From assembly GCF_003918875.1 (NCBI RefSeq), contig NW_025766957.1, positions 1,054,001 to 1,118,000 of the forward strand: a stretch of 64,000 nt of DNA, read 5' to 3'. Below, piece after piece: positions 1-64,000 of the stretch; the first letter of the stretch is position 1, and every line of letters starts with the position of its first letter. This DNA is from Haliotis rubra (taxonomy: Eukaryota). The notes below the pieces were generated by a model, which did no database searches, was not told the DNA's origin, and saw only the letters and a list, made by a program, of their open reading frames with translations. The translations under genes were made by a program, and so were the position numbers.

Positions 1-480
1 TTGAAAGCTATCTACCAATGCCCAAAATATAGCCCGACATTGTGGTGGGATATCATCACATGGAGTGGCGAAGTTGTGTATTTTCACTGGAAATTTGATG
101 AAGGGACGATATGTTGACATCTTAAATGATCGATCATTTAAGATGATCACCTCCTTCCACGGCCCCAACACTGTATGAAGATAAATGGATTTTCCAGCAT
201 GATAAGGACCCAAAACACACTGCGGGCTACACAAAACAGCTGTTGTCGGACAAAAAATGTAGACTGGCCCAGCTACAGCCCAGATCTTAACCCTATTGAG
301 AATGTGTGGGGACTAATGAAGGACAGAATAAACTGTCTTAGAAATATTGAGGATATGAAGAAAGAAGTGGTAGAATATCGGGATACCCTGTCACACGATT
401 TCCTACAAACTTTGATCGGTGGTGTACCTGGGCGTATTCAGGCGTGAATTACAGAGCAAGGAGGTCTCACAAAGTACTGA
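1..480 (+). mobile_element. Degenerate Tc1/mariner transposase 3' remnant
   Basis: ORF 175-447 contains DWPSYSPDLNPIENVWGLMK, the Tc1 WPxxSPDLNPIENxW motif. An upstream shifted frame has FQHDKDPKHT. Frameshifted and cut by the window start. Confidence 0.85.
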
Positions 481-1159
481 AAAGACACTTAGACTGTAAG
501 AGAATCATATCTCAACATATTCATTTAAGTAAAACTTCTACAGCTTATATGCATGTATTAGATATTTGCCGACACAACTTTCTCAATAATTTCTGGGAAT
601 ACTATATATTGTACTAAAGTAGCTGTCAATGTGTCGCCGAAGATAGTAAACAAACAAACAAACAACCATATTAACAAAATAAAACAAAAAACACCCCAAA
701 CATATAAGAATGAAAACAACCAAAAAAGCAAATAAACAAGCGGAGAAATATAATGGGTACATTGTGACTCGGGTACATTCCACCAGGCTAAGCCGTCGCT
801 GTAGATACATGTAGTTGCATTCCTTCACCGTTCCAGGATCCACATATGGTACGTTCGGTCTTTCCTCAGTCAATCATCCGCATGCTCTTGATAGACGTAA
901 ATTGAACGCGTGTTCATGAATTATACCATCGACTCTGCTTTTAGGGCGTGGGCAGGGTTTTGTCGATTTTATTTATATCTATTCTTGATTACAAAAAATT
1001 ACCTACATTATCTTATAGCCCCTATTTACCCAAAAGTAACTGATAGTGCTATGCCAGGTTTTGCATATTGTCATCATTGTAATGATTATAACCCAGATCA
1101 TGATCACTATCAATTTCCGTTATCAATCACATTATCAAAACATGTTGTGTCCAACATTT

Positions 1160-4100
1160 TCAGCCAATGATACTAGCTCCCCCTTGCACTTCCTTGACCA
1201 CCGCGTCACTTTCATTGGACAGTCTGTCCACGGCTGTTATGGCGTAGCGGCCACTGGGCACTGACCAACTGGTTGTGTCATTGTTCAGGAGTTTCTTCAA
1301 CTCCCACGCGTCCGCCTCATACTTGTAAACAGCCCAGCTCCTCGTCACACCGGAACCGTCCTTGTTCCACGTCAAGGTGCTGCCTGAAACCCTGACACCA
1401 GAGGGAGGTGGAGGTGGAGTGGCACCAAGCCATGGCATAGGCGGTGCAAGAGCTGGAACAGTGTAGAGGTCTTTCTGAAACATGGTGGATAATCCCTTGC
1501 TGTTGTCCCGGAAGTACTTAGCACTGAAGAACACATCACCAAGACTCAGCTTGTCACGTCGCTTCCTTGCTTCCTCAACCTGGCGTGTAATTTCGTCAAG
1601 TGGCCAGTTTTGCTCTACCACATTGCCTGCATAGCTCCCTGCATAGAAGTGGCGATGTTTGGAGTTTTGCTGCAGCCACCAGTCCATCAGGTGCGTGAAA
1701 CTCTGTTTCACCGGATCAATCCGCCAGTACAGTTGCGGAGTAAAGTAGTCCACCCAGCCCTCGTCAAACCACTTCCTACTGTCAGCGTACTGCTCATAGT
1801 AGGACGACAGCCCAACTATGCCTTTAGGAATTCCTGATTTCCATATTCCGAATGGACTAAGACCAAATTTCACATGCTTCTTGGTCGCCTTGGTTCCATT
1901 ATACAGACGCTGGATAAGCGAGTTGACGTTATCCCGTCTCCAATCATCCCGTCCAAGATGGCCGCCTCCTTTTCGATAAGCGTTGTAAGTAACGTTATCG
2001 GGAAAACTTTGTCCTGAAACAGGGTATGGGTAGAAGTAGTCATCCATGTGGACGCCGTCAATGTTGTAACGCTTTACCACATCCATGATGACGTTGTAAC
2101 ACTGATCCTGAACTGCCTTGGCCCCTGGGTCCATCCATAGATCGTTCCCATAAGCATGAGCGTACTGTGGATATTTGACAGCAATGTGGTTAGGGGCAAG
2201 TCCAGCCTTAGAGGTACTCCCAGACCGAGCTCGATACGGGTTGTACCAGGTGTGCACCTCCATGCTGCGTCTGTGAGCCTCCTCCAGTACAAAGGCCAGG
2301 GGGTCGTAATAAGGAGAAGGAGCCCTTCCTTGGGAACCTGTCAAATACTCGCTCCACGGCTCCAGGGTAGAGTTGTACATGGCATCACCAACTGAGCGGA
2401 CCTGCAAAGATTAAGTAAATGGGTTAAGGGTGAGTGAGTATGGTTGTATGCCGCTTTCAGAAAATGTATATTCAAGCAGAAACACCGGTACCAGCAATCG
2501 GCTTCCCACATATGTGTGACGAGCGAACGACCCAGCGGCTCCTTCATAAACTGTATAAGCAAACTATATTTGATAGGCGATGAAGTTGATGAAAACAAGG
2601 CTATGGTCGAGACGTATTTGAGTGTGCACTTGGTGTAACATTTCTTACATCTTAAATGTTCGGTAAAATCACTTAATGATCGCTTACTGTTTGAGAAAAA
2701 CATACTGAAAGTTCATGGCCACGCATATCAACACCAAGGGCCCCGAGTGCTGATAAAACATGGACCGAATTTGTTATTTGAACAAATGCTCAGCGGATCC
2801 TGGTACGGCTCATAGAGGCAACTCATGCATAGACAGTGTCAGTTACAGTGCCTCACATCGCTAGGCCATCCTTGTCCGTGAAATAGAAATGGATACTTAT
2901 ACTTGAAAGAACTTTATTTTTTGTCAAAGTCTTACATTTTTCTGACTGATTAAATTGAACAATGTCATTTGTGCAATGTAATTGCTAAAAAGATGAGCTT
3001 CTAAAGATTCTGATGGAGTTTTGCTTACCTGGAACACGATGGCATTGAAGTTCAGCTTCTGCAGCTTGTCCAGGAGGAGGACCAGCTCCGCCTTCTGTTG
3101 GGAGGTGGAGTGATAGCGGGACAGCGGCCAGTCAATGTCCGCCACTGTGGCTACCCACACAGCTCGGAACTCTCTCACTGGCCAGACATCGCCGCTAGAT
3201 TTGACGGTCTCTGTCCAATCAAACATTCAATATTATGTAATCATCCAGTATGGCGCACAAAACATACGAAGACATACACTGAGATTTCGCTAAAATTGTT
3301 CCATGCTTCATACATGGGGTGGTGTGTGGTCCTGTGCATAGCGATCAGGTCACAAATCAGTTAAAGATAAGCAACGTTGGGCGCGGAGAGTCCTTGGATG
3401 GGTGACCGTATTTGGCAGCTTGACTCCTGAGTGTTTCTAGGACTTCAGTCCTGCCCCACAACAAAGCACATGAGATACATGTGGTCTCACCTTAGGCAGG
3501 TGAGTTTGTTCAAAATTGCCTCTATTCACCCAGCAGATAATGGGTACCTGTTGGGATAAGTCATGTGACTATAACCTTTTTAGCGCCTAACATGCAGCTT
3601 GGGTTATCCGGGTTAATAATGTGTTAGCCCTTTGAGCATGCAAAAGTGTGTGGAAACAGGCGCTTTATAAAAAGGCCATTGCTATGCAGCCCATTGTTCC
3701 GCGTATTGAATGTTATGGGTGGTGTTTAACGCAGCACTCAGCAATATTCCAGCTGTATGACTGCTGCTTGTAACTGGACCAGACAATCCAGTGACTGACA
3801 TCAAATGAAAATGCTGTCGTTTGGGAATCGGGCACATATTTAATTTTGGCAAATGATCAATTTGATAACGAGAAATTTGTTTCGTGATCAATCCGGTCAC
3901 ACGTACACATACACATATGGCATATGATCCTTTCTGTTACACATAATAGCTTTTCATATGATTCATTGGGTTACTAATAGTAGTGACAAATGATCCATTC
4001 TGTCAGACACAACTTTTTCATATTATCCGTTCGGTCACTAACAAGAGTATGACACATGATCCATCCGGTAACGCATAGAAAATTTGATAATATTGAGTCG

Positions 4101-4570
4101 GCCACTAATAATATGTCACAGAAATATGTCATTTGCTCAATTCGGTCACACGAAGAAGTGTGTCATTTGATCAAATCAGAAATTTGTGACTTCATCATTT
4201 CGGTCAAATATGTAAATTGCCATGTGATAAATCCGGTCTCACATGGAAGTTTGACATGTGATTAATTCGAACAAACGTGATAGTTCGTCACGTCACATTA
4301 CACAGAAGTCGGTCAATCGGTGTTCTGTTGGTCACGTGATGACTATGGTGCCAGAGCACACATATGGACGGGTAACACCCGTATTTTCATATTACTACAT
4401 TTAGTCTACCATGTAATAATAGAGTAACTGTTTTCATGAAATTCAGTGGGTTGTTACTTGTTTTTAATTATACATCAGAAATATACAGATTAAAATGACT
4501 TACCCGCTCTCGTGAACTGCGTGCCACAGAGAAGGTATCCGAGGGTAAAAAACTCAAGTAATCCCTTCAT
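1160..4570 (-). CDS. Glycosyl hydrolase-like 10 (YddW/DigH/YngK family) protein, copy 1, 496 aa, 3 exons
   Basis: Exons 4570-4504 (MKGLLEFFTLGYLLCGTQFTRA, signal-peptide-like), 3210-3029 (REFRAVWVATVADIDWP...NFNAIVFQ) and 2401-1160 (VRSVGDAMY...HTWYNPYR...DGVHMDDYFYPY...DYFTPQLYW, ending in an FN3-like YAITAVDRLSNES). All introns are GT-AG, phases 1 and 0, and the frame is continuous. Confidence 0.9.
3311..3683 (+). mobile_element. SINE with 5S-rRNA-derived segment (SINE3-like), in intron 1 of hydrolase copy 1
   Basis: TAAGCAACGTTGGGCGCGGAGAGTCCTTGGATGGGTGACCG resembles the 5S internal control region. It has a LINE-like 3' tail, is absent at the homologous site of copy 2 (~9558), and has a second copy at ~14185-14553. 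Confidence 0.7.
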
Positions 4571-5046
4571 TAGGGCTGGGTTAAAACTCCAGACTAGACT
4601 GGAGACAACGTAAAAAAAACAACAACGTGTCAAATTAGGTCTCATAAATCCTTGATAAGGGCTTCTTATCTTTTTTGGGTGTGTACATTTCCAGATTCAA
4701 TCTTCACAGGCACACGATATGTATTCCCCTTGATCTCTGTTGACCGAAGGTTTGTGACGGCAGATTTCAGTAGCTTCAGAGAAATCAGTGAAATCCTGTT
4801 GCTTGTTTGAGTGTGAGGGAGGTTGGGTTTTTAGACAACATATGGCAATGGTGTAATTTTTAAAAATATCAAAGATAATACTAAACATGGAGGGCGACAT
4901 AATAAATATATAGTTTAATATTACATTTAAAGCCGGACATCGGAACCACATATTTCACCATGAAGTTACCCGGATTAATCATTCAAGGGTATACAATGTA
5001 CCTTGTAGCATCGCACTATGCTATATATATATTTCAGGTTAGACTA

Positions 5047-5165
5047 GGGGAGGTGGGGGTAGCCCAGTGGCTAGACGTTCACTCGTCACACTGAGGACCA
5101 GGGTTAAATTCCGCACATTGGTACAGTGTGCGAAGTCCATTTCCGGTTTCTCCCGCCGTGTTTAG
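5047..5165 (+). mobile_element. tRNA(Asp)-derived SINE, decayed
   Basis: GGGGTAGCCCAGTGG...CTCGTCAC...GGGTTAAATTCC head matches the better copies at 6168 and 51214. Confidence 0.65.
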
Positions 5166-6167
5166 CATTATCTTTAATATTTTTCAAATTTACACCATTG
5201 CCACATGTAGTCAATAACATAAGCTTAATCGGTAGAATAATAAATAGAGAATGGGTGATGCTTAAATTCCTTTCCTGGGCTATACATATGCATATCCGAC
5301 ATGAAGCGGTATTGATGCTGCTCGCTCTGCCACTTATCTCAGGTCAAATATTATGTTACTATGTTCAACTTCCTTGTTTGAAATGTGAGCTTAGTCATAC
5401 AATTTACGAGATTGCTGCAGCAAGTACAAACACATGACAGGAAATGACGTATTAATATGCCACTCATTGTCAGAAGACAGGAGGAATTCGCTAAAGTGGG
5501 TTGGTGTCTGTCACTTTATTTATGAAAAGGTGCCGGAAGATACTACACTTCTTCTTCTGAACTTTGGTGGTTTGTTGTTTAAGCGACCCACACAACAATC
5601 TTCTAACTAAATGAAGACGGTCTTTAAATAATCAAGTCTGGACCAGACAGCCCAGTGATTGACATCATGAGCATCGATGAACGCAACTTGGAAACGATGA
5701 CATTTGTCAACCAAACCCGGTCCGGTTAATCGCCTCTTACGAAACACTTGGGTTATCAAATGCTGATGAGAACAAAAGTACTGGTGACGTATGGTCACAC
5801 GTGCGTGTGTTGCTGTTATTTATGTTTTGAACCTCTAACAACACAATCTGCTCAGGTTATCAATTCAAGGTTATGTTTTCAGTGAATGTTATTGTGATGG
5901 GAGCAGGTATAATTGCCTGATATATTTACATTCACTGAACAATAAAGATCAAATACCGACATTATCTGTTAGTAATCGTGCTATGAATCTTCCTTGGATG
6001 GAAAGAAAATAAACGTTTCCTGAACGATATGTACAAAATGTCTGATAACTTTTATAACAATGTTTCTGAGGCATCTAGTCTGATTATATGATTCTTTAGA
6101 ACATTGGTATAACCAATGGAAGTTGGTTCATTGTCCTGAGGTCCCATGTCCGATTCCTGCCATGGAT

Positions 6168-6336
6168 AGGGCCGGTGGGGTAGCCCAGTGATTAGGGCGT
6201 TCACTCGTCACGATAGAGACCCGGGTTCGATTCCCCACATGGGTACAATGTGTGAAGCCCATTTCTGGTGTCCCCGGCGTGATATTGCTGGAATATTGCT
6301 AAAAGGGGCGTAAAGCTAAACTCACTCACCCATCCA
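6168..6336 (+). mobile_element. tRNA(Asp)-derived SINE with target site duplication
   Basis: A box TAGCCCAGTG, GTC anticodon-like loop, B box GGTTCGATTCC, (CTCA)n tail. Flanked by the direct repeat TGCCATGGATA. Confidence 0.85.
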
Positions 6337-6949
6337 TGCCATGGATACACCGCATCGTGCAGGTTTAATTAACATCCCTGGATATATAAAACTGATGTTT
6401 TGTGTCTCCAATTGTAAAATGACTGGAAAGCGGCATTAAACTTGACTCACTCTTCCACTAACTAATATAATTAATTACACCGTTATCTGCCTGATAACTG
6501 TAAACTTTAAAGATGTAAATTGGTAGACATGTTGAAGATATCTCAAACACTAACGCACCAATAACAAGATTTTCTTTCATGTGTATACATACTTCTTTTT
6601 TTAATTGACGTTTTATTTTATTTCAGAAATCCCCGTTACAAATAGGAGCTCTTGTCCAGGGTAGCAGGAGCCCCATTGCACAAACAAAACAGAAAGACGA
6701 CAAAACTTTTTTGAGTTCTTTTGTGTATTTTATTTTAGACATTAAACACGGACACCACAATATTCACAAATATAAAAGTAGAATAGGCAATATCATGATG
6801 TAGTTTGTTGACATAAAAAACCCCAACAACTTTGCTGACAACAGATAATATGAAGTTATCATTGCAAAGATGACTTCCGGAATGCGCGTTCAGTGGTGAA
6901 AACGTGTTACGTTTTGACTTTCTAAAATCTAAACAATCTTCAACCATAA

Positions 6950-7290
6950 CAATGAATGCCAAAAAGCAAATGGAAATTGGGAAAAGGGGGCAATCAGGGA
7001 AGTAAAGAACCCAATATGGAGGCTTTTCTAATCGACGAAGGGCGGATGAGGCGATGGGAGATTCGGCTGTTTATGTCAGTGACGTCTCGAAATTGGCCGC
7101 CAAAGTGGATCTTGCCACTCTGCAACTGATGCTTAACAAACAGACTGATGATATTTGCAGCAAGGTCGCAGAAGATACGAAGAGGATCACAGGCCGTGTC
7201 GACGGTATTGAACACACCATTACTTACCATGATAGTCACATTCAGGAGCTGAACAGTCACCAGTAACAAGATTGATGTTCGATGCAAATT
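6950..7290 (+). other. Possible LINE ORF1-like coiled-coil remnant between the hydrolase paralogs
   Basis: ORF 7054-7266 has heptad character (ICSKVAEDTKRITGRVDGIEHTITYHDSHIQEL). No diagnostic motif. Confidence 0.3.
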
Positions 7291-7383
7291 CCTATTTTCA
7301 TATTGTAACCCATGACCATGATCACTGTCAATTTCCGTTATCGATCACAGTAACAAAATGTTTATCGGATGTGTTCAACATTT

Positions 7384-10300
7384 TCAGTCAATGATATTGG
7401 CTCCCCCTTGCACTTCCTTGACCACCGCGCCGCTTTCATTGGACAGTCTGTCCACGGCTGTTATGGCGTAGCGGCCACTGGGCACTGACCAACTGGTTGT
7501 GTCATTGTTCAGGAGTTTCTTCAACTCCCACGCGTCCGCCTCATACCTGTAGACAGCCCAGCTCCTCGTCACACCGGAACCGTCCTTGTTCCACGTCAAG
7601 GTGCTGCCTGAAACCCTGACACCAGAGGGAGGTGGAGGTGGATTGGCGCCAAGCCAGGGCATAGGCGGTGCAAGAGCTGGAACAGTGTAGAGGTCTTTCT
7701 GAAACATGGTGGACAATCCCTTGCTGTTGTCCCGGAAGTACTTAGCACTGAAGAACACATCACCAAGACTCAGCTTGTCACGTCGCTTCCTTGCTTCCTC
7801 AACTTGACGTTTAATTTCGTCAAGAGGCCAGTTTTGCTCTACCACATTGCCTGCATAGCTCCCTGCATAGAAGTGGCGATGTTTGGAGTTTTGCTGCAGC
7901 CACCAGTCCATCAGGTGCGTGAAACTCTGTTTCACCGGATCAATCCGCCAGTACAGTTGCGGAGTAAAGTAGTCCACCCAGCCCTCGTCAAACCACTTCC
8001 TACTGTCAGCGTACTGCTCATAGTAGGACGACAGCCCAACTATGCCTTTAGGAATTCCTGATTTCCATATTCCGAATGGACTAAGGCCAAATTTCACATG
8101 CTTCTTAGTTGCCTTGGTTCCATTATACAGACGCTGGATAAGCGAGTTGACGTTGTCCCGTCTCCAATCATCCCGTCCAAGATGGCCGCCTCCTTTTCGA
8201 TAAGCGTTGTAAGTAGCGTTATCGGGAAAACTTTGTCCTGAAACGGGGTATGGGTAGAAGTAGTCATCCATGTGGACGCCGTCAATGTCGTAACGCTTTA
8301 CCACATCCATGATGACGTTGTAACACTGATCCTGAACGACCTTGGCCCCTGGGTCCATCCACAGACTATTCCCATAAGCATAAGCGTACCGTGGGTATTT
8401 GACAGCCATGTGGTTGGGGGCAAGTCCAGCCTTAGAGGTACTCCCAGACCGAGCTAGATACGGGTTATACCAGGAGTGGACCTCCATGTTGCGTCTGTGT
8501 GCCTCCTCCAGTAGAAAGGCCAGGGGGTCGTAATAAGGAGAAGGAGCCCTTCCTTGGGAGCCTGTCAAATACTCGCTCCACGGCTCCAGGGTGGAGTTGT
8601 ACATGGCATCACCAGCTGAGCGGACCTGCAAAGATTCAGTAAATGGGTTCAGACCAACATAACGTTTTCTTGGAAACTTCATATAGTGTTGGTGAGTGAG
8701 TGAGGTTGTATGCAGCTTTAGCAATATTTCAGCAGGGCTTCCCATATTGTAGATATGTGGGAAATCGAACCCGGTGTGACAAGCGAACGCTTTAACCATT
8801 CAGCAACCCCTCGGCTACTTTATGTAATGAATTTGATAAAAACGAGGTTATGGTCGAGACGTATTTGAGAGTACATTTGGTGTAACATTTCTTACATCTT
8901 AAATGTTCGGTTAAATCTCTTCATGATCTCTTACTGTTTGAGAAAAACAAACTGAAAGTTTTTAGGTCACTTCTGTCAATATCAAGAACAGCGAGTGTTG
9001 ATAAAGCATGGGCCCAATCTGTGATTCGAACAAATGCTCAGCTGATCCTGGTACGGCTCATGCAGGCAACTCTGCATAGACAGTGTCAGTTACAGCGCCT
9101 CACATCGCTAGGCCATCCTTGTCCGCGAAATAAACTTAAAAGAAGTTTATTTTTTTGTCAAAGTCTATATCAATCTGACTGATTAAATTGAACAATGTAA
9201 TTTGTGCAATTACAACAAAGATAAATATATTGTAATGTAATTACTAAAAAGATGAGCTTCCAACGATTCTGATGGAGTTTTGCTTTACCTGGAACACGAT
9301 GGCGTTGAAGTTCAGCTTCTGAAGCTTGTCCAGGAGGAGGACCAGCTCCGCCTTCTGTTGGGAGGAGGAGTGATAGCGGGACAGTGGCCAGTCCATGTCC
9401 TTCACTGTGGCCACCCACACTGCTCGGAACTCTCTCACTGGCCAGACATCGCCGCTACATTTGACGGTCTCTGTAATAATACAATCAATATTATGTAATC
9501 ATCCAGAATGGCGCTCAAAACATACACTGAGATTTCGTCAAATTTGTTCCATGCTTCACGCAGCCCACTGTTCCGCGTATTCGATGTTATGTTTGTTGCT
9601 TAACACCGTACTCAGCAATATTCCAGCTGTATGACTGCGGCCTGTAATTAATCGAGTCTGGACCAGACAATTCAGTGACTGACATCAATACATACGGAAT
9701 AAGGATACGATGACATGCATCAATCAAGCCAGCGAGCCTGACCACCAGATCACGTCATTCGAATCTTTCAACAAGCATGGCTTGCTGTAGAGCAATATTA
9801 ACCCGGATCTTCAGTGGTAATTCGACATTATTTCAGCATTAAGCACCAAACATTCAACATTATGCACCAAAATACACCAAGGCGTCTATATTAAGTTAAA
9901 AAGTGAGGCCAACCTTAATACACGTACAGATGACACAGGTGGGAATATGACCTTCTTGTCAGCAGCGTGACATCGGGTAACTTCGTTCATGGGGTTGTCA
10001 TATCAACAGGACTACCCGTGGTCATGTTTATTCATTTATCGATTCAGATCGATAAGGAAAATGTTGTCGTTATCGAACCGGGAACATATTTAATTTTGGC
10101 AAATGGTCAATTTGTTGACGAGAAGAAGTTTGTTTCGTGATCAATCTGGTCACATAGAAATATGATATATGTTACACTAAACTTTTTTGAACCATTGGGT
10201 CACAAATAGTAGTATGGCATATGATCCATCCGGTCACTAATAGCAGTATGACATATGATCCATCCGGTCACTTATAGTAATATGACAAATGATCCATCTG

Positions 10301-11405
10301 GTCACTAATAGTAGTATGACGTATCATCCATCCGGTCAATAAAGAAGAATGACATATGATCCATCCAGTCACTAATAGTAGTACGACATATGATCCATCC
10401 GGTCACTTAAAGTAGTATGATGTGTGATCCATCCGGTCACTAATAGTCGTATGACATATGATCCATCCGGTCACTTATAGTAAAAAGGCAAATAATCCAT
10501 CTGGTCACTAATAGTAGTATGACATATGATCCATCCGGTCACTAATAGTGGTATGACATATGATCCATCCGGTCACTTATAGTAATATGACAAATAATCC
10601 ATCTGGTCACTAATAGTAGTATGACATATGATCCATCCGGTCACTTATAGTAGTATGACATATGATCCATCCGGTCACTTATAGTAATATGACAAATGAT
10701 CCATCCGGTCACTAATCTTTTTTTGAACCAGAAGTATGACATATGATCCATCCGGTCACTTATAGTAGTATGACGTATGATCCATCGGTCACTAATAGCA
10801 GTATGACATATGACCCTTTCTGTCACACATAGTAGCTTCTCATATAATTCATTCGGTCACTAATAGTATGACATATGATCCATCCTGTAACGCGTATAAG
10901 ATTTGATAAGATCGGGTCGGTCACTAAAAGTATGTCACAGAAATATGCCATTTCATCAATTCGGTCACACACCGAAGTACGTCATTTGATCATTCGGTCA
11001 CATACATAAGTAGGTCATATGATCAAATTCGAAATTTGTGATTTCATCATTTCGGTCAGATTTAGAAATTGCCATGCGATAAATTCCGTCTCACTTTGAC
11101 ATGTTTGACATGTGATTAATTCGAACAAACGTGAACGTTCGTCACGTGACATTACACAGAGGTTGGTCACGTGATGAATATGATCTACGAACACACATAT
11201 GGATTGGTACACCCGTACTTTCATACCACTACATTTAATCTGCCACTCAACGATAGATTTACTGTATACATAAAAATCATATCGGTGTTGCTGTTTTGTT
11301 TAATATACATCAGAAATATACAGACTGACATGACTTACCCGCCCTCGTGAACTGCGTGCCACTGAGAAGATATCCGAGGGTAACAAACTCAAGTAATCCC
11401 TTCAT
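7384..11405 (-). CDS. Glycosyl hydrolase-like 10 protein, copy 2, 496 aa, 3 exons
   Basis: Exons 11405-11339, 9470-9289 and 8625-7384 have the same lengths as copy 1 (67/182/1242 nt), GT-AG introns, an intact frame and the same motifs. Confidence 0.9.
10190..10890. repeat. 34-bp minisatellite, about 20 units, in intron 1 of hydrolase copy 2
   Basis: Unit ATGACATATGATCCATCCGGTCACTAATAGTAGT repeated in tandem. Confidence 0.95.
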
Positions 11406-12871
11406 TGGTCCTGGGATAAAACTCCACACTAGACTGGGGACAACGTAAAAAAAAAATTTCAATTAAGTCTCAGACAGCCTACACATCGGCTTGCATCAGC
11501 TGATAAGGGCTCCTTATCTTTCGTGGCTGTGTAGATTCATTGACACACGTCTACATCTACCTTCCTGGGAACTGAACAACTCCCTCGACGTCTTCCGTTG
11601 TCAATTTTGTTTCTTCGTTGTTTAGCACAATATTCTAGGAAGATGGCGGCGCCCTGCAAACAATCTGGACCAGACTATCCAGTGATTGACATCATAAGCA
11701 TGGTGGGATACGATCACGCGCGTCAACCAAGTCGGCCACCTGATCCTGTTTGTCGCCCCGTACGACAAGCTTGGGTAGCTGAAGATCAATTCTAACCCGG
11801 AACTTCACAGTATCATGAGACTGAAATGGTGTGGTCACTTCCGACGTGAAGCTATTACTGCGAACGACTTCAGGTATCTACAATAGAGGTCCACACACAC
11901 TCACGTTACACATCGTTGGACTTTCGTTATGAAGGGACAGCTAAGGCAACACTTTCGTGTCAAGAGTTATTCCTACATCCTCGAGCTAATACTAATGTCG
12001 ACAACTAAAACACTTCCGGCTTTGTCGTAAACATAATCAGAGACCGTGTGCAAATGTTCGCTTTGTCGACGGTTACAATGTTCAAGGGAGGTAATTCCCC
12101 ACAGCTACCCGTCTCTCGTTTAATATTACAAACATTTTTTTATGAATATGTCGGTTAGCGTGTTTCAAATACTGTCAATGACACTGTGTCTACCTTGTCA
12201 TCATCATTATACCAGCATTACTAGGCACAATATCGTCATATGAATGTTCGCGTTGCGTATCGTATAGGTTACATGTGGCGGGCGACATGTATGTATGTAA
12301 CCAAACGGTAATTCATTTGGACAGTAACGGCAGTATATCACACCACACTTCTCTAAAAATAAATAATGCATTTCTCTCAATAATACTAACTATCAGCACT
12401 TAGGGAAGCTACCCTTTACTTCATTAAAAAAATACGTATTTAGATTACAATATTAAATTAAAACGTTCGAATGAATGTATGCAACGTTGTATTAAATCGC
12501 CCTCGACCTGCAGAACATTATTTCAAGCGAGTCTCGTGGAGCGCTCTTTACGGATATCGTACCCACAACACCGCGTGCGACAGTTTTCGATGTATGGGGC
12601 AATTTTTACCTTATATATATGGCCAGTGTTCTATGTTTGGAAGCTGTCCGCCTCGAAGTTTCAATTATCGATTTCAGGCAAGTCGTAAGGGATAATAAGT
12701 CTTTTATGAATCAATAAGAAGCTAAAGTGGGGGCATATGCCCCAATATATATAATATAGGCCAACATATTGTCGAAAATGTGTGTCATTGTTCCTTTAAT
12801 AGACAGCACCCAGCTATTGTAATGGCAACGGTTCAGCCTCAGGTTCAGTTCCTTTCACATTTGTCTGCAGG

Positions 12872-13136
12872 AGTGAGTGAGTTTAGTTTTACGCCGCACT
12901 CAGCAATATTCCAGCTATATGGCGGCGGTCTGTAAATAATCGAGTCTGGACCAGACAATCCAGTGATCAACAGCATGAGCATCGATCTGCGCAATTGGGA
13001 ACCGATGACATGTGTCAACCAAGTCAGCGAGCCTGACCACCCGATCCCGTTAGTCGCCTCCTACGACAAGCATAGTCGCCTTTTGTGGCAGGCATGGGTT
13101 GCTGAAGACCTATACTACCTCGGATATTCACGGGTC
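12872..13136 (-). mobile_element. Abundant SINE-like family with a GTCGTAAGAGGCGAC core and the same (CTCA)n tail as the tRNA-Asp SINE
   Basis: Full copy flanked by TGTCTGCAGGA/TGTCTGCAAGA. Related copies or fragments at ~3720-3805, 5575-5770, 9590-9817, 11660-11810, 44825-45160, 45450-45630, 45740-45980, 49395-49700, 52555-52745 and 56345-56575. Confidence 0.85.
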
Positions 13137-13894
13137 TGTCTGCAAGAACAGTGGTGTATCGTAATTTATTGTGTTATTTAATACATGAAACTGTTTATGG
13201 ATAACGTCTTCTATTCTTTGGTAGCAAGGTTTCAGCTTAATCACATCATAAAATACACTACAGATAGAAATCTTGATAGACTTTTTGTGAGTGTATTATC
13301 CTTGTTACTTTATACCCAGCCATATGGAAGACTTTATTCACTGGGACAATTCCTATTTGGATTTATATTTACGACTTCGCAACTATGCAGAGTATGACCC
13401 TTAGTGGCGATTTCGACGTAGATGACATGTACCCTCACAGTACGCTAGATGACACAGCTCCGTCGACCACTGAGCCCAAACATCACGATCCATTATGCGG
13501 GAAAACTTACACAGGTATCGCGGCTTCCGATGTCATGTTACCAAGAAACGGAGCAGGCAAGTATTCAGGTACAATATATGTACAACATGTTGTACTAATT
13601 ATTGCTTGGTCGGCATTTTAAAAGTTGGTGAGTCAAAACTGAAGCATACGATATTATGGATACCAACCTCTTGTTTAATTACAGAGACATTTTAGCATGT
13701 AGTACGACAAACAACCTACAACTTGTTAAAATAAGTGACAAGGAGTTAATGTATTTTATTATCCTCCAAATTTACAAAATACAAATAAAATCTAGCATAT
13801 TTCATTCAACAATGCAATGGACATTGAATTCATACAAAGATGACAGGTTAAAACTGTTATTATTCTGCTTTCATGTAGGAAAACCAAGTTGTAT

Positions 13895-13966
13895 GGATAG
13901 TCAACTTCTTTATTGCATTGGTTGCGACGTTTCGGTGAAGGTACTAACACCGTTATCAAGCAAGTG
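13895..13966 (-). mobile_element. Penelope-like element terminal (pLTR) remnant
   Basis: Minus strand has ...CACCGAAACGTCGCAACCAATGCAATAAAG, a hammerhead-like core followed by AATAAA, typical of Penelope termini. Confidence 0.65.
13922..13963 (-). ncRNA. Minimal type-I hammerhead ribozyme motif (U3-A8 variant)
   Basis: Minus strand UUGC-UUGAUAA-C-GGUG-uuaguaccuu-CACC-GAAA-CG-UC-GCAA gives stem I UUGC/GCAA, stem II GGUG/CACC and a palindromic ACGU minimal stem III. Confidence 0.6.
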
Positions 13967-14184
13967 ATTTAATGTCCCGAACATTTCACATACTTTCCAG
14001 CACTATCTCAAACAGGCCACATTCCTGAATTTCAGCCAGTACTGGACAACTATGGACAAGGCTCTTCCCTTTTTCTGATGGAGAACAGCTTAAGATGAGA
14101 TTTCATCAGAGGAGGCTTAAAGAAGAATTGCAGTCACACCTTCATAACCATCGCCCAGGATTATCAACGTTTTTGTGTAGTGCT

Positions 14185-14553
14185 TATAGGAGTGCTGGCG
14201 CGTGTGGCCCTGTGCAAAGAGCTCAGGTCACGAATCAGTTGACGTTAGGCAACGTCGGGCTCCAGACAGACACGAGTTTGGCAGCTTGACTCCTGAGTGT
14301 TTCTAGGGCTTCAGTCCTGCCCCACAACGAAGCACATGTGAGGTCTCACCTTAGGCAAGTGAATTTGTTCAAATTGCCTCTCTTCACACAGCAGAAAATA
14401 GGTACCCGGTTAGATAAAGGCATGTGATTATAACCTTCTTGCGCCTAACAGGGGTTAGGCGGGGTAATAATAATCAGATTCTGACTAAGCGCCGCGAGCA
14501 ATCACTTGGTGTTTGGTTACTGTGCGCTATAGAAGACGACTTATTATTATTAT
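14185..14553 (+). mobile_element. Second copy of the 5S-related SINE, with (TTA)n tail
   Basis: Shares TTTGGCAGCTTGACTCCTGAGTGTTTCTAGG...GGTCTCACCTTAGGCA with the 3311-3683 element and ends in TTATTATTATTAT. Confidence 0.7.
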
Positions 14554-14759
14554 GACCATATACCAACAAAATGCCACACTATCAAAAACTTGATCATCTT
14601 GTCAAAACTGAATGTTGCTAAAGCGAGGACCAGTCAAAAGGAGGAACCTAATCCCATCATCGCTGATTGGCGTGATGTAAAGAAAACGTGCTCAATTAGC
14701 TTGTAAAAGCCAAGATAAAATAATTTTGGACTTTCAAATAGATCAAAGAGTACTTCCAT

Positions 14760-14845
14760 CCAATAAGATTGAAGCTGATGAAGCCAGAGAAGTGAGAAGA
14801 CTATATAACTCTCTAGATGGAAAGTGAGCACATCTCACTCTTTGA
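14760..14845 (+). promoter_or_regulatory. Core promoter of TALE copy 1 (CCAAT, TATA, conserved start-site element)
   Basis: CCAAT at 14760, TATATAA at 14802, TGAGCACATCTCACTC at 14825-14840. The layout recurs in every unit and, inverted, at 18523-18601. Confidence 0.65.
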
Positions 14846-14905
14846 GTCTGTTGATACATAGTTACACTAAAACCTATTAGCAAGTGAACTGTGCTCAAAT
14901 ACAGG

Positions 14906-16196
14906 ATGGCTGACTTTGTAACTCCTGTTGATGGTGCCTTTGACGTCAGTTCCGGTATCGGTAAGTCCTTCCAGATAGTAATCTAGCATCCATTTGTAAG
15001 TGTGATCTCTCCATCGCAAATGCTTCAAATTCCCAGTGCCCTTGGCAAATCCATATCGTACCATTGATTACCTTGAATATTCATTTACAGAATACGTTAT
15101 TTTCTTTATTGTAGGAGCTCCTCAGCACACATCAACTCCTCTCCCCAAGAGACGTGCAGTGCCATCCCTGACAATACCAGTGCCTGACACAAACCATCAT
15201 GTGCCAACTCTCTCCAGCCTCCACCCGATGTCATCCCCGTCCTACCTCCACCCAACATGCATCTCCAGTCCCTACAGCTTCTTCCCTTCCTATTCTGCCA
15301 TGTACTACTCTCCCAGCTTCGGACCAGGTACCTGCACAGCTCCCAGCTATCCGCTACTACCGAGTCCATCATTCCTGCCACCAAGTCCATCCTACCTTTC
15401 ATCCCACCCGTTGGGGTATTCGACTGTACCAGGGAGTCCATCCTTCCTACCGGGTACGATTCCAAGCTCAAGTCTGCCCATCAAACCAGTATCGATTCCA
15501 ACCACCAGTGCTCTGACTACACCAACGCAGGGGCATTCAAAGTCTGTGGACATCAGCCCAGTCACAGAGACACGCCCGATTGACTTCGAATTGCCGTCTT
15601 GTTCCAGGCCCGATATTGGTAAAGCTGTTGATGACATCGTAGCGAAAACCCTTGGGGCAGATCTGGCAACAAAGAGTACCAACAACGACCGCCAGTCAGC
15701 TCTTGAGAAGAGACTCCAGTCACTCAAGTCAAGGTTCCCAACAGAGGTAAAGGAACTATCCAGCTTCCTTGCCTTCCATTCCTCATCTATTCAGAAGGAA
15801 CATCAACAGTGTCTACAAGATGGATTCTTCCCAACGGACTATCACAATTGGTTGACCACAAGATACAATGATCAACTGCACCTGGTGTTCACAAGCATCG
15901 AGAAAAGTGTGACCACCCTCGAGAACCAAGGCAAGATACTGGCCCGTCCTGCCAGCAGAAACCTCAGTCCTGAATCAATCGTCTTGATGGAGAAGTGGTA
16001 CCATGAACATCTCAACAACCCCTACCCCACTCAAACAGAAGCTGAAGACATGGCCAACAAGGGGGGAATTACCCTTTCTCAAGTACGAAAGTGGTTTTCC
16101 AACAAAAGACACAGGACCAGGAAACCCAGATCTGTCAAAGCTGTAGTTGCTGCCAAACAGTGTGAAGAGTTCCTGTCTGGGATATTTCAGATGTAA
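14906..16196 (+). CDS. Divergent TALE-class homeodomain protein (spiralian TALE/SPILE-like), copy 1, 378 aa, 2 exons
   Basis: Exon 1 14906-14960 (MADFVTPVDGAFDVSSGI, donor GTAAGT) and exon 2 15115-16196, with a phase-1 intron. Contains a Pro/Ser-rich region, a helical region (ALEKRLQSLKSRFPTEVKEL...IEKSVTTLEN) and the homeodomain LMEKWYHEHLNNPYPT...QVRKWFSNKRHR. AATAAA at 16413 and 16426. Confidence 0.9.
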
Positions 16197-17077
16197 AATG
16201 GGAACAGTTCTGTCACCTGAGTGATGCTAACTCGTTTAAGTAGTTTTGAAAGTGATATCAACTATGAATGTCTGTCCGAAGACAAAATTCCTTCATGCAT
16301 AGTGCTATATTCATCTTAGGACCTGTGATATCCATTGTTTTGTATATATGAATGTAAATTATGACCCGTGCTATCCATGGTTTTGTGGATGTCAATTGTT
16401 GCTTTGATCTGAAATAAAATATTGTAATAAACTATCATTCAAATGCCCGTCTTTTTAGCACGCACAGACTCTGTATTAACTCATCCTAAACATTAGCACA
16501 GAAGCGACTTCCTCACCAACATACACTCAATACAACTATCACACATTCCACATTACCATGAAACACCGAACACACTCAACATCCCTGTTTACACAACCAA
16601 CATAATGTAATATTATTATCACAACGGGATCAGTCAGTGTTACTTCCACACATTCATGTACAAAGTATTCAACATGCCATATTAACTATTACATCAAATA
16701 TATCACGCATTTAATAGTATTGTCAAAGTGCGATGGAGTGCACTTCACATTTAACTAGATCATTTTAATTTTTGCACCAAGCATCGTCTCTAACATTATA
16801 CTATAGTGTGCTCACACAAATTAAACGTTCATGACAACAATGCCACGTAACACTAAAAATGTATGCACAGTCTGGCCTGAAGGCTGCATTAGCAACACAT
16901 ATTTTGGCAAACTTAACCAGCTCCTTTTCTCGTTACAGAACGCTGAACACAACAGTCCCAGTTCCGTACCAGTTGTCACCTACTTGTAAATATCTGTGCA
17001 CGCAGTCGGTAACTCGCATCCTACCCTTAAACTATTTCACAACCACATCCACCCTAAAATAACATTTCAAGCCACAA

Positions 17078-17281
17078 GAAGACCACACCCGTGAAGATCC
17101 GGCTTAGAACTGGTGTATATCCAATCGTTCTTGTCGTTAGAGGCGACTAACGGGATCGGGTGGTCAGGCTCGCTGACTTGGTTGGCACATGTCATCCTCT
17201 CCCAATAGCGTAGATCGATGCTCATGATGTCGATCACTGGGTTTTCTGGTTCACACTCCATTATTTACATATAGCTGGAAA
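17078..17281 (+). mobile_element. SINE copy amplified with the macrosatellite unit
   Basis: ACCCGTGAAGATC...GTCGTTAGAGGCGACTAACGGGATCGGGTGGTCAGG, repeated at ~21781, 26486, 31192 and 35899. Mostly deleted after copy 6 (~40550). Confidence 0.85.
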
Positions 17282-18044
17282 TTTAACAACAACGAAACCA
17301 AACAAACACAAGAAGATCAGCATTGTATGTGATGATCATTATACCCCTGCCGAGGCCTAGTTGGATTATTGTAACAGTTGCTGAGAGGGGAATATTACAG
17401 TCACTGTCTATAAATCCATAATCACTGCTTTTGTATTATGATGTTACTTTTGATTTTGTGATGCCACATTGATATGTTTCTGGAGATTTGTATTGATTTG
17501 TAAAAACAGTTAATTTTAGAATATTAATTACATCACATTTCTTGGTTGTTGTCCTTTTGGTTTCACACTTAGTTATTTTACCAAGTAATTGCTGGTTAAT
17601 TTTTGTTTCAAATTTGGAATGAAGAATATAGGTAGATATCTCTCTTCAAAGCATCAGGACCATTTAATTTCTACAAATATATTCTCTCCAAACTACGAAA
17701 ATAGATTGGTAGGCATGTTTATATCACGTCGACTGCTGAATACAACAAAATTCCACATGGCAAGCTAGATATGTAGGAGTGTAAATTACTCAATCCATTT
17801 ACTTAATTGAAAATCTGCCATTTCCTTTAATTTGATATGAACTTTGGAAAGGATTTCAATCTCGTGACTCCTGTTTCGTTTGAATGTTAGGTCATGCAAA
17901 CTGGACAAATCAATGCTAGGATTCCATCAGTTTATTTAACGACGCAAAAGCACAAATGGTACAATTTCAAAACATGTTAAATAAACAACAAATAATAACA
18001 GGGATGGCACAATCCGATGCACTCATGTATGGGACAACAAACTG

Positions 18045-18449
18045 TCAAAGACTGACATCACAAACTGCAAATAACAAACATCCCTTTGGAAGAGACTTGG
18101 CACATTTTAGCAACGTTCGGGGAGATGAGTCAATATAGGCAGAGCCATGGTGCGGGTCTTGTTGGTTGGAGAGTGCTGGGTATCTCTGGACCAATGGAGT
18201 GGAGGTGTGCCGGGGAGTTCCTGAAACAAGAAAGGCGGTGTTAGAACATTCAGAGCGTTGTAGGATATTGTTAATGAAAGAATTTAGAATTACCACAACG
18301 TTTGTTACTTAATTAACCTGCAAATGTACTTCGTTTCTACCCAGCTTACCTAACGACAGAAGATTTCCCGGGCCCAGCAAGATGTTTCCTGGTGAAGATT
18401 GGGAGGTAGCAGTAGCAGCCTCACGGCATGGATGAGTATAGCAGGCCAT
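18045..18449 (-). CDS. Short spliced homeodomain-less paralog of the TALE gene (91 aa; may be a pseudogene), copy A
   Basis: Exon 1 18449-18350 (MACYTHPCREAATATSQSSPGNILLGPGNLLSL, donor GTAAGC) and exon 2 18220-18045 (acceptor TTGTTTCAG; GTPRHTSTPLVQRYPALS...DVSL*). Phase-1 intron as in the TALE gene. Minus-strand AATAAA at 17936-17931. Confidence 0.6.
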
Positions 18450-18522
18450 TTGTACTTGCTGAATCGCAGATGGATGTAAAACAGACTCCTTGTTAATGGT
18501 TCTGGGTAGCAGGAGACTCAAC

Positions 18523-18601
18523 GAGTGAGATGTGCTCAGTTCAATCAGTAGAGCTTTATATGCTACTCAGGTGTTTGACATCATCACCTTTGATTTATTG
18601 G
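18523..18601 (-). promoter_or_regulatory. Inverted homolog of the TALE core promoter, upstream of the short paralog
   Basis: Minus strand reads CCAAT (18601), TATAAA (18561) and TGAGCACATCTCACTC (18538-18523). The last is identical to 14825-14840. Confidence 0.65.
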
Positions 18602-19606
18602 CTGGAGATTCTCCTTAATCACTGGCTTCTATTTTCATTCTTTGATCTGTGGTTTCACTGGCTTGTGCTTTCAAGTGTTCTACAAACAGTACCAATTGAT
18701 TATTCTTCTCCACACTATGAAGCCAGTCAGCAGATTTGAATTCAGATTTGAGCCTTCGAGTGAAGGCGGATTAACGATGTTGTTTTAATGAACCATAGGT
18801 TAAAATGCATAATCTTCACCTGAAGCTGCTGATACCATTTAGATAGGTATATTATATTATATGTTCTGCTGCTATTCAAGTCCATTAGTAACCTAATTCT
18901 ATATGACAAAGTAAACTATGTAAGAACCTTTCAAATCTGAAAGAAATGGGAAACTAACTGGTAAACTTATCAGCTTGTATTGCGGCAGAAGCAAATCAAA
19001 TCGATCATTCTAAAATTTGGAAAAGACAATCGAGAAAACCCATTCAACAGATCAGTTTCCAGCAGAGAAAATCAAAGACAAATAAATCAATCGGAAAAGC
19101 CAGTCAATCGATTATGGTTGATTAACGCTATCAAACTCTAGCCAGTGAGGCCAGAGATGAAAGAGACCGTAACCAATCAAACACAAAGCGAGGTCCGTAT
19201 TAAAGAAGCCAGAGATCACCGAGAAACCTGAAACAACCTATCAATCACTTGTGATCGTACAAGGCCACATTATCAAAACTTGATCATCTTGTGTCATCAC
19301 TGAATGTTGCCAAAGCACGGACCAGTCAAAAGGCCAAACCTAATGCCATCATGCAGATTGAGGTTGTGTTGTACAGAAAACGTGCTCAATTAGCTTGTGA
19401 AAGCCAAGATCAAAGAATGTTAGCTTTTAAATAGAAGTCATTGATCAAAGACTACTTCCATCCAATAAGATTGAAGCTGGTGAAGCCAGAGAGTGAGGAG
19501 AGTATATATATCTCCAGATAGAAGGTGAGCACATCTCACGCTTTGAGTCTGTTGATACATAGTTACACGAGAACCTATTAGCAAGTGAACTGTGCTCAAA
19601 TACAGG

Positions 19607-20897
19607 ATGGCTGACTTTGTAACTCCTGTTGATGGTGCCTTTGACGTCAGTTCCGGTATCGGTAAGTCCTTCCAGATAGTAATCTAGCATCCATTTGTAA
19701 GTGTGATCTCTCCATCGCAAATGCTTCAAATTCCCAGTGCCCTTGGCAAATCCATATCGTACCATTGATTACCTTGAATATTCATTTACAGAATACGTTA
19801 TTTTCTTTATTGTAGGAGCTCCTCAGCACACATCAACTCCTCTCCCCAAGAGACGTGCAGTGCCATCCCTGACAATACCAGTGCCTGACACAAACCATCA
19901 TGTGCCAACTCTCTCCAGCCTCCACCCGATGTCATCCCCGTCCTACCTCCACCCAACATGCATCTCCAGTCCCTACAGCTTCTTCCCTTCCTATTCTGCC
20001 ATGTACTACTCTCCCAGCTTCGGACCAGGTACCTGCACAGCTCCCAGCTATCCGCTACTACCGAGTCCATCATTCCTGCCACCAAGTCCATCCTACCTTT
20101 CATCCCACCCGTTGGGGTATTCGACTGTACCAGGGAGTCCATCCTTCCTACCGGGTACGATTCCAAGCTCAAGTCTGCCCATCAAACCAGTATCGATTCC
20201 AACCACCAGTGCTCTGACTACACCAACGCAGGGGCATTCAAAGTCTGTGGACATCAGCCCAGTCACAGAGACACGCCCGATTGACTTCGAATTGCCGTCT
20301 TGTTCCAGGCCCGATATTGGTAAAGCTGTTGATGACATCGTAGCGAAAACCCTTGGGGCAGATCTGGCAACAAAGAGTACCAACAACGACCGCCAGTCAG
20401 CTCTTGAGAAGAGACTCCAGTCACTCAAGTCAAGGTTCCCAACAGAGGTAAAGGAACTATCCAGCTTCCTTGCCTTCCATTCCTCATCTATTCAGAAGGA
20501 ACATCAACAGTGTCTACAAGATGGATTCTTCCCAACGGACTATCACAATTGGTTGACCACAAGATACAATGATCAACTGCACCTGGTGTTCACAAGCATC
20601 GAGAAAAGTGTGACCACCCTCGAGAACCAAGGCAAGATACTGGCCCGTCCTGCCAGCAGAAACCTCAGTCCTGAATCAATCGTCTTGATGGAGAAGTGGT
20701 ACCATGAACATCTCAACAACCCCTACCCCACTCAAACAGAAGCTGAAGACATGGCCAACAAGGGGGGAATTACCCTTTCTCAAGTACGAAAGTGGTTTTC
20801 CAACAAAAGACACAGGACCAGGAAACCCAGATCTGTCAAAGCTGTAGTTGCTGCCAAACAGTGTGAAGAGTTCCTGTCTGGGATATTTCAGATGTAA
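19607..20897 (+). CDS. TALE homeodomain protein, copy 2
   Basis: Exons 19607-19661 and 19816-20897. Protein identical to copy 1. Confidence 0.9.
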
Positions 20898-22747
20898 AAT
20901 GGGAACAGTTCTGTCACCTGAGTGATGCTAACGCGTTTAAGTAGTTGTGAAAGTGATATCAACTATGAATGTCTGTCCGAAGACAAAATTCCTTCATGCA
21001 TAGTGCTATATTCATCTTAGGATCTGTGATATCCATTGTTTTGTATATATGAATGTAAATTATGACCCGTGCTATCCATGGTTTTGTGGATGTCAATTGT
21101 TGCTTTGATCTGAAATAAAATATTGTAATAAACTATCATTCAAATGCCCGTCTTTTTTAGCACGCACAGACTCTGTATTAACTCATCCTAAACATTAGCA
21201 CAGAAGCGACTTCCTCACCAACATACACTCAATACAACTATCACACATTCCACATTACCATGAAACACCGAACACACTCAACATCCCTGTTTACACAACC
21301 AACATAATGTAATATTATTATCACAACGGGATCAGTCAGTGTTACTTCCACACATTCATGTACAAAGTATTCAACATGCCATATTAACTATTACATCAAA
21401 TATATCACGCATTTAATAGTATTGTCAAAGTGCGATGGAGTGCACTTCACATTTAACTAGATCATTTTAATTTTTTGCACCAAGCATCGTCTCTAACATT
21501 ATACTATAGTGTGCTCACACAAATTTAAACGTTCATGACAACAATGCCACGTAACACTAAAAATGTATGCACAGTCTGGCCTGAAGGCTGCATTAGCAAC
21601 ACATATTTTGGCAAACTTAACCAGCTCCTTTTCTCGTTACAGAACGCTGAACACAACAGTCCCAGTTCCGTACCAGTTGTCACCTACTTGTAAATATCTG
21701 TGCACGCAGTCGGTAACTCGCATCCTACCCTTAAACTATTTCACAACCACATCCACCCTAAAATAACATTTCAAGCCACAAGAAGACCACACCCGTGAAG
21801 ATCGGGCTTAGAACTGGTGTATATCCAATCGTTCTTGTCGTTAGAGGCGACTAACGGGATCGGGTGGTCAGGCTCGCTGACTTGGTTGGCACATGTCATC
21901 CTCCCAAATAGCGTAGATCGATGCTCATGATGTCGATCACTGGGTTTTCTGGTTCACACTCCATTATTTACATATAGCTGGAAATTTAACAACAACGAAA
22001 CCAAACAAACACAAGAAGATCAGCATTGTATGTGATGATCATTATACCCTGCCGAGGCCTAGTTGGATTATTGTAACAGTTGCTGAGAGGGGAATATTAC
22101 CGTCACTGTCTATAAATCCATAATCACTGCTTTTGTATTATGATGTTACTTTTGATTTTGTGATGCCACATTGATATGTTTCTGGAGATTTGTATTGATT
22201 TGTAAAAACAGTTAATTTTAGAATATTAATTACATCACATTTCTTGGTTGTTGTCCTTTTGGTTTCACACTTAGTTATTTTACCAAGTAATTGCTGGTTA
22301 ATTTTTTGTTTCAAATTTGGAATGAAGAATATAGGTAGATATCTCTCTTCAAAGCATCAGGACCATTTAATTTCTACAAATATATTCTCTCCAAACTACG
22401 AAAATAGATTGGTAGGCATGTTTATATCACGTCGACTGCTGAATACAACAAAATTCCACATGGCAAGCTAGATATGTAGGAGTGTAAATTACTCAATCCA
22501 TTTACTTAATTGAAAATCTGCCATTTCCTTTAATTTGATATGAACTTTGGAAAGGATTTCAATCTCGTGACTCCTGTTTCGTTTGAATGTTAGGTCATGC
22601 AAACTGGACAAATCAATGCTAGGATTCCATCAGTTTATTTAACGACGCAAAAGCACAAATGGTACAATTTCAAAACATGTTAAATAAACAACAAATAATA
22701 ACAGGGATGGCACAATCCGATGCACTCATGTATGGGACAACAAACTG

Positions 22748-23152
22748 TCAAAGACTGACATCACAAACTGCAAATAACAAACATCCCTTTGGAAGAGACT
22801 TGGCACATTTTAGCAACGTTCGGGGAGATGAGTCAATATAGGCAGAGCCATGGTGCGGGTCTTGTTGGCTGGAGAGTGCTGGGTATCTCTGGACCAATGG
22901 AGTGGAGGTGTGCCGGGGAGTTCCTGAAACAAGAAAGGCGGTGTTAGAACATTCAGAGCGTTGTAGGATATTGTTAATGAAAGAATTTAGAATTACCACA
23001 ACGTTTGTTACTTAATTAACCTGCAAATGTACTTCGTTTCTACCCAGCTTACCTAACGACAGAAGATTTCCCGGGCCCAGCAAGATGTTTCCTGGTGAAG
23101 ATTGGGAGGTAGCAGTAGCAGCCTCACGGCATGGATGAGTATAGCAGGCCAT
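22748..23152 (-). CDS. Short homeodomain-less paralog, copy B
   Basis: Same two-exon structure as 18045-18449. Confidence 0.55.
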
Positions 23153-24309
23153 TTGTACTTGCTGAATCGCAGATGGATGTAAAACAGACTCCTTGTTAAT
23201 GGTTCTGGGTAGCAGGAGACTCAACGAGTGAGATGTGCTCAGTTCAATCAGTAGAGCTTTATATGCTACTCAGGTGTTTGACATCATCACCTTTGATTTA
23301 TTGGCTGGAGATTCTCCTTAATCACTGGCTTCTATTTTCATTCTTTGATCTGTGGTTTCACTGGCTAGTGCTTTCAAGTGTTCTACAAACAGTACCAATT
23401 GACTATTCTTCTCCACACTATGAAGCCAGTCAGCAGATTTGAATTCAGATTTGAGCCTTCGAGTGAAGGCGGATTAACGGTGTTGTTTTAATGAACCATA
23501 GGTTAAAATGCATAATCTTCACCTGAAGCTGCTGATACCATTTAGGTAGGTATATTATATTATATGTTTTGCTGCTATTCAAGTCCATTAGTAACCTAAT
23601 TCTATATGACAAAGTAAACTATGTAAGAACCTTTCAAATCTGAAAGAAATGGGAAACTAACTGGTAAACTTATCAGCTTGTATTGCGGCAGAAGCAAATC
23701 AAATCGATCATTCTAAAATTTGGAAAAGACAATGGAGAAAACCCATTCAACAGATCAGTTTCCAGCAGAGAAAATCAAAGACAAATAAATCAATCGGAAA
23801 AGCCAGTCAATCGATTATGGTTGATTAACGCTATCAAACACTAGCCAGTGAGGCCAGAGATGAAAGAGACCGTAACCAATCAAACACAAAGCGAGGTCCG
23901 TATTAAAGAAGCCAGAGATCACCGAGAAACCTGAAACAACCTATCAATCACTTGTGATCGTACAAGGCCACACTATCAAAACTTGATCATCTTGTGTCAT
24001 CACTGAATGTTGCCAAAGCACGGACCAGTCAAAAGGCCAAACCTAATGCCATCATGCAGATTGAGGTTGTGTTGTACAGAAAACGTGCTCAATTAGCTTG
24101 TGAAAGCCAAGATCAAAGAATGTTAGCTTTTAAATCGAAGTCATTGATCAAAGACTACTTCCATCCAATAAGATTGAAGCTGGTGAAGCCAGAGAGTGAG
24201 GAGAGTATATATATCTCCAGATAGAAGGTGAGCACATCTCACGCTTTGAGTCTGTTGATACATAGTTACACGAGAACCTATTAGCAAGTGAACTGTGCTC
24301 AAATACAGG

Positions 24310-25600
24310 ATGGCTGACTTTGTAACTCCTGTTGATGGTGCCTTTGACGTCAGTTCCGGTATCGGTAAGTCCTTCCAGATAGTAATCTAGCATCCATTTG
24401 TAAGTGTGATCTCTCCATCGCAAATGCTTCAAATTCCCAGTGCCCTTGGCAAATCCATATCGTACCATTGATTACCTTGAATATTCATTTACAGAATACG
24501 TTATTTTCTTTATTGTAGGAGCTCCTCAGCACACATCAACTCCTCTCCCCAAGAGACGTGCAGTGCCATCCCTGACAATACCAGTGCCTGACACAAACCA
24601 TCATGTGCCAACTCTCTCCAGCCTCCACCCGATGTCATCCCCGTCCTACCTCCACCCAACATGCATCTCCAGTCCCTACAGCTTCTTCCCTTCCTATTCT
24701 GCCATGTACTACTCTCCCAGCTTCGGACCAGGTACCTGCACAGCTCCCAGCTATCCGCTACTACCGAGTCCATCATTCCTGCCACCAAGTCCATCCTACC
24801 TTTCATCCCACCCGTTGGGGTATTCGACTGTACCAGGGAGTCCATCCTTCCTACCGGGTACGATTCCAAGCTCAAGTCTGCCCATCAAACCAGTATCGAT
24901 TCCAACCACCAGTGCTCTGACTACACCAACGCAGGGGCATTCAAAGTCTGTGGACATCAGCCCAGTCACAGAGACACGCCCGATTGACTTCGAATTGCCG
25001 TCTTGTTCCAGGCCCGATATTGGTAAAGCTGTTGATGACATCGTAGCGAAAACCCTTGGGGCAGATCTGGCAACAAAGAGTACCAACAACGACCGCCAGT
25101 CAGCTCTTGAGAAGAGACTCCAGTCACTCAAGTCAAGGTTCCCAACAGAGGTAAAGGAACTATCCAGCTTCCTTGCCTTCCATTCCTCATCTATTCAGAA
25201 GGAACATCAACAGTGTCTACAAGATGGATTCTTCCCAACGGACTATCACAATTGGTTGACCACAAGATACAATGATCAACTGCACCTGGTGTTCACAAGC
25301 ATCGAGAAAAGTGTGACCACCCTCGAGAACCAAGGCAAGATACTGGCCCGTCCTGCCAGCAGAAACCTCAGTCCTGAATCAATCGTCGTGATGGAGAAGT
25401 GGTACCACGAACATCTCAACAACCCCTACCCCACTCAAACAGAAGCTGAAGACATGGCCAACAAGGGGGGAATTACCCTTTCTCAAGTACGAAAGTGGTT
25501 TTCCAACAAAAGACACAGGACCAGGAAACCCAGATCTGTCAAAGCTGTAGTTGCTGCCAAACAGTGTGAAGAGTTCCTGTCTGGGATATTTCAGATGTAA
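24310..25600 (+). CDS. TALE homeodomain protein, copy 3
   Basis: Exons 24310-24364 and 24519-25600. One L>V change in helix 1 (ESIVVMEK). Confidence 0.9.
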
Positions 25601-27450
25601 AATGGGAACAGTTCTGTCACCTGAGTGATGCTAACGCGTTTAAGTAGTTGTGAAAGTGATATCAACTATGAATGTCTGTCCGAAGACAAAATTCCTTCAT
25701 GCATAGTGCTATATTCATCTTAGGATCTGTGATATCCATTGTTTTGTATATATGAATGTAAATTATGACCCGTGCTATCCATAGTTTTGTGGATGTGAAT
25801 TGTTGATTTGATCTGAAATAAAATATTGTAATAAACTATCATTCAAATGCCCGTCTTTTTTTAGCACGCACAGACTCTGTATTAACTCATCCTAAACATT
25901 AGCACAGAAGCGACTTCCTCACCAACATACACTCAATACAACTATCACACATTCCACATTACCATGAAACACCGAACACACTCAACATCCCTGTTTACAC
26001 AACCAACATAATGTAATATTATTATCACAACGGGATCAGTCAGTGTTACTTCCACACATTCATGTACAAAGTATTCAACATGCCATATTAACTATTACAT
26101 CAAATATATCACGCATTTAATAGTATTGTCAAAGTGCGATGGAGTGCACTTCACATTTAACTAGATCATTTTAATTTTTTGGCACCAAGCATCGTCTCTA
26201 ACATTATACTATAGTGTGCTCACACAAATTTAACGTTCATGACAACAATGCCACGTAACACTAAAAATGTATGCACAGTCTGGCCTGAAGGCTGCATTAG
26301 CAACACATATTTTGGCAAACTTAACCAGCTCCTTTTCTCGTTACAGAACGCTGAACACAACAGTCCCAGTTCCGTACCAGTTGTCACCTACTTGTAAATA
26401 TCTGTGCACGCAGTCGGTAACTCGCATCCTACCCTTAAACTATTTCACAACCACATCCACCCTAAAATAACATTTCAAGCCACAAGAAGACCACACCCGT
26501 GAAGATCGGGCTTAGAACTGGTGTATATCCAATCGTTCTTGTCGTTAGAGGCGACTAACGGGATCGGGTGGTCAGGCTCGCTGACTTGGTTGGCACATGT
26601 CATCCTCTCCCAATAGCGTAGATCGATGCTCATGATGTCGATCACTGGGTTTTCTGGTTCACACTCCATTATTTACATATAGCTGGAAATTTAACAACAA
26701 CGAAACCAAACAAATACAAGAAGATCAGCATTGTATGTGATGATCATTATACCCTGCCGAGGCCTAGTTGGAGTATTGTAACAGTTGCTGAGAGGGGAAT
26801 ATTACCGTCACTGTCTATAAATCCATAATCACTGCTTTTGTATTATGATGTTACTTTTGATTTTGTGATGCCACATTGATATGTTTCTGGAGATTTGTAT
26901 TGATTTGTAAAACAGTTAATTTTAGAATATTAATTACATCACATTTCTTGGTTGTTGTCCTTTTGGTTTCACACTTAGTTATTTTACCAAGTAATTGCTG
27001 GTTAATTTTTGTTTCAAATTTGGAATGAAGAATATAGGTAGATATCTTTCTTCAAAGCATCAGGACCATTTAATTTCAACAAATATATTCTCTCCAAACT
27101 ACGAAAATAGATTGGTAGGCATGTTTATATCACGTCGACTGCTGAATACAACAAAATTCCACATGGCAAGCTAGATATGTAGGAGTGTAAATTACTCAAT
27201 CCATTTACCTAATTGAAAATCTTCCATTTCCTTTAATTTGATATGAACTTTGGAAAGGATTTCAATCTCGTGACTCCTGTTTCGTTTGAATGTTAGGTCA
27301 TGCAAACTGGACAAATCAATGCTAGGATTCCATCAGTTTATTTAACGACGCAAAAGCACAAATGGTACAATTTCAAAACATGTTAAATAAACAACAAATA
27401 ATAACAGGGATGGCACAATCCGATGCACTCATGTATGGGACAACAAACTG

Positions 27451-27855
27451 TCAAAGACTGACATCACAAACTGCAAATAACAAACATCCCTTTGGAAGAG
27501 ACTTGGCACATTTTAGCAACGTTCGGGGAGATGAGTCAATATAGGCAGAGCCATGGTGCGGGTCTTGTTGGCTGGAGAGTGCTGGGTATCTCTGGACCAA
27601 TGGAGTGGAGGTGTGCCGGGGAGTTCCTGAAACAAGAAAGGCGGTGTTAGAACATTCAGAGCGTTGTAGGATATTGTTAATGAAAGAATTTAGAATTACC
27701 ACAACGTTTGTTACTTAATTAACCTGCAAATGTACTTCGTTTCTACCCAGCTTACCTAACGACAGAAGATTTCCCGGGCCCAGCAAGATGTTTCCTGGTG
27801 AAGATTGGGAGGTAGCAGTAGCAGCCTCACGGCATGGATGAGTATAGCAGGCCAT
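27451..27855 (-). CDS. Short homeodomain-less paralog, copy C
   Basis: Same two-exon structure as 18045-18449. Confidence 0.55.
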
Positions 27856-29016
27856 TTGTACTTGCTGAATCGCAGATGGATGTAAAACAGACTCCTTGTT
27901 AATGGTTCTGGGTAGCAGGAGACTCAACGAGTGAGATGTGCTCAGTTCAATCAGTAGAGCTTTATATGCTACTCAGGTGTTTGACATCATCACCTTTGAT
28001 TTATTGGCTGGAGATTCTCCTTAATCACTGGCTTCTATTTTCATTCTTTGATCTGTGGTTTCACTGGCTAGTGCTTTCAAGTGTTCTACAAACAGTACCA
28101 ATTGACTATTCTTCTCCACACTATGAAGCCAGTCAGCAGATTTGAATTCAGATTTGAGCCTTCGAGTGAAGGCGGATTAACGGTGTTGTTTTAATGAACC
28201 ATAGGTTAAAATGCATAATCTTCACCTGAAGCTGCTGATACCATTTAGGTAGGTATATTATATTATATGTTTTGCTGCTATTCAAGTCCATTAGTAACCT
28301 AATTCTATATGACAAAGTAAACTATGTAAGAACCTTTCAAATCTGAAAGAAATGGGAAACTAACTGGTAAACTTATCAGCTTGTATTGCGGCAGAAGCAA
28401 ATCAAATCGATCATTCTACAATTTGGAAAAGACAATGGAGAAAACCCATTCAACAGATCAGTTTCCAGCAGAGAAAATCAAAGACAAATAAATCAATCGG
28501 AAAAGCCAGTCAATCGATTATGGTTGATTAACGCTATCAAACACTAGCCAGTGAGGCCAGAGATGAAAGAGACCGTAACCAATCAAACACAAAGCGAGGT
28601 CCGTATTAAAGAAGCCAGAGATCACCGAGAAACCTGAAACAACCTATCAATCACTTGTGATCGTACAAGGCCACACTATCAAAACTTGATCATCTTGTGT
28701 CATCACTGAATGTTGCCAAAGCACGGACCAATCAAAAGGCCAAACCTAATGCCATCATGCAGATTGAGGTTGTGTTGTACAGAAAACGTGCTCAATTAGC
28801 TTGTGAAAGCCAAGATCAAAGAATGTTAGCTTTTAAATCGAAGTCATTGATCAAAGACTACTTCCATCCAATAAGATTGAAGCTGGTGAAGCCAGAGAGT
28901 GAGAAGAGAGTAGTATATATATCTCCAGATGAAGGTGAGCACATCTCACGCTTTGAGTCTGTTGATACATAGTTACACGAGAACCTATTAGCAAGTGAAC
29001 TGTGCTCAAATACAGG

Positions 29017-30307
29017 ATGGCTGACTTTGTAACTCCTGTTGATGGTGCCTTTGACGTCAGTTCCGGTATCGGTAAGTCCTTCCAGATAGTAATCTAGCAT
29101 CCATTTGTAAGTGTGATCTCTCCATCGCAAATGCTTCAAATTCCCAGTGCCCTTGGCAAATCCATATCGTACCATTGATTACCTTGAATATTCATTTACA
29201 GAATACGTTATTTTCTTTATTGTAGGAGCTCCTCAGCACACATCAACTCCTCTCCCCAAGAGACGTGCAGTGCCATCCCTGACAATACCAGTGCCTGACA
29301 CAAACCATCATGTGCCAACTCTCTCCAGCCTCCACCCGATGTCATCCCCGTCCTACCTCCACCCAACATGCATCTCCAGTCCCTACAGCTTCTTCCCTTC
29401 CTATTCTGCCATGTACTACTCTCCCAGCTTCGGACCAGGTACCTGCACAGCTCCCAGCTATCCGCTACTACCGAGTCCATCATTCCTGCCACCAAGTCCA
29501 TCCTACCTTTCATCCCACCCGTTGGGGTATTCGACTGTACCAGGGAGTCCATCCTTCCTACCGGGTACGATTCCAAGCTCAAGTCTGCCCATCAAACCAG
29601 TATCGATTCCAACCACCAGTGCTCTGACTACACCAACGCAGGGGCATTCAAAGTCTGTGGACATCAGCCCAGTCACAGAGACACGCCCGATTGACTTCGA
29701 ATTGCCGTCTTGTTCCAGGCCCGATATTGGTAAAGCTGTTGATGACATCGTAGCGAAAACCCTTGGGGCAGATCTGGCAACAAAGAGTACCAACAACGAC
29801 CGCCAGTCAGCTCTTGAGAAGAGACTCCAGTCACTCAAGTCAAGGTTCCCAACAGAGGTAAAGGAACTATCCAGCTTCCTTGCCTTCCATTCCTCATCTA
29901 TTCAGAAGGAACATCAACAGTGTCTACAAGATGGATTCTTCCCAACGGACTATCACAATTGGTTGACCACAAGATACAATGATCAACTGCACCTGGTGTT
30001 CACAAGCATCGAGAAAAGTGTGACCACCCTCGAGAACCAAGGCAAGATACTGGCCCGTCCTGCCAGCAGAAACCTCAGTCCTGAATCAATCGTCTTGATG
30101 GAGAAGTGGTACCATGAACATCTCAACAACCCCTACCCCACTCAAACAGAAGCTGAAGACATGGCCAACAAGGGGGGAATTACCCTTTCTCAAGTACGAA
30201 AGTGGTTTTCCAACAAAAGACACAGGACCAGGAAACCCAGATCTGTCAAAGCTGTAGTTGCTGCCAAACAGTGTGAAGAGTTCCTGTCTGGGATATTTCA
30301 GATGTAA
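29017..30307 (+). CDS. TALE homeodomain protein, copy 4
   Basis: Exons 29017-29071 and 29226-30307. Protein identical to copy 1. Confidence 0.9.
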
Positions 30308-32162
30308 AATGGGAACAGTTCTGTCACCTGAGTGATGCTAACGCGTTTAAGTAGTTGTGAAAGTGATATCAACTATGAATGTCTGTCCGAAGACAAAATT
30401 CCTTCATGCATAGTGCTATATTCATCTTAGGATCTGTGATATCCATTGTTTTGTATATATGAATGTAAATTATGACCCGTGCTATCCATGGTTTTGTGGA
30501 TGTCAATTGTTGATTTGATCTGAAATAAAATATTGTAATAAACTATCATTCAAATGCCCGTCTTTTTTAGCACGCACAGACTCTGTATTAACTCATCCTA
30601 AACATTAGCACAGAAGCGACTTCCTCACCAACATACACTCAATACAACTATCACACATTCCACATTACCATGAAACACCGAACACACTCAACATCCCTGT
30701 TTACACAACCAACATAATGTAATATTATTATCACAACGGGATCAGTCAGTGTTACTTCCACACATTCATGTACAAAGTATTCAACATGCCATATTAACTA
30801 TTACATCAAATATATCACGCATTTAATAGTATTGTCAAAGTGCGATGGAGTGCACTTCACATTTAACTAGATCATTTTAATTTTTTTGCACCAAGCATCG
30901 TCTCTAACATTATACTATAGTGTGCTCACACAAATTTAACGTTCATGACAACAATGCCACGTAACACTAAAAATGTATGCACAGTCTGGCCTGAAGGCTG
31001 CATTAGCAACACATATTTTGGCAAACTTAACCAGCTCCTTTTCTCGTTACAGAACGCTGAACACAACAGTCCCAGTTCCGTACCAGTTGTCACCTACTTG
31101 TAAATATCTGTGCACGCAGTCGGTAACTCGCATCCTACCCTTAAACTATTTCACAACCACATCCACCCTAAAATAACATTTCAAGCCACAAGAAGACCAC
31201 ACCCGTGAAGATCGGGCTTAGAACTGGTGTATATCCAATCGTTCTTGTCGTTAGAGGCGACTAACGGGATCGGGTGGTCAGGCTCGCTGACTTGACTTGG
31301 TTGGCACATGTCATCCTCTCCCAATAGCGTAGATCGATGCTCATGATGTCGATCACTGGGTTTTCTGGTTCACACTCCATTATTTACATATAGCTGGAAA
31401 TTTAACAACAACGAAACCAAACAAACACAAGAAGATCAGCATTGTATGTGATGATCATTATACCCTGCCGAGGCCTAGTTGGATTATTGTAACAGTTGCT
31501 GAGAGGGGAATATTACCGTCACTGTCTATAAATCCATAATCACTGCTTTTGTATTATGATGTTACTTTTGATTTTGTGATGCCACATTGATATGTTTCTG
31601 GAGATTTGTATTGATTTGTAAAACAGTTAATTTTAGAATATTAATTACATCACATTTCTTGGTTGTTGTCCTTTGGTTTCACACTTAGTTATTTTACCAA
31701 GTAATTGCTGGTTAATTTTTGTTTCAAATTTGGAATGAAGAATATAGGTAGATATCTCTCTTCAAAGCATCAGGACCATTTAATTTCAACAAATATATTC
31801 TCCAAACTACGAAAATAGATTGGTAGGCATGTTTATATCACGTCGACTGCTGAATACAACAAAATTCCACATGGCAAGCTAGATATGTAGGAGTGTAAAT
31901 TACTCAATCCATTTACCTAATTGAAAATCTTCCATTTCCTTTAATTTGATATGAACTTTGGAAAGGATTTCAATCTCGTGACTCCTGTTTCGTTTGAATG
32001 CTAGGTCATGCAAACTGGACAAATCAATGCTAGGATTCCATCAGTTTATTTAACGACGCAAAAGCACAAATGGTACAATTTCAAAACATGTTAAATAAAC
32101 AACAAATAATAACAGGGATGGCACAATCCGATGCACTCATGTATGTATGGGACAACAAACTG

Positions 32163-32566
32163 TCAAAGACTGACATCACAAACTGCAAATAACAAACATC
32201 CCTTTGGAAGAGACTTGGCACATTTTAGCAACGTTCGGGGAGATGAGTCAATATAGGCAGAGCCATGGTGCGGGTCTTGTTGGCTGGAGAGTGCTGGGTA
32301 TCTCTGGACCAATGGAGTGGAGGTGTGCCGGGGAGTTCCTGAAACAAGAAAGGCGGTGTTAGAACATTCAGAGCGTTGTAGGATATTGTTAATGAAAGAA
32401 TTTAGAATTACCACAACGTTTGTTACTTAATTAACCTGCAAATGTACTTCGTTTCTACCCAGCTTACCTAACGACAGAAGATTTCCGGGCCCAGCAAGAT
32501 GTTTCCTGGTGAAGATTGGGAGGTAGCAGTAGCAGCCTCACGGCATGGATGAGTATAGCAGGCCAT
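32163..32566 (-). pseudogene. Short homeodomain-less paralog, copy D, 1-nt deletion in exon 1
   Basis: ATTTCCGGG at ~32481 versus ATTTCCCGGG in the other copies. This is a homopolymer indel and may be an error. Confidence 0.5.
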
Positions 32567-33724
32567 TTGTACTTGCTGAATCGCAGATGGATGTAAAACA
32601 GACTCCCTTGTTAATGGTTCTGGGTAGCAGGAGACTCAACGAGTGAGATGTGCTCAGTTCAATCAGTAGAGCTTTATATGCTACTCAGGTGTTTGACATC
32701 ATCACCTTTGATTTATTGGCTGGAGATTCTCCTTAATCACTGGCTTCTATTTTCATTCTTTGATCTGTGGTTTCACTGGCTAGTGCTTTCAAGTGTTCTA
32801 CAAACAGTACCAATTGACTATTCTTCTCCACACTATGAAGCCAGTCAGCAGATTTGAATTCAGATTTGAGCCTTCGAGTGAAGGCGGATTAACGGTGTTG
32901 TTTTAATGAACCATAGGTTAAAATGCATAATCTTCACCTGAAGCTGCTGATACCATTTAGGTAGGTATATTATATTATATGTTTTGCTGCTATTCAAGTC
33001 CATTAGTAACCTAATTCTATATGACAAAGTAAACTATGTAAGAACCTTTCAAATCTGAAAGAAATGGGAAACTAACTGGTAAACTTATCAGCTTGTATTG
33101 CGGCAGAAGCAAATCAAATCGATCATTCTAAAATTTGGAAAAGACAATGGAGAAAACCCATTCAACAGATCAGTTTCCAGCAGAGAAAATCAAAGACAAA
33201 TAAATCAATCGGAAAAGCCAGTCAATCGATTATGGTTGATTAACGCTATCAAACACTAGCCAGTGAGGCCAGAGATGAAAGAGACCGTAACCAATCAAAC
33301 ACAAAGCGAGGTCCGTATTAAAGAAGCCAGAGATCACCGAGAAACCTGAAACAACCTATCAATCACTTGTGATCGTACAAGGCCACACTATCAAAACTTG
33401 ATCATCTTGTGTCATCACTGAATGTTGCCAAAGCACGGACCAGTCAAAAGGCCAAACCTAATGCCATCATGCAGATTGAGGTTGTGTTGTACAGAAAACG
33501 TGCTCAATTAGCTTGTGAAAGCCAAGATCAAAGAATGTTAGCTTTTAAATCGAAGTCATTGATCAAAGACTACTTCCATCCAATAAGATTGAAGCTGGTG
33601 AAGCCAGAGAGTGAGGAGAGTATATATATCTCCAGATAGAAGGTGAGCACATCTCACGCTTTGAGTCTGTTGATACATAGTTACACGAGAACCTATTAGC
33701 AAGTGAACTGTGCTCAAATACAGG

Positions 33725-35016
33725 ATGGCTGACTTTGTAACTCCTGTTGATGGTGCCTTTGACGTCAGTTCCGGTATCGGTAAGTCCTTCCAGATAGTAA
33801 TCTAGCATCCATTTGTAAGTGTGATCTCTCCATCGCAAATGCTTCAAATTCCCAGTGCCCTTGGCAAATCCATATCGTACCATTGATTACCTTGAATATT
33901 CATTTACAGAATACGTTATTTTCTTTATTGTAGGAGCTCCTCAGCACACATCAACTCCTCTCCCCAAGAGACGTGCAGTGCCATCCCTGACAATACCAGT
34001 GCCTGACACAAACCATCATGTGCCAACTCTCTCCAGCCTCCACCCGATGTCATCCCCGTCCTACCTCCACCCAACATGCATCTCCAGTCCCTACAGCTTC
34101 TTCCCTTCCTATTCTGCCATGTACTACTCTCCCAGCTTCGGACCAGGTACCTGCACAGCTCCCAGCTATCCGCTACTACCGAGTCCATCATTCCTGCCAC
34201 CAAGTCCATCCTACCTTTCATCCCACCCGTTGGGGTATTCGACTGTACCAGGGAGTCCATCCTTCCTACCGGGTACGATTCCAAGCTCAAGTCTGCCCAT
34301 CAAACCAGTATCGATTCCAACCACCAGTGCTCTGACTACACCAACGCAGGGGCATTCAAAGTCTGTGGACATCAGCCCAGTCACAGAGACACGCCCGATT
34401 GACTTCGAATTGCCGTCTTGTTCCAGGCCCGATATTGGTAAAGCTGTTGATGACATCGTAGCGAAAACCCTTGGGGCAGATCTGGCAACAAAGAGTACCA
34501 ACAACGACCGCCAGTCAGCTCTTGAGAAGAGACTCCAGTCACTCAAGTCAAGGTTCCCAACAGAGGTAAAGGAACTATCCAGCTTCCTTGCCTTCCATTC
34601 CTCATCTATTCAGAAGGAACATCAACAGTGTCTACAAGATGGATTCTTCCCAACGGACTATCACAATTGGTTGACCACAAGATACAATGATCAACTGCAC
34701 CTGGTGTTCACAAGCATCGAGAAAAGTGTGACCACCCTCGAGAACCAAGGCAAGATACTGGCCCGTCCTGCCAGCAGAAACCTCAGTCCTGAATCAGTCG
34801 TCTTGATGGAGAAGTGGTACCATGAACATCTCAACAACCCCTACCCCACTCAAACAGAAGCTGAAGACATGGCCAACAAGGGGGGCAATTACCCTTTCTC
34901 AAGTACGAAAGTGGTTTTCCAACAAAAGACACAGGACCAGGAAACCCAGATCTGTCAAAGCTGTAGTTGCTGCCAAACAGTGTGAAGAGTTCCTGTCTGG
35001 GATATTTCAGATGTAA
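33725..35016 (+). pseudogene. TALE homeodomain gene copy 5, +1 frameshift before helix 3 (pseudogene or assembly error)
   Basis: Exons 33725-33779 and 33934-35016. AAGGGGGGCAATT at ~34878-34890 has one extra base, moving WFSNKR to another frame (ORF 34822-35016). Confidence 0.7.
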
Positions 35017-36865
35017 AATGGGAACAGTTCTGTCACCTGAGTGATGCTAACGCGTTTAAGTAGTTGTGAAAGTGATATCAACTATGAATGTCTGTCCGAA
35101 GACAAAATTCCTTCATGCATAGTGCTATATTCATCTTAGGATCTGTGATATCCATTGTTTTGTATATATGAATGTAAATTATGACCCGTGCTATCCATGG
35201 TTTTGTGGATGTGAATTGTTGCTTTGATCTGAAATAAAATATTGTAATAAACTATCATTCAAATGCCCGTCTTTTTTAGCACGCACAGACTCTGTATTAA
35301 CTCATCCTAAACATTAGCACAGAAGCGACTTCCTCACCAACATACACTCAATACAACTATCACACATTCCACATTACCATGAAACACCGAACACACTCAA
35401 CATCCCTGTTTACACAACCAACATAATGTAATATTATTATCACAACGGGATCAGTCAGTGTTACTTCCACACATTCATGTACAAAGTATTCAACATGCCA
35501 TATTAACTATTACATCAAATATATCACGCATTTAATAGTATTGTCAAAGTGCGATGGAGTGCACTTCACATTTAACTAGATCATTTTTATCTTTTTCACC
35601 AAGCATCGTCTCTAACATTATACTATAGTGTGCTCACACAAATTAAACGTTCATGACAACAATGCCACGTAACACTAAAAATGTATGCACAGTCTGGCCT
35701 GAAGGCTGCATTAGCAACACATATTTTGGCAAACTTAACCAGCCCCTTTTCTCGTTACAGAACGCTGAACACAACAGTCCCAGTTCCGTACCAGTTGTCA
35801 CCTACTTGTAAATATCTGTGCACGCCGTCGGTAATTCGCATCCTACCCTTAAACTATTTCACAACCACATCCACCCTAAAATAACATCTCAAGCCACAAG
35901 AAGACCACACCCGTGAAGATCGGGCTTAGAACTGGTGTATATCCAATCGTTCTTGTCGTTAGAGGCGACTAACGGGATCGGGTGGTCAGGCTCGCTGACT
36001 TGGTTGGCACATGTCATCCTCTCCCAATAGCGTAGATCGATGCTCATGATGTCGATCACTGGGTTTTCTGGTTCACACTCCATTATTTACATATAGCTGG
36101 AAATTTAACAACAACGAAACCAAACAAACACAAGAAGATCAGCATTGTATGTGATGATCATTATACCCTGCCGAGGCCTAGTTGGATTATTGTAACAGTT
36201 GCTGAGAGGGGAATATTACCGTCACTGTCTATAAATCCATAATCACTGCTTTTGTATTATGATGTTACTTTTGATTTTGTGATGCCACATTGATATGTTT
36301 CTGGAGATTTGTATTGATTTGTAAAAACAGTTAATTTTAGAATATTAATTACATCACATTTCTTGGTTGTTGTCCTTTTGGTTTCACACTTAGTTATTTT
36401 ACCAAGTAATTGCTGGTTAATTTTTTGTTTCAAATTTGGAATGAAGAATATAGGTAGATATCTCTCTTCAAAGCATCAGGACCATTTAATTTCAACAAAT
36501 ATATTCTCTCCAAAATACGAAAATAGATTGGTAGGCATGTTTATATCACGTCGACTGCTGAATACAACAAAATTCCACATGGCAAGCTAGATATGTAGGA
36601 GTGTAAATTACTCAATCCATTTACCTAATTGAAAATCTGCCATTTCCTTTAATTTGATATGAACTTTGGAAAGGATTTCAATCTCGTGACTCCTGTTTCG
36701 TTTGAATGTTAGGTCATGCAAACTGGACAAATCAATGCTAGATTCCATCAGTTTATTTAACGACGCAAAAGCACAAATGGTACAATTTCAAAACATGTTA
36801 AATAAACAACAAATAATAACAGGGATGGCACAATCCGATGCACTCATGTATGGGACAACAAACTG

Positions 36866-37270
36866 TCAAAGACTGACATCACAAACTGCAAATAACAAAC
36901 ATCCCTTTGGAAGAGACTTGGCACATTTTAGCAACGTTCGGGGAGATGAGTCAATATAGGCAGAGCCATGGTGCGGGTCTTGTTGGCTTGAGAGTGCTGG
37001 GTATCTCTGGACCAATGGAGTGGAGGTGTGCCGGGGAGTTCCTGAAACAAGAAAGGCGGTGTTAGAACATTCAGAGCGTTGTAGGATATTGTTAATGAAA
37101 GAATTTAGAATTACCACAACGTTTGTTACTTAATTAACCTGCAAATGTACTTCGTTTCTACCCAGCTTACCTAACGACAGAAGATTTCCCGGGCCCAGCA
37201 AGATGTTTCCTGGTGAAGATTGGGAGGTAGCAGTAGCAGCCTCACGGCATGGATGAGTATAGCAGGCCAT
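36866..37270 (-). CDS. Short homeodomain-less paralog, copy E
   Basis: Same two-exon structure, intact frame. Confidence 0.55.
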
Positions 37271-38458
37271 TTGTACTTGCAGAATCGCAGATGGATGTAA
37301 AACAGACCCCTTGTTAATGGTTCTGGGTAGCAGGAGACTCAACGAGTGAGATGTGCTCAGTTCAATCAGTAGAGCTTTATATGCTACTCAGGTGTTTGGT
37401 ATGATCACGTTTGATTTATTGGCTGGAGATTCTCCTTAATCACTGGCTTTTATTTTCATTCTTTGATCTGTGGTTTCACTGGCTAGTGCTTTCAAGTGTT
37501 CTACAAACAGTACCAATAGACTGTTCTTCTCCACACCTCTTGATAGGTGGACGCTTTGATAACATTCAAGAATGACCGGGATGTTTTTATAATTGAGCCT
37601 CTCAAGTGAAGGCGGATTAACGGTGTTGTTTTAATGAACCATAGGTTAAAATGCATAATCTTCACCTGAAGCTGCTGATACCATTTAGGTAGGTATATCA
37701 CATCATATGTTTTGCTACTACTCAAGTCCATAAGTAGCTTAATTCTATATGACAAAGTAACTACATGTATGTAAGAACCTTTCAAATCTGAAAGAAATGG
37801 GAAACTAACTGGTAAATGTATCAGCTTGTATTGCGGCAGAAGCAAATCAAATCGATCATTCTAAAATTTGGAAAAGACAATGGAGAAAACCCATTCAACA
37901 GATCAGTTTCCAGCAGAGAAAATCAAAGACAAATAAATCAATCGGAAAAGCCAGTCAATCGATTATGGTTGATTAACGCTATCAAACACTAGCCAGTGAG
38001 GCCAGAGATGAAAGAGACCGTAACCAATCAAACACAAAGCGAGGTCCGTATTAAAGAAGCCAGAGATCACCGAGAAACCTGAAACAACCTATCAATCACT
38101 TGTGATCGTACAAGGCCACACTATCAAAACTTGATCATCTTGTGTCATCACTGAATGTTGCCAAAGCACGGACCAATCAAAAGGCCAAACCTAATGCCAT
38201 CATGCAGATTGAGGTTGTGTTGTACAGAAAACGTGCTTAATTAGCTTGTGAAAGCCAACATCGAAGAATGTTGAACTTTTAAATAGAAGGTATTGATCAA
38301 AAACTACTTCCATCCAATAAGATTGAAGCTGGTGAAGCCAGAGAGTGAGAAGAGTATATATATCTCCAGATAGAAGGTGAGCACATCTCACGCTTTGAGT
38401 CTGATGATACATAGTTACACTAAAACCTATTAGCAAGTGAACTGTGCTCAAATACAGG

Positions 38459-39753
38459 ATGGCTGACTTTGTAACTCCTGTTGATGATGCCTTTGACGTC
38501 AGTTCCGGTATCGGTAAGTCCTTCCAGATAGTAATCTAGCACCCATTTGTAACTGTGTAAATGCTTCAAATTCACAGTGCCTTTGGTAAATCAATAACCG
38601 TATTCGTACCATTGATTACCTTGAACGTTCATTTACAGAATACGTTATTTTCTTTATTGTAGGAGCTCCTCAGCACACATCAACTCCTCTCCCCAAGAGA
38701 CGTGCAGTGCCATCCCTGACAATACCAGTGCCTGACACAAACCATCATGTGCCAACTCTCTCCAGCCTCCACCCGATGTCATCCCCGTCCTACCTCCACC
38801 CAACATGCATCTCCAGTCCCTACAGCTTCTTCCCTTCCTATTCTGCCACGTACTACACTCCTAGCTTCGGACCAGGTACCTGCACAGCTCCCAGCTATCC
38901 GCTACTACCGAGTCCATCATTCCTGCCACCAAGTCCATCCTACCTTTCATCCCACCCGTTGGGGTGTTCGACTGTACCAGGGAGTCCATCCTTCCTACCG
39001 GGGACGATTTCAAGTCCATCAAGCTCAAGTCTGTCCATCAAACCAGAATCGATTCCAACCACCAGTGCTCTAACTACACCAACGCAGGGGCATTCAAAGT
39101 CTGTGGACATCAGCCCAGTCACAGAGACACGCCCGATTGACTTCAAATTGCCGTCTTGTTCCAGGCCCGATATTGGTAAAGCTGTTGATGACATCGTAGC
39201 GAAAACCCTTGGGGCAGATCTGGCAACAAAGAGTACCAACAACGACCGCCAGTCAGCTCTTGAGAAGAGACTCCAGTCACTCAAGTCAAGGTTCCCAACA
39301 GAGGTAAAGGAACTATCCAGCTTCCTTGCCTTCCATTCCTCATCTATTCAGAAGGAACATCAACAGTGTCTACAAGATGGATTCTTCCCAACGGACTATC
39401 ACAATTGGCTGACCACAAGATACAATGATCAACTGCACCTGGTGTTCACAAGCATCGAGAAAAGTGTGACCACCCTCGAGAACCAAGGCAAGATACTGGC
39501 CCGTCCTGCCAGCAGAAACCTCAGTCCTGAATCAATCGTCTTGATGGAGAAGTGGTACCATGAACATCTCAACAACCCCTACCCCACTCAAACAGAAGCT
39601 GAAGACATGGCCAACAAGGGGGCAATTACCCTTTCTCAAGTACGAAAGTGGTTTTCCAACAAAAGACACAGGACCAGGAATCCCAGATCTGTCAAAGCTG
39701 TAGTTGCTGCCAAACAGTGTGAAGAGTTCCTGTCTGGGATATTTCAGATGTAA
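38459..39753 (+). CDS. TALE homeodomain protein, copy 6 (diverged), 381 aa
   Basis: Exons 38459-38513 and 38663-39753. Has a 9-nt insertion (ISSPSSSSL) and several substitutions, including KGG>KGA and RKP>RNP. Confidence 0.88.
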
Positions 39754-41401
39754 AATGGGACCAGTTCTGTCACCTGAGTGATGCTAACGCGTTTAAGTAG
39801 TTTTGAAAGTGATATCAACTATGAATGTCTGTCCGTAGACTAAAGTCCTTCATGCATAGTGCTATATTCATCTTAGGATCTGTGATATCCATTGTTTTGT
39901 ATATATGAATGTAAATTATGACCCGTGCTATCCATTGTTTTGTGGATGTCAGTTGTTGCTTTGATCTGAAATAAAATATTGTAATAAACTATCATTCAAA
40001 TGCCCGTCGTTTTTTTAGCACGCACAGACTCTGTATTAACTCATCCTAAACATTAGCACAGAAGCGACTTCCTCACCAACATACACTCAATACAACTATC
40101 ACACATTCCACATTACCATGAAACACCGAACACACTCAACATCCCTGTTTACACAACCAACATAATGTAATATTATTATCACAACGGGATCAGTCAGTGT
40201 TACTTCCACACATTCATGTACAAAGTATTCAACATGCCATATTAACTATTACATCAAATATATCACGCATTTAATAGTATTGTCAAAGTGCGATGGAGTG
40301 CACTTCACATTTAACTAGATCATTTTTATCTGTTTCACCAAGCATCGTCTCTAACATTATACTATAGTGTGCTCACACAAATTAAACGTTCATGACAACA
40401 ATGCCACGTAACACTAAAAATGTATGCACAGTCTGGCCTGAAGGCTGCATTAGCAACACATATTTTGGCAAACTTAACCTGATCCTTTTCTCGTTACAGA
40501 AAACTGATCACACCCAGTTCCGTACCAATTGTCACCTACTTGAAAATATCTGTATTTACAAATATCTGGAATTTTCACAACAACGAAACCACACAAACAC
40601 AAGAAGTTCAGCATTGTATGTGATGATCATTATACCCTGCCGAGGCCTAGTCCGATTATTGTAACTGTTGCTGAGAGGGGAATATTACCGTCACTGTCTA
40701 TAAGTCAATAATCACTGCTTTTGTATTATGATGTTACTTTTGATTTGTATTGCCACATTGATATGTTTCTGGAGATTTGTATTGATTTGTAAAAACAGTT
40801 AATTATAGAATATTAATTACATCACATTTCATGGTTGTTGCCCTTTTGGTTTCACACCTATTTGTTTTACCTTCTAATTGCTTGTTAATGTTTAGTTTCA
40901 ACTTTGGTATGAACAATATAGGTAGATATCTGTCTTCAAAGCATCAGGACCATTTGTTTTCAACAAATATATTCTCTCCAAAATAGTTTGGTAGGCATGT
41001 TTATATCACGTCGACTGTTGAATACAACAAAATTCTACATGGCAAGCTAGATATGTATGAGTGTAAATTACTCAATCCATTTACTTAATTGAAAATCTGC
41101 CATTTCCTTTAAATTGATATGAACTTTGGAAAGGATTTCAATCTCGTGACTCCTGTTTCGTTTGAATGTTAGGTCATGCAAACTGGACAAATCAATGCTA
41201 GGATTCCATCAGTTTATTTAACGACACAAAAGCACAAATGGTACAATTTCAAAACATGTTAAATAAACAACAAATAATAACAGGGATGGCACAATCCGAT
41301 GCATTCATGTATGTGACAACAAACTGACAAAGACTGACATCACAAACTGCAAATAACAAACATCGCTTTGGAAGAGACATGGCACATTTTAGCAGCGTTC
41401 G

Positions 41402-41530
41402 GGGAGATGTATTACAGAAAATACCAGATTACTTTATGATTTAATGAATCATTGTAAAGTTAATAAGATATCTGGCCTATTAGTCACCGTTGACTTCGAG
41501 AAAGCGTTTGATACCATTGAATGGGATTCA
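41402..41530 (+). mobile_element. L1/Tx1-clade LINE reverse transcriptase fragment at the right edge of the array
   Basis: Translates as GRCITENTRLLYDLMNHCKVNKISGLLVTVDFEKAFDTIEWD, matching the L1/Tx1 RT pattern GRxIxxNxR...DFEKAFDxxxW. Confidence 0.8.
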
Positions 41531-42816
41531 ACTACTTTATGGTTTTCACAGTAAGTGCTTTGTTTCCGTTCATATTAAGTCTTATCTGAGTATAGTTACC
41601 ACAAGTTAAAAAATAATGTAGACATGAAAATAGTCATGCTCATGAAAAAGGGTGAAATTTTAGTCTGTCATACAGACCCTGAAACAAACATATCGAAGAA
41701 AGCCCATGCAGGTCTAGATTATGTGACAAGTCTATAGATTTCCACAGTTTGAAGAAATCCTCAGGGCTCCTTTTCATTATATTTTATATTTGTATATTAT
41801 GAACTGTGTTTTTCCGTAAAATATGTTCATTTCAGAGACTAGTTGTTAGTCTACTATTCAGAGGTCACCAGCACCTGTGTGTCCCTGTATCGTCAAGCAG
41901 CCACCATCAGCTGTTCTCCGGTCGATGACACTCGCCCCAGCACGTGACTATCACGATTACTGTATACACGACCCAGTGTTTTAAAGACAACCATGTCAAG
42001 CGGTATGTCTGATCGATAGACTACGTTGTCAAGTGCGCCCTGTGTTCAGGGCAGGTAGGAGCGTGATATTATATGGGTGAGAGGTAGCAGGTTTCAACCA
42101 AACACGTGTAATGCTCGTGTTTCACTTACACTGTTGATGTAGGAAAGAGAGGGTATTGATTTAAACATATTTTTATTCATGAAGATGAATTGGAATTGGT
42201 GAACAAGCATTACTGCTTATATTAACACCGCTCCCATGCAACATATAATACAATATGAAAATGGAGGATTTGACGTCATCGATACTGACTTTTGCATAAA
42301 CATAATATTTTTAAAATGTATAAATATATACAGATTACATGAAATACAACTATTCTCTAAGTAGTCATAAGTTAGAGAGTTACAGTTGTGTGTGTCTCAC
42401 AAGCCATTGTAGAAATATAAATCAATCATGAGAAGGTTGTTGAGAAAATGTATTTATTTTCCTGAGAAAATTTAAAGCGTTGTGTCTTGGTTATACATGT
42501 ATAATCGTGGACGGATTCAACTATTTTCTGGTTTACACGGGGAGTAAGTTCTTTGTTTCCCTTAAGAATGGTATCCAGGTTATAACCGGTAGTGTAAAAA
42601 TACATATTAAGTCTTATCCGAGTATAGTTACGGCAAGTGAGGAAATAGTGTAGGGCGTTTTCACTCTGATGTCCACAAGAACAACAAGGGCTGTCTATTA
42701 AATGTCTGTTATACTTATCGGCGTTTAGGTCGCTACATCCGAGCCTGAGGCGGCAGTGAACGATTTGGCAAAAACGAGTGCCATGATTAAGGTATTCGTT
42801 GGCCTATCCACAAGAC

Positions 42817-43158
42817 TGAGTGAGTGAGTTGGGTTTTACGACGCTTTTAGCAATATTCCAGCAATATCACATCGGGGAACACCAGAAATGGGCTTCACAC
42901 ATTGTACCCATGTGGGGAATCCAACCCGGGTCTTCGGCGTGACGAGCGAACGCCTTAACCACTAGGCTACCCCGCCACCCCGTCATAAGACTGACTGACT
43001 GAGTGTGGTTTTCCGCCGCTTTTAGCAATATTCCAGCAACATCACTGCGGGGGACACCACAAATGGGCTTCACACATTGTGCCCATGTGGGGATTCGAAC
43101 CCGGGTCTTCGGCGTGACGAGCCAACGCTTTAACCACAAGGCTACCCCACCGCCCCCT
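42817..43158 (-). mobile_element. Two tandem tRNA(Asp)-derived SINEs
   Basis: Two consecutive reverse copies (~42817-42982 and ~42990-43158), each with A and B boxes and a tetranucleotide tail. Confidence 0.85.
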
Positions 43159-46100
43159 CACAAGAGGGTTTAGTGCTGACACAATAGTGTTCCCACGCGA
43201 AAATATCAGTAAGTGGAATTTTAGGAAACTTTCAAAAACAGTAATGTTAGCAAGTTTTAGCAACATTCTATGGTGTCCCAGAAAGGACATTGTCGCGTTG
43301 CCGGTTACAGTCCGCGAGGCCTAAAATTCACACCTAATAAATCCCACAAGGCCTAATTACAGCAGTTTGCCCACATGACATAATTAATGAGGTATTTGGG
43401 GCGTGAAACAAGAGTGGGAGAGGTCACTGATCAGTGGACGGGGGTCACTCTGTTAGGGTTAGTTTAGTAATGAGACTTGTCTACTGTGAAAACATTAAGG
43501 TTGGATAGATGAAAGCACTTACTGTTAATCTTAATAAGATTAGATCTATTATTACTGGAGGAGTATTTACATGAAGTGGATATTAATCAGTTTCCTTCTC
43601 CAACTAACATGAGAAGGACGAAACTTGCTATAGATTAGACATACATGTATTTGACTTTGTGAAGCTGATCAAGCGTGAGCAGTCCAGGACCGAAGTGAGA
43701 CTGGCACAGTAGAGAGGTCACCCACGTGAACCAGCAAGGAGACGTCGCTATGTAGCAGATGACCAGGGCTTGCTGCGAGCCAAGACCAGGCTAAACACTG
43801 GCACCATCGCTGTCCTGGAGTACACAGACTAAGTATCCCACTTACTTGGTGTTTGGGAACAGTGAATAACAATACACATAAACAATATCACTTTGTCACC
43901 TGTGATAATATGCTAAATGATACAGATTTTGTTGTGATAACATAATACAAGATAATATGTTGTTAAAAAAACAATGATAAAGTGGCAAAATTAACCAAAG
44001 TGCGGCAATGCGATAAAGCGACATTTTTGTCATTGGTCGCTATGTACTTATGTCAGTTATCTGGGACGTATTGTGTTTTACGCAGCCTGTTTTTATCAGC
44101 AACATCACGGTTCATTGTCGTAAGTGGAACTCGACGCCTGTGACAGATATGAAACCCAAAACAATTTTGTGCTTTTTCAGTTCAAAGTGTGACGTCACAC
44201 CTTCTGTTTAGGCACGATTCATTTCTCAAAGCAAAACACTGACATAATGTTATGAGTGGCAATTGAGAGAGAAAAGGCACTTGGTTTTTTTTTTGTTTAT
44301 TAAAAATGACACTTGCCTCATTGATTGGATTAGAAGCCGATGTTTGTCAAAAGCTAAAATAAAATGTAAATGTCTATGACGTATGAAGCCAACAATAAAC
44401 ACAGTGGGTTTTCATTGGAAAGAAGCCTTTCCTGGTCGGCTAATAAGCCTCCTACCACGGTGCGTTCATTGAAGCAGAGGGGAGATGGGGTAGGCTAGTG
44501 GTTAAAGCATTCGCTCGTCACCCCGAGCACATCGGTACAATGTGTGAGGGTAAACCTAACTTCACTGTCTCTTTGGAGCAGAAACTTCTCGCACGGAATA
44601 GGCTACGGATATTGGCTGTTCTTTGCAAACAATGTTTCAGAAAGGCCGACGTCCTGGCGAGTTTAAGGCAAAACCAAAGATAACAATATTATTGAGAATT
44701 TAAGATTTTGAATACATGGTCAAGTGATCGAAACAATAACGTATAACAGTTACGGCGACGAATGTCTTGGAAAATAATCATCGCTAGTCCACATTCCAGT
44801 TGATGTCAGGACATACAAATATAAGAGTAAATGAGTTTAGTTTTACGCCACACTCAGCAATATATATAATATTCCAGCTATATGACGGCAGTCTGTAAAT
44901 AATCGATTTGGACCAGACACTCCAGTGATCAACAGCATGAGTATCGATCTACGCATTTGGGACACGATGACATGTGTCAACCAAGTCAGCGAGCCTGACA
45001 ACCCGATCCCGTTAGTCGCCTCTAACGACAAGAACGAGTAGATAAAGATCAGTTCTAAGCCGGATCTTCACGGGTGTGGTCTTCTGATCCCGTTAGTCGC
45101 CTTTTACGACAAGCATGGGTTACACTGAAGATCAATTCTAGCCCGGATCTTAACGGGTTACAAATATTAGACGGATTTCATGATTGACTCGAGTTATATC
45201 CTGAGGTGTTGGTGTTCCCGGGTCTCTTAGATCCAAGGCACTTCATTTGTGAAGCAAGAAAGGACCAAAGTGGAGATTTGAATACAGACTTGACAGATTG
45301 AATGTCACCGATGGCGTGAGTCGCCGTCCTTCAGATTGCGACGGTCCTAGGTAAATATCACTCGGGAGTGTCAGGTAAACGTCCTGGAGAATTAATAATA
45401 TAGCAGTACGCGACTGCGTGCCCCAGACTCGATAATCTACGAGCCGTCTTGTACCGTAAGGATCCGGTTATAACAGGCCTTCGGAAACCCATGCATTTCG
45501 TAAGAGGCGACTAACGGGATCGTGTGGTCAGGCAAGCTGACTTGGTTGATGCATGACGTAGTATCCCAATTGCGTAGATCGATGTTCAGGATTTCAATTG
45601 CATGATTGTCTGGTCCAGGCTCGAATGTTTTTACAGTCTCTCAGTCTAAGTGACAAAGTCGGTTAACAAATGGACTCTGGTAAAATGGAAATATATTCAT
45701 AGATACGTTTCACTTGCAAATGTGGTATATAGTAGTCCTGACCCGTGGTGATCCGGGTTAGAATTGATCTTCAATAACCCATGCTGGTCGTAAGAGGCGA
45801 CTAACGGGATCGGGTGGTCAGGCTCGCTGGTTGACACATGTCATCGTATCCCAATTGCGTAGATGGATACTCATGCTGTTGATCACTGTATTGTCTGGTC
45901 CAGACTCGATTATTTATAAACCGCCGCCATACAGCTGGCATGTTTCTGAGTGCGGCATAAAACCAAACTCACTCACTCACATTGTTGTCCTAGAGGTCTA
46001 ATGCACCAAAAGACGCAGTTCAGAATTGTGTTTCCTGATCATGGGTTTTGCTGATCATGGGTTTCTTGTTTGATCTCTATATGTGTGATATCCCACCCGT

Positions 46101-46162
46101 ATTTAACACACATCATTTTCATCTTTAGATTGGTCATGAAGTTAACCGACTGCATGTTGGTT

Positions 46163-46248
46163 CACAGGCAAACTGTAGCGCAAATAGGAAGGACGACTGA
46201 TCATTTTTCTTTGTTGCGCAACCCTATTTGCGCTACAGTTTGCCTGTG
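46163..46248. repeat. Perfect 26-bp inverted repeat with 34-bp spacer (MITE-like hairpin)
   Basis: CACAGGCAAACTGTAGCGCAAATAGG (46163-46188) and CCTATTTGCGCTACAGTTTGCCTGTG (46223-46248). Confidence 0.85.
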
Positions 46249-46289
46249 GTTGGTTACAGCCATCAGTGCATCATAAAGTCTTATCTGTT

Positions 46290-46445
46290 TAGTTGTGTAG
46301 CCTAATGGTTAAAGCCTTCGCTCGTCACGCGAAGGGTTCGATTCCCCAGATGGGTGTAATGAGTGAAGCCCATTTCCATTTCTACTGTCCCCCGCCTTGA
46401 TATTGCTGGAATATTGCTATTACAGGGTGTAAACCTATGTTCACT
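46290..46445 (+). mobile_element. tRNA(Asp)-derived SINE, decayed
   Basis: GTAGCCTAATGGTTAAAG...CTCGTCACG...GGGTTCGATTCCCC...GATATTGCTGGAATATTGCT. Confidence 0.75.
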
Positions 46446-46474
46446 TATTAAATTTTTACCAACCAACACCCCAG

Positions 46475-46509
46475 CAGAGACCATATAAAAGATTATTATA
46501 TGGTCTCTG
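46475..46509. mobile_element. 35-bp TIR-only micro-element with 7-bp target site duplication
   Basis: CAGAGACCATATAA-aagatta-TTATATGGTCTCTG, flanked by ACCCCAG on both sides. Confidence 0.7.
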
Positions 46510-46984
46510 ACCCCAGCAAGCGTACAAAGCTTATACAGCTCAATATTCACAACAAATTGTTTCCATATAACAAGTGATATTGCGTTTCCATAAATCCCTT
46601 TCGATGTTTTCAATAGAAAGTAATGAATTCTTATTGTGACTTTATGTTTATAACCTATGCTTAGGTCTGTGTTATTTCGTTCTCCCTTTATTTTCGGGGC
46701 GATTTGTTCATACCAAGGGACATAAATCTACATTGTCATTGTATTTCCATTGTCTCCCTTTAACCTCTCCCGCTTTTAGGGAGGTCTCATTATGTAGTAT
46801 TACTGTTATACGGTCCATAATATCATGTTCTCTTTTGGATACACAAGTCATCATATACTGTCTCAGAGTTATAGTTTACTTCAATATTAAGATAAAAATA
46901 TTATAGTGTGATACATGTACGTTGAAATGACTACATTAAACAGTTATTGATATTTCGGTTAACCGACTGGTCAATGAATGGAAG

Positions 46985-60160
<13,176 letters not shown>

Positions 60161-60257
60161 GTGAATGACCCAGTGTAAATGCATTTTCATCTCAGTTCCA
60201 GCAGGTTTTGATGTTGATTCTACAGATTAATTAGGTGACAGTGAATGGCACAAATAT

Positions 60258-60455
60258 TATTATCCCCCGCAAAGCGTTTTGCAGGGGGTATTAAAATGGA
60301 CTCCGTCTGTGCGTGCGTGTGTCCATCCGTGCACATTTGTCTTTTCCGGAGCAAAACTCTAAAACCGTTCAATATTTCTTCACCAAACTTGGCACATACA
60401 TGGATCTGGTGGTGTACTGGTTCCTTTTGGTAGTTTTGGAATTCTGAATTAAATA
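60258..60455 (+). mobile_element. Non-autonomous Helentron-like (DINE-1/HINE type) element, 5' part
   Basis: TTATCCCCCGCAAA..TTTGCAGGGGGTATT hairpin, then a CCGTCTGTGCGTGCGTGTGTCCATCCGT microsatellite-like tract and TTCACCAAACTTGGCACA. Interrupted by the second DIRS. Confidence 0.6.
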
Positions 60456-60457
60456 TA

Positions 60458-63400
60458 TTTTTCCTTATCCTGACTCATGCTCTTTTGCTTGTCTTCTTCT
60501 TCTTGCGAACATAGTGGAACACTTGTATCTCCTTATTTGAAGCTCCCTTCAAAATAAAATCACTAATTGGTACTCACCACGAGTTGCTCCCCTTTGTTTC
60601 CCCTGGCGGGAAAGGTGTCGCCACCCTCTGGCCATGTGCTTCACTCTCTCCTTCTTCGCCCAGTGAGCAGGATGTGAGAGCGCCTCGTGTCTCCTTACAC
60701 ACCATATCCTTTGATAATCTCTTAGTTTTTACCTCTCATAGGTTTCTATAGAGGTATAGCTAGTATCCTTTACTATTTGTATTGATTAATTATCGATTTC
60801 TACTGTTTATTCACGGTATTCGTGATTGTTCAGCTAGCTTTACGCTGATGAAAATCTGTACGATTTGTAGATTACGCTTTTTCTGCCTCCGATCCACATG
60901 TAATATGCCCTAGTTGTTCTACTGCGTGTGCGCTTAATTCACGCTTGCAGTTACTGCATTAATTTATCTCATTCTGCATTTAATAAATATCATCTTTTGT
61001 GCCTTTAAGACGCTGCAGATAGATCACGCAAACAAGGGCAAAACATGGCAGAGAGTCCAGATATTCCATCCAGTCAGCTGCTAGCGATCGAATCTCTCCC
61101 GCCTGGTGTTCTGCTAGAGACCCTTCGGTAGAGGAACGCGGGACGCAGTCCGCTACTCGAAGAAACGACCGCCTCCCCAGACATCCCGGCCATTGCAGAC
61201 CAAGTCTAAGAGGGCCTCATCGCCGCCTCAACGCAGATTGAGGACACTCCAGGGCAGCGCAGACTTCCAAAGGGAAATTCCACGAAGACAGCAAGAACTT
61301 TCAGCCGAGATCGCTCCAGCAGCAGAATTGGGCCTCTACGATGATCAGCCGATAATCATCCCCGACTTACGCAGAAGAAGCGACCGTGTCAGCGACTGTG
61401 ACTTCTGCAGAGATCACCATGCAGCCTGATGCTCTCTACACCGACGCCAGACGCCATTGATGTGAACCCCATCGCAGAAAAGATTTAATTTAATTTCGGC
61501 ACAGATCATCCCAGAAGACATGATGCGCAGATTATGAACATCATGGAGGACCACTACAAACCGCGCAAGCAGGGTCCGAAGTTTTCGGGAAGGCTCCAAC
61601 GAGACAGCACCCCAGAGGCACCCCCGCCAACGAAAGCAGCCAAGACGATGTCACCTTTCAAGGAAGTCCCGCACCACCTTGACGAAGGACCTAGATGTAC
61701 AGCTCTTCGCGAAGGCCTTCGCGAAGGCGGAGAGATCATCACCATCTTCGATTTCATCTCTAGATATGGACTCAGACCATCAGACATCACGGAGGCCTTC
61801 GCGAAGGTCATATCATCGATCCCCCGACCGACGAATGAAGCTTCGCTAAGGCATTCGCGAAGGACATATGATTCCAGATCCTCATCATCTAGAAGAACAT
61901 CGAGGGACTGCCGAAGAGCTTCGCAAGCTATCAACATTCACCTCACAAGTCTCCGAAGATCATCCCATAGACGATCTCCACTTCGCTTCATCACCAGGTC
62001 GATCACCCGCCAGATCTCCACATAGAGCGGCGACAAGTCAACTAGATCGCCACAAACCTCATCAGATATACAGACAGCTACACGCAGTCCCTAAGAGCAT
62101 CTACAATTTGTTAATGATGATGGTTTTGAGGATGATGGAGGAATCATATTTTCTGATGCAGAGATACGGTATTGATGGTCAATAACCTAGATCTCACATC
62201 ACCATCTAAAAGTGGCAATACAGCGCAGACGATTTGATGAAGGAAGATGATCCAGATGCAATCACTCTACCCCGATCGACCCGATTATGCAGTGCCACAG
62301 AATCTAGATGCAGCTTTCCAGAAAGCTACGAAAGTTCAGACACCACATCTGCCCAACTTTCAAGCCAAGAAGTTCTCCACGATAACATGGACTCCTTCTA
62401 CAAGGCCCAGGACATCGATGAGAACTATAAGATCATCAGCTTATGTAAAGAACAAGATTTACAAGATGGATGATCGCAAGTTGGCTCATATAGAAACCAT
62501 GACGAGACGATGTTCTTTGGGTTAAATAGATCTAGGACGATCAATGAGACTCTTATTACTAGATTCCGGATTCCACGACGGAAGATGATAGAATGATTTA
62601 TTCTGCCTTACTTATGCAAAAGAAAGATCAGCAGTTTTAACGGATCATCTTACATCTGTTTCAGCAGCACTGACCTTAGCTCGTCCGTCAAGGCCTCCTC
62701 GCCTCCTGTAATTGGGGAGAACTTTACAGCCCCACTTTATACAGCCCCGTGGTCGACAACATCCATCTTTGACGGAGAAATCGACAAAGTCGCCAAGGAA
62801 GTCTCTAAGGATTCCAGGGAAGTCCTTATGATTAGATCGATGGACACACTAGCCAGCCGCCATTCGCCAGACTTCACAAAGATACTCAGGCAGATCTAAG
62901 TTCACGGGCCTACAAAGAGCAAGAGACAGGAAGATAGCCAGCTCTAGAGGTAAGATTCTTTCGTCGCCCATATGGCAACTATAGAGGAGGATCAGGAAGA
63001 GGCAGGACACCCAGAGGTTCCCGCAATTATAGACGCTGAAACACAGGTTCGAACGACTGGAGTCTTCCACCCCAGCCGCTCCAGTACAGCCAGCTCAAGT
63101 GGGTGGACGCTTCCAACTACACTGGGAAAACTGGGGAATATTGCAAGACCCTTACGCCTCCAACATTCTTCAACACGGATTTCAGATCCCTCTACAGGCT
63201 AAGCCTCCGCTGACAATCAAACCCCCAAGTTCGATTTACAAGCGCAACAACTACCAAAGATAAGAGAGGCTGTTTCATCACTCCTATCCAAACAGGCCAT
63301 AGAAGTAATAGATCAAGCAAACGCCGAACCAGGTTTCTACTCCCCAGTTTTCCTAGTTCCCAAGAAAACTCCACGGAGAAATACAGACTCATCTACAACA

Positions 63401-64000
63401 TGAGCTTTTTCAACAAGAACTATCTACGAAACCATCGGGTTTCAAGATGATACATTTACCCTCAGTTACGCCAGATGATTCGGCCCTATGGACTACATGG
63501 GCAGCATAGATCTACAGGATGCCTACCTGCACATCCCCATTCATCCCGATTCCAGGAAATACCTACGATTTACTCTAGAAGGGCTACATTACCAGTGGAA
63601 AGTAATTCCCATTCGAATATCATCAGCCCCTGGCTATTCACGAGGATAACTAAACCGATTATCAAATTTCTACATCGGGCAAGGGCTACGCGAGCGCTTT
63701 ACCTCGACGACGTGGATACAAGTAGATCAAGATCCACCGCGCCTCAAACTACAGTTAAATTACATCATAAAGCTACTAACACAACTAGGTTGGTTAGTAA
63801 ACTTACGCAAGTCGGACCTAGTACCATCGCGCAAGACCTGCAGTTCCTAGGTATTCGATTCATCACAAATCGCAACCGTGATTATGGTACCAGAAGACCG
63901 CTATTCAAGATACAGCAGACCATTCCACCAGCTCTACTCTCTCCGCTACTACTCGCGACAATGGCAGAGCCTACTAGGTCTTCTCACATCAGCCCAAGAC
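60458..64000 (+). mobile_element. Second DIRS-type retrotransposon (5' part), frameshifted, CTR9 intron 13
   Basis: Start CTTATCCTGACTCATG resembles the first DIRS end (CTTATCCTATCTCATG). Has a Cys-rich gag start (~60848), an Arg/Ser-rich gag, and RT motifs VGGRFQLHWENW, GFYSPVFLVPKK, IDLQDAYLHIPIHPDSRKYLRF and YLDD (63700-63711). Confidence 0.88.

What the first reader, a model, noticed from the sequence alone, without database searches (positions are those of the whole stretch)
14572..41409. Homeobox macrosatellite: six near-identical TALE genes in a 4.7-kb tandem array, an architecture like D4Z4/DUX4 in a probable mollusc
Seen: ~5.7 head-to-tail units, each with a compact 2-exon TALE gene, CCAAT/TATA promoter and poly(A) signals. 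Copies 1, 2 and 4 encode identical proteins and the spacers are near-identical. Known: spiralian-specific TALE genes (SPILE and related clades) act in cleavage-stage embryos, and mammalian DUX4/Dux genome-activation homeobox genes sit in homogenised macrosatellites. Inference: this is a dosage-amplified, copy-number-variable early-embryo transcription factor array that converged on the DUX4 arrangement.
Basis: partly seen in the sequence, partly recalled or inferred. Interest (0 to 1): 0.88.

Follow-up and report, generated by a model that had tools for sequence, protein, structure and literature searches.

The report
Abalone SPILE homeobox gene tandem array
Six head-to-tail copies of a mollusc-specific homeobox gene (SPILE A/C type) sit in a 27-kb array in the blacklip abalone and are kept almost identical by ongoing copying between units. 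This kind of array is already described in limpets, chitons and another abalone, so it is a good example rather than a new thing.

Summary
Window 14570-41409 is a tandem array with a 4.70-4.74 kb period: five full units, one truncated unit, and a 249-bp diverged remnant on the left. Each unit carries a two-exon gene with a TALE homeodomain. Copies 1, 2 and 4 encode identical 378-aa proteins, copy 3 differs by L309V, and copy 6 is a 381-aa variant. Copy 5 has a 1-bp insertion inside the homeobox.

The genome is Haliotis rubra. The five intact genes equal existing RefSeq "uncharacterized protein" entries. The protein has a PADRE domain followed by a TALE homeodomain. Near-identical homeodomains from H. 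discus hannai were classed as SPILE A/C-clade by Morino et al. 2021, who also reported tandem near-identical SPILE arrays in Lottia and a chiton.

H. asinina, H. cracherodii, H. rufescens and one unnamed Haliotis carry the same array. Copies cluster by species, and between-species dN/dS is 0.27-0.35. This indicates concerted evolution acting on functional genes.

The DUX4/D4Z4 comparison is only a loose analogy, because most defining D4Z4 features were tested and not met. Early-embryo expression, dosage function and within-species copy-number variation remain untested. Verdict: a new member of a known kind, of moderate interest.

The parts
14570..14818 (+). Left-edge remnant. It is a diverged copy (83%) of unit positions 4444-4702 and serves as the upstream/promoter region of gene copy 1.
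   Evidence: blastn. In the promoter alignment, copy 1 shares states with H. asinina and the unnamed species at several positions where the inner copies share derived changes.
14820..37239 (+). Homogenised core of the array: units 1-4 plus the first ~3600 bp of unit 5. Pairwise substitution differences are 0.15-0.72%.
37240..41409 (+). Older right-edge block: the tail of unit 5 (4.3% different plus indels) and the truncated unit 6 (2.9% different, with a ~264-bp deletion). It ends sharply at 41409/41410.
14906..16196 (+). Gene copy 1 (exon 1 14906-14960, exon 2 15115-16196). 378 aa, identical to P0001.
19607..20897 (+). Gene copy 2 (exon 1 19607-19661, intron 19662-19815, exon 2 19816-20897). 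378 aa, identical to P0001. The PADRE domain is encoded at about 20388-20633 and the TALE homeodomain at about 20643-20831.
24310..25600 (+). Gene copy 3. 378 aa with L309V, equal to P0008 (XP_046573841).
29017..30307 (+). Gene copy 4. 378 aa, identical to P0001.
33725..35016 (+). Gene copy 5. One extra base at 34886, after a G6 run, shifts the frame inside the homeobox, and the shifted frame stops at 34985. This is either a pseudogene or a homopolymer assembly error.
   Evidence: No matching RefSeq protein was found.
38459..39753 (+). Gene copy 6. 381 aa, equal to P0009 (XP_046573844). It is the most diverged intact copy.
19462..19539 (+). Core promoter of copy 2: CCAAT at 19462-19466, a TATA-like run at 19503-19511, and a 16-nt block (GGTGAGCACATCTCAC, 19524-19539) that is invariant in five Haliotis species.
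   Evidence: This shows motif presence and conservation only; no transcription data were available.
21114..21132 (+). Two AATAAA poly(A) signals, 217-235 nt after the stop codon of copy 2. They are repeated in every unit.
21781..21972 (+). Short dispersed repeat (SINE-like) carried as a passenger in each unit. Other copies lie at 5625-5714, 12931-13070, 44894-45085, 45498-45916, 49564-49696, 52615-52739 and 56400-56504.
   Evidence: In H. asinina only the edge units keep it.

Best explanation
This is a tandem array of SPILE A/C-clade genes in the blacklip abalone Haliotis rubra. These are spiralian-specific TALE homeobox transcription factors that carry a PADRE domain.

Each 4.7-kb unit is a self-contained transcription unit. 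It has a conserved CCAAT/TATA promoter, a 55-nt first coding exon, one 154-nt intron, a second exon, and its own poly(A) signals. The encoded protein has four parts: a fast-evolving Ser/Pro/Tyr-rich N-terminal half, a roughly 85-aa helical PADRE domain, a TALE homeodomain, and a short conserved C-terminal helix.

The array sits at the same locus throughout the genus. It is kept uniform by unequal crossing-over and/or gene conversion, so inner units are nearly identical and the edge units lag behind. The protein itself is under purifying selection.

By inference from limpet, mussel, oyster and annelid relatives, the genes are most likely switched on in cleavage-stage embryos as blastomere-fate regulators. 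Several short, one-intron copies would raise output during short cell cycles. That last step is inferred, not shown.
For: Identity and class:
- The gene models equal RefSeq H. rubra proteins.
- Homeobox_KN scores 1.7e-12, and Exd/PBX1 homeodomains are the best solved matches.
- A profile of PADRE plus homeodomain finds molluscan proteins that match across both domains in one stretch. One of them is in the cluster of Mytilus coruscus CAC5380989. That protein aligns to ours over residues 211-367 at 33% identity, E 5e-31, and is labelled SPILE A/C-clade in PMC8524836 supplementary Table S1.
- H. discus hannai homeodomains HDSC00981CG00050, CG00080 and _298461, labelled SPILE A/C in the same paper, differ from ours at 7 of 63 positions (read by eye).
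- A 37-sequence alignment shows the PADRE consensus. AlphaFold models it as long helices with pLDDT 85-97.

Functional genes:
- Between-species dN/dS is 0.27-0.35 overall, 0.12-0.22 for PADRE plus homeodomain, and about 0.5 for the N-terminal half.
- The promoter, the splice donor and the exon 1 peptide are conserved in five species.

Array ancestry and concerted evolution:
- H. asinina has 8 full and at least 2 truncated units, H. cracherodii has 5 plus an outlying paralogue, and H. rufescens has 3. A collapsed unit is seen in a Logan assembly.
- Spacers are alignable between H. rubra and H. asinina, and the right flank is syntenic.
- Copies cluster by species, with support 0.73-1.0.
- The dS values measured within arrays are at most 0.02, against 0.18-0.49 between the more distant species.
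- There is an edge gradient of divergence.
- In H. asinina the inner units share deletions that the edge units lack.

Expected function:
- SPILE genes specify quartet fates in the limpet (PMC8524836 Background).
- Novel oyster homeobox genes peak either early or late in development (PMC5322547).
- More than ten unclassified TALE genes rise at genome activation in Owenia (PMC12550047).
Against: - No expression data for any Haliotis copy were found.
- Oyster novel homeobox genes peak either early or late, so an early role is not guaranteed.
The clade assignment rests on the published labels of near-identical orthologues and on the shared PADRE architecture.
- The homeodomain C-terminus (NKRHRTRKPRS) departs from the usual A/C consensus (NKRNRSNNTR), so this is a divergent member.
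- Independent recent amplification in each species would give the same tree as concerted evolution. Only the shared locus, shared spacer and edge-unit patterns favour an old array.
- Copy number comes from a single assembly, and one copy is frameshifted.
Confidence: 0.75

Rival explanations
1. True DUX4-like macrosatellite. On this reading the array is a copy-number-variable, epigenetically silenced repeat. Its genes fire in a brief burst at zygotic genome activation and act as pioneer activators, so the arrangement has converged on mammalian D4Z4/Dux.
For: The units are kb-sized and homogenised, spacers included. Each unit carries a homeobox ORF. Copy number differs among species, from 3 to about 10. 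The array is CpG-depleted (observed/expected 0.53, promoter 0.30) compared with its flanks (0.84-0.93), which fits past germline methylation. Spiralian TALE genes rise at genome activation in an annelid.
Against: Most defining D4Z4 features were tested and not met. There is an intron, and each unit has its own promoter and poly(A) signals. There is one TALE homeodomain rather than two PRD-class homeodomains. GC is 41%. Only six copies are assembled. No expression, methylation or population data exist. Known SPILE function is lineage-specific fate specification, not global genome activation.
Confidence: 0.2
2. Neutral gene-family churn. On this reading, tandem duplication and homogenisation are by-products of unequal crossing-over at a repeat-prone locus. 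One copy would do the job and copy number has no dosage meaning.
For: Copy number varies freely among species. Truncated, deleted and frameshifted copies are tolerated: copy 5 here, a 43-aa deletion and 5'-truncated units in H. asinina, and a 311-aa copy in H. rufescens. Barton-Owen et al. describe non-canonical TALE genes as undergoing rapid, relatively unconstrained duplication and loss.
Against: All four named Haliotis genome assemblies keep at least three copies, and at least two intact ones, at the same locus, across divergences up to dS about 0.5. Promoters are conserved in every copy. Related SPILE A/C genes are independently multi-copy in Lottia and a chiton. These points argue for, but do not prove, selection for more than one copy.
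Confidence: 0.25
3. Assembly artefact. On this reading the copy number is inflated or mis-stated by the assembler working on a repeat, and the real locus has one or two genes.
For: Hybrid long-read assemblies can mis-size near-identical tandem repeats. The copy 5 frameshift lies next to a homopolymer, a typical error site.
Against: Every unit has private substitutions and indels, and there is an ordered edge-to-core divergence gradient. There are no Ns in the window. Four independently assembled Haliotis genomes show the same tandem arrangement. A short-read Logan contig of 4187 nt covers almost exactly one unit, as expected when a real tandem repeat collapses.
Confidence: 0.05

Closest known systems
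Tandem SPILE A/C-clade genes of other molluscs (Lottia gigantea LgTALEHD21, 22 and 29-34; chiton Acanthopleura granulata; Haliotis discus hannai scaffold HDSC00981) - Morino et al. 2017/2021, PMC8524836
   Same: Same gene family: a PADRE domain plus a TALE homeodomain. Same arrangement: several nearly identical homeoboxes in tandem on one scaffold. The H. discus hannai genes are the direct counterparts, with homeodomains 56/63 identical.
   Different: The paper reports only homeodomain identities and scaffold positions from a fragmented draft. New here are the complete unit anatomy, spacer homogenisation at 99.5-99.9%, the core/edge gradient, presence across five Haliotis species with concerted evolution, and the conserved promoter.
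D4Z4 / DUX4 macrosatellite (human 4q35) and the mouse Dux array
   Same: A tandem array of kb-sized, highly homogenised units, each carrying an ORF for a homeodomain factor. The gene family's relatives act in the earliest embryo.
   Different: DUX4 is an intronless retrogene with two PRD-class homeodomains. It sits in a GC-rich 3.3-kb unit present in tens to more than a hundred copies, and a stabilising poly(A) signal follows only the last unit. Here there is one TALE homeodomain, an intron, a promoter and poly(A) signals in every unit, 41% GC and six copies. The D4Z4 features listed are from general knowledge, not from a tool.
Canonical TALE families (PBX/Exd, MEIS, PKNOX, TGIF, IRX, MKX)
   Same: A three-residue loop extension (…NPYP…) between helices 1 and 2. 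The homeodomain is closest to Exd/PBX1 among solved structures (E about 1e-13; TM by target 0.74-0.92).
   Different: None of 37 PADRE proteins shows a Pfam match other than the homeodomain-type families, and no PBC or MEIS-type N-terminal family appears in the listing (top 25 of 49 families). The PADRE domain alone finds no PBX in fold search. Relatives that share PADRE are all molluscan, among those that could be named.
Other multicopy early-embryo homeobox clusters (mouse Obox, Rhox; eutherian ETCHbox genes)
   Same: Lineage-specific, rapidly evolving homeobox genes multiplied in tandem. PMC11196112, listed, links Obox4 to genome activation.
   Different: Those are PRD-class genes in mammals and their copies are more diverged from one another. 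No functional data exist for the abalone genes.

Membership tests
TALE-class homeobox genes | Homeodomain with a three-amino-acid loop extension between helix 1 and helix 2 (63-aa homeodomain) | tested here: met
   Pfam Homeobox_KN 1.7e-12 across the full 40-position model. The …HLNNPYPT… loop is present. The best solved matches are Exd/PBX1, then MEIS, PKNOX and TGIF.
SPILE A/C-clade (Morino et al.) | PADRE domain (about 87-90 aa conserved region) directly upstream of the homeodomain | tested here: met
   Residues 211-290 align with the PADRE region of M. coruscus CAC5380989, a published A/C member, at 33% identity over PADRE plus homeodomain, E 5e-31. The consensus is shared with 33 other molluscan proteins. 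The definitions are in PMC5322547 and PMC8524836.
SPILE A/C-clade (Morino et al.) | Homeodomain falls inside the A/C clade in a phylogeny | tested here: inconclusive
The H. discus hannai homeodomains labelled A/C-clade in the paper's tables and alignment file are 56/63 identical to ours. The assignment is borrowed, not replicated.
SPILE genes in general | Zygotic expression in cleavage-stage blastomeres, staggered along the animal-vegetal axis | not testable with these tools
   No abalone expression data could be reached. No spliced transcript contig of the gene appears in the protein collection.
D4Z4/DUX4-type macrosatellite | Tandem array of kb-sized, near-identical units, each holding a complete homeobox ORF | tested here: met
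D4Z4/DUX4-type macrosatellite | Intronless (retrogene) ORF with a double PRD-class homeodomain | tested here: not met
   A 154-nt intron is present, and there is a single TALE homeodomain.
D4Z4/DUX4-type macrosatellite | GC-rich unit, tens or more copies, and a usable poly(A) signal only beyond the last unit | tested here: not met
   GC is 0.41, six copies are assembled, and AATAAA signals lie in every unit.
D4Z4/DUX4-type macrosatellite | Copy-number polymorphism among individuals and repeat-induced silencing in somatic tissue | not testable with these tools
   Only indirect evidence exists: copy number differs among species, and CpG observed/expected is 0.53 against 0.84-0.93 in the flanks.
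   No such Pfam domain was found in this protein or, within the listing, in 36 relatives. Full-length relatives are found only in Haliotis, and PADRE relatives only in molluscs.

The most novel reading that the evidence does not exclude
The Haliotis SPILE array is a real dosage device. On this reading, an old, genus-wide macrosatellite has its copy number and homogeneity selected so that a short, one-intron gene can deliver a burst of transcription factor during the first cleavage cycles. It is methylated or silenced outside that window. This would be a functional, independently evolved counterpart of the mammalian DUX4/Dux arrays in a spiral-cleaving animal.
Probability: 0.25. Interest if true: 0.65.

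Novelty: new member of a known kind. Interest (0 to 1): 0.35.

Why it matters
SPILE genes are the best candidates for the lineage-specific regulators behind spiral-cleavage fate maps. Why they so often occur as near-identical tandem copies is not understood. This locus is a clean, fully assembled example, with defined units, promoters and edges and with counterparts in at least four other abalone genomes. That makes it a practical system for three questions. Is copy number selected? How fast does concerted evolution run (dS at most 0.02 within arrays, against 0.04 between sister species)? Does multi-copy architecture serve early-embryo dosage? Abalone are farmed and spawn on demand, so the embryo experiments are feasible. 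As it stands the finding adds detail to a known phenomenon rather than revealing a new one.

Tried and rejected
1. PADRE as a diverged PBC (PBX) domain. Foldseek with the PADRE-plus-homeodomain model put PBX/Exd entries on top, with alignments reaching into PBC-B. TM was only 0.26. None of 37 members showed a PBC match in the Pfam listing. The PADRE-only model hit nothing better than generic helical hairpins at E above 0.4. The PADRE profile found no PDB sequence relative. I dropped the idea.

2. The head-to-head homeodomain-less paralogue noted by the scan (s1-352096). The only protein similarity is 23 residues at E 0.4. There is no significant inverted nucleotide match to the gene. tblastx against H. 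asinina and the unnamed species shows equal conservation in all three frames, with stops and a frame change. The segment is absent from the H. cracherodii spacer and occurs there once, outside the array. I read it as conserved non-coding spacer or a decayed relic, not a gene.

3. A second SPILE gene in the window, as on the H. discus hannai scaffold. A six-frame motif scan found only the six array homeodomains.

4. A transposon explanation. The unit contains no transposase or reverse-transcriptase ORF. It carries only a roughly 190-bp dispersed repeat as a passenger.

5. A search for expression or any earlier description of these loci by LOC or gene id, and for abalone early-embryo homeobox papers, found nothing specific.

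6. ARAGORN found no tRNA-derived element.


Full report
**1. The observation**

A 20-mer offset histogram of the window has its strongest peaks at 4700, 9410, 14110 and 18820 bp. The repeat finder returns six-copy families spaced 4701-4739 bp apart. I used the stretch 19521-24223 as the reference unit and ran blastn against the window.
- A 249-bp remnant lies at 14570-14818. It is 83% identical to the last 259 bp of the unit.
- Five complete units follow at 14820-19520, 19521-24223, 24224-28930, 28931-33638 and 33639-38372, at 98.1-99.5% identity.
- The final unit, 38373-41409, lacks about 264 bp internally and stops at unit position 3310.

The window has no Ns. Tandem Repeats Finder did not list the array because its period limit is 500.

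**2. The genes**

Each unit holds one long + strand ORF ending in a homeodomain. Pfam gives Homeobox_KN at 1.7e-12 and Homeodomain at 1.1e-08. An ATG 209 bp upstream of the exon 2 acceptor, a GTAAGT donor and a TTGTAG acceptor give a two-exon model: 55 nt, a 154-nt intron, then 1082 nt.

The translations are not merely similar to RefSeq Haliotis rubra proteins but equal to them.
- Copies 1, 2 and 4 equal P0001 (XP_046573839/840/843, 378 aa).
- Copy 3 equals P0008 (L309V).
- Copy 6 equals P0009 (381 aa).
- Copy 5 has one extra base at 34886 beside a G6 run. This shifts the frame between homeodomain helices 2 and 3, and the copy has no RefSeq protein. It is either a young pseudogene or a homopolymer error.

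So the window is H. rubra. The genes are already annotated as "uncharacterized protein LOC1242818xx", and five of the six copies are intact.

**3. The unit outside the coding sequence**

I aligned the 330 bp upstream of the ATG from H. rubra copies 1, 2 and 6, H. asinina, H. cracherodii, H. rufescens and an unnamed Haliotis. Four features are conserved: the CCAAT box, the TATA position, the splice donor, and a 16-nt block (GGTGAGCACATCTCAC, 19524-19539) that is invariant in all of them. These are motif and conservation data, not evidence of transcription.

The spacer carries a roughly 190-bp dispersed repeat (unit positions 2261-2452), which has other copies elsewhere in the window. The unit is CpG-poor: observed/expected is 0.53 overall, 0.42 in exon 2 and 0.30 in the promoter. 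The flanks are at 0.84-0.93, and the GpC control is about equal in unit and flanks. This fits historical germline methylation, but that is only an inference.

**4. What kind of homeobox gene this is**

Full-length relatives exist only in Haliotis. The next hit, a Ruditapes protein, matches only the homeodomain. I searched 1.84 billion representatives with a profile of the C-terminal 214 residues. It found many proteins that match from about 90 residues upstream of the homeodomain through to its end in a single stretch. The ones that carry names are bivalve "uncharacterized" proteins from Mactra, Dreissena, Saccostrea and Mytilus.

One cluster contains Mytilus coruscus CAC5380989.1. It aligns with the abalone protein over residues 211-367 at 33% identity, E 5e-31. 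Morino et al. 2021 (PMC8524836) label it "SPILE A/C-clade" in supplementary Table S1.

The same supplement lists three H. discus hannai homeodomains on scaffold HDSC00981 (CG00050, CG00080 and 298461-298625), also labelled SPILE A/C-clade. They differ from the H. rubra homeodomain at 7 of 63 positions, counted by eye.

The conserved upstream region fits the PADRE domain. Paps et al. [quoted passage not shown] Morino et al. use it as the signature of the A/C clade. A 37-sequence alignment shows the shared consensus.

AlphaFold models PADRE as long antiparallel helices with pLDDT 85-97, followed by a standard homeodomain and a C-terminal helix. Among solved structures the homeodomain is closest to Exd/PBX1.

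PADRE itself has no detectable relative. No PBC or MEIS-type family appears in the Pfam listing for any of the 37 proteins, there is no PDB sequence hit, and fold search returns only generic helical hairpins.

**5. Already known for this family**

PMC8524836 states the following.
- Eight Lottia A/C-type homeodomains are "nearly identical and located tandemly".
- Seven chiton A/C genes lie on one scaffold with nearly identical homeoboxes.
- In abalone eight A/C genes were found, with four "closely located" on each of two scaffolds.

No paper was found that mentions these loci by id or compares SPILE arrays with DUX4.

**6. The array in other abalone**

| Species | What was found |
|---|---|
| H. 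asinina (three overlapping loci merged to 50,197 nt) | Eight full-length copies at 4.12-4.18 kb spacing, one with a 43-aa in-frame deletion, plus at least two 5'-truncated units at the upstream end |
| H. cracherodii | Five copies, plus a more diverged paralogue about 13 kb downstream |
| H. rufescens | Three copies, the third shortened |
| Unnamed Haliotis (Logan short-read contig, 4187 nt) | Almost exactly one unit, as a collapsed tandem repeat would give; it contains the intron, so it is genomic |

Between H. rubra and H. asinina the spacer aligns as well as the gene does, at 75-82%. The right flank is collinear: rubra 41855-48457 matches asinina 42231-50197. The last unit breaks off in roughly the same part of the unit in both species. 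The locus and the tandem state therefore predate the split of these species.

**7. Concerted evolution and selection**

In a tree of exon 2 sequences all copies group by species, with support 0.73-1.0. This holds even for the close pair H. cracherodii and H. rufescens. The synonymous divergences measured within arrays are at most 0.016. Between species they are 0.038 (cracherodii-rufescens), 0.175 (rubra-asinina) and 0.49 (rubra-cracherodii).

Within H. rubra the divergence is graded.
- Units 2-4 differ by 0.15-0.34%.
- Unit 1 differs by 0.4-0.7%.
- Unit 5 matches the core for its first 3600 bp (0.4%) and then differs by 4.3%, with indels.
- Unit 6 differs by 2.9%.
- The left remnant differs by 17%.

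In H. asinina the inner units share deletions of the dispersed-repeat segment, which the first and last units retain. Uniform cores with lagging edges are the expected signature of homogenisation by unequal exchange or gene conversion.

Between-species dN/dS is 0.27-0.35 for the whole protein, 0.12-0.22 for PADRE plus homeodomain, and about 0.5 for the Ser/Pro/Tyr-rich N-terminal half. The genes are constrained, not decaying.

**8. How it most likely works**

Shown:
- Each unit is a complete gene for a PADRE-TALE transcription factor.
- The array is old, homogenised and under purifying selection.

Inferred from relatives:
- SPILE genes are expressed in staggered domains along the animal-vegetal axis and specify quartet fates in the limpet.
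- Novel oyster homeobox genes peak in early or late development.
- More than ten unclassified TALE genes are up-regulated at genome activation in Owenia.

A short, one-intron gene present in several identical copies suits rapid output in short cleavage cycles. I put about 50-60% on an early-embryo role and about 25% on copy number being selected for dosage in a DUX4-like way.

**9. The DUX4 comparison**

The two share kb-sized homogenised units, each with a homeobox ORF. They differ in several ways. Here there is an intron, a promoter and poly(A) signals in every unit, a single TALE rather than a double PRD homeodomain, 41% GC, and six copies. Polymorphism and silencing could not be tested. 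The array may work like a multicopy early-embryo gene cluster, but it is not a D4Z4-type element, and "convergence" remains a hypothesis.

**10. Verdict**

This is a new, well-resolved member of a known kind (tandem SPILE A/C arrays). The new details are genus-wide concerted evolution, a core/edge structure and a conserved promoter. Interest is 0.35.

The scan's separate note of a head-to-head paralogue in each unit was not borne out. Another note (s1-339658) reports a second homogenised homeobox array in this genome, which suggests that such arrays are not rare in abalone.

Noticed in passing
window 22380-23450 (unit positions about 2860-3925), minus strand; repeated in every unit: This spacer segment is as conserved between H. 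rubra and H. asinina (82%) as the gene itself. It holds an 83-aa minus-strand ORF with a weak 23-residue likeness to the gene's N-terminus (E 0.4). Conservation is equal in all three frames and stops are present. In H. cracherodii and H. rufescens the segment occurs once, outside the array and in the opposite orientation. It could be a conserved regulatory element or a decayed relic, and it does not look like a coding gene.
   Followed up: partly
window 19524-19539 and the same place in each unit: A 16-nt block, GGTGAGCACATCTCAC (a GTGAG…CTCAC inverted repeat), lies just downstream of the TATA-like run and is invariant in five Haliotis species, although neighbouring bases vary. It is a candidate initiator or factor-binding site.
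   Followed up: partly
L001:1175-7610 (H. asinina, upstream end of its array): Two or three shortened units are joined at unit positions about 3777 and 570, so they lack the promoter, exon 1 and the start of exon 2. The RefSeq 425-aa model P0002 appears to be stitched together from them.
   Followed up: partly
L007:10001-11367 (H. cracherodii): A more diverged paralogue (P0006, 394 aa; its H. rufescens counterpart P0019 is annotated 'mucin-2-like') lies about 13 kb downstream of the main array. No counterpart lies in the 22 kb downstream of the H. rubra array in this window.
   Followed up: partly
window 53758-55056 and 10198-10885: Two minisatellites: a 33-bp unit with about 40 copies (81% matches) and a 34/102-bp unit with about 15 copies.
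   Followed up: no
window 56993-58623, + strand: Overlapping ORFs of 183-319 aa. One contains a motif that reads like a reverse-transcriptase core (…[18 protein letters not shown]), but there was no Pfam hit at E 0.01. This is probably a decayed retroelement.
   Followed up: partly
window 50065-50403, + strand: An exon-like ORF with a weak TPR-type Pfam match (PF23914, E 3.7e-4, below its cut-off). It may be an exon of a TPR-repeat gene downstream of the array.
   Followed up: partly
window 5625-5714, 12931-13070, 21781-21972 (and each unit), 44894-45085, 45498-45916, 49564-49696, 52615-52739, 56400-56504: A dispersed repeat of roughly 130-190 bp (81-89% identical copies, both orientations). 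It is SINE-like, but ARAGORN finds no tRNA-like part.
   Followed up: partly

What the first reader, a model, noticed from the sequence alone, without database searches (positions are those of the whole stretch)
17931..18601. Hidden head-to-head, homeodomain-less paralog in every unit: candidate microProtein partner of the TALE factor
Seen: two ORF-track fragments on the minus strand splice (GTAAGC...TTTCAG, phase 1) into a 91-aa ORF. It mirrors the TALE gene in CCAAT-to-TATA spacing (40 vs 42 nt), an identical 16-mer TGAGCACATCTCACTC, the intron phase, an exon-2 start GTPRHTSTPLVQR (vs GAPQHTSTPLPKR) and a U-rich 3' region with AATAAA. It lacks the helical domain and the homeodomain. The frame is intact in 4 of 5 copies. 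Inference: a co-amplified factor plus truncated-partner cassette, where the short product could titrate partners of the HTSTP motif. Alternatively it is a recently disabled paralog riding in the unit.
Basis: partly seen in the sequence, partly recalled or inferred. Interest (0 to 1): 0.82.

Follow-up and report, generated by a model that had tools for sequence, protein, structure and literature searches.

The report
Truncated TALE-derived mini-gene in abalone array
Each unit of a tandemly repeated abalone homeobox gene carries, head-to-head, a small two-exon gene copied from the front end of a sister homeobox gene; it has stayed largely intact in several abalone species, but nothing yet shows that it is expressed or that it regulates its neighbour.

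Summary
The window is Haliotis rubra. A 4.7-kb unit repeated from 14570 to 41409 carries six TALE homeobox genes (+) and five complete copies of a minus-strand mini-gene. That mini-gene has a TALE-type promoter, a first-AUG 91-codon ORF, a GTAAGC..TTTCAG phase-1 intron and AATAAA. Four of the five copies are open.

It is a chimera. The promoter, 5'UTR, start codon, intron acceptor and first ~14 codons of exon 2 are homologous to TALE genes. They group with the 'B' paralogue, which is full-length in H. rufescens and H. cracherodii, not with the neighbouring 'A' gene. The last ~45 codons and the 3'UTR match nothing.

It is also old. The ORF is open in 6 of 10 H. asinina copies, in a third abalone contig and in a ~4%-diverged DNA sample. 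North Pacific abalones keep only a promoter-less, frameshifted relic.

Evidence for selection is mixed:
- Exon 2 plus 3'UTR diverge at about half the intergenic rate.
- Fixed coding indels are in frame.
- Amino-acid constraint is weak (17 synonymous : 30 non-synonymous, not significant).

No RNA data could be reached. The peptide keeps only an HTSTPL motif and no folded or interaction domain, so the microProtein reading is unsupported. The scan noted the array on this same window before, not on other DNA.

The parts
14570..41409 (.). Tandem array with a 4703-bp unit: six TALE-A genes (+), five complete mini-genes (-) and one partial mini-gene at the distal end.
   Evidence: Self-BLAST of the unit and tblastn of both products. 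A 'goes back 4601' joint in independent DNA contigs confirms the tandem order.
18531..18665 (-). Mini-gene core promoter: GATCAAAG (TCF/LEF-like) at 18647-18640, CCAAT at 18601, TATAAA at 18560.
   Evidence: The blocks are shared with TALE-A and TALE-B promoters of four species. Spacing comes and the GATCAAAG count. TATA is kept in H. asinina and L005; CCAAT is not kept in H. asinina.
18450..18538 (-). Putative 5'UTR starting in the conserved 14-mer TGAGCACATCTCAC (TSS inferred near 18531). It contains no upstream ATG.
   Evidence: The 5'UTR is 91% identical to the TALE-B 5'UTR of H. cracherodii.
18350..18449 (-). Exon 1 coding part (100 nt, 33 codons plus 1 nt), followed by the GTAAGC donor.
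   Evidence: The start codon aligns with the TALE start codon.
18221..18349 (-). Intron, GTAAGC..TTTCAG, phase 1.
   Evidence: Donor and acceptor are kept in H. asinina and L005.
18045..18220 (-). Exon 2 coding part (57 codons: G|TPRHTSTPLVQR... to ...CDVSL) plus the stop TGA at 18047-18045.
   Evidence: Only the first ~45 nt are homologous to TALE exon 2.
17915..18044 (-). 3'UTR with AATAAA at 17936-17931. The poly(A) site near 17915 is inferred.
   Evidence: p-distance to H. asinina is 0.091, against about 0.20 for intergenic DNA.
22634..23368 (-). Mini-gene copy 2, ORF intact (ATG 23152).
27337..28071 (-). Mini-gene copy 3, ORF intact (ATG 27855).
32048..32782 (-). Mini-gene copy 4 (ATG 32566), frameshifted by a 1-nt deletion in exon 1. 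The same unit carries the one frameshifted TALE gene.
36752..37486 (-). Mini-gene copy 5, ORF intact (ATG 37270). Its distal promoter is diverged.
40891..41409 (-). Partial sixth copy (3'UTR and most of exon 2) at the distal array boundary.
19391..21140 (+). Neighbouring TALE-A gene: promoter 19391-19525, ATG 19607, intron 19662-19814, stop at 20897, AATAAA region near 21115-21135. It encodes 378 aa with a Homeobox_KN domain.
   Evidence: 100% identical to H. rubra LOC124281872.

Best explanation
The feature is an old chimeric mini-gene, not a chance ORF and not a freshly broken copy.

Origin. Its 5' module was copied from a TALE homeobox gene of the 'B' paralogue lineage. That module is about 490 bp: promoter, 5'UTR, start codon, exon 1, intron acceptor and the first ~14 codons of exon 2. 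It is joined to an unrelated ~250-bp tail that supplies about 45 codons, a stop and a poly(A) signal. The gene existed before the sampled abalone lineages split. In the H. rubra / H. asinina group it became part of the repeat unit of the TALE-A array and is copied along with it. In red and black abalone it lost its promoter and exon 1 and decayed.

Likely operation. These steps are inferred, not shown. The mini-gene keeps the promoter grammar shared by the TALE genes, so it is probably switched on together with them. For related spiralian TALE genes that is the early cleavage embryo. It would give a spliced, polyadenylated RNA of about 0.5 kb whose first AUG opens a 91-95-aa, largely unstructured peptide.

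Its only link to the TALE proteins is the N-terminal HTSTPL (Ser/Thr-Pro) motif. If it acts on the TALE pathway, it would compete for whatever binds or modifies that motif. It could not poison dimerisation or DNA binding.

Rough odds: transcribed about 0.65; peptide functional about 0.35-0.4; acts on TALE through motif competition about 0.1-0.15.
For: - Gene model and 91-aa ORF.
- Inverted homology to the TALE 5' region in every unit, E 8e-14.
- Promoter plus 5'UTR tree puts the mini-genes with H. rufescens TALE-B (support 100/99) against all TALE-A promoters. The 5'UTR is 91% identical to H. cracherodii TALE-B.
- The tail has no similarity to TALE exon 2 or 3'UTR (z about 1).
- Orthologous copies in H. 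asinina (84% nt) and Logan contig L005 (82%) keep TATA, first-AUG start, no uATG, donor, acceptor, the same stop and AATAAA.
- Open frames: 4/5 H. rubra, 6/10 H. asinina, L005, DNA sample X1-X3.
- All three coding indels found among the frame-intact copies (two between species, one shared by two H. asinina copies) are multiples of 3, while non-coding indels mostly are not.
- No stop arose in 47 inferred substitutions (neutral P = 0.14).
- Exon 2 plus 3'UTR diverge at 0.092 / 0.116, against 0.20 / 0.18 for intergenic DNA of the same unit (Fisher p = 3e-6 / 0.006), with ten-fold fewer gap columns.
- Where the promoter is gone, the relic is frameshifted and has lost its donor.
Against: - No RNA evidence at all. 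No RNA run holds the stretch, and the only runs laid were DNA contigs.
- No predicted protein anywhere resembles the peptide, so no annotation pipeline has called it in any Haliotis genome.
- Amino-acid constraint is weak: 17 synonymous against 30 non-synonymous changes, where 12.8: 32.2 is expected neutrally (p = 0.16), with no third-position excess.
- The 3'UTR is as conserved as the coding part, so the conservation need not be about the protein.
- CCAAT is not kept in H. asinina.
- 4 of 10 H. asinina copies share a 4-nt frameshift, while the TALE genes in those units are intact.
- The gene was dispensable in the North Pacific lineage.
Confidence: 0.42

Rival explanations
1. Passive relic. 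The mini-gene is a non-functional partial duplicate that merely rides in the repeat unit. Its open frame and signals persist because the array is homogenised (few independent lineages), the ORF is short and stop-poor, and too little time has passed.
For: - The syn:nonsyn ratio is not distinguishable from neutral, and there is no third-position excess.
- P(no stop) by chance is 0.14.
- Frameshifted copies occur in both species: 1/5 and 4/10.
- The gene decayed in H. rufescens and H. cracherodii.
- It is never annotated, and there is no RNA evidence.
Against: - Exon 2 plus 3'UTR evolve at about half the intergenic rate of the same unit, with far fewer indels.
- Every coding indel found in frame-intact copies is in frame.
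- Start, first-AUG status, splice sites, stop and AATAAA are all kept in three lineages at 12-15% divergence.
- Broken copies are no more frequent than for the TALE gene in H. rubra (1/6, in the same unit).
Confidence: 0.28
2. Non-coding function. What is selected is the DNA or RNA, not the peptide. The unit could be a second TALE-type promoter that competes for, or buffers, the same transcription factors (for example TCF/LEF-like GATCAAAG sites) and shapes TALE-A firing. Alternatively it could be a short polyadenylated RNA whose conserved 3' part carries regulatory elements.
For: - Conservation is equal in the 3'UTR (0.09) and the exon 2 CDS (0.09), with no codon-position pattern.
- A 43-nt promoter block around GATCAAAG is identical between H. 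rubra and H. asinina and is shared with the TALE promoters.
- The 3' block is still recognisable in the North Pacific relic.
Against: - No conserved RNA secondary structure: the consensus fold is only -9.3 kcal/mol and its covariation term is unfavourable (+1.44).
- No Rfam family matches.
- This reading does not explain in-frame-only fixed indels or the absence of stops.
- A promoter-decoy role does not need the exon 2 / 3'UTR block.
Confidence: 0.2
3. Classical microProtein. The peptide binds the TALE factor or its obligate partner through a retained interaction domain and sequesters it.
For: - Small size (9.6 kDa).
- Descent from a TALE gene.
- Loss of the homeodomain.
- Co-amplification and a shared promoter grammar.
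- The HTSTPL motif is invariant in the mini-gene of three species and in TALE-A/B.
Against: - No interaction domain is retained. Homology ends about 14 residues into exon 2.
- No Pfam match.
- AlphaFold2 of the exon-2 peptide gives pLDDT 55 and pTM 0.19.
- The PKRR stretch that follows the motif in TALE is lost.
- Weak amino-acid constraint.
Confidence: 0.08

Closest known systems
Spiralian-specific TALE (SPILE) gene arrays of molluscs: near-identical tandem copies in Lottia, a chiton and Haliotis discus hannai (PMC8524836)
   Same: The neighbour is a lineage-restricted TALE homeobox gene in a near-identical tandem array. A/C- and B-clade SPILE genes start zygotic expression at the 4-16-cell stage, which is the basis for the inferred timing.
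   Different: Those reports describe only homeodomain-bearing copies. A conserved head-to-head, homeodomain-less derivative inside each unit is not mentioned there. SPILE clade membership of this TALE gene was not tested here.
Plant microProteins such as KNATM, a KNOX/TALE relative without a homeodomain (reviews PMC9638782, PMC5381583)
   Same: A small protein derived from a TALE transcription-factor gene that lacks the DNA-binding homeodomain.
   Different: KNATM-type microProteins keep the interaction domain (MEINOX) that lets them bind the parent family. This peptide keeps only about 14 residues around HTSTPL and no detectable domain.
Homeodomain-less isoform of Drosophila Homothorax (own knowledge, not checked in a paper here)
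   Same: A TALE-family product without a homeodomain that works alongside the full-length factor.
   Different: It arises by alternative splicing of the same gene and retains the Exd-binding HM domain. Here the product comes from a separate gene with its own promoter and an orphan tail.
Chimeric young genes formed by partial duplication and fusion to unrelated sequence (general class, own knowledge)
   Same: A duplicated promoter and 5' exons are joined to non-homologous DNA that provides a new C-terminus and poly(A) signal. The product evolves fast, is lineage-restricted and is lost in some lineages.
   Different: This one sits inside a macrosatellite unit, so it is amplified 5-10-fold together with a paralogue of its parent.
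D4Z4/DUX4-type homeobox macrosatellite (comparison raised by the scan's note s1-352084)
   Same: A homeobox gene embedded in each unit of a kilobase-scale tandem array.
   Different: D4Z4 units are not known to carry a second, divergently oriented truncated paralogue (own knowledge).

Membership tests
microProtein (miP) | Small protein (<20 kDa), per PMC9638782 | tested here: met
   91 aa, 9.6 kDa.
microProtein (miP) | Evolutionarily related to a larger multi-domain regulator | tested here: met
   The 5' module is homologous to TALE genes (E 8e-14; alignments) and groups with TALE-B.
microProtein (miP) | Consists of, or retains, the protein-protein interaction domain of the parent | tested here: not met
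   Homology stops about 14 codons into exon 2. No Pfam domain. AlphaFold2 pLDDT 55, pTM 0.19. Only the HTSTPL motif is shared.
microProtein (miP) | Engages the target in non-productive complexes | not testable with these tools
   Needs interaction and functional assays.
TALE-class homeobox gene | Homeodomain with the three-residue loop extension | tested here: not met
   No Homeobox_KN or Homeodomain hit for the 91-aa product, whereas the neighbour scores 1.6e-12. tblastn of the TALE protein finds no homeodomain remnant downstream of the mini-gene.
Unprocessed pseudogene / dead partial duplicate | Disabling mutations in the reading frame or signals | tested here: inconclusive
   Open in 4/5, 6/10, 1/1 and 1/1 copies. 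Frameshift alleles exist in both species, and the North Pacific copy is clearly dead.
Unprocessed pseudogene / dead partial duplicate | Neutral rate and pattern of substitution | tested here: inconclusive
   The syn:nonsyn ratio of 17:30 is not different from neutral. Exon 2 plus 3'UTR diverge at half the intergenic rate (p = 3e-6).
Expressed protein-coding gene | Spliced transcript and translation product observed | not testable with these tools
   No RNA run was offered. The one read-laying run returned DNA contigs only.

The most novel reading that the evidence does not exclude
A macrosatellite that amplifies a developmental transcription factor together with its own short antagonist. The mini-gene, driven by the same promoter grammar, makes a peptide in the cleavage-stage embryo. 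That peptide competes for the kinase or partner recognising the invariant N-terminal HTSTPL motif of the TALE factors, so factor and modulator stay in fixed dosage because they are copied as one cassette.
Probability: 0.1. Interest if true: 0.7.

Novelty: new member of a known kind. Interest (0 to 1): 0.4.

Why it matters
Lineage-specific TALE (SPILE-type) arrays are thought to specify blastomere fates in spiralian embryos. How their dosage and activity are controlled is unknown.

A conserved second transcription unit with the same promoter grammar inside each repeat unit is a concrete, testable candidate for such control, whether it works as a peptide, an RNA or a competing promoter.

Even if it is inert, it is a dated example of how a partial duplicate of one paralogue was captured into another paralogue's repeat unit, then amplified in one clade and lost in another. 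It also shows that current abalone annotations miss it.

Tried and rejected
1. Internal-deletion hypothesis: the tail as the C-terminus and 3'UTR of a TALE gene. Local alignments of the tail against TALE-A and TALE-B exon 2 plus 3'UTR score no better than shuffles. Rejected.

2. Direct copy of the neighbouring TALE-A promoter. The tree and a diagnostic 5'UTR segment place the mini-gene with TALE-B. Rejected.

3. RNA evidence. The look-up of sequencing runs returned no RNA holder. The three runs laid are genomic DNA contigs about 4% diverged. They were useful only as another haplotype or species.

4. Protein relatives.
- The word search with the 91-aa product found nothing.
- The exhaustive profile search with the exon-2 peptide alignment gave two hits, P0023 and P0024. 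Both are internally repetitive proteins matched by several short stretches. I read them as repeat-driven chance hits.

5. Structured RNA. No Rfam hit. RNAalifold of the 3' block gives -9.3 kcal/mol with an unfavourable covariation term.

6. Protein fold. AlphaFold2 of the exon-2 peptide with a shallow 5-row alignment has low confidence. That is consistent with disorder but not proof.

7. The H. iris genome preprint was checked for TALE arrays and holds nothing relevant.

Full report
**What is in the sequence**

On the minus strand of 17915-18665 there is a complete-looking small transcription unit:
- A GATCAAAG motif at 18647-18640, CCAAT at 18601 and TATAAA at 18560.
- A 14-mer, TGAGCACATCTCAC, starting 22 nt after the TATA box (18538-18525).
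- A 5'UTR of about 85 nt without any upstream ATG.
- ATG at 18449, and exon 1 ending at 18350 before GTAAGC.
- A 129-nt intron ending in a pyrimidine tract and TTTCAG.
- Exon 2 from 18220, a stop at 18047-18045 and AATAAA at 17936-17931.

Spliced, it reads 91 codons.

Two details need correcting:
- CCAAT-to-TATA spacing is 41 nt in both genes.
- The 16-mer is exact only in the mini-genes and the first TALE copy. It is 15/16 in the other five TALE copies.

**Context**

The TALE protein of the window is 100% identical to Haliotis rubra LOC124281872, so this is blacklip abalone.

A 4703-bp unit is repeated from 14570 to 41409 at 96-99.5% identity. It holds:
- six TALE genes on the plus strand;
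- five complete mini-genes on the minus strand;
- a sixth mini-gene copy cut inside exon 2 at the distal boundary.

Independent DNA contigs from another sample show the same tandem order (a 'goes back 4601' joint).

One mini-gene copy (ATG 32566) has a 1-nt deletion in exon 1. The TALE gene of the same unit has a 1-nt insertion in the homeodomain. That unit also carries several other small indels, some of them in short base runs. It is either a degenerating unit or less well polished.

**What it is derived from**

The mini-gene and its neighbour form an inverted partial duplication. Window 18506-18658 matches 19558-19397 at about 70% (E 8e-14).

Alignment shows where homology lies:
- It runs through the promoter blocks, the 14-mer, the 5'UTR and the start codon (MACYT.P against MADFVTP).
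- It is lost in the rest of exon 1 and most of the intron.
- It resumes at the acceptor and the first ~14 codons of exon 2.

Beyond that the tail, about 45 codons plus the 3'UTR, matches nothing in TALE genes.

The 5' module is not a copy of the neighbour. In a tree of promoter plus 5'UTR, the mini-genes of H. rubra and H. asinina group with the 'B' paralogue of H. rufescens (P0018). Support is 100/99 against all 'A' promoters of five genomes. The 5'UTR is 49/54 identical to that of H. cracherodii TALE-B (P0006).

The TALE-A query found no B-type protein for H. rubra or H. asinina, although it found B-type proteins at E 1e-152 in H. cracherodii. This suggests, but does not prove, that B is absent or unannotated in those two species.

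**Other abalones**

H. asinina has the same arrangement, including a GHL10 gene upstream. I tiled 57 kb of its array from five overlapping loci without conflicts. It holds ten mini-gene copies:
- Six have an open 94-95-aa frame; two of these carry an in-frame +3.
- Four adjacent copies share a 4-nt deletion at the end of exon 1, which shifts the frame.

A 4.2-kb Logan contig from another run (L005) differs by about 15% in its TALE protein and about 18% in its mini-gene DNA. It has an open 94-aa frame.

The DNA contigs of the coded sample X1-X3, about 4% diverged, give an open 92-aa frame with an in-frame +3.

In all of these, TATA, the first-AUG start, donor, acceptor, the same stop and AATAAA are kept. 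CCAAT is not kept in H. asinina.

In H. cracherodii and H. rufescens the A-array units lack the mini-gene. A relic lies about 4.6 kb upstream of TALE-B in the same orientation. It consists of the last 14 nt of exon 1, the intron, exon 2 and the 3'UTR. Its donor is mutated (GT to GA in H. cracherodii), it has no promoter or start, and the coding part of the H. rufescens copy is frameshifted.

The gene therefore predates the split of these lineages. It was kept and amplified in one clade and abandoned in the other.

**Is the frame under selection?**

I assigned changes to three lineages by majority rule. This gives 17 synonymous and 30 non-synonymous substitutions and no stop.

A neutral simulation with the same number and spectrum of changes expects 12.8: 32.2: 1.95. 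It gives P(no stop) = 0.14 and P(at least 17 synonymous) = 0.12-0.16. Pairwise dN/dS is 0.43-0.83 without a third-position excess. By itself that is not evidence for a constrained protein.

Three other observations point away from pure neutrality:
- All three coding indels found among the frame-intact copies (two between species, one shared by two H. asinina copies) are multiples of three. Indels in the 5'UTR, intron and 3'UTR mostly are not.
- Exon 2 plus 3'UTR differ by 0.092 (H. asinina) and 0.116 (L005). Intergenic DNA of the same unit differs by 0.20 and 0.18 (Fisher p = 3e-6 and 0.006), with ten-fold fewer gap columns. This is similar to the non-homeodomain parts of the TALE coding region.
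- The copy that lost its promoter has decayed.

The 3'UTR is as conserved as the coding part. The constraint may therefore lie on the RNA or DNA rather than the peptide. No conserved RNA fold or Rfam family was found.

**The product**

The peptide is 9.6 kDa and rich in Leu, Ser, Pro, Ala and Thr. It has no Pfam domain.

It has no relative among 5.8 billion clustered proteins of similar length. A profile search of 1.84 billion representatives gave only two hits, both to internally repetitive proteins, which I read as chance.

AlphaFold2 on the exon-2 peptide gives pLDDT 55 and pTM 0.19, with one short helix.

The invariant parts across species are HTSTP near the exon junction and the C-terminal stretch around IDSSPRTLLKC..KSLP..C.LFA.CDVS. 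In TALE-A and TALE-B the motif reads GAP(Q/R)HTSTPLPKRR and is invariant. The mini-gene has lost the basic PKRR part.

**Expression**

Expression could not be tested. No RNA run was offered for the stretch, and the single read-laying run returned genomic contigs.

That no annotation or ORF call anywhere contains the peptide is weak negative evidence. The TALE gene itself is also absent from transcript-derived entries. That fits embryo-restricted expression as described for SPILE genes (PMC8524836).

**Interpretation**

I commit to a conserved, TALE-B-derived chimeric mini-gene that is probably co-expressed with the array genes. It may encode a weakly constrained, disordered peptide (confidence 0.42).

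The rivals are:
- a hitch-hiking relic (0.28);
- a non-coding role of the promoter or RNA (0.20);

The microProtein label fails its defining test. No interaction domain is retained. If the peptide touches the TALE pathway, it can only do so through the short Ser/Thr-Pro motif.

**Limits**
- There are few independent lineages, and copies within an array are not independent.
- Intergenic alignments are gappy, so the 'neutral' rate is approximate.
- The species behind L005 and X1-X3 are unknown to me.
- Promoter function, the TSS and the poly(A) site are inferred from consensus elements only.

Noticed in passing
window 33725-35013 (TALE copy 5, unit 31717-36422): A 1-nt insertion in a G run of the homeodomain (equivalent to 20767) frameshifts this TALE copy to a 368-aa product without helix 3. 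The same unit also holds the only frameshifted mini-gene and several other small indels. It is either a degenerate unit or a polishing artefact.
   Followed up: partly
window 18640-18647, 19408-19415, 19443-19450 and the equivalents in every unit: GATCAAAG, which fits the TCF/LEF core (A/T)(A/T)CAAAG, occurs 20 times in the window against 3.3 expected. There is one copy in each mini-gene promoter and two in each TALE promoter, inside blocks conserved across four abalone species and both TALE paralogues. This points to Wnt/beta-catenin input as a lead.
   Followed up: partly
L003:5985-9931; also L002:~5700-5760 and L007:~9880-9935: In H. cracherodii the TALE-B promoter (L003:5805-5984) is separated from its 5'UTR (from 9932) by about 3.9 kb ending in an (AAGT)n run. 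The same (AAGT)n-GTGAGCACATC junction precedes the first A-type gene in H. cracherodii and H. rufescens. This suggests an insertion at the transcription start that was copied between genes.
   Followed up: no
window 21781-21972; also 12931-13070, 44894-45085, 45498-45916, 49564-49696, 52607-52745, 56400-56574: A dispersed SINE-like element sits inside each array unit. In the DNA runs its summed contig depth is thousands of times that of the flanks, so it is a very abundant family.
   Followed up: no
window 19549/19814, seen in runs X1-X3: A lower-depth contig (about 1/13 of the array depth) matches up to the TALE 5'UTR and resumes exactly at exon 2. It probably comes from a diverged paralogue in that sample, possibly a TALE-B-type gene. 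If that locus is single-copy, the depth ratio hints at roughly a dozen array units there.
   Followed up: no
window 14570-14900 (first TALE copy): The edge copy of the array is more diverged (97.9%) than the others. Its 5'UTR carries the mini-gene/B-type version of the 16-mer (TGAGCACATCTCACTC) rather than the version of the inner copies.
   Followed up: partly
window 10198-10885 and 53758-55056: There are minisatellites of 34/102-bp and 33-bp periods (15 and 40 copies). The second gives long repetitive ORFs on the minus strand.
   Followed up: no
window 56993-58623: Overlapping ORFs look like retrotransposon remnants. They were not checked against a family library.
   Followed up: no
L004:1-5153 (H. 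asinina): A GHL10-domain gene lies upstream of the H. asinina array, as noted for the H. rubra window. The array is therefore syntenic between the two species.
   Followed up: partly
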